Shown here piece by piece: positions 1 to 64,000 of a stretch of DNA of 64,000 nucleotides. The notes under the pieces are model-generated. The model had not been told where the DNA came from and searched no databases. It saw only the letters and a program-made list of their open reading frames with translations. This DNA comes from Phallusia mammillata (taxonomy: Eukaryota). Numbering within the stretch: position 1 is the first letter of the stretch; each line of letters starts with the position of its first letter. Location: positions 25,048,001-25,112,000 of the forward strand of contig OZ281495.1 in assembly GCA_965637545.1 (NCBI GenBank). Reading direction: 5' to 3'. A program made the translations under genes and the position numbers.

Positions 1-3000
1 TCACTTGTTCTTCTTGCTCTTCATAATGTCCATTCTGGGAAAGGGAAGGTATACAATGATGGCATTTTTTCTTCTTAATAATACAAACTAAAGAGTTGTT
101 GACGGTGAAATATGTAACCCAAACATGTTTATTTGTCAAGCGAAATTAGCTTTTTATAGCAATGACCCACAGTTTACTTGGGTTCACTAATAGAAGCAAT
201 GTGGGTTCTTAAAATCCAAGACACAGATTTAACCTATCAGCAAGAGTAAAGACAAGGTTACATCTACAGCAAATATTTTTTGTTAGCAGGCAAAGAAGAT
301 AGACAAATGGAGGACTGACATAAAACAAAATGCCTTGTTTAATGTGTAACACCTTGGTGCTAACTCGCCAAAAAAAACAGTTGCAACTGTCAAATACCTA
401 TCGAGTGCACTGGCATTGACAACTTAACCCAACAACTAAAGCAAACCTAAAAGAACATTTTTAATATGAAGCAATACAGAACACACTGACGATAAGTTTA
501 CTCAACAGCAAAAAATGAAAACAATATGTTTGAAAAAACGTTTACCTGCTTAATTGTATATTCCTGTACAACTTCAGTTGTTTCAGTTACAACTGTTGTT
601 TCCTCTTCACCATTATATTCATCATGTGCTTCTAGTTCTTTGGTGATCACAGTGCTGGAAGAGTATGTGGTCGACGGGGTATGAGTTTCTGTGATACCCC
701 TCTCTGATTCCTCCCTTAGTCGTCTGTAATACAACATTTGATTATAAACATTCGAATTCATGTAAAACCAATCCAAAAATTGTTGGGAAGCATTTTTTTT
801 CAATCACCACAATTTTGCATTTTTATGTAAGACCTAATATCTTGAAACATTGGTTAGTAACACATGATGAAGTAAATAAAACTTGTGCACAAAGGACAGT
901 TAACTTCTGTAAGCTTAATTTGTCTTATGGTTATGGCTCATTTAAAATAAGTCAAACAATGACTTTTTCCTCAGGTACAGCACCTGTTTTTCTGCTGTGT
1001 CTGTACAACCATTACTGACTTCATGACAATACTTCAAAGCAAAGAACAATGCTTATGAACAGTTTCCGGAAAATGATGTAACCATAAAGCTTTTAATTTC
1101 CAGTGCACATATATACATGCACTTAGCCTGCAGTGGACTTAAATCTAATGTTACCTTCTCTCTTCTCTGCGCTTTTCTCGCTCAAGACGAGATTCTTCCT
1201 CTTCTTTCAATTGCTTCCTGCAATTCAAAGTTTTACTATAAATGTGTTAGACTCACAGCAATAAGCACATGTTTAACACATAAACTAGAAAGGTGACTTT
1301 CTGATATACTTCCATTTTATATATTGTATATGATATTTACCAATTTAGTACACACTGAATTTGATCTACATATATGATTGTTTTTGCAAACAAAAACGAA
1401 TGGGTCCCCACACGCGTGTGTGTGGATTTACGGAAAACAGATGCGGTTATTTTTAGATTGTTATAGACAAATTATTAGAAAGCATTAACCCAACTTTACA
1501 AAAGTTTTGTCGGTATTCTTTTTGCATCATTATTTTCATATAATAGTTCTTCAGTAGCCTATTGCAGTGTAGTGGCCGAACGACCATTTAAAGATCTTTT
1601 GACACGTTTTTTATTAGCACACAGCCCTTAGTGATTACCAATAACGTTTCTCCCAATGTATATTTTTTCTGGAGTATATGTGTTATAATTAAAGAAGCTA
1701 TGTTGTGACAAAAAATCATTCTCAACTGCGTTCTGCATTTCGTACAAGTTGACCTTCAGTCGCCATAAGGCGGCCAACTTGTCATTGACTGTTTAATGAC
1801 TTTTTATTGAATCTTTGGAAAACATGTAGTTTTTTACCTTCATGTTAATCAACAACGTTTGCCTGAAATGTACAAAATCAAAACATCGTTTTAATCACTT
1901 CGAAGATACAAAACTTTTGCTAAAACTGAAAATACGCATGCTAACTTAATAAAACCACATAGCATTACTGCGCTGATCTAATCATCAAAAATGCGCATTG
2001 ATCTCCCACTATGCATTAAATCGCCGCTATTGAAAACCAGTGAAAAACTCCCTTGGGCTTTCCAGTGTACACATATTATGGGTTGTAATGGTAACCATTT
2101 GGCCACTGAGCCAAAATTTTGAACACTAAATGAGTAACCCACTGCAAACACTTTTTCTTCTTAAAATTTTACCTTTTAGTACATATCACGGGTTTGCATT
2201 TCTGACCTAAGGGACTGGAAAAACTAAAACCGATTATTTCGGGGTTAAAGGGGAGCAAAATGGGTGAATCCAATAAAAAGTTACAAAAATATTTAGAATA
2301 TCTTACATTGCACCAACCAACAAAGCATGAAACTCCTAGATCATGTACTTAGGTCAGTATAGCCGTATAAAAAAATTACGTTTTGGGGCCTGTGGATGAA
2401 CCCTTGGGTCAATCGGGGTCAAACTTCTGGAGGATAAAATATGGATAAATAACTAACACCTGTGTAAATTTTATTAAATTTGAAGCACTCTTTCTTAGGC
2501 AGAAACTAATACTTTGGGGTTTAAGGGGTGAAAAAGGGTAAATCATTTTAAAGGGTACTAAATTCTTTAGAATACCTTACATTGCACCAAACAACAAAGG
2601 ATGAAACTCCTTGATCATGTACTTTGGTCAGTACAGCCATGTTTAAAAGTTTATGTTTGGGGGGTCTGTGGGTAAACCCTTGGGTCACAACTTCAGGAGG
2701 ATCCAATATGGATAAATAAATAACATCTGTCTAAATTTGAAGCACTCTTTCTTGACCAAACGCGTATAACAAACTAGCGTTAGACAGAAAAAGGAATACG
2801 GACAAAAACAATATGTGTCCCCTTCATGGAAGGGGACCCATAAAAACACAAAGATTTGAGCAAGTTCAAAAGGTAGGTTACTTCAAGTAGTGTTTACAAT
2901 GGGCACTGTCATCAACACATGTATAAAGTTGTAAGTACATACATCTATCAATAGACTTAAATGTGAATTTATATTGAAAAAAGATTACACTACATACTCT

Positions 3001-3505
3001 AAATCTTCTCGTTCTTTTCTCCTTCTCTCTTCTCTTTCACGACGCCTTCTTTGTCTTTCCTTTTCAAAATCATCTTCTTCATCCATCTGGGCATGGTCCC
3101 TTGAGTACCTGGATGTTGTGTTTGAGGAGGCCACCTCATCAGTTTTCTTCACCAATCTAAAAGCACATCAGTTGGTCTCAAAAGCCAGTTCTATACAGCC
3201 AATGTTTTAAAATTTTGGTCAATTATTTTTTAATTAACCTACATTGCACAAATACAAAAATAAGCCACAGCCATAAATACGCCTTGCATTTTGGAAAATG
3301 ACTTTTTACGCAGCAATACAAAGTATGAGCAAGGCAAACTATTGTGTGTAAAACATGTTAAGTTGTGTATAGTTTTGATAACAACAATATAGTAAAATAC
3401 TAAAGGTATTTACCTGTCTGCTTCAGCGAGGAGCTCTTGTCTCTTTTTTCTTCTCATTTCCCGCCGTTGCTCCCAGGAAACAGAGTCATCCATAACATCA
3501 GTCAT
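1..3505 (-). CDS. Caldesmon-like protein, 5' part (continues beyond the left edge)
   Basis: Exons 3505-3414, 3156-2998, 1217-1155, 723-546 and 34-<1, all GT-AG with consistent phases. In-frame stops lie just upstream of ATG 3505. Translation MTDVMDDSVSWEQRREMRRKKRQELLAEADRL...DEEDDFEKERQRRRREREERRRKERE resembles the vertebrate caldesmon N-terminus as recalled (MDDFERRRELRRQKREEMRLEAERI...DDDEEEAARERRRRARQER). The gene model is solid; the identity is moderate because the sequence is low-complexity. Confidence 0.65.
1388..2844. mobile_element. Non-autonomous Helentron-type (HINE/DINE-1-like) element in a caldesmon-like intron
   Basis: Subterminal inverted repeats ATGGGTCCCC (1400-1409) and GGGGACCCAT (2832-2841). 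Terminal hairpin GTCCCCTTC-ATG-GAAGGGGAC (2817-2837) preceded by AAAACAATATG. Internal ~270-bp tandem duplication and A-rich flanks. Outer boundaries approximate. Confidence 0.6.
2240..2755. repeat. Two diverged tandem copies of a ~270-bp unit
   Basis: Blocks TTACATTGCACCAA, GATCATGTACTT, AACCCTTGGGTC and TTTGAAGCACTCTTTCTT each occur twice in the same order. Confidence 0.9.
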
Positions 3506-6500
3506 GATTGTGCGTCACTACCAAACCGACCTAAAACTGAATGGTATTTTCTACGATTCTGTGAGGTTCTGCCAGCCTCATTTACAACTAGGCCTCTGTG
3601 AAAAAGCAAACACAGTTCATCTCAAGGGGCCTTCACGTGCGCAAACAATTGACGCAACCAAACACAAATATCAAGCCACTGCTGCAAACTAACTAAAACG
3701 CAGTCGGTCCAGGCGAAACCAGTTGCGTAAAATTTCGATTGTCCTGCCAGTTACGACAGTCGCTATCGCTACCCTGCCTTCTACAGTCTCGAATGTCTTG
3801 AAAAACGCTACGGCTAACCGCCCGAGGTTGCTGGCGAACACAACGGGCGCTACATTGAAAAAGAACTAACCTGCGCTTGTAAACTTGTGACGCATTTGAA
3901 AGCAAACACGGTGCGACATGAAAAGGGCAGGATTTGCGTTCGTTCCGCCCGGCCGCGCCCGTCCAGTGTGGCAACCATCAGCGTAACCGAAGCTCAAACC
4001 ACAAGTAGTTCAACAGCTAAGTGGCTTTTTCGCGGTATTTAAAGTCACTTGTCTCCAAATTGCGCTTTGGTTAGCAAAACTGTCCCTCGCTAAATCCGCA
4101 TTGAACGCCTGCGTATTGGTAAAGTTCACTATAAGCAGTAGGCACTTCCTTCACGTAGTAAGCGTCTCGGGCAAATGGCAGCGTCAGTTTGTACAATCGT
4201 GTTTAATACGTCCGGAAATTCTCCTCGGGCAAACTGGCAAGTTCAATACAAGCTGATACTCCCTATTTTCTGAACCAAGGACTAACAAATCATTGCAAAT
4301 TCTGTACTATGCTTCCACTGCAATAAATCCTTCCAAACATAAAATAGATATCTTAAGAAAGCACAACCAAGTCAAATGGTGATAGTCAAAGACCAAATGT
4401 GCGATTGCGATTCTGAACGCCCATGGGATTGGCTGGGTTTGGTTAAGAATATGGCCAAACACGGCGGAGACACCACGATATGGACAGATAACCGCAGTTT
4501 CCTGTCTTGACTTCTTAACGACGTCGTTAGTTAAAAATATGACCACGCCTGCGCAGAAACAATCTTGTAAAGCTTCGTGCTAAAGCAATTGAAAAATAGC
4601 CCAAGCCACAAATCATTGTCTTTCAGTCATGCAATGAATTTATGCACAAAAACGGCAGTTTCGACTACCTAAGTGTAATATATTGCCAAACCCAGCACCA
4701 AAGTCAGTTCACCACGTGCGTGTAGCCTAAGCTACCAGATTTATACCTTCCAAATAATCACTTGATTAACACTACAGGTTCCGAACAACGCGCATGTCTC
4801 ATTTCCTACAACCCACCCATACCTCTACCGCTCTATGCGCAGAATGATAACATCCCTACCAAGCAAGCCCTCTCGAATGAAAAGAGTGCAAACAAAACAG
4901 ACGCCGAGCTGGCGAATTGCGCAGCAGCAATGTACTTACGCTCAAAATTGGCCAATTAAAGAACTATGTTGCTACTCGTAAATAGGCAATAACAGGGTCC
5001 ATCACCTCAATAGTCAGTCTCAGTAACGGCCGGCCAACATAAAGTGCTGCCTAATGCAACTGGCTGATACTTTTTCCTCGCAAGGTCGTGATTGACATAC
5101 TAGTCAGGGCACGTTGGGCCTGCATCCTGCACGAAGCTGACTGAGAAAAACAAGGCCACACAACAGTAACCTCATATATTTGCCTCATCGCAGCATGGTA
5201 TACTATGTTATTAGCAATAGTTCATAAGTTTACTCTCTCACAAAAGTGGCTAGTGAAGTACAAAACAAAGTACTCACATAAGTTTAGTCTGTTGTGGATA
5301 AAGCTATCCAAACAGCAAAACTTGAAATGCCCCGTAAAGTTACGTCATCCTTAAATAGTCACGTCATAGAAAGATAATTGATTTTCACGCTCAGTTGACA
5401 CAATATCAAATATCAATCTTAACTAGGTTGCATGCTGCGCTTCAATGCATTTCCTTTAGCGACTATTGTGACGCACACAATAACAGCTCGGTTGGACACT
5501 TACGCTGTATAACTTTCTTCCAAATCATAGCTCCGGGCATTCACGACTTGTTTGCGCTGAAGTAACGTTAAAACCTGTATCTTTACAAGTCTGCGTTGAT
5601 CGAGTGGCCTTGAATAGAATAGTCGAGGTTCTGAACAGCCCGAGCGGAACGAACTGCCTTTTTCGGTGCAAGATGGGCGTTCGCAAAGAGCGCCTATTTT
5701 CGCCTTTCTATCTTAGTTATTTTTTTCAACGCAGATGATCGCTAGACGCCTCTGTCACGGCGAAAGTATTTCAAATATGCCGCATCGCTTGGCTGTGAAA
5801 AGTGTAAGCTGTTCTTCTGTTGCTGTCGAATCATTAAATCCTAAAATCTTATCCAAGCTACCGACAACACGATACACCTCAACAAAGATGCCATGTTTTG
5901 TTTTTCTAGCATTGACGATGTGTGTGTTTTTCGCAAAAGAATTGAAATTCAAAGACAGTTTTGTGACCTATCTGCAATGCAAAAAAGTTGACATACTTGG
6001 ACATAAAAATTGGCGTAGGCTGTGTGTTAGAATAGCATAAAATTTATTTTGCCTACTAGGCCTACTTGACGTAAAAATATGTAAGTTTTGAAAAATTACT
6101 ACCTTTAACAAGTTTGAATTATTTTGCAAATCAGTGAAATAAGTTACGCTATCACCGAAATGTGGCTCGGAAAGTAATAGATTTGTATATTAGTTGCCTA
6201 AATTGGTTCTGCATTTAATGCTGTGCATTCAACTTACTTTAAAAGCACGGTATAATATACACAAAAAGTAGAGTTTTAAGACAACACCAGCCATAATTCA
6301 ATATTAGCCTACATGTATTTGACTGCATGTGATTGTTGTTTGAAAAAGTGCGACAAAATATTTTTATCTCAGATACAATGCGAATTCATGCTTCACATCA
6401 CACAAACAGCCGAAATGCACATCCACGTCTCGTTTTAGCCATTACACAAATTACGATCACATGTCAAAGGTACGCATACAGTTAGTTTGAAAACATGGAA

Positions 6501-7197
6501 CTCTGAAAGTGTAAAACTACAACTTATTGCATGAGTGATAAACGCCCGCATATCTGGTGAATTTTGTCAGTACTCAGTAGTTTTGTTTAAGAATGTAGGC
6601 GTCGTTTGCTGAAAATGCAGTTTGCACAAGTTTGGGCATCCCGCATCTCGCAAGCAGGAAACGGTCACGATTCAATGCCAGTACATCATGACGTCATACT
6701 ACATTGTCTCATTGCAATCATTGATAAAAAATGTTGGCGCCATAAATACTAATGGAGATTATTAAAATAAGTACTGATTTCGATCTGGTGCTGTTTTGTA
6801 CTTTCTTTTCCGTCACCTAGCAATTAATTTTACCTTTGGATGGTAAAAAACTAAATCGATTAAGGCTTTCGTTTTTTGTACATAACATCGTCGTTTTTGG
6901 TTTTATGATACGCATTGTGACCAAGGCTACAGGTCTATTTTTTCTGCCAAACTTTTGGATGACAAAGCAGACTATTTTTTTCAACAACGCCCTCTAAAGC
7001 GCCACCCACTGCCCTTGTTTTGCGTGGCGCCCCAAGTGGTTACCTAATCAAAACAAACCGCCAAGGCGTGGATGTGGAACGAGGAGTCATAGAAATTGTT
7101 TTCTATCAGCTTCAGTAGAACGGAATTGGAATTGAAGTAAACGATATCGCTATCGGAGGAAATTTTTTGTGCAAGTATTCATGCTAATACTTTAGTA

Positions 7198-8031
7198 ATG
7201 GAGGAGCCCCCCAAAACTACTGAAGGTGAAACTAGTAGCACCAAAACTACTGAAGGTGAAACCAGTAGCACCAAAACTACTGAAGGAAGGGAGAAAGTAA
7301 TACTCCCCTACGGTTTTGGTGGCAAAATGAAATCTTTTGACTCAAGTTTGTGGAGACTAAAATCAAAGCAACAAATCTTTCCGGTGATGAAAAAAGTTTT
7401 TAAAAAGAAAAAGTGTATTGCAGCGAACGGTATAGATTTGAAAACAGCAAATGCCATAAAGTTGCAACAGGAAAAATGCCCCCACAGTGCTGAAGAAATC
7501 CAACAATTTGTGAGAACATGGTGCCGCCGTGTCCGCAAACACCACAGAGTACATGACTGCCCTATAGACAAGTGGGCAGAAATAATTGATGCAGTAACCC
7601 CAGACAATGGGGATCTAGAGCAGCAATTAATTTCATCCATTATGGCCGCCAGTGAAGAAAATGTTTTAGAAGTAAAGAAGAAACCAACAGATCCACAAAG
7701 TTCTGAATCTTTTCCTGAGCCAAATTACAGTGATATTTACAGATATTTAGCATGTGCCATTGCCAACAAACCATTGCCAGAGCTATCACCGGTTTCAGCG
7801 TTGGTGGTTGAAGAATGTTTGCAATCATTGACTGAACAAATAAAAACTCTGGAAGATGGTGATTTAAGAAAAAACCTTCGATCTGTTTACCTGTTCTTGC
7901 TGAAGAATAAAGCAGAGACGGTAAATGAAGAAGAGGAGGAAGTGCTTGCTCAATTAAACAGTAATTCAAGCTTAACCAACCCACTTGGTGTGCATCAAAA
8001 TGCAATTATTCCTGTTCCTCCAAACATTTAA
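7198..8031 (+). CDS. SNAPC2: snRNA-activating protein complex subunit 2 (SNAP45)-like, intronless, 277 aa
   Basis: Collinear motif matches to human SNAPC2 as recalled: SAEEIQQFV~SEAEIRVFL, PIDKWAEI~PIEVWTDL, NYSDIYRYLA~DFEKIYKYLS, PELSPVSALVV~PELSAAESAVV, TNPLGV~LNPFLV. Confidence 0.75.
   Translation: MEEPPKTTEGETSSTKTTEGETSSTKTTEGREKVILPYGFGGKMKSFDSSLWRLKSKQQIFPVMKKVFKKKKCIAANGIDLKTANAIKLQQEKCPHSAEEIQQFVRTWCRRVRKHHRVHDCPIDKWAEIIDAVTPDNGDLEQQLISSIMAASEENVLEVKKKPTDPQSSESFPEPNYSDIYRYLACAIANKPLPELSPVSALVVEECLQSLTEQIKTLEDGDLRKNLRSVYLFLLKNKAETVNEEEEEVLAQLNSNSSLTNPLGVHQNAIIPVPPNI
7211..7286 (+). repeat. 30-bp coding tandem repeat (x2.5), encoding KTTEGETSST
   Basis: CCAAAACTACTGAAGG recurs at 7211, 7241 and 7271. 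Confidence 0.9.
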
Positions 8032-8217
8032 AATCTTTGGAGTTTTGACTCCCAAAAATTATTAAGGCAAATGTTTTTTTTGTTTTATGTACAACCCACT
8101 TTGTTTGGCTCTGTATAATTATGTGTCACTTGGTTTACCCTTTTTTTGTGGTGCACAATTATATTACAGAAACATATGTGCAATGCTCACAAATCAATAC
8201 ACAAATGATAAGTGAAA

Positions 8218-11181
8218 ATGTCAAAGTTAATTGAATGTGTGCCTAATTTTTCGGAGGGAAGAAAGCCTGATGTAATTGAGGCAATTGCAAAAAGCATCAA
8301 AGACAGTGATGGCTGTCACCTTCTGGATGTTGATGTGGGTGAATCAACAAATCGAACCGTGTACACATTTGTTGGAAATCCTTGTTCTGTGATCAAGGGT
8401 GCACTTAATGCTGCAAAAGTAGCCTTTAAACTCATTGATATGTCAACACACAAAGGTACAGAAACTGTGTTCTGGTTCACTTGTTTAGCAGAAAACTTGA
8501 TTGCTATATTTTTCCAATAGGTGAACACCCAAGGTTTGGGGCAATGGATGTTTGCCCTTTTATTGCTGTCAGGGATACCACCATTGACGACTGCATCGAG
8601 TGTGCAAATCAGTTTGCTAATCTATTAGCAACAACACTGGATGTACCAGGTGAAGCTAGGTTTTCTCCATACCCTGTTGCCAATTTTCACCAAAAAAAGT
8701 AAAACATTCTTTTTAGTTTATTTGTATGGAGCTGCAGCAAGGACTGATGAGCGAAAATTGCTCCCAAACATCAGGAGTGGAGAATATAAGAATCTGCCCA
8801 AAAAGCTAAAGGTTAACAGAAACTTGTTACTTTTGGTTGTGTCCTATAAGTTTTCATGTTACTGTTGCAATCTTGTATCTATGTCAATGTTTTTGTCAGG
8901 ATCCATTATGGTTACCAGACTATGGAACGTCTGAGTTTGTGTCAAGCTGGGGTGCAACAGCTGTTGGCGCTCGTAATTTTTTAATTGCATACAACATCAA
9001 CTTGATCAGCACGAAAGAACAAGCCCATAAAATTGCTCTAAATGTCAGAGAAAAAGGAAGGGGCCCTACACAGGTGTTGTATTGTTTGTGTTTGTGTCTA
9101 CTTCCATTTCTTAGTATGGATGTTGTTGCATGTTTGATTTTTCTTCGTTTAGAGAGGCCGCCTAAAAAATGTTCAAGCAATTGGATGGTACCTTGATGAA
9201 CATAACCTCGCACAAGTTTCTGCAAACCTAACAGATCTGGGTGTAACCAAAATTTATCAGCTGTATGAAGAAGTCTGTAAGGATGCCAAGGTTTTTTTGC
9301 AGACATTATACTTTGCTTTACCATGTAGAAAAAATATTTTTATTTTCTAAAATTTTGTCCCAGGAACTTAATCTTCCTGTTGTTGGTTCACAAATTGTTG
9401 GCCTTGTCCCATTGAAAGCTGTATTAGAGGTTGCTCAGTTTTATATTGACCAAGAAAAGCTGTTTGTTTTGGATGAAATGTCAAAGGTAAAACTTGCTAT
9501 CAGCAGATTGGGCCTGGATTCACTCGGAAAGTTTGAACCAAGCAAAAAAATAATAGAGTAGGTCACAATTATGTTCCAACATTTTTGTGCAGCTAAGCAT
9601 GTAAAGGCCTTTGTAAAATGTTAAGGAACACACACAACAACTATATTATAGCTTACTTAAAAGATTTATGATTTAGGTATGCAGTTGCTGATGAAAACAG
9701 AGATTTTCCATTGGGAACATTGTCTGTCCAATCTTTTGTCAAATCTGTTGCAAGCCGAACGCCTACCCCTGGTGGAGGATCTGTTTCTGCACTGGTTGCC
9801 TCTTTGGTATGTTTGTCATTTGTTGCTTGACGTAGACTTTGCTAACAACAAATCCACTCAAGCACATATTTATGTGTGACTAAATCATAATGTATTTCCT
9901 ATGTCCTGCTAGCCATTATAATAATATATTTATTATCCAGGGTGCAGCATTGTGCACAATGGCAGGCCAACTTTCATATGGTAAAAAACAATGGGAATCG
10001 GTTGAAGAGACCATGAGAAAAAGCATCCCTTCTGTACATGAAAGTATGATGGATTTAATACCTCTTATTGATCTCGATGCCACTGCTTTCAACACATATA
10101 TGGATGCTCTTAAAATGCCAAAGGAAACTGATGATCAAAAAGCCAAGTAAAAACAAGTAGCTTAGTTTACAAAGTATTCATGCCTTCTGTTTGCTTAGAT
10201 ATTTTTAGGTAAAATTCGGTGCTTGATCAATATGTATCTTCTAAACATGCAAATGCAAACAAGTGCAAATGCTATTTTCCCACTAAACTTCATCAATTAT
10301 TAAAATTTTTGTTTCAAATTTACAAAATTTATGTAGACCTAAACATTGTTATGCCAGATATATATCATAAGTCGTTTTTGTACCCCATACTAGGTACATA
10401 TCATAACAAAATGTTTAGTTTTCATAACAACATTTCAACTTTTAGGAGAAATGAAAAAATGTTGCAAGGAATACTTCAAGCAATTGAAGTGCCTATGCAG
10501 GTTATGTCCAAGTCCAATCAGGCATGGTCTTCTGCTAAAGAGATTGCACAATCTGGAAACAAAGCATGCCTTTCAGATTTGCAGGTATATTTTTATTCTG
10601 AGATTGGTTTAAATGTAAATGAAAGCCAAACTATGTAATTTCCAGATGTATAGAGCTCTTTTGGCAAATGTATTTTATTCCGACGTTTCGTCGTCCTATA
10701 CAGGTCGCCTTCATCAGGGAAAATAACACTGAATGCGACTAGTACAGTGCACGATAAACAAAGGAAAAATGAATGAAACGCAAGCACGTCACAACGCAAC
10801 GCAAAAACACTGCGCGATTGCGGACGTCCAACCGTCGGAATAAAAATACCATTGCCAGAAGAGCTCAATAAACTTAATATTATGCCTGGCAGCAATAGCT
10901 TGTATATTTATGTGGTTTCCGTCAAACTTTTTGTCTAGGTCGGGGCCAGATGTCTGGAAATTGGAGTCTGGGGTGCGTTGCAAAATGTTATGATCAATTT
11001 ACCAAAGATTACAGATGAGAGCTTAAAAAACAAGGTTGACTTTTTTTTCTGAATGTCAAGTTTTACACTTTCAGTCATAAAAAATTTTTTTTAGATTGAA
11101 GCAGAGTGCATGGCGAAAATGAAAACTGCTGAAGATGCTTGCAAGGAGATTTTGGAAATTTTGCTGAATAGAAAAGCTTGA
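8218..11181 (+). CDS. FTCD: Formimidoyltransferase-cyclodeaminase, 11 exons
   Basis: Motifs [83 protein letters not shown] and SDLQVGARCLE. Approximate exons 8218-8455, 8521-8649, 8717-8811, 8900-9073, 9152-9289, 9364-9557, 9677-9806, 9941-10145, 10446-10584, 10939-11034, 11095-11181. Frame appears intact to TGA. Confidence 0.96.
10653..10866. mobile_element. Inverted-repeat element in FTCD intron 9, probable Penelope-like pLTR remnant
   Basis: Arms GAGCTCTTTTGGCAAATGTATTTTATTCCGACG and CGTCGGAATAAAAATACCATTGCCAGAAGAGCTC. The left part carries a hammerhead core. Confidence 0.65.
10670..10727 (-). ncRNA. Minimal type I hammerhead ribozyme motif (Penelope-like element type)
   Basis: Minus strand reads GTTATTTTCC-CTGATGA-A-GGCGACC-TGTATA-GGACGAC-GAAA-CGTC^GGAATAAAA. 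The CUGAUGA/GAAA/UH core is intact; stem II has 2 mismatches; stem I is TTCC/GGAA. Confidence 0.7.
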
Positions 11182-11524
11182 GTTGTGTACGTGGTGTACA
11201 GTTTTGCCAAGTAGTATTGGTTGCGAAACTATGCATACATTATCACCGCCATGTAAATTAATGCTTTACACATACAATTCTTATAAATTCTGCGATATGC
11301 AAATGCAATAATTAATAGTACATCGTGAGTAAATCCATTTAGCGCTATTTTAAGGTGTTATAGTGCAGTATTTTATTGTGGTATTAAACGCTTTCTTTGT
11401 TCTTAAATATACAGTGCAATGTATGGTGAAAACAAATTGTCACATTTGTAAATAGACAGAAGGCGGGTCGTTGCGAGAATTTTTAAACACAATTTGCCAC
11501 AGGAGGCAAAGACAACAACAACAG

Positions 11525-11670
11525 TCGTCAAAGATGGCCGAGTGGTTTGCACAACCGTGTTTACAAGCTTGTGGGTTCTAATCCCGTCTCGGCCGCTTGT
11601 TGCCCTGAGCAGACCCTTTTTCAGTCGAACAGATAGGCGTTGTCCGCCCACCGAGAACAAAATAAGCCCT
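11525..11670 (+). mobile_element. tRNA-derived SINE (diverged)
   Basis: A-box TGGCCGAGTGG (11535-11545) and B-box-like GGTTCTAATCC (~11574-11584), followed by a SINE-like body (TTGTTGCCCTGAGCAGACC). Ends approximate. Confidence 0.55.
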
Positions 11671-11679
11671 CAAAGAGTT

Positions 11680-12100
11680 TTTGTGCGGCTCGCGAAGTTA
11701 CGTTTATAAGTTATGTAATTTATTCGGCGGAATTCCCTGTCAGACCAGTTAGTTCAAGTGATACAAGTGGCATATGCAACGTTTTAGTTGGATGATCAAA
11801 ATAGCTCAAAAAGAATCAACAATTGCGATTTGAATCAGCATTTGCGATTGTTACGTCATTGCAATGCCACTGGTTTCAAACAAAGCAATAAAGCACAGTT
11901 GGTTCTTTCACTCTGCTATACACTGTACAGGTATATCTGTGTGTTATTTATTGCAATATTGTTTTTTAATGTAGTTAATGGCATTAATAAACAATTTACT
12001 TCTTAATCATGCATTTTTTGTTGTTGTCATTTTACACGGCCTTCGACCTACTTAAAAGTTTGTTTTTGGCCCTCAAAGTTGTTTGAGTTTGACACCCCTG
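11680..12100. mobile_element. hAT-type MITE fragment (right end only)
   Basis: Ends GAGTTTGACACCCCTG, similar to the TTTGGACACCCCTG terminus at 23183. No left TIR found. Confidence 0.4.
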
Positions 12101-13534
12101 ACTTACGCCACCTAGAGACAAGCCTTTTACAAAGTGGTGGCGTGAATAAGCTAACATACATAATGTCCGATGGCGGAAAAGAAAGACGTCATACAAAAAC
12201 GCTAAACAAAACTTTTTACCGCGAACGCACACTCAGCAGCTTGACGTAAAGTTTGGCAAAAAGTGTCCTTTTGCAGTTGTAACAGAATTATAATTGCTCG
12301 TTAATGGCTGCATTAGATACAGATAATTCTGTATTTTACATTATGCTGGAGAATTTCGCCCGCTTTGGAAGCTATAGTTTACATTGTACGGGTCTTCAAA
12401 TTTGCATTGATATAGCCTACGAAGCTGTTACAACGAAAATGTCATCAAAGCTTGGGCATGAACTTAACCACTAAAGTCTAACCATGATCAGCGACAACAA
12501 ATAATCGTTCCTATGGGACCGTTTACTGCCATCACCTTTCGAATCAAAACCGGAGACGGTGCATTCTAAAAAGACGATAATGTTTTGTTATCAAAATACA
12601 GTGCGAACACGTCCACGTTGAAATTTGTTTATTTCGGAAGCTGTATAATGTTGGGTAACTGCAAAACTTTTACGGCGTATTTGAGTTGAGTCGAGTTTAT
12701 TTCGCTCGGTGAAAGGAAACATAGCCCCCGAATGGCACTAAAAACAATCGCCAAGCGGGAAATAGCTGCGCAACGTCAAAACTCTATGGAGCACGAAAGG
12801 CACAATTGGTGGATAATCCCAAAACGAGCTGCAGCTACACCGTATTTTAAAGCGATATGTGACTGCGGGTCACAAGAAAGAGAGATTGGCGCAGTGATGG
12901 TAAAGTAAACGCTACTGGAGAGGGTGGGATAAGTTGAGGGGGCTCAAAAAAACTATAAGCCTAAGTTCGCTCTCTTTGATTAGCAACATCGTTTTCTGAT
13001 TCACAAAACGGTCGTAATCTTCTGAGACACAACAAGTTAGTTGATGGGGAGTTTTTAAGTGGGCCATCTAATTTAGGCTCTGTCTGACGTACAGCGTCAC
13101 ATCATCATATATCCGGTTACGTGATTGTACTAGGTCTGCAAGGCGTTCGAGGTACCAGACGGCAAAATTTTGGTTGGGGTTGGAAAGAGGTAATATCGCG
13201 CATGAGCTGGTTTTTTTGCAAACTTGCCGCTAGTCAGCACTGTAAATAGACGTGAACACGTAGAAATAAGGTGCAATTAAATATAGTTGAGCTGTTTTAA
13301 GGTAAGGCGGTAGTTTAAATTGGAAGACGTTTGGTTTTAAAAAATGTAGCTCAGAAAAGACAAACTATTGCTCAAGTAGTAACTTGCCTTAATGCTTAAA
13401 ACTTAGCTGAAACAATTGACTACAGTGTACACTTTTTTGGTTTAATTTAATTTTTTTTTGTTTATTTTTAGATTTCATTTTGTAAAATTGAAACCAACAT
13501 ACCTTTTTTTGGATTCAAGCGACTGAGAGTTAAA

Positions 13535-15893
13535 ATGAATTCAACTAATTCTTCTGTCGGGATTCAAAATGCAACAACAACAACCCCATTTTTTCCGTCC
13601 GCAACTAACCGAATCCAAAGTTTTGTCATAGCCTTCGTATCAACAGCTCCTACACCTGAATTCTTTCCCATCTCCTTTGAACCCATCATTGTTAACGAGC
13701 CTATTGGACTTCCTGCATTACAGCTAGTAACTTCAACAACAGCCGTGCAAAACATTACCCAACCTTTGTCACCGCCACCACCACCACCACTACCACCACC
13801 ACCTACAGCAGGATTTATCTTTAACTTTGTAGTGCCACCAAGCCCCACCACCTCGATGTCCAGAAGTTCAAGTGTCAACACAACCGAAGGGAATATTTTC
13901 CCGTCAAACAACGCCACGTCGGCTTTCGGAGGTTTTGGTAATGAATTTCCAATAAACTTTTCGACACCTGATATTGCGGCGTTCTTACCCAACTTTTTGA
14001 TACCGAACAACACAATGACAATACTGAACAACACAATGACAGCGGAAAATGTAACCAACTCTACTGCAGTCGTGGTCGACCGAGCTCTGTTCGGCTTCCC
14101 AGCGTTTTGTTCAAGCTCAGCACCAAAGGACTGTTTTGACGTCCCGCTTAACCAGTGTTCAGCGTGTAATATGGCCAGTGCCGGTTTCTTTGCATTTATA
14201 ATTGCTCTTTTGGCACTTGCGATTATCTCTAGCAACTTGCTGGTGATGTACCTCTTTGCAAAAGACAAGTCGACGTTTACAGGAAGTTATGGAAGGATCA
14301 AAGCCTCGTTAGCGTTTACGGATATGCTTACGGGTAGGCTATTAATTACTACGTACAAAACCATTTAATATAGATTATCGCAAATTTTTACTACAAGTAT
14401 TTAAAATCGTGAGCGATGTTGTTTTCTGTAGCAGCACAATTACATTTGTTTAACATCGTTGAATTATATTTTCCAAGGTATTGTTTTACTTGCTGTTACT
14501 CTTCCCAACTTCTCATGGACGATCGCATCCACCGCCCAACAAGTCCTCCTCAACGCGATCGCACTCCAAGGATCACCCCAGGCTTCTGCTGGAGGAGTAC
14601 TTTACATCCTCATCTATACCGCATCTCTATACCACCTGGTGTTTCTCGGACAGCAACGTTTGTACGCGATCAAATGGCCGATATCATACAAACAACAACC
14701 TCAATACAACGTCTATACCGGACTCGCAGTGGTTTGGGTTATTGCCCTTCTCTGCGCCGTTGCTCCACGTAAGTGTGTTCAATATATGGCAATTCAAATG
14801 TGTTACATTGAAAACATTGTATTTGCTTCTCTAGTTTGGTTTCCCGATGACCTCGTCTTTGGTTATCAGCATCTGACCTTTCTGTTTAACCTGACTCTGG
14901 CCAAACTCAGTGTGTCGCCCGATTTAAGCCCTCTGATCGCAATGGTCGTGGTGGTTTTTATTGTTCCATATCTTATCATGGTAAGTAATAAATTGCATGA
15001 GAACATTGTCAGGACGTCAGTATTTATCAAGCACGTTTATTTAGACTGTTCTCACGGTGGTAACGGGATTTTACGTGTCAGAACACATGACAAAGTCCAG
15101 CAAGATCAAGTCAACATCCGCTGCCAGAAACCGAGAAGTAATGGTGTTTGCCACCATGGCTGCCATGCAATTGGGATTTACCATAACGTTGGGTAAGTGT
15201 GAGCAACATTACGACTAAATCATTAACGAGGCTACATTAAGCAGACGTATTACTTATTAGGGAATCTTTTTTGTTTCAGTTCCTCTTGTTGTTGTTGTTG
15301 TCTTGAGTTATACAGGAAGTCTGAATACCACAAACATTGCTGCCCCATATGTTGTTTGCTTCTACCTCTCCATGACTAACAGGTAAGCGAACATGTCCTA
15401 AAAGGGTACACCGGATTTAACCTGTACTACAAAGTGGTGACTGACGGATGCTTGTTTACCATCAAATGCTAAAAATATGTTTCAAAAAAGAGCAACCGAC
15501 GATTGAAGTCAGTTTTAGTTTTTATTTCCAAAACTGAAATATTATTCTCGCCTAGTTAAAAGGCCCTTTCTTGCTCTACCATATTTAAATACAGCAGATA
15601 TTAAAAAAAGTTTGCATATAATTTATAAATAAGGCTTACGGTATTAATGGATAAGGTTTTAAAACAAATGTAACCATATGCATTCTTTTTGCAGCCTTGT
15701 AAACGTTCTGGTGTACAGCGTTGTGGACAAAAAGTTTCGAAAGTCGGTGCGACAACTCTTTATTTCATGTTGTCCCCAATTTGTGCGGGAACGAATGGAA
15801 TCAACAGCGGCAACTGGACACAAAACTCACAGCACCGCACCGTCGAGCAAAGCAAACTACAGCAAATCATCTTCGCACGTCGAAGCTGTGTAG
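13535..15893 (+). CDS. Orphan class A GPCR, copy 1 (mucin-like N-terminus)
   Basis: Approximate exons 13535-14333, 14479-14768, 14834-14980, 15045-15192, 15280-15382, 15694-15893. Seven hydrophobic segments with TM1 SN, TM2 SLAFTD, TM3 GQQRLYAI, TM4 W, TM5 VPY and TM7 NSLVNVLVY, followed by DKKFRK helix 8. Confidence 0.9.
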
Positions 15894-16238
15894 CTGGTTG
15901 CGACAAAAGTCAAATGAGAACCAAATTGAAAGTTTGCATTTCTGCGATAAAGTTGTTCCGGAAATATTACATTACAACTGTAAATGTTTTTGTATTAATG
16001 AAATGTATGTGAAGCATTGCACAACCGTTTTTGGTCGAACGCAAAATGACATGGCTAGAATTTACTAATGACGTCAACTCCAATGAGAAGTTGGCACGAG
16101 ACACACCACGGCTATTCTAAGTGAATTATAATATTAATGAAAATTTTGCCGAAGTTTTTACATAATGCCGCTAGTCAGAGGTATGACGTAACTTGTCAAC
16201 GTTTGGGCCAACCCAGTGCTTATGCTGTTGGTATAGGG

Positions 16239-16586
16239 CAGTGGTTCCCAACCTTTCGTGGACCATGGCCCCCTTAAAGTACCTTTTTGGCCTTGTGGCC
16301 CCCTTCAAGTTACCTTGCAGAACCTGTGGCCCCCTTAAAATGTAGATAGCAATTACGTGTTGGAATGGGGTGTTAATTTTGGCCCTAAACAGGTCTAATA
16401 GAGTAAATGAGCGTGATAAACCTCACTATAAACAAATAGAATGTGAAATAGTCGATTAAATTCGGAAATAAAGGTAAAGTGAAAATGACTTTTAGTGAGT
16501 GTTTCTTGTGAATCTACGCCCGTGGCCCCCCAGAACACAGCTCGTGGCTCCCCTGGGGGGCCATGGGCCCTGGTTGGGAACCACTG
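16239..16586. mobile_element. hAT (Charlie-like) MITE
   Basis: TIRs CAGTGGTTCCCAACC / GGTTGGGAACCACTG; perfect 8-bp TSD GTATAGGG. Confidence 0.92.
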
Positions 16587-17334
16587 GTATAGGGTGAAAT
16601 AATGGATGATTAGACCAGTCTTCAAATATACTGTACCTTAAAACTGGTGTGATATATTGCACAATAATTTATCAGCCACGTATTTTCACTTTCGCAGTCG
16701 GTTTTATGTAATTTTGCTGATTTGAAAAAAAAAATCGACGTTGAGGCAATGCAGACGGTTTTGATTTAACGAACCCCTAGTAATTTGTTATTTTGATGCA
16801 AATCTTTGGAAAATCCACTTCTATACATTGTGTTGGACGATGGTAATTTGCATTTAGTACCGAGTATATGGCAAAACCATGTGTGATCACAATAAAGGTC
16901 ACAACATGAGTTTAGCCATTCACTGTTTCTATATTCCCGGCAACTAATCTCATGTTTGCATCTGCTTGCTTTTGTCATGTAAAAAGTTAAACGCCTGCAT
17001 GTTGTTGTGATATGTTGTGACAGCTTTATAATAGGGTGTAGCTGCAGCCGGTTTGGTCATGATCCACCGACTGTGCCCTCCACTGTTTTGCGCTTCATAA
17101 AGTTTCAACGTTGCGAAGCTATTTCCGGCTTGGTGATTGTTCAGTGTCATTGTGTCGTTATGTTGTCGTTCACCAAGCGAAATAAACTCAACTCATCCAT
17201 ATTGGCAATCAGGACAAGATTTACCGGTATACAAAAATGTTAGATGTAGTGTTCAATAACGTTCTTGTTCAATCCATGCCAAGACATACGGTGGCCCACA
17301 AGTGCAATTCAACAACTTTTTGGCTGACATTAAT

Positions 17335-17470
17335 TTTTTTCAGTGCAAACATTTTTTTTTATGCAAACATTTTTTTTCAGTGCAAACATTTTTTTTTCAG
17401 TGCAAACATTTTTTTTTCGATGCAAACAATTTTTTTTCAGTGCAAACATTTTTTTTTCAGTGCCAAAAAA
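17335..17470 (+). repeat. ~20-bp minisatellite, left arm (~7 units)
   Basis: Repeated TTTTTTTCAGTGCAAACA. Confidence 0.9.
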
Positions 17471-18253
17471 TTTGTAGGTTCCATTACAGGGTGTGTCAAA
17501 ATTTTTCAAAATTGTGGAAACGTGATAAACCTGTACATTACACAGGCAATTGGTTGTAATCCCTGGCCACTAAACAATTCAGTACTTTCTACAGTTAATA
17601 AAAATTATAATAACAAGTATGTTGTGGATTTAAAGTTAAGATGGATTGTTTTTTTGCACTTATCCACATTTACATTCTGTCTGTAGCCTACTCTCTGCAC
17701 ACCATGCCAAAGACCAAAACGCTGGAGTTGTTTGTCTTAGCTGCACTGTAGGACATGTAAAATGTTGTGTTGTTTTACGGTGAAGCTTGCTAATAGGCTT
17801 CATTGTCAAGCAATATACATCACACTTCCTATTATTGTTTAGTTTAAAATAAAGGTCCAATACTTCTGCCCCACATCGAACTATTTTGCTTTATAATGCC
17901 AAAGTGAAGTATTTTGCTATTTTGCTTCATATTGTCAAAGTGAAGTAGGTAAACCGACACATATATTTAATTCAAGTCCCGAAAATTCAGATAAATTAAA
18001 ATCGATTTTATTTGTGCCCTATTAGAAAGTAGTCCTTTAGAAACCATTGCTGCATATGGCTTTATTGAGCCTTCTTCCTCCCGGTTACGCCTGAAACTGT
18101 ACTCCCGCTTCGCTCTCACAGCCAGCTTAGCCCGCCCCCAATCTGTCCATACTTAGCCCGTGTTAAATTTGTTAAGCCATTAGTTGACCTTGTTTAGCTC
18201 GCTAAGTCCAGACTTAACCAGCTTAGACTTAGCCCCTGTTCAATGAACTACGT

Positions 18254-19135
18254 CAGTGATTCTCAACCGGGGCCCTCTGGGCCACGCGTGTCGGTTCACT
18301 AGAAACATTCGCCAAGATACATTAAGTAATTTTTTTCTTCGTGGCGTAACCCCTTTCTTTCGTAATGCACAAAATTAAGGATATGTTACAAATGTCTTGA
18401 CTTTGGATTTATTACATGGATGTTCATTCGTATTTTTAAATTAATCGACAAATTGTCTCTCGGTCTTCGTGGCACATTGGGGCCACCAAGTACCATACCT
18501 ACTTGATTTGATGTGATTTTTCTTCAACAATAAACTTTAACGATTCTGGAACTAAAAAGTTGATTTGCCGTTACCTATTTTTAGGATTTGGCTTTTTACC
18601 TAATTTCATGGCCATAGCAATTTGTAAAACGTGAGCACTGTACTTGTTAAGGTACGCATGGCCATGGGCGCCGGCAGAAAATTTTGCAAGAGGGGGCAAA
18701 TTTTGGCTGATAATTTACCGCATCAAGAATTTGTTACATATGAAGCCATAAGTCGTGTACTTCACAATTGAGTTGCCTAAAAGTTAAAGCATTGAATGAT
18801 GTCACAAATCCCCGCGCTGCCACTTTAATTAGGTTTGCTGCTAAATATGTTAAATTGAGGTACACTGAAATTCCAAGAGGGGGCAAGTGCCCCCTCTTGC
18901 CCCTACGTGGCGGCGCCCATGCGCATGGCCCATGTCTTAATATTTATGCCGTTTGTCTCTTTTATAGAAATTTATTACTACCCCCATAAATCCTGGACTT
19001 TAATTTAAGTAAGTTTTTTATCTGCGTTTTTTTGTGTGCAGGGGTCACTGGGTCCTAAGGGGTTACTTATTGGGGGCACAGGTCCTTAAGGTTACTTGAA
19101 GGGGGGCACGATCTATGAAAGGTTGAGAACCACCG
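18254..19135. mobile_element. hAT-type MITE nested in the 2.4-kb element
   Basis: TIRs CAGTGATTCTCAACC / GGTTGAGAACCACCG. TSD degenerate. Confidence 0.7.
18663..18921. mobile_element. hAT-type MITE, innermost nested element
   Basis: TIRs CATGGGCGCCG / CGGCGCCCATG; perfect 8-bp TSD CGCATGGC. Confidence 0.9.
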
Positions 19136-19284
19136 CACTAAGCCATCGCTTAGCACACTTGGCCCGGACAAGGTCTGATTACATCCTAAGCTCCGACTGT
19201 AGGCTGCACAATGCCTACCATGTCATTTTGCAATTTTTGACACGCCGTGTAAGTCCTAGGTGATGAAGCCATAAATGTTTGCTC

Positions 19285-19692
19285 AAAAAAAGTTTGCAAC
19301 AAAAAAAAATTTTTGCACTGAAAAAAAAAAGTTTGTACTGAAAAATAAATGTTTGCACTGAAATAAAAATATTTGCACTGAAAAATAAATGTTTGCATCA
19401 AAAAATAAATGTTTGCATCGAAAAATAAATGTTTGCACTGAAATAAAAATGTTTGCACTGAAAAATAAATGTTTGCACTGAAAAATAAATGTTTGCACCG
19501 AAAAATAAATGTTTGCACTGAAAAATAAATGTTTGCACCGAAAAATAAATGTTTGCACTGAAATAAAAATGTTTGCACTGAAAAATAAATGTTTGCACTG
19601 AAAAATAAATGTTTGCACCGAAAAATAAATGTTTGCACTGAAAAATAAATGTTTGCACCGAAAAATAAATGTTTGCACTGAAAAATAAATGT
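19285..19692 (-). repeat. 20-bp minisatellite, right arm (~20 units) with 120-bp higher-order duplication
   Basis: Unit AAAAATAAATGTTTGCACTG. 19441-19560 is identical to 19561-19680, including the variant units. Confidence 0.95.
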
Positions 19693-20863
19693 ACGCCAAA
19701 AAAATGTTGAATTGCACTTGTGGGCCACCGTAAAGACAACACCTCTTTAAATAATTCTTTGTTGATAAAGCTCAGTTTAAAAGTGTATTTCTTGAACTGG
19801 TACTTTATATATAGCGTTTAGTCTACTCTACGCTAAAGAAGTTTTAAAATATCGAAATTTGTTTTCCCTGAATTCTGTCGGTTTTCATCCATTGATCCAT
19901 GGCCCGCTGGTTGGCCAGATAACAGCTTTCCCAAGCTCAGCGAAAACAAAAGAATCCTTATTTTGTTATTAGTATTGTTTGAATTCGCGAATAAGACACT
20001 TGTTAAATGGTGTTCAATAGCTTGTTTCCCATACTGAAGTGTACAGTGAAATACAGTTTAAAGCTTTGTATGTACATGTCACAATAAGCTTATAATTAAA
20101 TCAATCAAAATAAAGAAACCTTAACATGCTGACCAGATTCTGGCCAAAATAATTTTACAAACGTTTTCTGGGCTATAAAGGAAAAACAGGTGGAGAAACA
20201 GTTGCTTAAACCTTATATTGGTTAAAATACAAAAATCAAAATTAAACCAAAACGTTTGATTGATGCGTAGTGTACATCGTAATATCCTCATATATTTGGT
20301 TACGTGCAGAATTTATGGTTTGAGGGAAAACGTTTTTGGTGCAATCTATCTATAGTCCCCAGAGGCGTCAAAAATTGTAGGCAATATATAGGCTTTTGGA
20401 TTGTTTAAGTACTACCGTGATGGCCCGCACGAGTTGTACTCATTTATAAACGACCATTATGCCAGTACTGAGATGAATTGCGGATGTTTCGTAACAAGCT
20501 GCAGTCAATGGCAGTGTTAACCTTCCCAGGCATTGGTGAGTGCATTGCCTGAGGGTCGTGTTAAACGTTTGGCTACGTTGTGTTTAAAGGAAGTGTAAAC
20601 CGAAGAATAGTCAATTACTGAGCAAGATAGAACAGCCCAAACGATTTTAACTGTGTTGTCAACAAACTCACTGTTTATTTTCATGCCTTATCCAGTTACT
20701 ATGAGCATTAAACTTTGCCATTAAAAAATGCAAAGAATGTTTATTTTTTTGATTTATCAGGTTTTAACATTTCCTTGAAAAGTTTACAGTGGAATTTCTG
20801 ATTTGTTATCAAAGCTGTAACTGATATTGTTGTCTACTGCAACCTTCACCCACATAAGTTAAG

Positions 20864-23635
20864 ATGAATTCAACTGATTCTTCCGTCACGGTTCAAAATG
20901 CGACAAAAGTCGACAAGTTTTTCACGGACGAAATGACTGCTGAAGGTGACGTAAAGTTCATCCAACATTTTCAACCAGTAACTCCTGCATTTCCACAAAA
21001 CTTTCGTACAATGCCTATTGCTGGCACCGAGTCAGTTGTCGTTTCTGCCGCTCCCGTTGTACGACTAGTTTCCATGACAACGGTACAAAACAAGTTTTTG
21101 GGGGCCCTGGCTTCTATACCGCAACTTCCATCTGTGGAAGGGTTTACCGTCAACTTTACAAATCCCCACACTCCAGTGTCCTCAAATTCAAGTATGGAAA
21201 CGACCTCCGGAAGCGTCGAATTATCAAGTAAAGACACAACCGCTGCTGGGACATTTGAAACGGAGTTCGATTCGTTCATACCTAACTTCTTTTTTCTGCC
21301 AAACGGCACAATGAATGCAGCCGATATAGACAACTCTTCATCAACCGTGATCGATAGAGCTTTGTTCGGTTTTCCAGCTTTTTGTTCAAGCTCAGCACCA
21401 AAGGACTGTTTTGACGTTCCGCTCAACCAGTGCTCAGCGTGTAACATGGTCGGGGCTAGTTTCTTTGCATTTGTGATAGCGCTACTAGCGTTTGTCATCA
21501 TATTTAGCAACATGCTGGTTATGTATCTGTTGTCAAGAGACAAATCGACTTTTACAGGAAGTTATGGAAGAATCAAAGCGTCGTTAGCTTTTACGGATAT
21601 GCTTACGGGTAGGCTATTAACTATCATGTACATACTGATTTGAAAAGTAATATTTATTTTCATGGATTATTTTTCCAAGGTATTGTTTTACTTGCTGTTA
21701 CTCTTCCAAACTTCTCATGGACGATCACATCCACAGCCCAGCAAGTCCTCCTGAATGCAATCGCACTTCAAGGATCACCACAGGCTTCTGCTGGAGGAGT
21801 ACTATACATCATCATCTATACAGCATCTCTATACCATCTGGTGTTTCTCGGACAGCAACGTTTGTACGCGATCAAATGGCCAATATCATACAAACAACAA
21901 TCGGTCCATAACGTATACATAGGTCTTGCAATAGTTTGGATCGTTGCCCTTCTTTGTGCCGTTGCACCACGTAAGTTGTGTTTTTAAGTTTTCGGATTTG
22001 TGTTTTTAAGCCCTTAAGGCAATAGTTTTCAACCTGTTACGTATACTACTACATAGTGGTACGCCGGGGTTTTTGGATGGTACGCAGGCAACTTTATGTA
22101 AGTCTTCATGACAGAAAATTGCAAACCAACTGAACAGCCCTGGTTTTGGGTGCTTCGGGCATTCTTTTGAAATTGTAATCCTAGTAGTTTTATAAATATA
22201 CTAACCCAGTCTATCAGAACTGACCTATCTCTTAGTCTACCCATCAAAACAAGGTTTAGGTACGCAGCGATAAAAAGTCTTCAGGTGGTATCCGATCATT
22301 AAGAGGTTGAGAACCACTGCCTTACAGAAAAGTTTCTCAAAATGTTTCGTCTTATTTATGTCTTGGCAGCCTTCGAAGATAAAATTTACCCTAATCCTTA
22401 CAAAACAGTGCCAGAAAAAAAAAACTGTTACACAAACAAACGTGTAAACGAAAGACCTGGAGAAAAGAATAAGATGCCAAAATAATCTTCGTTGTTTTTG
22501 TTATCCTATAGTTTGGTTTCCCAATGACCTTGTCTTCGGTTATCAGCATCTGACCTTTCTGTTCAACCTGACGTTGGCCAAACTCAAGTCTTCACCTGAT
22601 TACGGTCCTTTGGTCGCGATGGTGGTGGTGGTTTTTATTATTCCGTTTCTTATCATGGTAAATTAACAAATAATACAGAAATTTTGTGTCAGAATGTAAG
22701 TCATTTTAAGTTTATTTTTCTTTTTAGACCATTCTTGCGGTGGTAACAGGCTTTTACGTGTCAGAACACATGACAAAGTCCAGCAAGATCCAATCAACAT
22801 CAACTGACAAAAACCAAGAAGTAATGGCGTTTGCCACCATGGCTGTTATGCAATTGGGATTTACAATAACCTTGGGTAAGTTTGGAAACTGTTTTGCCAT
22901 AGACCAGGGATGTCCAAAGTGCGGCCCGCGGGACAAATGCGGGCCCCAGTGGCTGTTGTTTCAAATTGTGTTACGTATTGACCGCCATAGTTTGGATTAC
23001 GTTTTTGGGTTGTGGCGAGTTATTTACCAGGGGAAAGAAAGTGTACATGGTGCTGACGCAACAAAATCCCACAATTTCCTTAAATCCGGTATATTTGTGT
23101 TCTAGTTCTAAAAAAACGTTGGCCAGCGGGAGTCTTTACCAGGTAAAAATTGGCCTCCATTAAAAAATGTTTGGACACCCCTGCCATAGACCAAGCACAG
23201 GGCTATTTTTAGCTTCCGTATAGCTAATAAGCAATGTTATTATTTATTCCAGTTCCTATGGTAGTGGTTGTTGTCTCCAGTTATACAGGAAGCTTGAATC
23301 CCAGCAACATTGCAATTCCATATGTTGTATGCTTCTATCTCTCTATGTCTAACAGGTATAGATGTTAGTATAAATTATGTACGAAAAATACATAAACTTT
23401 TAATATAAACATGAAAAATTATTTTCTAATGATAAACATTTTTGGCAGCTTGGTAAACGTTCTGGTGTACAGCGTTATGGACAAGAGGTTTCGAAAAGCA
23501 GTAATGGAACTTTTCTGTTCACACTGCACTAACAATTTAAGCGTAAAAAGAGAATCAACATCGGGACACAAAACTCCGAAAAGCATAGAGCCATCGAGGA
23601 AAGCAAACTTCAACAAATCGTCATCGCATGTCTAA
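20864..23635 (+). CDS. Orphan class A GPCR, copy 2 (mucin-like N-terminus)
   Basis: Same 6-exon structure (approx. 20864-21608, 21680-21970, 22512-22657, 22728-22875, 23253-23355, 23449-23635). Closest paralog of copy 1. Confidence 0.9.
22020..22319. mobile_element. hAT-type MITE in intron 2 of GPCR copy 2
   Basis: TIRs CAATAGTTTTCAACC / GGTTGAGAACCACTG; TSD CCTTAAGG / CCTTACAG. Confidence 0.75.
22905..23183. mobile_element. hAT-type MITE in intron 4 of GPCR copy 2
   Basis: TIRs CAGGGATGTCCAAA / TTTGGACACCCCTG; perfect TSD CCATAGAC. Confidence 0.9.
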
Positions 23636-23852
23636 ACTGTGCGGCTGGTCGTAAACACAATACAACTAAAAAAACAAACTTTATATGTTTGCCACTAATG
23701 TATGTCGATGTTTATGAATTGTAAATGTGTTCATAAAAATGAGATACTGTATTCAAATATTTGTGGTCCATTGGCATGTTTCTCGTTTTACACGTTAACG
23801 TGTAACAATTGTTGCGCGCATGGAGTTTATGTCATGAAAATTAAGTTATAAT

Positions 23853-24568
23853 TAGGGCAATTATTTTTTGACCTAAAAAACGAAAAATTTTGACCTACAA
23901 ATTAAAAATTTTGACAAATTTTGACCTTAAAAAACTTTTTTTTGACAAAATTTTGACCTATGAAAAATTCAAGTAGTTAAATTACACATTATTGTACAAA
24001 AAGTTGAAATATGGCTGTAGGCTACTCTGTAGAGCAAATGTCTAACAGAAGGGCAAAAATCTGAACACAGACCTAGCCTGTTCTGAAAAGGGAAATGAGC
24101 TAATTAAAAATCACTGCCAAAAAACTGCAGCTAAGACACAACGAAAATTATTCAATACAGTTGTCTAAACGAAAGATACATGAAATACCTAAAGCAAAAC
24201 CGAAGCAAGAGCTGCACCTAACCTGCAGCTGCCGTAAAATGACTTGGGACCTACCAAAATTTTGCACATTTTGAGATGTGTTGCGCATCATGCCATATCA
24301 ACCTAATTATTTCACTCACTTTATGGTTTATGATTCACAATAAGTAGGCAATGGGCCAGTTACAACAGTATAAAGTAGGCTACAAGGTGTAAAATGAACA
24401 GTTCACTGACAGTGCAACCTCTACAATACCACGACAATGCAGTTTGTAAACAATTTTAACTTTGTAAAAAATTTTGACTTTGTGAACAATTTTGACAATT
24501 TTTGACCTATTCCAACAATTTTGACAAAATTTTGACTTTTTTTGACAAGTAAAAAAATATTGTCCCTA
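23853..24568. mobile_element. hAT-type non-autonomous element with TAGGG termini
   Basis: TAGGGCAATTATTTTTT ... AAAAAAATATTGTCCCTA; perfect TSD GTTATAAT; subterminal TTTTGAC repeat arrays at both ends. Confidence 0.88.
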
Positions 24569-25109
24569 GTTATAATTGATTGCGGCGCAACGTAAATCGC
24601 TATGCGAGTTCAAAATAGAACAGTGTTAAGTGTTGCAAAATTAAAAAAAATACCAAACGTTTCAGAGGGTATTACGCAACTTGTTCACGTCTGGGTGACC
24701 TCGATGTCTTTGCGGTTTATTTTGCTGACGTACATGGGTCATAAAATTAGATCAGCTAAAATGACTCTACTATAAAAGTAGACAATAACTTTCCGAATCT
24801 GTAGTCGATTTTAATAATGTTTGTTGTTTAAAAGTATTAAAACCATCATTAAATCCTGATTTATTCTTTTGTATCGGGTTGTTAAGGTGGAGGCAGATTT
24901 GTATTTAGTGTAAAGCTCAGTTGTTAAAAACAAAAGAAACATGATAACCACGCGAAGTATGATATTATCTGAGCAGTGTTGTTGCAGTTGGCGATTAATT
25001 ACATTGATGCTTCCGGCCCGCTTGTCGAGTAAAACATTTTTGCTGTGATGAATAGGAAAGGAAGAAGGGCATCTAAATACTAGCTTCCCAGGCATCTGAG
25101 AAGAGAACA

Positions 25110-25390
25110 AAAAGCATACAGGCATGCTACAAGGGCGACGGTTTGACAGATATTTCAGTAGATAAGGGCTATCTGGTCTCGTTACACCTCCTGAGGTTCA
25201 AATTCTTTGGTTTCTATCTTTTACCAATTTAAATCATAGTACGCCATGCCCATTAAAGGCGCCATACCGAATCAGCCGGTCACTAAGCATTTCCACGTGA
25301 CAAATCGTAGGCTAGAAAATCTACCCTGTGGTGGGATTGGAACCCACTACAGGAGTCTTTTCGTAACTCTTTTAACTGAGCTACACAGGG
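25110..25390 (-). mobile_element. tRNA-derived SINE
   Basis: Minus-strand head CCCTGTG-TAGCTCAGTT...GTGGGTTCCAATCCCAC-CACAGGG (25390-25324) shows an A-box, B-box/T-arm and acceptor stem but no valid anticodon arm. 3' extent uncertain. Confidence 0.55.
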
Positions 25391-26914
25391 AATAAGTAAG
25401 CCCGTCGAAAGTCAAATCACAAGCACCGTTGCCTGCCTCGTATGTTGCACATGTACGCTTCGTAGTAGGAAATCGCCAGATTGACCAGTAATCAGTTAAG
25501 GTGAACATGAATTTATAACTGGAATCAGCCCTCTGCACTTGGGCCAATAAAACACAAGCGATTGTTAAGGGACAAAAACCTAAAATCTTCGTGGTAAATT
25601 GCCCTTTAGTCTTACTAATCCCAAAAATATCCCCCAAATCAGTCAGTCTTAGCATTACCAAAATGGGTATTAGAAACGTCCCGGCGTTGGTAGTTTACAA
25701 ATATGTTGCCAAACGAGTTTTCATTGACGCATGATAAGTCTGGCCGAAAGGGCAGTTTTGTAAAGACATGTTATGACATGATTTTAACACATACACATTG
25801 CCAATTACTGAATGCCCTACTGCGAAAAGACGTTCAATGAATAATATGCAAGAGTTACGAACGGAAAACAAATGCCAAACAGCCCATATTTGTCCGGCGA
25901 ATCAAACATAATTTTCAGATTTGGCAAGGAAGCAACTCTTGCACGTCCAGTTTGCATGTTTAAAGTAAATTTCTTCCCAAACACTGCACTAATGTAGTTT
26001 CCGCTCTTTTATACGACATAAACAATAATAATCTGTTTGATGGCTATTTAAACCGTATTTTTTGCATGGTTATTATTTCTGTTCGAGTATTTTTTACCTA
26101 TGCCTGTAGACCATGTGCTAGTTGCATCATACCAAACGGTGACATTGCACAATTACGTGCATAAAGGGGATTTTATGTTGTGACGAAGTAGTTGCGGAAA
26201 GGCTTTCTCTTTTACTTTAAAATACGTAAAGTTCGCACAGGCCATTACGTCATAGTCACGACATTTACGTATTTAGTGCGTGGCGTAGTTGGTAATACTG
26301 ATTCTCATAAGACGATACATCGTGACCCCAAAATACTTTTTTCGACCCGCAAAGTATGCGAAGAAGCCTATTTCCCAATAATCGTGCTCTTACTCAGAGG
26401 CAAGACGTAAGTTTTTCTGTGCGAAGATTTTACAGGAAGCGGCTTATACTTCATAGCAGATTGACTATAGGCAAAAGTGTAGAGATATTGTAATATTTAG
26501 AAAACAAACATCAATATGTTTTTTAAGTTTATTGAGGAAAATAACGACCCAAAGAGACTTAAAAAAGTGACATGCTTTATTTTTCGAAAGTTTGACTCGT
26601 GAAATTTTAAAAAAAATCTCATGAAATTTATCAGTGTTTTGCCGAAACGTTAAAATAATAAAGCATGTCGATGTGGACGTCTATTTGAGCCGTTAATTTC
26701 CTCATTCAACTTTTTAACACATGTATATAGTCTTCTAAAGTAGATGTCGAGCTAATTTAAACTGGCTGGTAGCATAATAGTGGCGAGGCACATGATAAAG
26801 GAGCCTTTAAAATACAAGAGGAAATCTATGCAGGTTATTACTGTAAAATATTCATCAGAAGCAACCTTATTTTTTACCAAGATTTTGCTAACTTTGCTCA
26901 AAATAACTGACGTG

Positions 26915-29900
26915 ATGGCTAGATTTCCAATGGAAGTACCATTTTCACTACCATCAGTACAAAAACCAGGGTTTGTCAACAATTTGGTTACTAAGATGCC
27001 AGTTACTCTACCTATAAAAGAAACTCTAGCCCCAAATCATCCGACAACTACTTTGGCGACAACGACAATGACAAGCCTACGACCACCAACCTTTGCATTG
27101 ACAACAACCAATAAGCCGAGTCCAAGCCTACAAACTTTTGCATTAACGACTGCCGCAACAAGCAGTCCAAACCCAGCGACTTTTACATTGGGAACTACGA
27201 CAACAATGAACCCAAACCCAACAACTTTTACATTGGCGACTCCGACGACAACAGCAAGCTTAAGTCCATCAACTTTTACCATGGAATCTCCGACACCAAC
27301 GACGCCTAAAACTGCAGCCTTTGTAGTCAATTTTATCACCTCAACTTTGCCCATAGCTCCTTCACCTCCGCCAGTAAACAGCACTACAACAGCAAACTTT
27401 TTCTCAACAACAGCAACTCAAACCTCTACACATTCTGTTGTCGGATCTCTGGCGTTAAACGGGTTTCCAGCGTTTTGTTCCCAGTCGGTCGTCGACAGTT
27501 GTTCGAACACATCAGTGAAGGATTGTGGTCAGTGCAGCATGGTTGGAGCTGGGCTCTTTGGATTTTTTGTTGTTTTTCTGGCCTTGGCTATAATCATAGC
27601 AAATTTTCTGGTGATTTGGCTCTTCCTAAAGGAAAAATCAATGTTTACTGGAAGCTACAGAAAGATCAAGGCATCTCTAGCCGTTGCAGATTTGCTTACA
27701 GGTGACTACGTAATAATTGTAACAGACAAAAACAAACAAATCTGGTTAATTTCCACCTGTTAATAGCACTTTTTGTTTAGTTGCGTGAGTATTGTGATTT
27801 TGTGAACCCAAAAAATTTGTAAGAAAAACAGGGCAAATGGGTATGCGGTTTACTGGATCTGTATTGGCATTTAATCAATAGAAAACTCTAAACAATTAGG
27901 TTCTTAATTGCCCCAAAAGCATTCTCAAATTCTATTTTGTTTGCTTTCATTTGTTGCCCTGGTTTCAAACCAAAGCTTTGAACAGGTCCCGGTGACTTTA
28001 GTTGTTTGGCATGGGTATCCATTACCTATAATTGTATCTACTTTTCTTTTTAAAGGAATTTTACTTTTCGCTGTGGCTCTCCCCAACTTTCTATACACGA
28101 TCAACTCAACTCCTGACGAGCTTCTTCTATATACTATTTCGCTGCAGCATTCCCCTTTAGCCATTGCTGGAGGAGTGTTTTACATTCTCATCTACACCTC
28201 ATCACTGTACCATCTGGTCTTCCTCGGTCAACAACGTCTATTTGCCGTCCGTTGGCCTATTCGGTATAAGCATCAGGCTGACTTCAACGTCTACATTGGT
28301 TTGGCTGTCGTTTGGGTTCTGTCCGTTTTGTGTGCCTTTGCTCCATGTAAGTTTCAGTACAATTACCAACTCAAGTCCTTTAAACATCTAAACATACGTT
28401 TTATATTGCAGTGTGGTTTCCGGGTGTATTTGAGTTTGGTTACCAACACATGATATTCCTCTTCAACCTAACACTTTCCGCCACGAGGACAGAAACCATT
28501 TACACGCCCTTGGTTATCATGGTCGTTGTTGTATTTATTCTACCCTATCTATTAATGGTAAGTTTCAGTATACCCAAACTAGTTTTTGCTTAGCCGGTCG
28601 ATACATCAAAATTGTAGCAGGATGTATCAAACATGTAACACGTTTATACAAAACATGACATGATATCTAACATGACATGTCCTATAATACTTAGTTCCGA
28701 CGCCAGGGCAGCTATAAATAATAAAGCATCCGTGCGTTGTGCTGATTTTACTTTGTTTTTACGCACATTTTTCGTTCCAACACACACCATAGACTCTTCC
28801 ATAGACTCTGCTCTTCAACCTTTTTTGGTTTGGTGAACCCTTAAATGTGTTGTAACGAACTCATGCACCCTGTTTACCTAACTGAGGACAAAAACGACAT
28901 GAAAAATGGCGTGAGCTGTTTGGTCTCGACGTACATTAACGGGCAGCCGCACTTTTGATCAAAAACTTTTGACGTAAATTTGCACCCATGTATACCTTTT
29001 CGTACTGATGCACCCCAGGCATATTTTGGTGCACCCCAGGGTGTACACACCGGTTGAAGAGCACTGCCATAGACTAAAGTTGTCGAAATTAATTATTTTA
29101 TTAATTCATAATATACCCTGCACTATACAAGAATCGGTTCATAAGTTTAATGAGAATAATAACGGCCCAAACTGATGTAAAAGGCGACATGCTTTGTTAT
29201 TTAAACTTTTCGGTAAATGCGCATGCCTTCATCAGTGATATGGGGGACCGCGGCCACTGATTGATAAATGATGTAAGCATATGCCGAAATGTTTAATAAA
29301 CCATGTCGCTTTTTCTTACCATTTGGGACGTTATATTTTCCTCATTAAATAATATACCTCTTCTTGAAATATTTTTAAAATTTCTTTAAAAATTATACAA
29401 ACGCACTTAAAATAAGAGGTTTGTTTGCAGAGTGCATTTACCGCTGCCACTGGTTTCTATGTCTCGAAACATCTCCGAAAATCCGCAAAGTTTACAACTA
29501 ATAATTCTGAGAGCAAAAAAGAGTTGGTGGTTTTTGCAACGATGGCTATAATGCAACTTGGGTTTACTATCACATTGGGTAAGATTACAAAACAGTCCTT
29601 TTTTGGTAGAAAATCTTGTTTAAGTCTTGTGTAAAGCAACAAACGAATCAAATTAAAAGTTGATTATTATTTTGTTACCTTATTGAGTTCGAATAAATGT
29701 GTTTACACCAAACTAATCCAACGAAATGTTAACTAGGTTTTACAAAATTTGTTTTGAGTAACAAGGACGAAATTATTTTGTTATGTTTTAGTTCCCCTTG
29801 TTGTGGTTGTGATCATGAGCTACACCGGGGACCTAAACAGCACCAACATTTCAACTCCATATATTACATGTTTCTACCTTTCAATGACTAACAGGTTTGT

Positions 29901-30144
29901 GTATAAAGTAAAAAGTCTTGGATCATTGCATGCGGTTGCAATCAAACCTATTTGTTTTAACAGCTTGGTGAATGTCTTCGTGTACAGTGCGGTCGATTCA
30001 ACCTTCAGAAAATCGGTCGGAGAACTTTTCTGTGCCTGCTGCCCAAGCAAACTAAAGTCGCCACCTCCATCAACAAAAAGCAAACACACGGCCTTATCCA
30101 AAAACACCAAGAGTCAAACTAAGTCGCAAACAGATTCAGTATGA
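26915..30144 (+). CDS. Orphan class A GPCR, copy 3 (Thr/Pro repeat N-terminus)
   Basis: Approximate exons 26915-27701, 28056-28346, 28412-28557, 29431-29578, 29792-29894, 29964-30144. ATG 26915 was chosen because a splice acceptor at ~26881 precedes it. Motifs SLAVAD, GQQRLFAV, NSLVNVFVY. Confidence 0.88.
28807..29066. mobile_element. hAT-type MITE in intron 3 of GPCR copy 3
   Basis: TIRs (TC)TGCTCTTCAACC / GGTTGAAGAGCACTG; TSD CCATAGAC on both sides; left end damaged by a local 12-bp duplication. Confidence 0.8.
29129..29365. mobile_element. Degenerate fold-back (palindromic) MITE
   Basis: TTTAATGAG..ATAACGGCCCAAA..GCGACATG..TTTCGG..ATCAGTG is mirrored by CACTGAT..CCGAAA..CATGTCGC..TTTGGGACGTTAT..CTCATTAAA. 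Confidence 0.75.
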
Positions 30145-31281
30145 AAAGAAGATGTTTGCCTCAATCACAACAAATCAATATGTTTTGTACATGTGGCCCC
30201 CATGAAGTTGAGTTAAGTTGAGTTCATGACGCTTGTTGAAAGACAACATAGCGACAAGTAGTGAATAGTTCCTCAACATCAAGGGCCGCGTGTGTCTTTT
30301 AAGAGGCGCTTGCCAATTTACGTGCCAACATTTTTGTGAGCAATTCTGGTTTGTTTCAGCCGATAGTTGGCAGAAAGCATAGTGTTTTTGCATGTAGGCT
30401 GGATTTTAAGACAATTGCACAAAAGTAAAAACAATGTAACAGTTTAATTTAGTACGTCAAAAAACGTTTGGCGTGCCGCGGAAAAATACCTCTCGTGTCA
30501 AGGCTCGCTGACCCCTGCTTCACATATGGCAAATCAATACCATTTGAATAGAGGATATATAGTGTTTTTAGTTTCTCCGCTGTCCAAACTGTACTGTTTA
30601 GAACTCAATGTATATGAGGTGTATAACTGTAAAGTAGAAATGTTATCTGGTGTATTGCATGAATTTTCCCCAAATTAAATGTTAACGTTTCACTCATGTA
30701 TTTCTGTGTAGCCTACAGCTAGGCCTGTCAAAGACACAACGTAAAATTACAACTAACTCAAAGCGTTCACGTACATTAAATCGTGTTAGACTTTGAAAAG
30801 CTGATTTGTTTATTACAGTACATTTTAGTACACATCCGTAATCAAATTGAGATCAAATTCTTTAAACAAAAACAAGGAAGCTTAATAGACATTTGATAAA
30901 AGCAATGGTTTGTTACGCAATCGTTTGTTTTCTTTTATTCGCCGTGTGGTTTTATTTTTAATTGTTTCAACTTCAAACAGTGGCAAATAAAATATTCAAT
31001 TGAAAAAAAATATATTTATATGTTTATATATATCAGAATGGTTCTATTAAGGTTTAGTTTAGATTTTTTTTATATTTATCTGTACAACCACTGCACTGAC
31101 AGCAAAGTACAAAACTTTTACCGGAAAAGCTGACATACCAAAAAGTGCATGGCGTAATTCGAATGGTTGTAATGCGTGTTTGTGCAAAACAAAATGCCCA
31201 TGACAACGTGGTGGTCAGATTTTTGCAAGCCTATTATAGGCAAACAAAGCGAAAAGGCAATATTGGCGTCACTATATAGAT

Positions 31282-32041
31282 CAGGAGCGGGCAACATACG
31301 GCCCGCGACGTGATTTTGAGCGGCCCGCAGACAGTTTCCGGTCTTACATGATAATGTGGCCCGCGGCCACAGTCTGCCACAATCCCCCACTACTTGCTTA
31401 CTGCGTCAAAGTTGTAACGGACAGTAACGCTCCCCAATAGCAAAAAACTGTCCCGCCGTTGTTACCATGGTACCATACGTCCATTGTTATGGCATAACTG
31501 CCAACCTTGTGTGTGGCCTGCTTTCACGGTTTCCTTTGTTTCCACACGTGTAGCCTAGTTAGTGTTATAGCAGTATCTAAGTCTGTGATGTATGCATTAA
31601 ATTTGCTGTGGTGAATAATTTTATGTTATATCAGTTTGATTGTTTGAACTGTATTGTAATTGTGACGTTCTTGATTGTATTTGGTTTAGGTCAGTGGTTC
31701 TCAAACTCGGTTTTCGGGGCCGCATGCGGCTCCCAACTACTAATTTTGCGGTTTGCACCAGACCTCAGAAAACCACCAAACATTGCTATTTTAGCTTTCA
31801 AGGAAATAATCTTTAGTGATTTTCTCAAGGTTTCGTTTTTTTGCGGCTCTCTACATACTTAAAAAAATTCCATTTTGCCCCGACAATAAAAAAGTTTGAG
31901 AACCACTGGTTTAGGTGGTCAAAAATCCGTTTTAAATCACTGGATAAATACGCGATTAATGTATCGATTCAGAAATCCGGCCCGCCAAGTACTTCATTTT
32001 CCCATATCAGGCCCGCCACCTGGAGAAGTTGCCCGCCCCTG
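31282..32041. mobile_element. hAT-type MITE (outer of a nested pair)
   Basis: TIRs CAGGAGCGGGCAAC / GTTGCCCGCCCCTG; perfect TSD ATATAGAT. Confidence 0.9.
31692..31908. mobile_element. hAT-type MITE (inner of a nested pair)
   Basis: TIRs CAGTGGTTCTCAAACT / AGTTTGAGAACCACTG; perfect TSD GTTTAGGT. Confidence 0.92.
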
Positions 32042-33597
32042 ATATAGATGGTGTCGTTGTAAACATTTCAGACGCTAGACTATTCAGCTCAACCTGCAGA
32101 AAAATCGTTATTTGTACCCAAAAATCAAGACGATTTTTTCCGGAAAAACTTAACTAAACACCTCAGAAAGTAATATGTCCAACTTCTAACAGTTGTCCAG
32201 ATAAGCCTGTTGCTTGATAATTATCAAAAATTAGCATTACTGCCGCAATAATATTTACAACAAGGAGATCAGTCTCAAATAGGTCCCGATGCGATGCCTT
32301 CATGCATTTTATAAAAACCACAATAGTTACGTTTAGTAACACTAACCTAAATACTGTATGCCCATCGTATACCTTTCGTCTGTCGCGTACTATAGTTTTG
32401 ATGCGGTATACACTCGAGAATACGGTATATCAGTTGGAAGAGCACGCTGGAATTGATGCTTCAGATGCACTGCACGAAACGCGTATTGAGTATTTTGCTT
32501 CTTAACTTGCTAATTGTGTCGGTGAAGAGTTTAAGGAAAAAAGAAACAAACTACAACGTCAAACCTAGCTGTTCAAGCATATTTAACACCACCAAAAAAG
32601 GAAAGAACTATGAGTGGAGTCACAGAATAGGTGAATAAAACAGTGAGCAGCATTACACGTTTTTAGGCAAACAGGCAGTTCATGAAAACAGGTGGCAATT
32701 CACTCGTTCTTAAGTGAAAATATGTTTTTTACCATCCAAAGGTTTGGACAAGTGATATTTAGTTACGTGTAAAAAGCTATTCAACTACGTTTCTGTTGGT
32801 ATTTGGCAAGGTAACTTTTTGCGGCAAGGTAAAGCGGCACAAACAACAAAGCGTATATTTGGTACACGTAAAAACCCTCAACACAACCGTGAGAAAACCT
32901 GTGGTTTGACCTGGATTGATGTATATCGTGGACGAGGTGACTTTAGTCTCACTTCCTGTGTCCCGCGAGTTTACTACGAGATTATTAATGCGAAAAAAGC
33001 TGCCAAACTATAAGCGTCGGGTTACTGAAGTAAATCACCCATAAAAAGAGACAAGTAATAATTCTTTGTTATTTCCCCACGCTGGTGTTAAATAAAGTGG
33101 AAGTTAAGCACGTGATGGTCTGAACTTTGAACTCTGCAGTAAAAATAAGCCTTGTATAAGTGCGTGGCAAACTGTTTGACATCGTTTTAGTGAAACCTTA
33201 GCACTTGCTAATATTGTATCGAATCCGTGATCGGCATCAACATAACACAGGAAGCTTGCTACAACGTACGGCATGCGAAAAATCATTGTAGTTATACTTC
33301 GTGTTGAAACCAGGCGCGTTTATGCACTCCTTAAGGAGAGTAATTTTGAAAAGTATAAAGTATTTTTTAATGGAGGACAGTAATTTTTAAGTATAGGAAA
33401 GTATTTTACGCACAAGGCGATGGAACAATTTGGAGAAGATATTTTTGGAAATATTATTTGTGTCAATTGCTGTGCATTAAGAGAACTTAGCTTGGTTATT
33501 ACACCTTACCTGTTTTCTTTATTTAGCAGACACAGAATTTTTGGTAATTTCGTGGCTTGTGTATAATTGCAAATATTATAGCCTACTTGTAACCATT

Positions 33598-36408
33598 ATG
33601 AATCATACTTTGCCTCCGTTGCCTCCGCCGTTACCACCCTATCCATGGGAGCTATTTCCTGCGCCTCCAGTTTCAAACTTTATAGCAGACCGCTACGTGA
33701 ATGTGAGCAATCCTAACGTTTCGCATGTGTGTGGAGTTTTACCGTTTTGCAATCCTTCAGCGGTTTCTACATGTGTCGACGTACAGTTGTCAAAGTGCCC
33801 GGATTGTAACACAGCCACAGCCGGAGTTTTTGTGTTTTGTATTGTTTTTCTGGGTCTTTCCATTTTTCTATCTAACGGTTTCGTGATATTTTGCACGATC
33901 ATGAAACGACCGGGCTTTACTGGGCATTACAGCGCTATCAAAGCATCACTGGCCGGTTGTGATATACTAACAGGTCAGTAAACATACCACGTTTATATTT
34001 TCTTCGGTTAAAGAGTTTAAAGTAAAAAAATCGAACCAAATGTAAAATAAGCTTCTAGCTATACTTTCAGCGTAGTTTGGAATTTTCCAAAAGTTAAGTT
34101 TAAAAACATATTTTTTAAAACTAACAAACGGCTGAAACTTTCAACTAAAATTGATCTGTATCACATGGTTCAGGACGATTTTATGCACAAGCACACATTT
34201 CATCTCGAAAACCTGTGCCACGAATATTGATTTATTTTCAGGCATCCAGCTGTTAGTAGTTGTCGTTTACAACTTCAGTTGGTCGATCAACGTCACAGCT
34301 TCAGAGCTTGACCAGCAACATTTAGCATTGCGTGGAAGCATAGGCGCAGTGCTTGCGGGAATGTTGTATCTTATTGGCTTCTCGGCATCACTAAATCACC
34401 TCATATTGATGGGACAACAACGCTTGTATGCCATCTCACAGCCGATCAACTACAAACGCCAAAGCAAGCGCATCGTATACCTTGGTATCACTTTGGCGTG
34501 GTTGTTAGCAGTATTGCCGGCTACGATTCCAAGTAAGTTGATATTTTTCATTTAGCAAGTTATGAAATTTCCAGTTTGGAAACCATTCTTAAAGCTATAT
34601 ACCTGGCCTCCTCAAGAGTTGTTAGCGGGTCCGAAATTCGAGCTCGAATCCGAAAGTTTTAGCCCGAAGCCCGACCCTCAATTAATCGGTTTTGAGAAGC
34701 CCGTGTAGGCACGAAGGTTTGATTGACAGGCCTATATAAATAAATAAAAAACACAAATACAATGGACAATGGCACAAAATAGACGTTTTCGGACTGATAA
34801 GCATTATCTCCAGCAACCAGCTACGTAGGCAAGTAATTTATATTTAAGAAAATTACTAACAAAGAATGTAAAGTCAGGCCAGAATCAAGCCCGTTCGTTA
34901 AAGACACCAAGCCCGAACCCGACCCGAAAAAACCGGCCCGACTAACAACCCTAAATGTTTTTCGTGGTTTTACATTTTTAACCGAATTATAAAAGTAATT
35001 ATCATTGCAGTGTGGTTTCCCGATGTCTTCGTCTTTACCTATTCAACGCCTATCTTCATCTACAGCATTTCGATCAAACCGATCTCAGTCACGTCGTTCA
35101 ATTCCTTACCTCTCATACTGCTGTTCGTCGTCATTTACATGGTTCCGTTTCTGATTATGGTACGTCTGGGTAAACGAAAGCTTATTCTACGATTCCTTGT
35201 TGTAAGTTTAAACGATGTTTCCTGTATCAGTTTAATTGTTAGGTATGCATGCTTTCGCACATATTATTATTGTTTTTGTTTTTTTAACTTTATTGCTATC
35301 AGTCGGGTTTCATTAGGATGTTAGCAATTACTCCTGAGGAGCTGCGCTCTCTGCTAATAACCTAAAATACATTTAAGTTACAGCAACAAACTTGTGTGTT
35401 ATACTTTGTCACCATTTTCTCCTCAGACCACGATCAGCGTCGTAACAGTAGTAGTTGTGAAGAAAAAAGTAATAGCAAAATGGAGAGAACTGCGACAAAG
35501 TGACCAGAAAAAAGAAATGGCGATTTTTACGACTCTGGCAATCATGCAAATCGGGTTCACTGTAACTTTACGTAAGTGATTTTAATAATGCTTAAACATT
35601 AAAATTAAATTTTACGAGACGTTTTTGTTTCAGTGCCCATCTTGGTAGTTGTATGTCTCACATATTCTTCACATTTGAACTGTCACAATTTATCTGTGCC
35701 TTATTCTATCTGCTTCTACCTGAGCACTTCAAACAGGTCAGTTTACCAGATTCAAGTCAGGTTCCACTTTATTCATTTCCAATGTTTTGTCATCAAGTCT
35801 ACCAAGGTTTCAAAAACCCATGTTCTCGTGTGTGAGGTCAACTAAATGCATTAAGTATTCTTGTGCTCTGAAGTAAATTGTAGGCTAGAATGTTTAGTTT
35901 GCAGCTAAGGACAAGTAAGCTAAAGTGAGTGTGCACATTACAACTGGTGGCATTGGCCGTGTATTGGCTTGTAGAGCCACCTTACGGCACAAAGTATTGG
36001 GAATAACAGGTTGAAACACATCACTGAATATGTTGGATGTCACATCTAGCCTAGGGGTAGTTCCACAATGACCAAGCAACAGCTTGGAAACCAAAGTGGT
36101 GTCGGCTCAGAATTCTACAATTTTTTTGTCCGTGTATGTCAACACAGTATTTCTTACTTTCTTGTATAATTCTAATATTCTTTTAATAATAATTTGAAAC
36201 CAATCTTAGCATTTGCTTTTGTAGCTTTGTGAACGTGCTGACGTACAGCGCCCGGGACTCCGATTTCCGAAAAGCAGTTGTCCATTACTTTTCGCTTTGT
36301 TGCCACAAGAAGAACAAGACCACAGAAACAAACAGTTTAAAAACAACTCACCACAATCATGTCAGTCTCGAAAGCATTGAAAATCATCATACAACCACGA
36401 AAACATAA
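33598..36408 (+). CDS. Orphan class A GPCR, copy 4 (short N-terminus)
   Basis: Approximate exons 33598-33973, 34242-34532, 35011-35159, 35427-35571, 35634-35736, 36225-36408. Motifs SLAGCD, GQQRLYAI, NSFVNVLTY. Confidence 0.88.
34614..34953. mobile_element. Diverged MITE in intron 2 of GPCR copy 4
   Basis: AGAGTTGTTAGCGGGTCCG ... CCGGCCCGACTAACAACCCTA, with internal GCCCG repeats. No clear TSD. Confidence 0.6.
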
Positions 36409-36926
36409 AAACAGGAGTTATTGAAGGGTTTTAATTGTCGCCAAATCCTATCTCACAATGTTTTTAGTCAAGCAGAGTAATATTTCCTAATGACTTGTGT
36501 TAAAAAAACCCTTTATTATTGTACCAATCAAGTGTTTTTCAGTTTTTTCGCAAACTAGAACATCATAGCATATAAAAAACATAACTGTGTGTATTGGCGT
36601 GCTTCAGTACTACATGTCCAAGGACTTACCTCAACTTTACGTAGTGTTTGTGGGCTGGGATCAACAGCTATTGCTTTTTTCAACACTATTGTGATCAGTT
36701 TAGTTACAGAGGAGGAAATTGTTTGTTCTTCCTACGCATCAACGGACACGTTTTGTTACCCACATTCGCGCTACTTCGCAGGAAGCAAATGAACTGCGCT
36801 GTGTTAAAACAACCAAGGTTTAGTTTAGTTTTATTGCGAGGTAAATGAGTAGTCGACTTCTTTCGATTTATTAAACATTTTGGAGTTTATGTTTATAACC
36901 TAAAAAGGTTTAGAAAAGGTTTAGAA

Positions 36927-37208
36927 CAGCGGTTCCCAAACTGGGATCCGTGGACCAAATGGGGTCCGTACAGCAGTTTCAGAGGGTCCGCAATGTACAT
37001 TACCGATTGTATTTCGATAATAAAGCTTTCCAGGGTGTAGTGCTTGCTTTATAACTTATTACGTAGTCTTTGTTAGCGAATTTGTTTTTTCTTTTATTGG
37101 TGTGATTTTTGCATTTTTCCTTCTTTAATTTTTATAGGGCCGCGAAATATCAGAATAATTGCAAAGGGTCCACCAGGCAAATTTTTTAGAAAAGTTTGGG
37201 AACCGCTG
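36927..37208. mobile_element. hAT-type MITE immediately upstream of GPCR copy 5
   Basis: Perfect TIRs CAGCGGTTCCCAAACT / AGTTTGGGAACCGCTG; perfect TSD GTTTAGAA. Confidence 0.92.
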
Positions 37209-37290
37209 GTTTAGAATCAACATTTAAAAGAAGGTAGAATAAATATTTGTAACAAATTTCTGTGTAGTGCAGCATAGCTCAAAAAGTACC

Positions 37291-39213
37291 ATGAATTTGC
37301 CTTTGAAGCAAATCCCGCAGTTTGATCCAACGTCCTTCGTTCAAGACCGCTTTACCATCCCCGGCCATACAAATGTGTCATACATGTGCGGAGTATTACC
37401 CTTCTGCACTAACACAGCAGTTTTCACATGCCGTAACATCACGATATCACAGTGCAAGGATTGCAGCACCGTAGGAGCCGTTTTTTTTTCTGTTTGCTGT
37501 GGTAGTTTTAGGTCTCCTCATTTTCCTCGGCAATGGTTTTGTTATTTCCTGCACTTTTATGAAACGGCCGGGTTTCACAGGACATTACAACCTCATCAGG
37601 GCGTCACTGGCAGGAGCCGATCTTCTAACAGGTAGGCCTAAGTGTAAAAAGTTTATCGTGCACGAGGCTGTTCTTTCCAAGGTCGCACAAGTGCCATTTT
37701 GTGACAGTGAATTAACATCATAACTTTACATACTGTTCTATCCCTATTTTTCTGGTTACCTTACAAGTAATAAATATTTACAAGAAATTTTTAAACTTAA
37801 ATTCCCACAATAACTGTCAATTGCTCTTGGGCACTTAAAAGTCTAAAAATCATACCGTTTTTTTACTTGCACTTACAGGCATCCAGCTTCTGGTATTGGC
37901 TGTATACAATGTGAGTTGTTCGCTAAACGTCACATCTACACAACTCGATCAACGTCAACTCGCCTTGCGAGGAAGTACTACGGCAATATTCGGGGGCATG
38001 TTGTATATTATTGGCTTTTCAGCATCGCTTAATCACTTGATATTAATGGGACAACAGCGACTCTTTGCCATCGTGCAGCCAATAGCATACCATCACCAAG
38101 GCTTGCGTACGGTATATGTTTTGATCGCGGTGGCGTAAGTTTAAGACTATTATAGATTTCTTCCAAAAAGGAAATTACTCCAAAAATACTAAAACTTATA
38201 GATAATAGGGCGGAATTTTGTATAAAAGGGCGGATAACGCTCAAAGTCAACAAAAAATATTTGCTGTAGTATGTTTTTTATAATTACTTTCATAATATGC
38301 TATTGGCTGTACCTCTCATGAACTTTAATGAGAAGATATTACATTCTCACTGGTGCCGAAACAAACTACACGTCTACATTTTTTGTTCCATGTAGGCTAT
38401 TACTCCCTTATTTTGTAAGATTTTTGCTAATGTCCTTTATTTTCAGTGTGGTTTCCAAACAGCTTGGTCTTTACCTATTTCACGCCAATTTTCATCTTTG
38501 GCGTTTCCTATAAGACGTCTGCCGGTTTATACCATCTTCTTTTACTCTATATCATCATGTACATATTTCCATTTCTGGTGATGGTGAGTACACAGACTTA
38601 AAAAATCTCAATGAGAGAACAACATTGTCGCTTTAGACATCAATAAGCATTGGAACAGTGATTGTCGTAAAGAAAAAAGTCGTAAAGAAATGGACAGAAA
38701 GGCAACGTGCTGACCACAAACGGGAAGTTGCAATATTCAAAACTCTTGCCATCATGCAAATTGGCTTTACTCTTTCGTTGTGTAAGTTTGTTGTTTTGTC
38801 AGAGTTTTATAGGGGAAAAATCTACTTATTGCTTACCATCAAGCGGATTGTGTTTATTATACTCCGATTTTGAAATTTTTCAACAATCAAACCAGCTATT
38901 GAATCTGGCAAAACTAGTACGTACATTTTTTTGGCACAGTGCCCATCCCGGTTGTGGTATTCTTGATCTACAGTGGAATACTTAGTTGTCACCACCACTC
39001 GGTGCCCTATGCAGTTTGCTTCTATGTGAGCACGACAAACAGGTTTGTGAATGATTCTCCAAAATATGTGCATTTACTCTTAGGTAATAGGCTCCTACAA
39101 AACTCCAAATTAACTCTTTTCATCCCAGCTTTGTGAATGTGCTTATCTTTAGCACAAGAGAGCCAACTTTTCGCAAGGCCTTCGTCTACTACTTTCCAAT
39201 ATGCCAACGATGA
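37291..39213 (+). pseudogene. Orphan class A GPCR, copy 5, probable pseudogene
   Basis: +1 frameshift in a T9 run (37481-37489) in TM1. Exon 2 lacks ~35 nt of TM4 relative to copy 4, ending GTGGC|gtaagt at 38134 with a phase mismatch to exon 3. Remaining exons are open. Confidence 0.75.
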
Positions 39214-40167
39214 GCAGTGGAAATATATTGATGAGCATTAAAATGTCCTCCAAGGCATTGTGAAATCTTGTAAACTGCTGATTTATAATTCTCGAGTTGG
39301 TAATAAACATTCATATTTGTGTTAGCCATGCCATTTGGATCATTCAGTAGCCTACATAACAATGCAGCAGAATAAGACATCAAATTTGTCCCCCTACTTT
39401 TGTATCTCTATTTTACGGAGGTATTATTAACCATACAAAGTTACTTAACTGGTATTAACTGGTATTTGTGCATCGAACGTTAAGTGGGATTACAGCAGTG
39501 GTATTTCCACTGGAGTGGTTTACGTTTAGCCAGTAGAAGTTTTAAAACTTGTCTTGTGTAGGTCTACGGTGTTTTCATCAGTAAAAAAAACAAAGATTAA
39601 TTCAAGATTATCAACAGCTATAGTTTCACCTACTTGCCGAGTTTTACTAAACTAAGCTTAGAGTCGTTTAGCTTAAATAAAACTATCTTCGTTTTAATTT
39701 CAGGAAACAATTATTTTCGGGTGTCTGTTGCCCCAAATGTTGTTTTAGGACCAACAAGTTGTGTATTTTAACTGTTTTGAAGTGCTTAATAAAGCATGCA
39801 AGAAGAAAATTAGAGCATTTTTGCCGGTCCCTGAAGATAAGTGTACTACTTTAGTTTTGTTTACTAAGGTCACGTTTTTAGTTTATGGAGCGGTTACTTT
39901 TTTACAGAAGTTAAGAATGAAGAAGCTCCATGTATTGTGACTCTAATGAAGTTGTAACAGCGTTAAAATTATGGGCCATCTTCCCTGAAGTTTGTTGATT
40001 TGTCATTTGCAGGTTGTGATTGTTGTGTGTTACCCTGTAGCTGCAATATTTATCCCTCTCCCCCTAAATCGGGTGATTTTTTTAAGAATGTCCGAGTTGG
40101 ATGAAATTTGAAAAGTTTTTCGAATTTGCAATTTACAATGTCAACTGTTGTTATTTACCCTGTAGTC

Positions 40168-40690
40168 CAGTGGTTTTCAAACTTTTTCATTATTTTTTCA
40201 AAACGGTCCCTTTGCCATTATTTCGAGGCCTCGCGGTCCTTACGCCTGAACGTGTATTTCAGAAAAACAAAAGTTGATTGCAGGATTTTAGCTAGTTGTG
40301 CAAAATTGCGCATAACAATGGTCCAAAGACAGCATGTGACATCACAAACAAGACAAAAAACATTAAGATTGTGCGCGAACAAATGCATTTTTGTTAGTTG
40401 TCATACAATAAAGCAGGGGTTCTTAACCTGGGGTGCGGGGATGCTGAATCATTAAGGTTGGTTAGGCCTATTCTATTTAAGCAATTACAGAAGGGGGAGC
40501 GAAAATTGGTTAGTGATTTGAAAGGGGGTGCGAAAATTGGTTAGCAAGGAAAAAATGTTTCGCAATGGGGGGAAAGTCGATTCTCAATTCTACTTTGATT
40601 TAAACGTATTAAGTGGCACAAACTGACGCCAAATATGATTATAAAATTACTTCAACCTTTTCGCGGTCCCCCTAAAATTGCCCCACGGCA
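40168..40690. mobile_element. Truncated, nested hAT-type MITE fragments
   Basis: CAGTGGTTTTCAAAC at 40168 and CAGGGGTTCTTAACC at ~40414. Matching right ends not identified. Confidence 0.45.
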
Positions 40691-41049
40691 ATTGCCCCCC
40701 AATTTACCCCCCCAGATCCCTAAAACGGGTAATTTGTTTTCAACAATATTTGAGTAGAATGAAATTAAGACAGTAGGCTATGTATAATAGGCCATTTATA
40801 GGTGTCAATTGTGGTGATTCACACTATATTCCTACCATTTAGCCTTAAGTCTTTTAAATTTGGTCAAACTTGTAACAATGTCCGAATTACATTAGATTTG
40901 GACAGTTTGTACTTTGCACAATACGACTAAGGAATATGAAATTCATTATTTACATTTTCTGCCTGCAGAAACAAATCAAGGTTATAAAAATGCCAGCTAA
41001 TATGGGACCCAACATAAAATAAGCATAGGGAATATATTATTGTTTTTAA

Positions 41050-41240
41050 ATAGGTCATAGTGTATATGCAATGGCAAAATGAGCCAAACCACCCTTCTTT
41101 TTTGAGAGAGTCCCAAAATACCGCACTGGACACCTACTCGACCACGTTTTTTTTCACGGGATTCGAACCCAGGACTCTCCTTAGAACATTGTTCTAGATT
41201 GCAGCACTTGTACGCCACCAAGCGGTTGACCGACAGCACC
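41050..41240 (-). mobile_element. tRNA-derived SINE
   Basis: Minus strand GGAGAGTCCTGGGTTCGAATCCCGTGAAAAAAA (B-box), shared with the element at 47695. Confidence 0.6.
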
Positions 41241-42222
41241 TGACAATTTTTAAGTGTCAAACACTCGATGCACCAAAGTTATTTATTAGTATTAGCATGC
41301 TGGAAATTTGACATTTTTTGGGTTGGTTAAAAAGGGTATCAAAAGTAATTCAGCCCTTAAAAAATATACCTACATATAAAGTAGCGAGACGGTTTGTTCA
41401 CTCATGCCATAATTAGCGATGTTGTTGCAAAAAATTTGATCTCTGTTTTTTTAAGCAGTATTAATCGAATGTTTAAAGTTATCTGTGCGGTTTCTTCCGG
41501 TTAAAAAGTCAGTCGCTGTAAAATGTTTACGCAACACGTTAAAAACTTTTTTCCAGAAATTAACAATAAGTTTATGCATGGAGTTGCATGGCGCAATTAC
41601 GTAGCCTAATTAGCTGTGTTGTTTCGGCTAAATATGTTACAATCATCTATTCCTATTGGATCAGAACTTTTATTAATATGAGAGGTCGCTAATAGTTTTT
41701 GTAAATTTTGAACGTTAAGTACATAACCAAAGTTTTAGGGAGTTTTTCATCGAGTTCACGTTTTGGTTGCATTTTTGTCGTTCGGTACATGCATATTCCT
41801 GGTTAAGTTATAAGCCTACGTAATCTTTTGACTAGTGGTCGTTTAACTACACGGAGCTGTTTACATCGATATAAGTACTTCTGACAAATGATGGACGGTG
41901 GTTGGGGCCGAAAATTTTGCGGAAGTGATCAATAACATGGCATAAACCAACAGCTGTGCTATACAAGCAAACGACAAAACAGTGTTTTGCTTCAACTTTG
42001 CAGACAAGGTACAAAACATTTACTTGGTAAAGATAAAAAAAAAACAGAGAGTGAAGTCTTGTTGTGGATTAAAACACGAATGTTGTTTGCCTGCTGGATG
42101 GTAAAACAGCTATAAGTATTTGACTTTTTCGCATGAACTTGGAGGATTTCTGCAGATTTGTGTAAGAGATTGATATCTTGTAGGTGTTTGCAAAAAAACA
42201 ACATTGTGACCATTCATTTGCA

Positions 42223-43846
42223 ATGAGTGGAACCCCTGTAACATATCAAAATGTTAACCAGACTACTTATCAGACTTTTCCTGGTAAATTAACCAGCGCA
42301 CCCAATATTACCGACCCAACAGCATTGTGTGGGGTCCCTCCATTCTGTGATAAATCTGCAGTCACGGGATGCTCCAAGATAGTATTGTCAGCATGCAACA
42401 GTTGTAACATGGTAGGAGCAGCATTGTTCATTACCATGGTTATCTTGCTTGCTGTGGCAGTCTTACTCTCCAACGGATTTGTGATATTTTGTTCGGTTAC
42501 CACGAAACCGGGATTCACAGGCCAATACGGAATAATCAAAGCATCACTGGCGGTGGCCGACTTTCTTTCAGGTAAGCAGAAGGAATTATGCCCAAATGGT
42601 CGGTGCTAAAATGTAGTTTAAACCTTACCTGAAACTAATCGTTGGCTTTGTGCTAGGTATCCAATTGCTAGTGATCGTCGTCTACAATTTTACCTGGTCC
42701 ATAAACGTTAGTGCAAGTGAACTCGGACGCCGGGCATACAACCTTCGTGGTTCAACCGAGGCAACACTTGGAGGAATCTTCTATTTGTTCTGCTTTGTTT
42801 CGTCGCTCCACCATCTAATATTAATGAGTCAGCAACGCCTGTATGCTATCGGCTGGCCAATTAAATACAAGTTTCAGAAACAACAAACTATTTACATCCT
42901 ACTTGCGGTTGTGTGGATAACTGCTATAACCACATCATCAGCCCCAGGTAAAAATTCATAAACGTGCTTAGCTAATCGTCAGCAAACCTGGTAATGTGAA
43001 ACTTTCATAAGTTACAAGAATGTTCTTTTTTCAGTTTGGTTTCCACACAATCTTACATTTGTGTATGTGGTTCCGGCATTTCTCTTCAATTTGTCGACAA
43101 GTAAAAACTACCAATCCCTGATGCACGTCTTTTTTACCATTTACGTATTGCCTTTCCTTCTCATGGTACGTTTGATAGCAGCTTCATCTTGGGCAGAAAA
43201 TATTATGGGGTTAAATGTCTTTTTAAGTAATTTTACACTTAATTTTTTCACACATTTTGGTTGATATTGTGATGCTGTGTTTTACCCAAGACATCAGCGT
43301 CGCAAAAATTTGATAAGCGATATACAAGACTTACAACAAACCAAGCTATGCCTTCGTTCTGCAGACGCTGATGTCAATAACAACAGCCCTGGTGGTAAGG
43401 TTTAAGTTGGCGAAAAAGTGGAAGGAACTAAGAGACGACAGAAAACGCGAAGTTTCAATATTTGTTTCTGTGGCTTTGATGCAATTCGGATTTACTATTA
43501 CACTCTGTAAGGACAAAAGTAAACAAACATATTCTACATGTGAAAAACATACTTGCATTTTGCAGTACCCATTGTCGTGTTGATTCTGCTTACATATACT
43601 GGAGCCATTTCTTGCAACAACTTATCACTGCCGTTCGCCGTTTGCTTTTATTGCAGCATGTCCAACAGGTGCGGCGTAAATTTGAAAATAAAGCACAAAA
43701 TAATAACTTAACTTACTTTGTATTTTAGCCTGGTCAACGTTGTTGTATATAGCTTTCGCGATGAGAAGTTCCGCGAGGCGATTGTCAATTACCTTTCCTG
43801 GTTGTGCAAGACAAGAAAAAAAGAAATGAGTCATCACACAAACTGA
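42223..43846 (+). CDS. Orphan class A GPCR, copy 6 (short N-terminus)
   Basis: Approximate exons 42223-42571, 42657-42947, 43035-43166, 43365-43506, 43566-43668, 43729-43846. Motifs SLAVAD, SQQRLYAI, NSLVNVVVY. Confidence 0.88.
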
Positions 43847-45165
43847 CAAACAGTTTGACTAGCCACAAATAGTTTTGGGATTAACATTAATTTTGTTTTA
43901 CGAAAGCAACCTAACAAAAACACAGCAGCCTTTGAATAATGCCATGCCTTTTACATGTCTAAATACTGCTGCAAATTTAGTACATCAATGATGCGGAACT
44001 TTGCTGTTCACTTTTACAGCAGAGCGATAACGCTCAGTTTTACTTTTTATGATACTATTATTATTCTTTTTGCACTTTTGTAATCACCTTTTAAATTTTC
44101 TGCACGTTTTCAACCTTTTTCGCAATAAGCAAATGTAAACAACACGTCTCAAAGCTCAAACAAAGGCTTTGAACGCTGTATAAGTACAGTAAGCAGTCGT
44201 CCCACGGCTTGCTTTAGGTCATGTGATTTAATCAGCGCTTGTTACGTCACAACAATTTATCTTTGTCGCCTTTTGAATTGCAATGACAATTTTTTTACTG
44301 TTGACTAGTGTTTGTGTAAACACTAGGCTGTTATTGGGTGTTTGTTTGCTACAGAGACAAGAAATATCGGAGGTAAGTTATTGTGACCTCGCAAACATGT
44401 TTATGGCCAAAGGTAAGTGTTTTGGACCTAATGCTTGCTCAACCTTTGTTTATAGTACAAGTGTATTTGTGAAATGGTTTTAGTCAAGGGCCACCGAACT
44501 ACGCGCCTACGGCAGCACTTAAATTTGTGCAATAAAGCATTGTAACGAACGTTTGGATTGTAAGCTTTGTTTGATCTTAAGACTTTTGCTAAATTTTTGT
44601 TAAACGCTCAATTGCTAAATGCCTCATTGGCGAAAATATTGCGTATTTTCACGTTTAAATTGCTGGATTTTGTTTGGTTTAGTGAGACAAGATCCGTATA
44701 TGGTACTACTGTACTTAAAGGTTGACAAAACCTAAGTTTAGCTTCAACTAACTCAGAATGCAAAAATGTAGTGTTGGGCTTTTAATTGACGACGTTACAT
44801 GAAATGACGACATGCCACAATTTGCAATATAAACGATGTCACACACAAACATTACGCTATTTAGATAGGAGATCTGAAGACATCAAAAAGTATCAACGCA
44901 GCTGCGATTTAGACAAAAATCTGCACTTTTTAGTTCTTCCTGCATCAGTTCAGCAGTTGTCAAAAGTTTCAGCAGCTCAACAACCCGACGTTGCAGGTAA
45001 TCGACACAAAACGTTTTACGCACGAAAATTCAAATAACAGCATGGCTTCTACAAGAAGAGGCAAGCGGGCGTTGAAGGAATTTAATAAATTGCAAAGCAT
45101 AAAATCAAGCAGTCGTGTGGTGGCGCAAAAGGTGCACTTGCCACGTCCAAGAAATGGCGTTTGTT

Positions 45166-48100
45166 CTAGTTTACCTGCAAATACAAAAATGTTACATGAC
45201 CAACAGTTGCAACCAGTTTACACAGCCTTTAGGAAACAACGTTTAATGAACACGGGTAAAAGAATATCCATTTGTATGAGTTTGCTACCACTGCAAGCAA
45301 AACGCTGTTTGTTTGTTGTACCTGCTCCTGTGTTCTCTGATAAGCTTTCCAAAACCATTCAGCAGCTGAAATGTTTTTGTTGTCGTTTGCTTTCATGGCT
45401 TCAATTGCATTGAGGGTTTGTCCAACCGAAGGAACTGAAAAGTCAAACAAAGAACACATGAAAAACTTGAAGTATATTAGAAACATGTTCTATGTATAAA
45501 ATTCAAGTTACCTGCTCCTGGTGGGGTTACGTGACCGTTGCCTTGTGACAACAGTAGTCTTGCAGCAGCAGAATTGTTCAAATTTAAAATGCCATTGCCA
45601 TGGAACCGAGGGTCGGTGGTTGCCTTGACTCCCATGAGGCCGGCGGACGCAAGTGCAGCGTATTGCTGAAAGTTGACAAACTTGACTTTTACACCGGACC
45701 TTAAATCAATCAAATGAAAGAATCAGTTTGACACTTACTTGATAGATAGCAGCTGGATCTGGTACAGCAGCAATGGCCTGTGGAGCGCGAGGCCGAAGGC
45801 CAGGATTGGCAGCGGTATTGGAAGTATTTTGCATCCATGGGGAAATAAGAGGATTATCCATAGAAATTCTTCGGCCCCGTCGTGAACCGCCAGCGCCCCA
45901 TACGTGCGTCCCCATATGAACCTTGGTAAAAAAAATGCGAGATTTGTTATGATTTTATGTAACTTACGAATATTAAGTCGTATAATATCTATACTTACTT
46001 TTAAGTTTCCTTTTGTGGTAAAGGCCCTTCCACAGACACTGCATGCAAACGGCTTTTCACCAGTGTGCGTTCGATTGTGAATCTACAATATAAATGCTTT
46101 GTAATCGTTTCGTCCTGTACAGGCATAAAATTAAAAAAATAAGGGCACTTTTTTCACTGAAAAACTTAGACTAACGGTGGTACTTCATGAGGCGGTGGGA
46201 AACTAACATTGAGTTCAAAGACAACTGCAGACAAGTGTCAACAAACCTGGAGAGAACTGGCTGAAGAAAATTGTTTTTGACAAATGTGACACCAATGCCT
46301 GGGATAAGTTCTTTTGGCCGAAGGCGGCGCTTGATTGGATTCCAAAGGGCGCTGCAATGAAAACAAAGCTGATTACTATAACAGTAAAAAGGTCAGTGAA
46401 TAATATGCAGTGTTTGGCCGAAGTGTACTAGACATGGTGTTTTGGATAAACGAGAGAAATGATTTTTAAATGTTTTAAAATTTTGAGTTTTTGTTTGAAA
46501 AAAAAGCAAACAAACATATTGATTCGTAAACAAACCTTAAGTCCGCTTGTTTGTGAACCGTTAGTCATTGAAGGTGAACTGACCGGACTTTCGTTCGATG
46601 AATTGCCTGCAAAAATGATGTTAGACTATTAAATCGATTTACCACAAAAAAAACGCACCCACATTGAAAACTGTGTTTGTTTAGTGGATGCTGTTATTGT
46701 AGCAATTACTACCTTTTAAGAGTGGGATACAGTGTTTTGTTATCAACGTCAAATATTAGGAGGCCGCCGCCATTTTGTTTTTGATCAAACATCTTGTGTC
46801 GTAACCCTTTCAAAGTCAACCATTTCAAAAACTTGATTTATAACTTTACGGGCGCCAATCGGGTAATGTTAACGACCTTCCCCAATTGCCATTCTGCAAG
46901 CATTCGACAATTTGAACTTAAAGACTGTAAATCTGGTTTCTTGTGGCATTTCCTAATTCCGACAAACCAGCGACAATAATGGCCTTGGGGCCTTTATGGA
47001 TCTCAGCGTGGTAACCACCTTCAGATATTATAAGTTCTGTGTTTTTTTCGCGTGGGTGACAATTTTGCAAAATTTTCTCACCGGCAATAGGGCTTGTCAC
47101 TGGTTCTAGCATATCATCGTCCACTTCGGTTATGTTGTGGGTTAACAAGTGCTGTTTGAGATTTCCTTTCGTGGTAAAGCCTCTCTCGCAAACTCGACAG
47201 ACAAACGGCCGTTCTTTGGTATGACTTCGAAGGTGAATCTGAAAACACGGATTTCGAATCTAAAAATACTTGACTAACCACAGCCACGTAATGAGTGCCG
47301 TTCGCTCAAACAAATAGCGAGTTCCCAGTACACAACTTTTCAGTGTGACATATAAAATTTCTCAAATAATAAACACAAAAATGTCATAAACATTGAAATC
47401 GCGTGTATTTATCGCGAGATAAATTATTTGATAATAGGCGGCGTTTTCTAAAGGTGTGTTAAATATCACAAGACATGTGGATTTGATTTAAAGTCAAATA
47501 ATATGTTTCTTACCTCCAGTGCGCTTTGACATGTGAAGGGTTTGCTGCAAATTTCACACGATGTAGTCATTTTCCTGTGGCGAGCCTCATCGCTTGGCGG
47601 CGACGCCTGAAGGCTCATTATAGACATTCCACCAGGCCGCATGATAGCGCTACATGAAAATAGACAGTTTAGTTCAAAGAGTTTCGTTACTTGGGGGCAG
47701 GAACTTTGCCGAATGGTCCGGCGCGCCTGACCCATATACAGACATAAAAAAAACCTGATCGGGATTCGTCCCCGGGAGAGTCCTGGGTTCGAACCCCGTG
47801 AAAAAAAAAAGTTTCGTTACTTGGTGTTTTTTATGCTCTACTAACCTGCTAGAAGCTAGGTGGGCCAGTTCACTCAGCGGGTTAGAAACAGTTTTTATTG
47901 GACCCATATCTCTGACATCGGTTTGCTCAGTGTCTGATCCCTGCATTGCCAAGTCGCTCGGTGATTTAGAATTTGCTCGGGTTAAATCAAGAGCCGATGG
48001 CTGCATTCGTCCATTGATATGGAAGTCTCGACTATCTTTTCGTAGCGCATCACGATGTGGCTGTGGGCTCGAATCAACAGCTCCATTGGAAGACTCATCG

Positions 48101-50905
48101 GGGGTTGCTCTTGTACCAAAACTCTGTGCTGGAGACTGGTCTTCGAACACCTCGTCGTTAGCTGACGTGTCGTCTTCTGGTTGGTCGCTCGACATGCGGT
48201 TGCCGGGTGCTCCGTTGTCAATGGTTGCGAGGCTCTCTCTTTCTTTTTCAGAGTTAGTCGACGGAAGACTGACTGGGGGATACCCTGGTAAGCTGGCGAC
48301 GCCTGGCTGTTGACCGGCGATGAACCGAGCTACTGCAAAAAAAATGTTTCTAAAAAGCCGAAAAGTTAACAGTATCTCACTATTGTAAAAATGTATCAGT
48401 TAGTAGGTATTGATAAAAACAAGGTAACCTACTTTGTTGCTGATGCTGCTGTTGTTGCTGCTGGCTGTTTATGTACAAATGCATATGCATGTGTTGCTGA
48501 AGAGACTGTTGGTCCATGAAGCGGCTTCCACACAACGGACACTGCAGTACGCTGCTGCGGGACGATGCGCTACTCTGGGGTGGCGATGGTCTTAGTTGTT
48601 GCCGGTGCACGCTGCTGTAGTGGGTCCTCAAGTTGCCGCGCGTCGTAAAAGCACGCGAACATAAATCGCACTTGTAAGGTCGTTCACCTGATGCCAAGGT
48701 ACAATAACTTTAGCAAACCGACAATAAACGGCATGCTTCAAATACCATGAAGATAACAAAAAACGTTTGCAAGGCGCTCACCTGTATGGGTCCGGTAATG
48801 CAACTTGAGGGCGCTCTGGCAGCTCAAGACTCGTCGGCAAATATGACATTCGTTCTTTTCGAGTTCCTTGCCATGATCAATTCGATTCACCAAGTTCTCT
48901 AGTTTCTTTGTTTCTGAAGAAGGAATTCGATTTTGAGCTTGAGCAGGGGATGTAAACGAAGCAGATATCTTTTCTGCATATTTCTTCTCCATGCTTTCAA
49001 TTTTGCAGCTTTCCATTGCGGTTTGGGCTTCCACCATCTTTTCTGTAACTTTACGATTTTCATCACCTTCTGGGTGGGGCTCTTGCGCAGAAAACAATGG
49101 GAATGACAGGGTTGAGTTACCGTGCTTAAAGCCACTTTCGTTGACTGATGCAAGCGAAGTGCTCTGTTCACTCGAACTGTCGTTTTCTGTTTCCGGGTTT
49201 TTCAGAGATTGGACAAAATCCAAGTCACTTTGATTGCTCGGAACCGGGTACTTTCCAATGTCACCATCACGCTGTTCGAACAAGCTATCGCTAGGAGAGT
49301 CTCGATCATTGCCGTCATTGCTTCCATAACCGGGTAAATCAGATTCATCAGGGACCATGGACATGCCAATGGGTATACCGTTGTCGGTGGGAATGTTGTC
49401 CAGATACTCAGGGACCGGGTGAGGATTCATTTCAACATTTGGATACTTGCTCTTGTGCCGAATGAAGTGGACTTTCAGATTGCCTCTGGTGGAGAAGCGA
49501 TTGGCGCAAATGTTGCACTTGTAAGGGCGCTCGCCTGTATGTGAACGCAAATGGATTTGCAGAGCACTGTCGCTTCCGAAAATTTTCTGACAGTAGCGAC
49601 ACGCGTGCTTTGCAAATCCTGCTTGCTGCTTGTCGTCGCTGTTTCCATTCCCTGACGCTGGTGTATTTTTGTTGTCCAAAGCTCGTTCCTTGATTTCGCC
49701 CCCAAAACTGAACGAAGCCCGTTTCGGTTCCAACGAAGACGAACTCTCGCTTAGTCTTTCATCACACTCGTTCGGGTCCGACGCCTCTTTTTTCGTTGTT
49801 AGTTCACCATTGGCAAACTGTCGCTCCAGTACATTGGCCATATTTGGCAAGACACCATTTAACGGTGTAGTTGGTTGTCCACCAGGCCCATTCGTAACTG
49901 CATTTGCCAACATGTTCTGAATTTGCATCCCATTTAAACCAGGGAACTGTTGCTGCGACCCTGGAAAGAAACATGGCGATGGTCGCTGATGTGGTTGTTG
50001 GTTTGTCGATGCCACCATGGCAAGCTGAAAATGCAGATAGTTTAGCATTTGAATCTGGCACATCTGTTGTTGTTGCAGGCGCCGAACTTGGTCCTTGATG
50101 TCCTCGATTTCTTTGGTGTCTTCTAGTTTGGCGGTGGTATCGGTTTCGTCATTTTCGCGTTCCTGTTGTTGCTGTGCCATCATTTGTTTCTCTGTAAACC
50201 TCCTAATACTCTCTTCATATTCGCTAAGTTGGTTAAACCCTTGTGGTTCTCCTGGACTATGATCGCCGCTATCACCTCTTTCGCCAGGCGTGTTATCAGG
50301 ATGAGGTTCTGTGCATTATAAATACCAGCATTTATATTCGCACCCAAAAAACATTACAATTTGCTGATTTTTATCAAGTGAATTAACAATTCAAAGGTGA
50401 TTACCGACCTTGATCGGTTACGTCATCTTTCAATGACATAATGGGTCGCCGATTGTCAAATTCTCGCTCAGTGGTGTTATGGTGCGCGAGGTGTCTTGCA
50501 GATCCTTCATATCGATTTTCGTCGGAATGGCAGAGAGGGTCTGTGGACGCACAGAATTAAACACCATCAGTAAATATTTAGTTTGCAAATGTATGCATCT
50601 ATTTTAACATTGTTAGCTTGCCTCACTGTTATGTTGTGATTTGTTAAAATTGGCACGTTAGCTTATGCATAAATCATAAGAGAAACATGCAGAAAATGAC
50701 AAACATTCAACCTACCGCTACTGACGCTCCCATTTTCCACACTTTGTACCTGAAATAAAATCAAGTTGATTAACCTCGTTAAGGGGTACTTTTAAAAATC
50801 AGTTTAAAAGTTTTCTTACCATGTTTTCCGTCACTTGAACTGTTGATCTTGATTCCAGCTCGCTAACATTCATTTGTCTACTCAAGTTATCCGAACTGCC
50901 GCAAT
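45166..50905 (-). CDS. SALL: Spalt-like (SALL) C2H2 zinc-finger transcription factor, 5'-partial
   Basis: Q-rich [12 protein letters not shown] region; four zinc-finger clusters (9 C2H2 fingers) with SAL boxes [40 protein letters not shown]; SALDLT; [19 protein letters not shown]. About 15 exons seen. The most 5' exon found (50905-50820) begins at a phase-1 acceptor, and no MSRRKQ exon was found in the window. The terminal micro-exon/stop at 45166 is tentative. Confidence 0.95.
47695..47809 (+). mobile_element. Young tRNA-derived SINE in a SALL intron
   Basis: Perfect 15-bp TSD AGTTTCGTTACTTGG (47680-47694 and 47810-47824), A-box-like TTGCCGAATGG, B-box GGTTCGAACCC, A-tract end. Confidence 0.88.
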
Positions 50906-53900
50906 CTGAAACATAAAGCGAAACAAGGTTAAACAAAAAACTTCGGACCCACCCATCAGGGTCTTCGTTTCGTCATGGGAACATACGTCCAAATTGTGTC
51001 GTAACATTAATCGCCTCGTGTTTTCGTGGCAAACAAAAACATGGCTGGCGTGTTGGGGTGTTTGCTTCAAGCACGGCCAGTCGTGCGTTTCCAAACTATC
51101 AATTGCTCGGCCATGTATATTTTGACGGACGATTTCAAAGAGAGCATGCGTAAGCGAAGGTCATCGAAACAGTTTCGTTTTAGACTCGATTTGTAGCTGA
51201 CGGCAAAAGCGCTTTGATAACAGCGAACCTTTGCCAAAATACAGCACCACTGGGTACGTAGCTAATCTATAGCGTTTTTGTGCGGTTCAGCTTTAATAGA
51301 CACTTGCCTGAGGAGCCAAACGGTAATACAGCATCATGGCCAATCATAATAAAACTCTCAAGAGTTACATTTACGATCCGACTCTCGTCGGCAATTAAAC
51401 GTCTTGGCATTCTGAGCACATGCCGCGGTGACCTTCCGTTGCTACTCCCACGCAAAAACCTAATTGTACATTGGTAAATATCGACGCTGTTTATCAGGTT
51501 TCATGATCAAAAATTGCGATACGTGTTTGCAAGCTAGAGGAGAATTTACATATTGCGTGAAGTGTAACCTTTAGTTCGGCATACAAAAACGTATGCAATG
51601 CAAACTTTAGCACGAAAACTACCTGAAAGTATGCATATAAATCGCCCCAATTTAAAAATATACTGTGCCTATAAGTGAATTTCTAAAAAACTTTTACTCA
51701 AACAAACACAATTGGATTATGTAAGAGGAATATCTATTGCGCATTTTTTGTATTCTACTTCTTATTTTCATGATGAATAAGAAACCCTTCTACTGAACAA
51801 ATACTTTCACATTCCGTGTTTTTACCGAAAAACCTAATGGATTTTTTAACAGAACGCGAAAAAAACTTCAAAGGCAAATAGCGATGCTGGGAAAGGGTGC
51901 AACGCGACAAAATGCGTGCATAATGTAACTTATAAAGCGACGCTTCACCCAAGCAAATCCAAATGACAGTCGTCGCCGGGCAAAAAACATTTGGCGAAAC
52001 GTTAAACAAGGCCACACCGGCGAAACAATGCGTGTCATTATGACTTTGGGCGTTGATGTGCTTTCAACTCATGCTGTTCATCAAAGCCGGCACTTAGTTC
52101 AACGCCGTAAACAACAATCCAACACCGCCGCATTCGTTTCGGTTTTGACAAAATATGTCGCGTGACCACCTTTGAAGGCCGCCTGGAGTGCAGCTGTGAG
52201 ACCCAGCATAAAACACTGGTGATGTAAAAACGTCATCGTGGTCACATGTGATCTTTCCAGTCACTTTAACTTAAATTCCGTTACTGTGGTCCAATAATTT
52301 TCAGCCAAAGGGCATTTAATGAAAATGGTGCGCCGCTAATATGTATTACGTCCCACACATAATGGACATTAACTGAAGAATTCTCAAAAACAAAGATTAG
52401 GCCATTGAAGAAGCATTAAACTGCAAAACCAGTTGACAGTAGCACCCACCACAGCTTTTCCATTTTCAAGCATTATTATAATCTTCTTTGACACTTTTCA
52501 CAAAGTATCTCATTGGTTTTCTGACTGAAACACGCAATACGAAGACTAAATTCCAAATATACCACACCAAAAACCCGCCCAAACCAGTTACACCTTTGTT
52601 AGCTATCTGCTGCTAATCACATAAAATGCAATTCGTTCACGTGTTTTTCTGCCCTTCAGCGCTTACCTGCATTTACCTGCTATGTGCGCCAAATCAGCCC
52701 AACGTGTAGGTAAATGCAGGTAACAGCCCTGTAGACTTCTTTTATTGTCAAGGTTATGTCTTGTCGCTTATATAGCGCCATTTTGAATATGCGACGCACC
52801 ATTTTGTTTTGCCTAATGGTTTACATAAATTTCGTTTTAACGAGTTCGACCGGCAAAAAGTTGGTAATTTGCAGCAGGGTGATTACTCCCCCAACATTTG
52901 TTGAGCTACCAACGGTATTTTGCCAAACGCGCCGTTTCAAGATGGATTTTACGAGCGATCAGTCTTCAAATATTTTCGCCAATCATATAGAATAGTTTTG
53001 GGCAAAGAATAACAATCGCCGCCTGTACGTCATCGCTCAACTTGCAACGACGTGAACGGGAACCGGGTCTGGGGCCTGGGCAATTACAACTGTCTGTTAA
53101 CGAGGGGCAAGAAGCAAATCTCCCCAACTGTCAGCACGCGGCGGTCGGGACGAGTTGGCCCCACTTAAAACGAACAAGCGATTCGTCTTCGACGCAACAA
53201 GCCCAGAGCGAAAGACGAAACGGCTTTGGCGAGTTGTTGGGCGCACAGAAATTCGGATTATCACTGAACTGAATCGCCAGCGACAAGGCCCCTTCTGCTG
53301 TTTCGCTGCCCTGTACTCGCTCATGCAACAAGTTCCTCGCATCGTAGCCACTGTGCGCTTTGTAGATGCCTCGGCTGTGAAACAGTATATAGGAGCTGTA
53401 ATGTTAACGACCCAAAAGCTTAATTGCTCTGTACACCTTTTGAGAGCATCTTAACTTCACTGTTAAACGCTAAACCGTCAACAAACCATTAAAACAAAGT
53501 ATTTTTTTTCTGTGATAATACTGAACAATCCAATCCTAAAACCATTGCAAATGCAAACTATTCGTCTCATTAACTTGAAACCATTAACTAAGTATTTGAC
53601 GCTGTGGTGGGGTTTGGGGTTAACCTCGTCCTGTAACGCAACAAGTGTTCTGTCGACCACCAAGCCCACCGCGGCAAAAACAAACCAATTAACCCATGAG
53701 ATCAAATAGTATGACGAATCACCCCAAACTTTGTGAGTCAGCAGGTAAAACAACACCCTATGTGAAACCGTGGGGTTTGCAATATCATTCTGACCGCCAA
53801 CAGCGAGTAAATTGCGACTCCAGCATTCCTAAACTTAACTTTCCCACATCCCTGCACCAGGAACAGCAATGGGAAACTGATTGATTAATTGCGACAGAAA

Positions 53901-56900
53901 TCTCGCGGCTTCTGTTTCGGGATCGCGCGTACTAGTTGGTGTCGCTATTTCGGCACAATTTGCTTCCTATTGCTTCCGTTTATATCGGGGTTAATCTTAC
54001 CGCAGTGCGCATTGGACAAGTGACAACATTTTATGGAATGCTGATATCGGAGTGATTTAAAATGGAACAAAGAAATTTAGATTGATCGATTGATCACATC
54101 TTGTACTCAGCACTCCAATCTGTGTCAAAAAAAATATTTCTATCATTTTCACTCTGTATCAGTTTTTTTGTTTACAAAACATGTGTATCAGTTGTTATGT
54201 AAATCCACATGTTTACAGTTTATGACATGCATTACAATTACATTTTGGTATGATTCTACTTCCGCAGTGCTTTTATATCGTATAAACATTATGAAACAAA
54301 CCGTTCCAAACCCACTACCAAGCAGCCTACAAAAATAACAATTAACGGCCAGTAACATACTTTAAATCTTAGGCAAACCTGCGTGAACCGATAATGGCGC
54401 GGCACAGAAGCTGGACAGTGGTAGGTAAACAGGTTATTCAGACGGTAATAACTTCTGCAAACCGCTGACTGTGATTAACAGTCGAGAAATGCCATCATCC
54501 ATCCGCGCCAGTGTCGAATTTCTGCGGTAGACCGACTCATAAGCCGATGCGACAAGCGCTGAGACAAAACTTGCCATGCCTGGTTAAGATTCACATTCGC
54601 TATCAACGGATTCTCGCCAAAAATGGTGTTTCTCAGAACAAGGTGGGTCACCAAGGGGTAAAGGTGTCCATGCCGTTCAGCGAATTTCTCTTTTGCCTAA
54701 TGTCCTTTATATTGCGACCTTGCGTTTTTTTTAAGTGGGCTTGTTTGTCATTAAACAGTTACTTGTCGCTACCCAGGTACAATAACTGCAATATTGAAAA
54801 AGTAGGGAATTTTTAAGCCCCTGTTGTAAGTGTCATCACAAAATTACATTGCGGTTCCGGCTGGAGGTCAAAGGTGACCCCAACGAAACCCCCGACCGAT
54901 GTTCCGTGCTTGAGATAACGCGAACCCTGATTCGACCCTTGACCGCTCTCGAGAAGCAGGAAGTTTTGGTGTGAGAAAATATGTAGTAGCAATTTCAGCT
55001 TTTCAAGCAGTGTTATATTGTTTTTCATGATTGCATTCACTGTATTGTTAAATAGAATGGCGGCATTTGCGGTTCTTCAGTCTGACGGGGTTATTTCTTA
55101 GCGCATAGTGGATAATGTGTATTAAGTCAAATCATTGACTATGTAGTCATGTAATTTTCATTACATCGTAATAAATTTTGAAATAAACGTTTTGTTACCT
55201 AAAATTTAATAAAGTTAACAAGAGGTAAAACGATAGAGAGATCACCTTTTTTCACTGTGTCCGGAAACACCGACCTATGGCACTAAAAATCTCGAATCAG
55301 CTCATGAAAATCGATCTATACCGAAACAATTGCATCGATACCCAGTGGCTGTTTGCAACGTCGCTACACCACCCTTTGTTAGATATTGTGACCAAACAGT
55401 TATTTCGTAATTGTGCGCGCGGGCTATTGTTACCTCACAATCGCAGGTTTGTTTGGTAACAGGCGGATTCATGCACCGATGCATTCGTGGGCCGTGGGCC
55501 CAAGCCACCGAAGATCATAAAACTTGATGCCGCTGAAATATGGAGCTATCGTTTATTGTCGACGATAGGACTGGCTATTGTGTAAAGGCTCTACTAAAAT
55601 TAATTGCGCAGATTCCTGGTTCGGTGTCAGGTGGCCACAGGAGAACATGTGAACATAAACCATACTTGATGGCACCATATATCAATGGTTGTGGATTTAG
55701 GTTCCGTGCACAAAACGCTTCGGTTTATTTTCGTGCATAACAAATATTCGCATTGTGTCATTCCGAGGTGATTGTGGCCTGTTGACCTTTACATACATCG
55801 AGATATGCTGTTTTACAACGTTTGATTTTCATACACTGCCATGATTAACTATAGAGCGAACAAGCTGATTTTAAGTGCGTCATAACTCGGTTTTGTGACG
55901 TCAGTGAGCTCCTTGCTTCGTCGAAAACAGGTTGTATTGAGCATTGCAAAACAAAAAATCGGCCTAAATCCTTACCTTTTTTCTGAACCACGCCGAAAAT
56001 ATTGCGTAAGAATTTCTTCACTAAGGCACTTTTATCTTTATCATCGAAACATTTTAGTTTGTGGACAGGGGGGTATGTTTTCACCCAAAATATGCGAGCT
56101 CGGCCCTGGGCAGCCCGCGTCCGTCATCGCACCCAGTAATTGCCCGCGGCTTATAACGTGCCTGTCCGGCTCACGTAAACAGGGGCATCGTCGGCCAGGT
56201 GTGACGGCTTAAAATTGCCCCCTGACCCAAAAGAACGAAGACTCATATGATGAGCTTTTGCGCCCGACCGGAGAGTTATGAAGATGAAGAACCTGTCTAG
56301 CGATATCACCAGGCGCCGACCGGACGGGCAAGCATTCCCGGGTCGTGCAGATGCAGTCCACCGTGAATGAGCCGTATTAACTGACCACTCACCGCGCGGT
56401 TTAAGTTATTAGGTGTCAAATTAGGTGTACAGGGCGCCTGCGTCTTGCCTTACAGCCGAAAATCGCGCAACGCAAATCGCTGCCCGCATGCTTTACCCAC
56501 CCCCCACTTGAAACATAACGTGATAAGACCCAGAAAATTGCGCCGGTCTGTGTGGTGTTGCTGGATTATGAGCCATTGGGTGTGAGGTGCGCCCCAAGGT
56601 TTCTTACTTTCAACCACACGCAGCTTTAATGGGGAATTGCGCCAAAGACTAATAGATGACCTCAGGCATTCAGGCACGGTTTTTGGCGTGGCAAACTCGG
56701 AACACCCGGGCGGTTGACAGGGGAGGTTTCAAATTCTTTGGATTCATACATAAGTCCCCAAAGATGTGGCAAATACAGCATACAATATCTGCGGATTTTC
56801 ATAAAGTCTGTCCAAAGCACCTCAGGCATAAGCTAAATTATTCCGAAATTCCGCACACATATTGTTGAAAAAAGTGTTGTTTACAAAGAGTAATGCTTAT

Positions 56901-59900
56901 GATAAGATGTATTAAGGAGAGGGCGTGCTTCAGTGGTCATTGGTCAGCTCCCAGTGCGGTCACTTGCGTGTGAAGGTTCGTCAGCTTAAAATGCCGACCC
57001 TATGAGCGATGATAGCAGTCCATTGTTGCGTATCAATCCTTGTGTTTGAACAGGCTAAAATATTGCGGGCCGGAGTAGCACTGGGCAGCATGGTCCACTT
57101 TATCTTCGGTATATCTTTGCCTCTTGCCAAGGTGACCCCAATGAGACGCCCGTGGCGCGTTTGGTATTGTTTTGGCGAAACGCAGGCGCACCCATAAATC
57201 AGCAACACCCTTGAGTCTATTGGCGTTGTCCCCAAACCGGGCAGTGCCAGAACGCCTCATTTAACTTTCATTAGCAAAGATCTCAATCTGTAGTCAACAT
57301 GAGATTCTCGGTTTGCAGCCATATCGATATTTTTACGTTCATTTTCGGAAAATAACCGCCAACCGCAAAATTTGCATTTATGCGCAAACATGGCATTTCA
57401 AGTGCCGTATTATAGCGTGGTTGCATAACTAACCTTAGAAGGTGGCATGAACCGCTGACCTTCTTTCGAATGTCACAGCCGTTTTTCTCATCACAGCAGG
57501 ATACAAACAAAACGATAGTGAGGGGGCGTTAATGCCTTTAAGAGTGTGGCTTGGAATTTTTGCTCTTTGGCGAATATCGAGTTGGAAGTCGTACAAGAGA
57601 AGTCGACGGGTGTTTGCACAGCCGATCGCCAACGGACTTGTGTGCGAAAAGTGAAAGCGAATCATATACACTTCAATAATTAGCTGGGGTCACATCTTGT
57701 TAACAATGCTGCAGCGGGTGCTCGAGTACTCGCGAACATCGCATCGAGTATCGTCAACATTATCGCCGATTTCTTCGAGAGCCCATCTCTTCACAACGGT
57801 TGACGTGGCGGCACATTTGCCATGCTATTAATACGAGTGAGCGACATGCCTGTTAGCTTTCGCTGTTCAAATAACGTCGGTCTTCATACATCTACAATTG
57901 CTGGTATGAAAGTTTTCCGGCAATATGGTTAATTAGCAGCATCCACTTGGGTCCCTGGTACAAGTACCGAAACGCTGTTTTCTCAAGAGCGCTGCCGCGG
58001 ATCAGCAGAAAAATCCGGGCAGATTTCAAGTCGCGCCGGCCCATCGACTGACAGATACGTAAACACTCAAATTATTCGAGAATATGCGAGGGCGCGCGTA
58101 CCTAACTCGCAACTCGACGACCGGTTGCATTGTGACATAAGCAGGTACTTGACAAGAGGGCTTGAGTGACGTCTCAGCTGCTCACGACGTAATAAGATTT
58201 AGCCCCAAAAGTGGGTAAAGGCGCGAAAACAAACACAGGTCTCCCTTAGTTCATCCGAACCCCGGGAAGCCGACTTCAAAGCGAGAACGCTTATGAGCAT
58301 CAATATTCGATGCTAGTTACTTGACACGTTTCCGTTTGATGTTCTAAGGCGCCGCACTAATCACCCGATCCCCGCGCGGTCTTTGCTTCAGCTGGGACAC
58401 TAGTTAGTGTGTTGGGGCTTGCCGCCACGCGCTGCAAGTCAACCCCGCCGGGTCAAGAGACGCCCCAAACCACCAAAGGCCCCGTGGGTGTCGGATTCAT
58501 AACGACTCGACAGAATATGCCATGCGACAGAATTGTGCGCGTCAATGCCATGCGAACTGAGAACTGACGAGAGACTATAAACAGGAAAGAGATTTGATGT
58601 GTGAAGAACAGGTCGCAGGTGTACGTCACCCCGCGATTTCATATCATCCCTTTGTGCTTTGTCACATAACGTGATGCCATATGCGCTGAGCAATCATGCT
58701 TAACGCCAAATTGTGTTTGCCCCTGGATCTTCGGTTTCGGGGTTTCGAATGCCACAGTGCCAAGTATAAACGTTTGCGTGTAGTTAATATGATAGCCGAA
58801 AATATTTGTACCAAAAATTAAACCTTGAAGAAAATGCGAAAAAGTGCGAGAACGCACGCAAGTCTTCACGCTTCTTCAGGGATAAAAAAGGGTCGGTTGG
58901 GCCACATACCGGGAGAAATGTTGGCCGCAAACACATTTTCAATTTTCCACATCTTTCGTCGCTTGTTGGCCATATCGAAGAAATTGCTGCCCTTATCTTA
59001 CGCGGTCGATGTGTGGCCGTTGCTCTCTCCTGTCGACCCAAGTTAATGGAGGCATTCAGGCGCTTGTTTTGTCATAAACGTCATCGAAATATGGCGCCCG
59101 ATTGGCCACCGGCCTGTGCAGCGTCACAATCGCCTTGTTTATGACGTCGATTCCGATAAGGCCACATCGACATAAGGTCGACGATTTTGGTCAAAAATCA
59201 TGCCGTGCTCGCCCAAGCAATCTGTCGCTACTGTGGTAAAGCTATCACGCTATGGGCTTGCGATATGTAATCGGTGTTGGGGTGAATGTGAGAAAACGCA
59301 GAAGAGTCGTCTGTGAACGTGACAGATAGGTAACTTAAATCTTTGTGCTTCCAAAAAAGTTTCTTATAAATCAATGTACTTTTTTGAGAGTGGGAGCGAA
59401 TGTTGTGGTGAGGCAACGTATTCAATAAAGGCAATATCAAGGTTGCTTTTGAACACGCAAATGAGTTGTGGACATTGCGACCAAAAAGTCGGACCGATGA
59501 ACTCCAGGAATAGAAAAATTTTTGGTGCAAGAGATCGACTCACGATTTATTGAGCTTGTCCGATGCCGCGATAAGCGTGAAATAGCACAGAGACTCCGGG
59601 AGCTGCAAGGCTAAATCGCGCCCCTATGATAAGCATCTGTGGATTGATCGCTTATTATAATTCGTTTATAGCATGGCTGCTGACGGACATGTATCGTTGT
59701 GACTCTTTGCTTTCCAGATTCGCGCGGGTGGTCCTGAAACTCCAGCCTGGAAAGCGAGTCGCACGGGCTGATTTTGCATCGAGCGTGGGATTGTTTTGTA
59801 TTCTGAAGTATTATAGACTGAAAACAAAGCGCGACAGCTTAGTTATAGCTTGAATACGCGATATAACCACAGTCTTATTTATGACAAGGCGGCGTCGATG

Positions 59901-62900
59901 CGTCCATCTAAGCGGATGATTGCACATTTTACTGCAACTTACCCCACAATTAGCTTGTCTCGGTTATAAATACGCGCCCGCTAGCCGCGCCGACGCCTAA
60001 TGCCACAAAACACCATTAAACCGAGTCCGCTGTCAAAACTCGTCCTCAGCTTTCCACTTATATTCGTGCCATACAAGGACCTTCACATATGCGCGAGGCC
60101 CAAAAGTCACCATAGCTGTGCAATGAAAACACAGGGCCAACACGGCGTGACTAAAACAAGGCGATCTCGATTATTAATCCCGCCCCAACAACCTTTCCGC
60201 TTCCCGTGTTGTGTTTTGCACTCGCCAAGTTCAGTCGAGCGTAGCGGATCACGTGCTTTGATGGCATTGCCATTAGCGCTGGCCTCAATAATAGTCCTAA
60301 AGTCGTATCAACACCCGTTATTCTCTCATCGAATTTTTATTGTCTAGTGCCTGAACAACATGCGCTGTGCCCAATGCTAAATTGTATTTCAATTGCGGGT
60401 TTCGGTTTTGCCTCGGAGTTCAGCAATAGGAGTGGATCGTACAACTGACGGTCGAGTTAACTTGCGTTTTTACTCTTAAACAAATTGCCCATCTTGTAAG
60501 CGGCATCCACTTGCGCCGTTACAAACATTCAGCACGAAGCAAAACACAACATTAACTTAAAATACATTTTCAAATGTTGAAACTTGCTTCACACAAGCGC
60601 AACGCGTTCGTAAAAAATAAAGCTTTCGCTTTCCGTTCGATGTACCGACTAATAGGCCACTGTTGTGGGTGAGGTGGATTTGGGGGGCAAGGTCATAGAC
60701 CCAAACAGTGACACAATTACTTACAAATCAAAACACAAAGGAATCCCATAAATTTCTACTTGTCAGATAGATTAGAATGGAAACACGAATGGCATCAAAG
60801 CTGTTATGCTTAAGTTAATCCAACACAAACTGACATTAGCCAATACTTTTATTCCCAATTAACCATAAAATACACTCATTGCCTCTTTACATATTCTCGG
60901 AATACATCGCAGCCGCCACGTGGTGTTGATACGACGTATATGCCTTTCAGTGGGGCGAAACAAAACCCCTCGTCGTAGCGAACCACATGAAAGGTGGGAG
61001 CGCCACGCACAAGTGGATACGAAACGATCCCTAACGTTGCAGATGCGAGAGGCGCGCGCCAATTATACATTTGGCAAACGAATTTGTTTTTGTCACGGCG
61101 GTCGACAGGCGTTTGGGTGGTGATCAATCGGCGTTGCTGATGTTTAATATCGTTAACGGGTGCTTACGTGCCCCGAAAATCTCGAATCATGGCGTGGGGG
61201 CGACTGAAATGTTGTCATTTGCAAACTTAGACGGACCGAGCATCCTTTACGGCTTCGTGTTTCATATGCCATGATTGCCTGTCATATGCTTTGTATATTT
61301 CATGGGAGAATAGATGCGACTGAATGGACGACCGGCGCAGTACATTGAAAGCCACTGAAAGGGATTTCCGACACTGCGTTATGATACGAAAGCACTCATT
61401 TGCGTCATCAAACTACGAATTGGGTGTGGGGCTGATGTTTGCACGATGTACAGTAAGCCCTATGTTAAATGTTTCGGTTGAATTTTTGTTGCTCATTAAC
61501 ACACTTCACTAGTATAAGTTACTTGTCGGCGCAGTATTTTTACGGTGCAGATGTGCGAAAAAAGTGTGTATTGTCATAAACGCAAGCAGAATTTTAACCA
61601 TAAACGACCCCCAAACCTCTACATAACAAGATATTTGTGTGTTAAACAGATGGTAGCTAAAGGAAGCCCGTACGTTATATTGCAACGTATTGCCGCTGCC
61701 CTGGTCACCTCAAACAAATTGCCAGGCCAATGTCCTGATCCCGAGTTATAGCAACATAAGGCGGTGCTTTAACCGGGTCCGTCCCAAGCAACGCTCGACT
61801 CCGGGCCTAATCACAACTTTCCGAGTGTATTCCCACACTCGCTGCCGACCAAAGGGAAACCCAAAGCGCCGGTCGAAACCGGGATCAATTTACAGCCAAT
61901 AACCCGCTGCCACACATCACATATATGAGTGTGCAGTTATAATTGCTCGCGACGAAAACAAAGTGATAATGTCAAACGTCCGAACGTGATAGTTCAATTG
62001 CTACAAGCGAACGCTGCCGCCTGGCAATTATCCGCCGGACGAACTGGCTAAACACCAGAGCTGCGCGGTCGCACTACCAGGGCGCTTGATGTCAGGCAAT
62101 AAATAAATCGCTCATCGCTTGCCTGGCGAAATATTCACGCGTTAGTTGACCTTCCGCAAGCTCGCAATCTGTGGCGTGGAGCAGATTATTATTGCGGTAT
62201 AAATCATATACAGACCGCACCGCAGCGACTGTTTCAGCGACAACACAATCGTCGGCATGTTAGCACACAATCGCCGAACGTCGCGTTTGCTCGCGAAATT
62301 AGCAATAACACTCTGGGAGGCGAGCGAGCACAGCCGGATATGTTATGATTTCCTATGATCCCGCGTTGTGTGCAAAACAAAAACGCCCCGATGCATTGGA
62401 TATTATAAGGCGTTTCCTATTGCGAGTGGTCAGCGGCCGCAATCAGTGAGTTCCCAGAGCCTGCGGAACAACGGTCCCTGCATGTGCGTATACGCAGGAG
62501 CGCGGCCTATAAACACTGAATTTTGGGCACTGATCGCCGACGATGACATTTCTATGCGCAATCAATGTGCGATTGTTAACCTTTGCGAGGAAATAATGCG
62601 CGACCGCTTTACCTTGGCTACTGGTGTCAACGCGCTAATAATAATACCTGTCTCCGCGCCCCGGGAGCCAATCAAGTCGCACCTTGACGTTGAACGATTC
62701 CAACGAGTCAGGGCAAACGAAGACAAACAGAGTTGACCTGGTGCTTAATTTGTACTTTGTTGTTGCGCGTCATGAAACGGCCAGTTTTAAAGTGCAAATC
62801 TAGTTGGCCCAGTTGCTGATGATTTTTCCCATCCGCTGTCTGTGCAAACATGTGGATTTGGTCAGCGCCCTTTGGTCAACTTTGCATGAGTGATTCACGC

Positions 62901-64000
62901 GTAGTTGACGGTACGTACTTAGGGAAATTAAGGTCGTTGGTTTATTAGTCTGCAAAGAACCGCGATTGGCTGCAGCAAGCTTTATTTGGATGAACCTCAA
63001 ACGAAACAACCTGGTATTGTCGTAAAAACTTCTCATCGGGATTACTTCGCAAAGGATTCATTGCAACACAAATACAAGAATTGCTTTATGTCACAACGAG
63101 GCGACCTAGTGAAAAACGCACAACCTGATGTAGCATCACGACTGAAACATAATATTCGGACAATCAAGTGTATAAGATCACGAAATGCTTAAGCCTCAAT
63201 AAAGCTACTGTTAAAATTTACCGACAAATTATATATTAGAAATTTTTACAGTCATCATACTCATCAATTTCTGTTAACCATTACAGCCTCATGAAGGGGG
63301 AGCTCCTAAACCTTTTACACCCCTGGCTTAACCCCAAATCCACTTAACGCATCGAATACAGTCGCAAAAACGACCGCAATTAGGCGACATTAAATTCGTG
63401 GATCGCTGACATAGTCAGGTAACGATGTGAGAATGGGTCACCGCCCTTGCGTGACATCAATACTCCCTACTGCCATCATCAATAAAAATGGCCGCTCATG
63501 CTCAGCCAATCGCTTATGTGCGACGACAAGTCAGTAAAACTCAAAGAGATCGGCAGACCCTGGGTGAAGTGGTCGCAGGCGCGACATGGTGTTAAGTTGC
63601 TTCGTCGAATGATAACCGTTATCATAATTGAATAGGCCCCGGTGTCGGATTGCTGTTGGGTGATCACGATAATACACTCCATCGATTAAATCCGACCGCA
63701 TAGCGCTGTCTAGGGGCATCTATTAGGCACGTGGCTGTCCCCTAAAGTATTGGTCGCGTTCTGCTGGAGATCGGATAAATTCCTCACCGTTGGCTAAGGC
63801 TGGGCTAAATGCATAAAAAGCAATATAGAGCCTGTCGGTTTATGGCAAACTGCGCTGCACGTTTTTCATAATAACTACACACCGAGGGTCCCAGGCGTAC
63901 CAGGTTTCAATGCTGAATGGCTCGCGACGGATTCGGTTACAGGTTTACCCGAATCTCGGTGCTCCCTCTCACTCGATTTCACCGCAAGGCGCATGGGGGC
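50906..64000 (-). promoter_or_regulatory. Probable long first intron / cis-regulatory domain of SALL
   Basis: No credible ORF and no recognisable transposon in 13 kb; CpG-rich; lies 5' of a phase-1 acceptor; contains recurrent TF-like motifs. Confidence 0.65.
52663..52723. other. ~22-bp-stem hairpin (inverted repeat)
   Basis: TTACCTGCATTTACCTGC ... GTAGGTAAATGCAGGTAA: 17/18 Watson-Crick pairs plus one G-U on the + strand. Confidence 0.8.

What the first reader, a model, noticed from the sequence alone, without database searches (positions are those of the whole stretch)
13535..43846. Six-gene tandem family of atypical class A GPCRs with an unrecognised extracellular Cys module and rewired activation motifs
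Seen: all six genes share six coding exons and a juxtamembrane module G-x-x-x-F-C-x7-C-x7-C-x2-C directly before TM1 (e.g. GFPAFCSSSAPKDCFDVPLNQCSACNM). DRY is replaced by QRL in all six, NPxxY by NVxxY (NVLIF in copy 5), and CWxP by FT(I/V/L)(T/S)LxP. Position 3.25 is Ala/Thr rather than Cys, and ECL2 has no Cys. Known: these motifs are the class A activation switches, and the TM3-ECL2 disulfide is missing mainly in melanocortin, S1P/LPA and cannabinoid receptors. Inference: this is a lineage-expanded orphan family, possibly chemosensory or lipid-sensing, in which the N-terminal module caps the ligand pocket. I do not recognise the module as a named domain.
Basis: partly seen in the sequence, partly recalled or inferred. 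Interest (0 to 1): 0.8.

Follow-up and report, generated by a model that had tools for sequence, protein, structure and literature searches.

The report
Sea-squirt orphan receptors with cysteine cap
The window holds six neighbouring genes (five intact, one damaged) from a large sea-squirt-only family of rhodopsin-type cell-surface receptors that carry a small cysteine-rich cap in place of the usual stabilising bond; the receptors look functional, but what they detect is unknown.

Summary
Six + strand paralogues lie at 13535-43846, all built on the same six-exon plan. Each has the pre-TM1 module G-x3-F-C-x7-C-x7-C-x2-C (6 strict matches in the window, 0 in 100 shuffles). Each has QRL for DRY, NVxxY for NPxxY (NVLIF in copy 5) and FTxTLxP for CWxP, with no Cys at 3.25 or in ECL2.

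Corrections:
- Copy 5 is broken in this assembly: a T9-run frameshift in exon 1 and a 35-nt loss at the end of exon 2. Other DNA runs carry different lesions.
- This is not a six-gene family. The genome, Phallusia mammillata, has at least 63 exon-2 copies in several clusters. All 30 named relatives I looked up are ascidian (Ciona, Clavelina, Styela, Phallusia).
- The six genes form two separate triplets.

Evidence of function: copy 4 is spliced as modelled in an RNA-like run, and dN/dS is 0.14-0.18.

The module matches no Pfam family. A Ciona member was listed in 2008 only under unclassified 'Other Rhodopsins'. This scan flagged the same family twice before on other DNA of this genome.

Most of the class A signalling core is kept (D2.50, R3.50, E6.30, N7.49, Y7.53), so G-protein signalling is likely. 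The ligand, the capping role of the module and the family's place within class A remain open.

The parts
13535..15893 (+). Copy 1, intact, 561 aa. Exons 13535-14333, 14478-14768, 14835-14980, 15045-15192, 15280-15382, 15695-15893. QRL codons at 14654-14662.
   Evidence: open model, all GT-AG; 45% identity over 392 aa to P0006; exon HMM hits.
20864..23635 (+). Copy 2, intact, 539 aa. Exons 20864-21608, 21680-21970, 22512-22657, 22728-22875, 23253-23355, 23449-23635.
   Evidence: dN/dS against copy 1 is 0.18 over module+7TM+tail and 0.52 over the N-terminal ectodomain.
26915..30144 (+). Copy 3, intact, 551 aa from the Met at 26915. The frame is open from 26756, with further in-frame Met codons at 26792 and 26828, so the start is uncertain. 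Exons 26915-27701, 28056-28346, 28412-28557, 29431-29578, 29792-29894, 29964-30144.
   Evidence: The Thr/Pro-rich N-terminus contains a 45-nt coding repeat at 27156-27251.
33598..36408 (+). Copy 4, intact, 415 aa. Exons 33598-33973, 34242-34532, 35011-35159, 35427-35571, 35634-35736, 36225-36408.
   Evidence: Contigs of run X1 skip exactly 35159|35427, 35571|35634 and 35736|36225 (GT..AG). The DNA runs X2 and X3 do not show these joints.
37291..39213 (+). Copy 5, damaged in this assembly. Exon homologues 37291-37631, 37879-38134, 38447-38583, 38637-38781, 38940-39042, 39129-39213. TM7 reads NVLIF.
   Evidence: Historical dN/dS against copy 4 is 0.14.
42223..43846 (+). Copy 6, intact, 377 aa. 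Exons 42223-42571, 42657-42947, 43035-43165, 43365-43506, 43566-43668, 43729-43846.
14093..14167 (+). Cys module of copy 1 (G-x3-F-C-x7-C-x7-C-x2-C), directly before TM1. The other five lie at 21368-21442, 27461-27535, 33733-33807, 37390-37464 and 42331-42405.
   Evidence: 6 matches, 0 in 100 shuffles; alignment A2; no Pfam match.
37482..37490 (+). T9 homopolymer in exon 1 of copy 5 that shifts the frame inside TM1.
   Evidence: contigs of DNA runs X2 and X3 both have one base fewer at 37481, which restores the frame.
38134..38136 (+). Junction of a 35-nt loss at the 3' end of copy 5 exon 2 (second half of TM4).
   Evidence: the X3 contig carries 32 extra letters between 38136 and 38134, giving a 291-nt in-phase exon 2. 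The X2 contig matches the window. X3 instead lacks 2 nt at 38970, in exon 5.

Best explanation
The locus is a tandem array from a tunicate-restricted, strongly expanded subfamily of rhodopsin-type (class A) G-protein-coupled receptors in Phallusia mammillata. The array consists of two triplets, each made by local duplication: copies 1-3 and copies 4-6. Five genes are intact and under purifying selection. Copy 5 is decaying, with different disabling lesions in different haplotypes.

Shown here:
- The six-exon plan and the seven-helix class A fold, the latter through close homologues.
- A conserved 4-Cys module immediately before TM1.
- Loss of the canonical TM3-ECL2 disulfide.
- In most family members (here copies 4-6), a fifth Cys just before the module that is present or absent together with a lone ECL3 Cys.

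Inferred mechanism: the module, pinned by two internal disulfides and in most members by a third to ECL3, packs with a conserved ECL1 helix and an aromatic ECL2 hairpin (AWFP..F.F.Y....FLF.P). Together they would form a fixed lid that takes over the structural role of the missing disulfide. The variable N-terminal ectodomain would do the ligand recognition and pass it through the lid. That ectodomain is short, mucin-like, or built of Sushi repeats in Clavelina relatives. Signalling would go to G proteins through the retained core (D2.50, S3.39, R3.50, E6.30, F6.44, P6.50, N7.45, S7.46, N7.49, Y7.53). Q3.49 is the neutral form of the usual acid and probably raises basal activity. Birth-and-death evolution in tandem arrays points to environment-facing or cell-surface recognition, not to a housekeeping hormone system. 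My confidence in the identity is about 0.9 and in the mechanism about 0.35.
For: - Gene models and motifs.
- Class A membership: exon 2 hits 7tm_1 at E 3e-6 to 1e-4. Full-length homologues at 35-45% identity hit 7tm_1 at E 1e-15 to 1e-19 over the whole profile. A PDB profile search gives A2A and beta-adrenergic receptors at E about 1e-21. The AlphaFold model of P0006 has pLDDT 84 and pTM 0.80. Structural matches reach Z 27 to 5-HT2A and beta1AR.
- Family size and range: at least 63 exon-2 copies and 67 module hits in the genome. There are 86 cluster representatives at E<1e-10, and all 30 named ones are ascidian.
- Species: locus L025 is identical to P. mammillata CAB3265839.1.
- Two triplets: tree, with SH-aLRT 95-100.
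- Selection: dN/dS 0.18 and 0.14.
- Transcription and splicing of copy 4.
- Cys co-occurrence.
- Conserved ECL1 and ECL2 framework and retained microswitches.
- Sushi-bearing relatives carry the same module and keep E3.49.
- In two divergent clusters an extra intron sits right after the module's last Cys, which marks the module as a discrete unit.
Against: No ligand, tissue or signalling data exist for any member. The lid and the disulfide pattern rest on conservation, co-occurrence and model confidence only; no coordinates could be inspected. The Cys co-occurrence may reflect only one or two loss events, because copies 1-3, L025/P0006 and L026 form one clade. TM2, TM3 and TM7 are the most conserved parts and Y3.32 is invariant. 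That would also fit a shared small ligand, or a self-activating receptor, instead of ectodomain-based diversity. P7.50V, loss of W6.48 and loss of Y5.58 could impair normal activation. RNA support is two low-depth contigs for one gene, from a run whose RNA nature is only a guess.
Confidence: 0.55

Rival explanations
1. They are receptors for tunicate-specific neuropeptides or peptide hormones, like the deorphanised Ciona-only class A clades (Ci-LF, Ci-YFV and Ci-NTLP receptors). The cap would form part of a peptide pocket.
For: Shiraishi et al. 2019 (PMC6475428) showed that urochordate-only class A clades can be nanomolar peptide receptors. The Ci-LF receptors in that study are 21-26% identical to cannabinoid, adenosine and adrenergic receptors. 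The same neighbours head my PDB list.
Against: At least 63 copies in one genome, with birth-and-death turnover, is far more than the known peptide sets. Mucin-like and Sushi ectodomains are unusual for short-peptide receptors. An earlier, unchecked scan note (s1-361530) says the Ci-LF receptor family is a different one with a 12-Cys ectodomain. The published receptor sequences are not held, so I could not test identity.
Confidence: 0.2
2. They are lipid or other membrane-entering-ligand receptors akin to the S1P/LPA/cannabinoid/melanocortin group. Those receptors also lack the TM3-ECL2 disulfide and close the pocket with an N-terminal cap.
For: There is no Cys at 3.25 or in ECL2. The extracellular framework is conserved and ordered. 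CB1 and LPA2 are among the PDB profile hits. Some members are auto-named LPA-receptor-like.
Against: Adenosine and aminergic receptors score at least as well. Automatic names are scattered over ten unrelated receptor types. The Cys-knot cap is unlike the helical caps of S1P1, LPA1 and CB1 (my own knowledge of those structures). No lipid-binding residues were identified.
Confidence: 0.15
3. By descent they are LGR-type (relaxin/glycoprotein-hormone receptor-like) receptors that lost their leucine-rich repeats. The module would be a remnant of the pre-TM1 hinge and might act as a tethered internal agonist.
For: Protein-language-model features place P0006 nearest to GRL101-like, TSHR, FSHR, RXFP1 and LGR4 clusters (0.88-0.92, with 181-199 shared features). 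NCBI names several members 'relaxin receptor 2'. The FSHR alignment runs through the module region (8i2h, model residues 40-381). The same genome holds LRR-less, LDLa-bearing relaxin-receptor-like receptors (Kamesh 2008; scan note s1-399072).
Against: The family HMM scores an LRR-bearing receptor at 78 bits against about 105 bits for D2-like receptors. No LGR appears among the 60 best PDB profile hits. Kamesh 2008 put the Ciona member outside the LGR-like cluster, with GPR50 as best human hit at 1e-6. No LRR or LDLa domain is found. The FSHR Z-score of 26.0 is tied with many others.
Confidence: 0.15
4. They are constitutively active or ligand-independent receptors, or decoys. The Q3.49, V7.50 and non-Trp 6.48 changes would have replaced agonist gating.
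For: Q at 3.49 mimics the protonated acid. From established work on rhodopsin E134Q and adrenergic D3.49N mutants (my own knowledge), that change raises basal activity. The pocket-facing helices are highly conserved across paralogues.
Against: R3.50, E6.30, the sodium-site residues and N7.49/Y7.53 are kept, so normal gating remains possible. Fast-evolving ectodomains suggest ligand-driven diversification.
Confidence: 0.1

Closest known systems
Ciona 'Other Rhodopsins' of Kamesh et al. 2008 (e.g. ci0100154142; NCBI XP_026690068 'relaxin receptor 2')
   Same: Same family. ci0100154142 has the CGFPSFC... module, GQRL, MQIGFTVTLVP and NVLVY. Its current NCBI form, P0008, clusters with the window genes.
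   Different: It was only listed as unclassifiable, with GPR50 as best human hit at 1e-6. Neither the module, the motif set, the family size nor the Sushi-fused relatives were described.
Aminergic and adenosine receptors (class A alpha group: beta1/beta2AR, 5-HT2, D1, A2A, A1)
   Same: These are the best sequence-profile and structural matches (E about 1e-21; Z about 27, rmsd 2.4-3.0 A over about 275 residues). Shared features are D2.50, R3.50, E6.30, W4.50, P5.50, F6.44, P6.50, N7.49 and Y7.53.
   Different: Identity is only 17-20%. The family has no D3.32 (Tyr instead), no C3.25-ECL2 disulfide, Q3.49, V7.50 and no W6.48. It also has a Cys module and a multi-exon gene.
Lipid and melanocortin receptors (S1P/LPA, cannabinoid, MC)
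   Same: They lack the TM3-ECL2 disulfide and have an N-terminal element over the pocket. They appear among the profile hits.
   Different: They are not closer than other alpha-group receptors. The DRY, NPxxY and CWxP replacements are not shared (the comparison of the cap and of these motif sets rests on my own knowledge of those receptors).
LGR-type receptors (RXFP1/2, FSHR/TSHR, GRL101) and ascidian LDLa-GPCRs
   Same: A large or variable ectodomain is joined to a class A core through a Cys-containing pre-TM1 segment. They are the nearest clusters by language-model features, and automatic names point the same way.
   Different: No LRR or LDLa domains are present. HMM scores are lower than for amine receptors. 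GPHRs keep ERW, NPxxY and the TM3-ECL2 disulfide (my own knowledge).
Ciona-specific neuropeptide receptors (Ci-LF-R, Ci-YFV-R; Shiraishi et al. 2019)
   Same: They are tunicate-only class A clades with similar distant neighbours.
   Different: Identity with this family is untested, because the sequences are not held. An earlier scan note assigns Ci-LF-R to another family with a 12-Cys ectodomain.

Membership tests
Class A (rhodopsin-like) GPCR, Pfam PF00001 7tm_1 | Match to the 7tm_1 profile above its gathering score | tested here: met
   Full-length P. mammillata, Ciona and Clavelina homologues score 56-70 bits against a cut-off of 30.5, covering profile positions 1-260. They are 35-45% identical to the window models over their whole length, and P0006 is a paralogue from the same genome. 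Window exon 2 alone scores 22-27 bits, below the cut-off as expected for a fragment. The joined window models were not sent to Pfam.
Class A (rhodopsin-like) GPCR, Pfam PF00001 7tm_1 | Seven-helix fold superposable on solved class A receptors | tested here: met
   The model of P0006 has pLDDT 84.3 and pTM 0.80. Z is 26-27.7 and rmsd 2.4-3.0 A to 5-HT2A, beta1AR and alpha1A.
Class A (rhodopsin-like) GPCR, Pfam PF00001 7tm_1 | Reference residues N1.50, D2.50, R3.50, W4.50, P5.50, P6.50, N7.49, Y7.53 | tested here: met
   All are present in copies 1-4 and 6. Copy 5 has F at 7.53 and, as assembled, lacks the W4.50 half of TM4.
Class A (rhodopsin-like) GPCR, Pfam PF00001 7tm_1 | Canonical D/E-R-Y, N-P-xx-Y and C-W-x-P motifs and the C3.25-ECL2 disulfide | tested here: not met
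   The copies have QRL, NVxxY and T-L-x-P, with Ala at 3.25 and no Cys in ECL2. These features are typical of the class but not required for membership.
Ascidian 'cysteine-cap' rhodopsin family (Kamesh 2008 'Other Rhodopsins' member ci0100154142; scan notes s1-399122 and s1-347122) | Pre-TM1 module C-x7-C-x7-C-x2-C together with Q/E-R-L/F, MQxGFTxTxxP and N-V/F-xx-Y | tested here: met
   All six copies have these features. The same features occur in ci0100154142 and in 29 aligned relatives.
LGR / relaxin-receptor type | Leucine-rich-repeat (and, for RXFP, LDLa) ectodomain | tested here: not met
   No Pfam domain is found in exon 1 of copies 1, 4 and 6. Homologues show 7tm_1 only. Some relatives carry Sushi repeats instead.
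LGR / relaxin-receptor type | 7TM core closer to LGRs than to other class A groups | tested here: inconclusive
   Language-model features say yes. HMM scores and PDB ranking say no. No rooted class-A-wide tree was made.
S1P/LPA/cannabinoid/melanocortin (MECA) cluster | Phylogenetic grouping with these receptors | tested here: inconclusive
   CB1 and LPA2 are hits, but they rank below adenosine and aminergic receptors. The lack of the TM3-ECL2 disulfide is shared.
Urochordate Ci-LF / Ci-YFV peptide receptor clades | Sequence membership in the published clades | not testable with these tools
   The supplementary sequences of PMC6475428 are not held, and the main text gives no accession numbers.
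Adhesion GPCR (class B2) | GAIN/GPS domain and a 7tm_2 core | tested here: not met
   Only 7tm_1 is found, even in the Sushi-bearing relatives.

The most novel reading that the evidence does not exclude
The cysteine-cap family is the missing environment-facing (chemosensory, settlement-cue or self/non-self) receptor repertoire of ascidians, which lack vertebrate-type odorant receptors. In this reading the conserved GFPxFC cap acts as a built-in gate or tethered agonist. Binding to the variable mucin-like or Sushi ectodomain would move the cap, giving a class A analogue of LGR or adhesion-GPCR activation.
Probability: 0.15. Interest if true: 0.8.

Novelty: new variant of a known kind. Interest (0 to 1): 0.5.

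Why it matters
Tunicates are the closest relatives of vertebrates, yet they lack the vertebrate odorant and purine receptor groups (Kamesh 2008). Their larval chemoreceptors were still unidentified in 2026 (PMC12922724).

This family is large, fast-turning-over and tunicate-only. It keeps the class A signalling core but rebuilds the extracellular face around a small disulfide-rich cap, which makes it a concrete candidate for such functions.

It is also a natural experiment in GPCR design. The TM3-ECL2 disulfide is replaced by an N-terminal knot and an N-terminus-to-ECL3 bond. The DRY acid is naturally neutralised. The same core and cap are fused to Sushi-repeat ectodomains in another ascidian.

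For annotation, it shows that the scattered automatic names are not informative. These include relaxin receptor 2, TAAR9-like, adenosine A3-like, LPA-receptor-like, octopamine-receptor-like, NPY2R-like and apelin-receptor-like.

Tried and rejected
- A word-based protein search with the module+TM1 region of copy 3 found nothing.
- The same tool with the family alignment was swamped by generic GPCR candidates and returned only three family members. Neither search says anything about absence.
I redid it with coordinates only.
- I first read Kamesh's 'Unclassified LGR-like' group as the likely home of the family. The supplement shows the Ciona member under 'Other Rhodopsins' instead.
- I suspected identity with the Ci-LF receptors but could not test it.
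- Remote hits of the exon-2 profile are a mix of ordinary class A receptors, not mainly LGRs.
The paralogue census therefore rests on 32 loci, and the regions fetched were cut to 10 kb.
- The careful tree search did not finish, so the quick IQ-TREE tree is reported.
- 'Pseudogene cluster or chance ORFs' is rejected on three grounds: canonical splice sites in five genes, dN/dS of 0.14-0.18, spliced contigs, and orthologues in five species.
- EST tissue columns for the Ciona member were too ambiguous in the text copy to use.

Full report
**Observation**

The window is G000:C2:25048001-25112000 of a 240-Mb animal genome. Stop-free stretches on the + strand and conserved anchors gave six gene models, defined purely by coordinates.

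- Copies 1, 2, 3, 4 and 6 are open, at 561, 539, 551, 415 and 377 aa. Each has five GT-AG introns at homologous positions and phases.
- Exon 2 is always 291 nt and exon 5 always 103 nt.
- The strict module pattern occurs six times, once per gene directly before TM1, and never in 100 shuffles (alignment A2).
- QRL is invariant (A1).
- TM7 reads NVLVY, NVLVY, NVFVY, NVLTY, NVLIF and NVVVY. TM6 reads FT(I/V/L)(T/S)L(V/L)P.
- Counting back from R3.50, position 3.25 is Ala in all six. ECL1, the top of TM3 and ECL2 contain no Cys.

The joined exon models were used only inside local scripts: translation, BLAST against proteins already fetched, dN/dS and a tree. Searches were done exon by exon or through database homologues.

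**Copy 5**

As assembled, copy 5 is not an open gene.

- Exon 1 shifts frame inside TM1 at a T9 run (37482-37490).
- Exon 2 stops at 38134, 35 nt short. This removes half of TM4 and leaves the wrong phase.

Laying contigs of public runs of the same species shows the following.

- Both DNA runs, X2 and X3, have one T fewer. The frameshift is therefore an assembly error or a private allele.
- X3 has 32 extra letters at 38136/38134. These rebuild a 291-nt in-phase exon 2 with a normal TM4.
- X2 shares the deletion seen in the window.
- X3 in turn lacks 2 nt at 38970, inside exon 5.

Against copy 4 the historical dN/dS is 0.14. Copy 5 therefore looks like a recently failing gene with different lesions in different haplotypes. 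Logan contigs drop rare variants, so this needs genotyping.

**What the genes are**

Exon 2 alone hits Pfam 7tm_1 at E 3e-6 to 1e-4, and hits TM3-TM4 of D1, 5-HT2B and beta2 receptors in the PDB.

An exhaustive profile search with exon 2 found 86 cluster representatives at E<1e-10. All 30 that I looked up by name are ascidian: Phallusia mammillata, Ciona intestinalis and C. savignyi, Clavelina lepadiformis and Styela clava. Their automatic names contradict each other: relaxin receptor 2, TAAR9-like, adenosine A3-like, tachykinin receptor 86C, apelin receptor-like, octopamine receptor-like, LPA receptor-like, NPY2R-like and uncharacterised.

The window models align over their whole length to these proteins at 35-45% identity. 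The homologues match 7tm_1 end to end at E 1e-15 to 1e-19, and nothing else.

Locus L025 of the same genome is identical to P. mammillata CAB3265839.1. This identifies the species, and earlier scan notes say the same.

**Family size and structure**

- The exon-2 profile finds at least 63 copies at E<1e-9 in the genome. They lie in clusters on C2 (near 3.9, 4.1, 8.3, 14.2, 15.8, 25.1, 29.0, 30.0 and 30.9 Mb), C7 (24.16-24.26 Mb), C3 and C4.
- The module+TM1 profile finds 67 places.
- In the 32 loci I could fetch, the same six-exon plan recurs with the same boundaries.
- A quick maximum-likelihood tree splits the window into two triplets.
  - Copies 1 and 2 (support 100) plus copy 3 (95) are sister to L025/P0006 and L026 (99).
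  - Copies 4 and 5 (99) plus copy 6 (98) are sister to L023/L024 (85).
- Ciona and Clavelina sequences mostly fall outside the Phallusia groups, so the expansions are lineage-specific.
- Clavelina proteins of 670-1340 aa carry 1-7 Sushi repeats. They are followed by the same module (with x9-10 in the first spacer) and the same core, and they nest inside the family. They keep E at 3.49: ERL, ERV or ERI.
- In two divergent clusters an extra phase-2 intron sits immediately after the module's last Cys. The module therefore behaves as a discrete unit.

**Function-relevant features**

Kept in the intact copies and in the family consensus:
- N1.50, D2.50 in the SLAxAD motif, S3.39, R3.50 and W4.50
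- P5.50, E6.30, F6.44 and P6.50
- N7.45, S7.46, N7.49, Y7.53 and the helix-8 Phe

Changed:
- D/E3.49 to Q
- Y3.51 to L or F
- Y5.58 lost
- C6.47 and W6.48 to T and L
- P7.50 to V
- the C3.25-ECL2 disulfide lost

Y3.32 and H3.42 are invariant in the six copies.

The extracellular face is not hypervariable. ECL1 carries a conserved N..W.MN.T..EL segment, and ECL2 a conserved AWFP..F.F.Y....FLF.P.

In an AlphaFold2 model of P0006, built on a 29-sequence family alignment, the following are seen:
- Mean pLDDT is 84.3 and pTM is 0.80.
- The module, residues 51-72, has pLDDT 94-97.
- ECL1 forms a short helix.
- ECL2 forms a beta-hairpin.

Structural neighbours are ordinary class A receptors. A few alignments extend into the module: squid rhodopsin's N-terminal cap and FSHR's pre-TM1 hinge end. 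This places the module over the extracellular face, but I could not inspect coordinates.

Most family members, here copies 4-6, have a fifth Cys just before the module (LCG...) and a lone Cys in ECL3. Copies 1-3, P0006/L025 and P0050 lack both. This co-occurrence suggests an N-terminus-to-ECL3 disulfide. However, it may rest on only one or two loss events.

**Selection and expression**

- Copies 1 and 2 give dN/dS 0.18 over module+7TM+tail and 0.52 over the poorly alignable N-terminal ectodomain.
- Two contigs of run X1 skip exactly the predicted introns 3, 4 and 5 of copy 4, with GT..AG ends. The two DNA runs do not show these joints. At least copy 4 is therefore transcribed and spliced as modelled, at low depth.

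**Comparison with what is known**

- The module matches no Pfam family, whether tested as part of exon 1 or alone at E<=10.
- Kamesh et al. 2008 (PMC2396169) list the Ciona member ci0100154142 among 23 'Other Rhodopsins' that fitted no subfamily. It has the module and all the motifs, and its best human hit is GPR50 at 1e-6. It is not in their LGR-like/LDLa cluster.
- Placement within class A is unresolved.
  - Sequence profiles and structures favour amine and adenosine-type receptors.
  - Language-model features and NCBI names favour LGR-type receptors.
- Shiraishi et al. 2019 showed that other tunicate-only class A clades are peptide receptors. I could not test whether this family is one of them. 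An unchecked scan note says the Ci-LF receptors belong to another family.
- This scan has already reported the same 'cysteine cap' family twice, in the C2:14.2-Mb cluster (s1-399122, s1-347122), including the Cys co-occurrence. I reached the same reading independently.

**Verdict**

The finding is real. It is one local array of a large, tunicate-restricted, uncharacterised class A subfamily with an undescribed pre-TM1 Cys module.

- Identity is well supported.
- G-protein signalling is likely.
- The lid role is plausible.
- The ligand class is unknown.

I rate it a new variant of a known kind, with interest 0.5.

Noticed in passing
window 17334-17463 and 19301-19692: Two arrays of the same 20-nt minisatellite, with 6.7 and 19.6 copies, lie in opposite orientation in the spacer between copies 1 and 2.
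   Followed up: no
window 27156-27251 (copy 3 exon 1): A 45-nt coding repeat (15 aa, Thr/Pro-rich) sits inside a long mucin-like N-terminal ectodomain. Copies 1 and 2 also have long Ser/Thr/Pro/Asn-rich N-termini, while copies 4-6 have short ones.
   Followed up: partly
window 15870-15893, 23620-23635, 30130-30144; homologues P0006, P0004, P0003, P0020: Many family members end in a short x-(S/T/E/D)-x-(V/I) tail (for example ...EAV, ...SHV, ...DSV, ...TSV, ...TTV). This resembles PDZ-binding C-termini.
   Followed up: no
window 34680-35075 and 36849-37242: Contig depth in the DNA runs jumps from about 280 to 16,000-66,000. These are high-copy repeats in intron 2 of copy 4 and in the spacer between copies 4 and 5, with many alternative joints.
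   Followed up: no
window 7141-8028, 8212-11000 (+) and 45400-50315 (-): These are the flanking genes: an ORF with a weak SNAPC2-like match, FTCD (FTCD_N, E 2e-27), and on the minus strand a large C2H2 zinc-finger gene. From memory it looks SALL-like; I did not test that.
   Followed up: partly
L022 3106-3440 (+) and L032 (minus strand), clusters at C2:14.23 Mb and C2:28.97 Mb: In these divergent family branches a phase-2 GT-AG intron lies directly after the module's last Cys, so the module ends an exon of its own.
   Followed up: partly
P0005, P0007, P0014, P0015, P0016, P0027 (Clavelina lepadiformis): These are class A receptors of this family with 1-7 N-terminal Sushi (CCP) repeats. They are auto-annotated as 'CUB and sushi domain-containing' or 'SVEP1', which hides the receptor part.
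   Followed up: partly
L025 (G000:C2:3916001-3926000): The exon pieces are identical to Phallusia mammillata CAB3265839.1 ('relaxin receptor 2'), which identifies the genome's species.
   Followed up: yes
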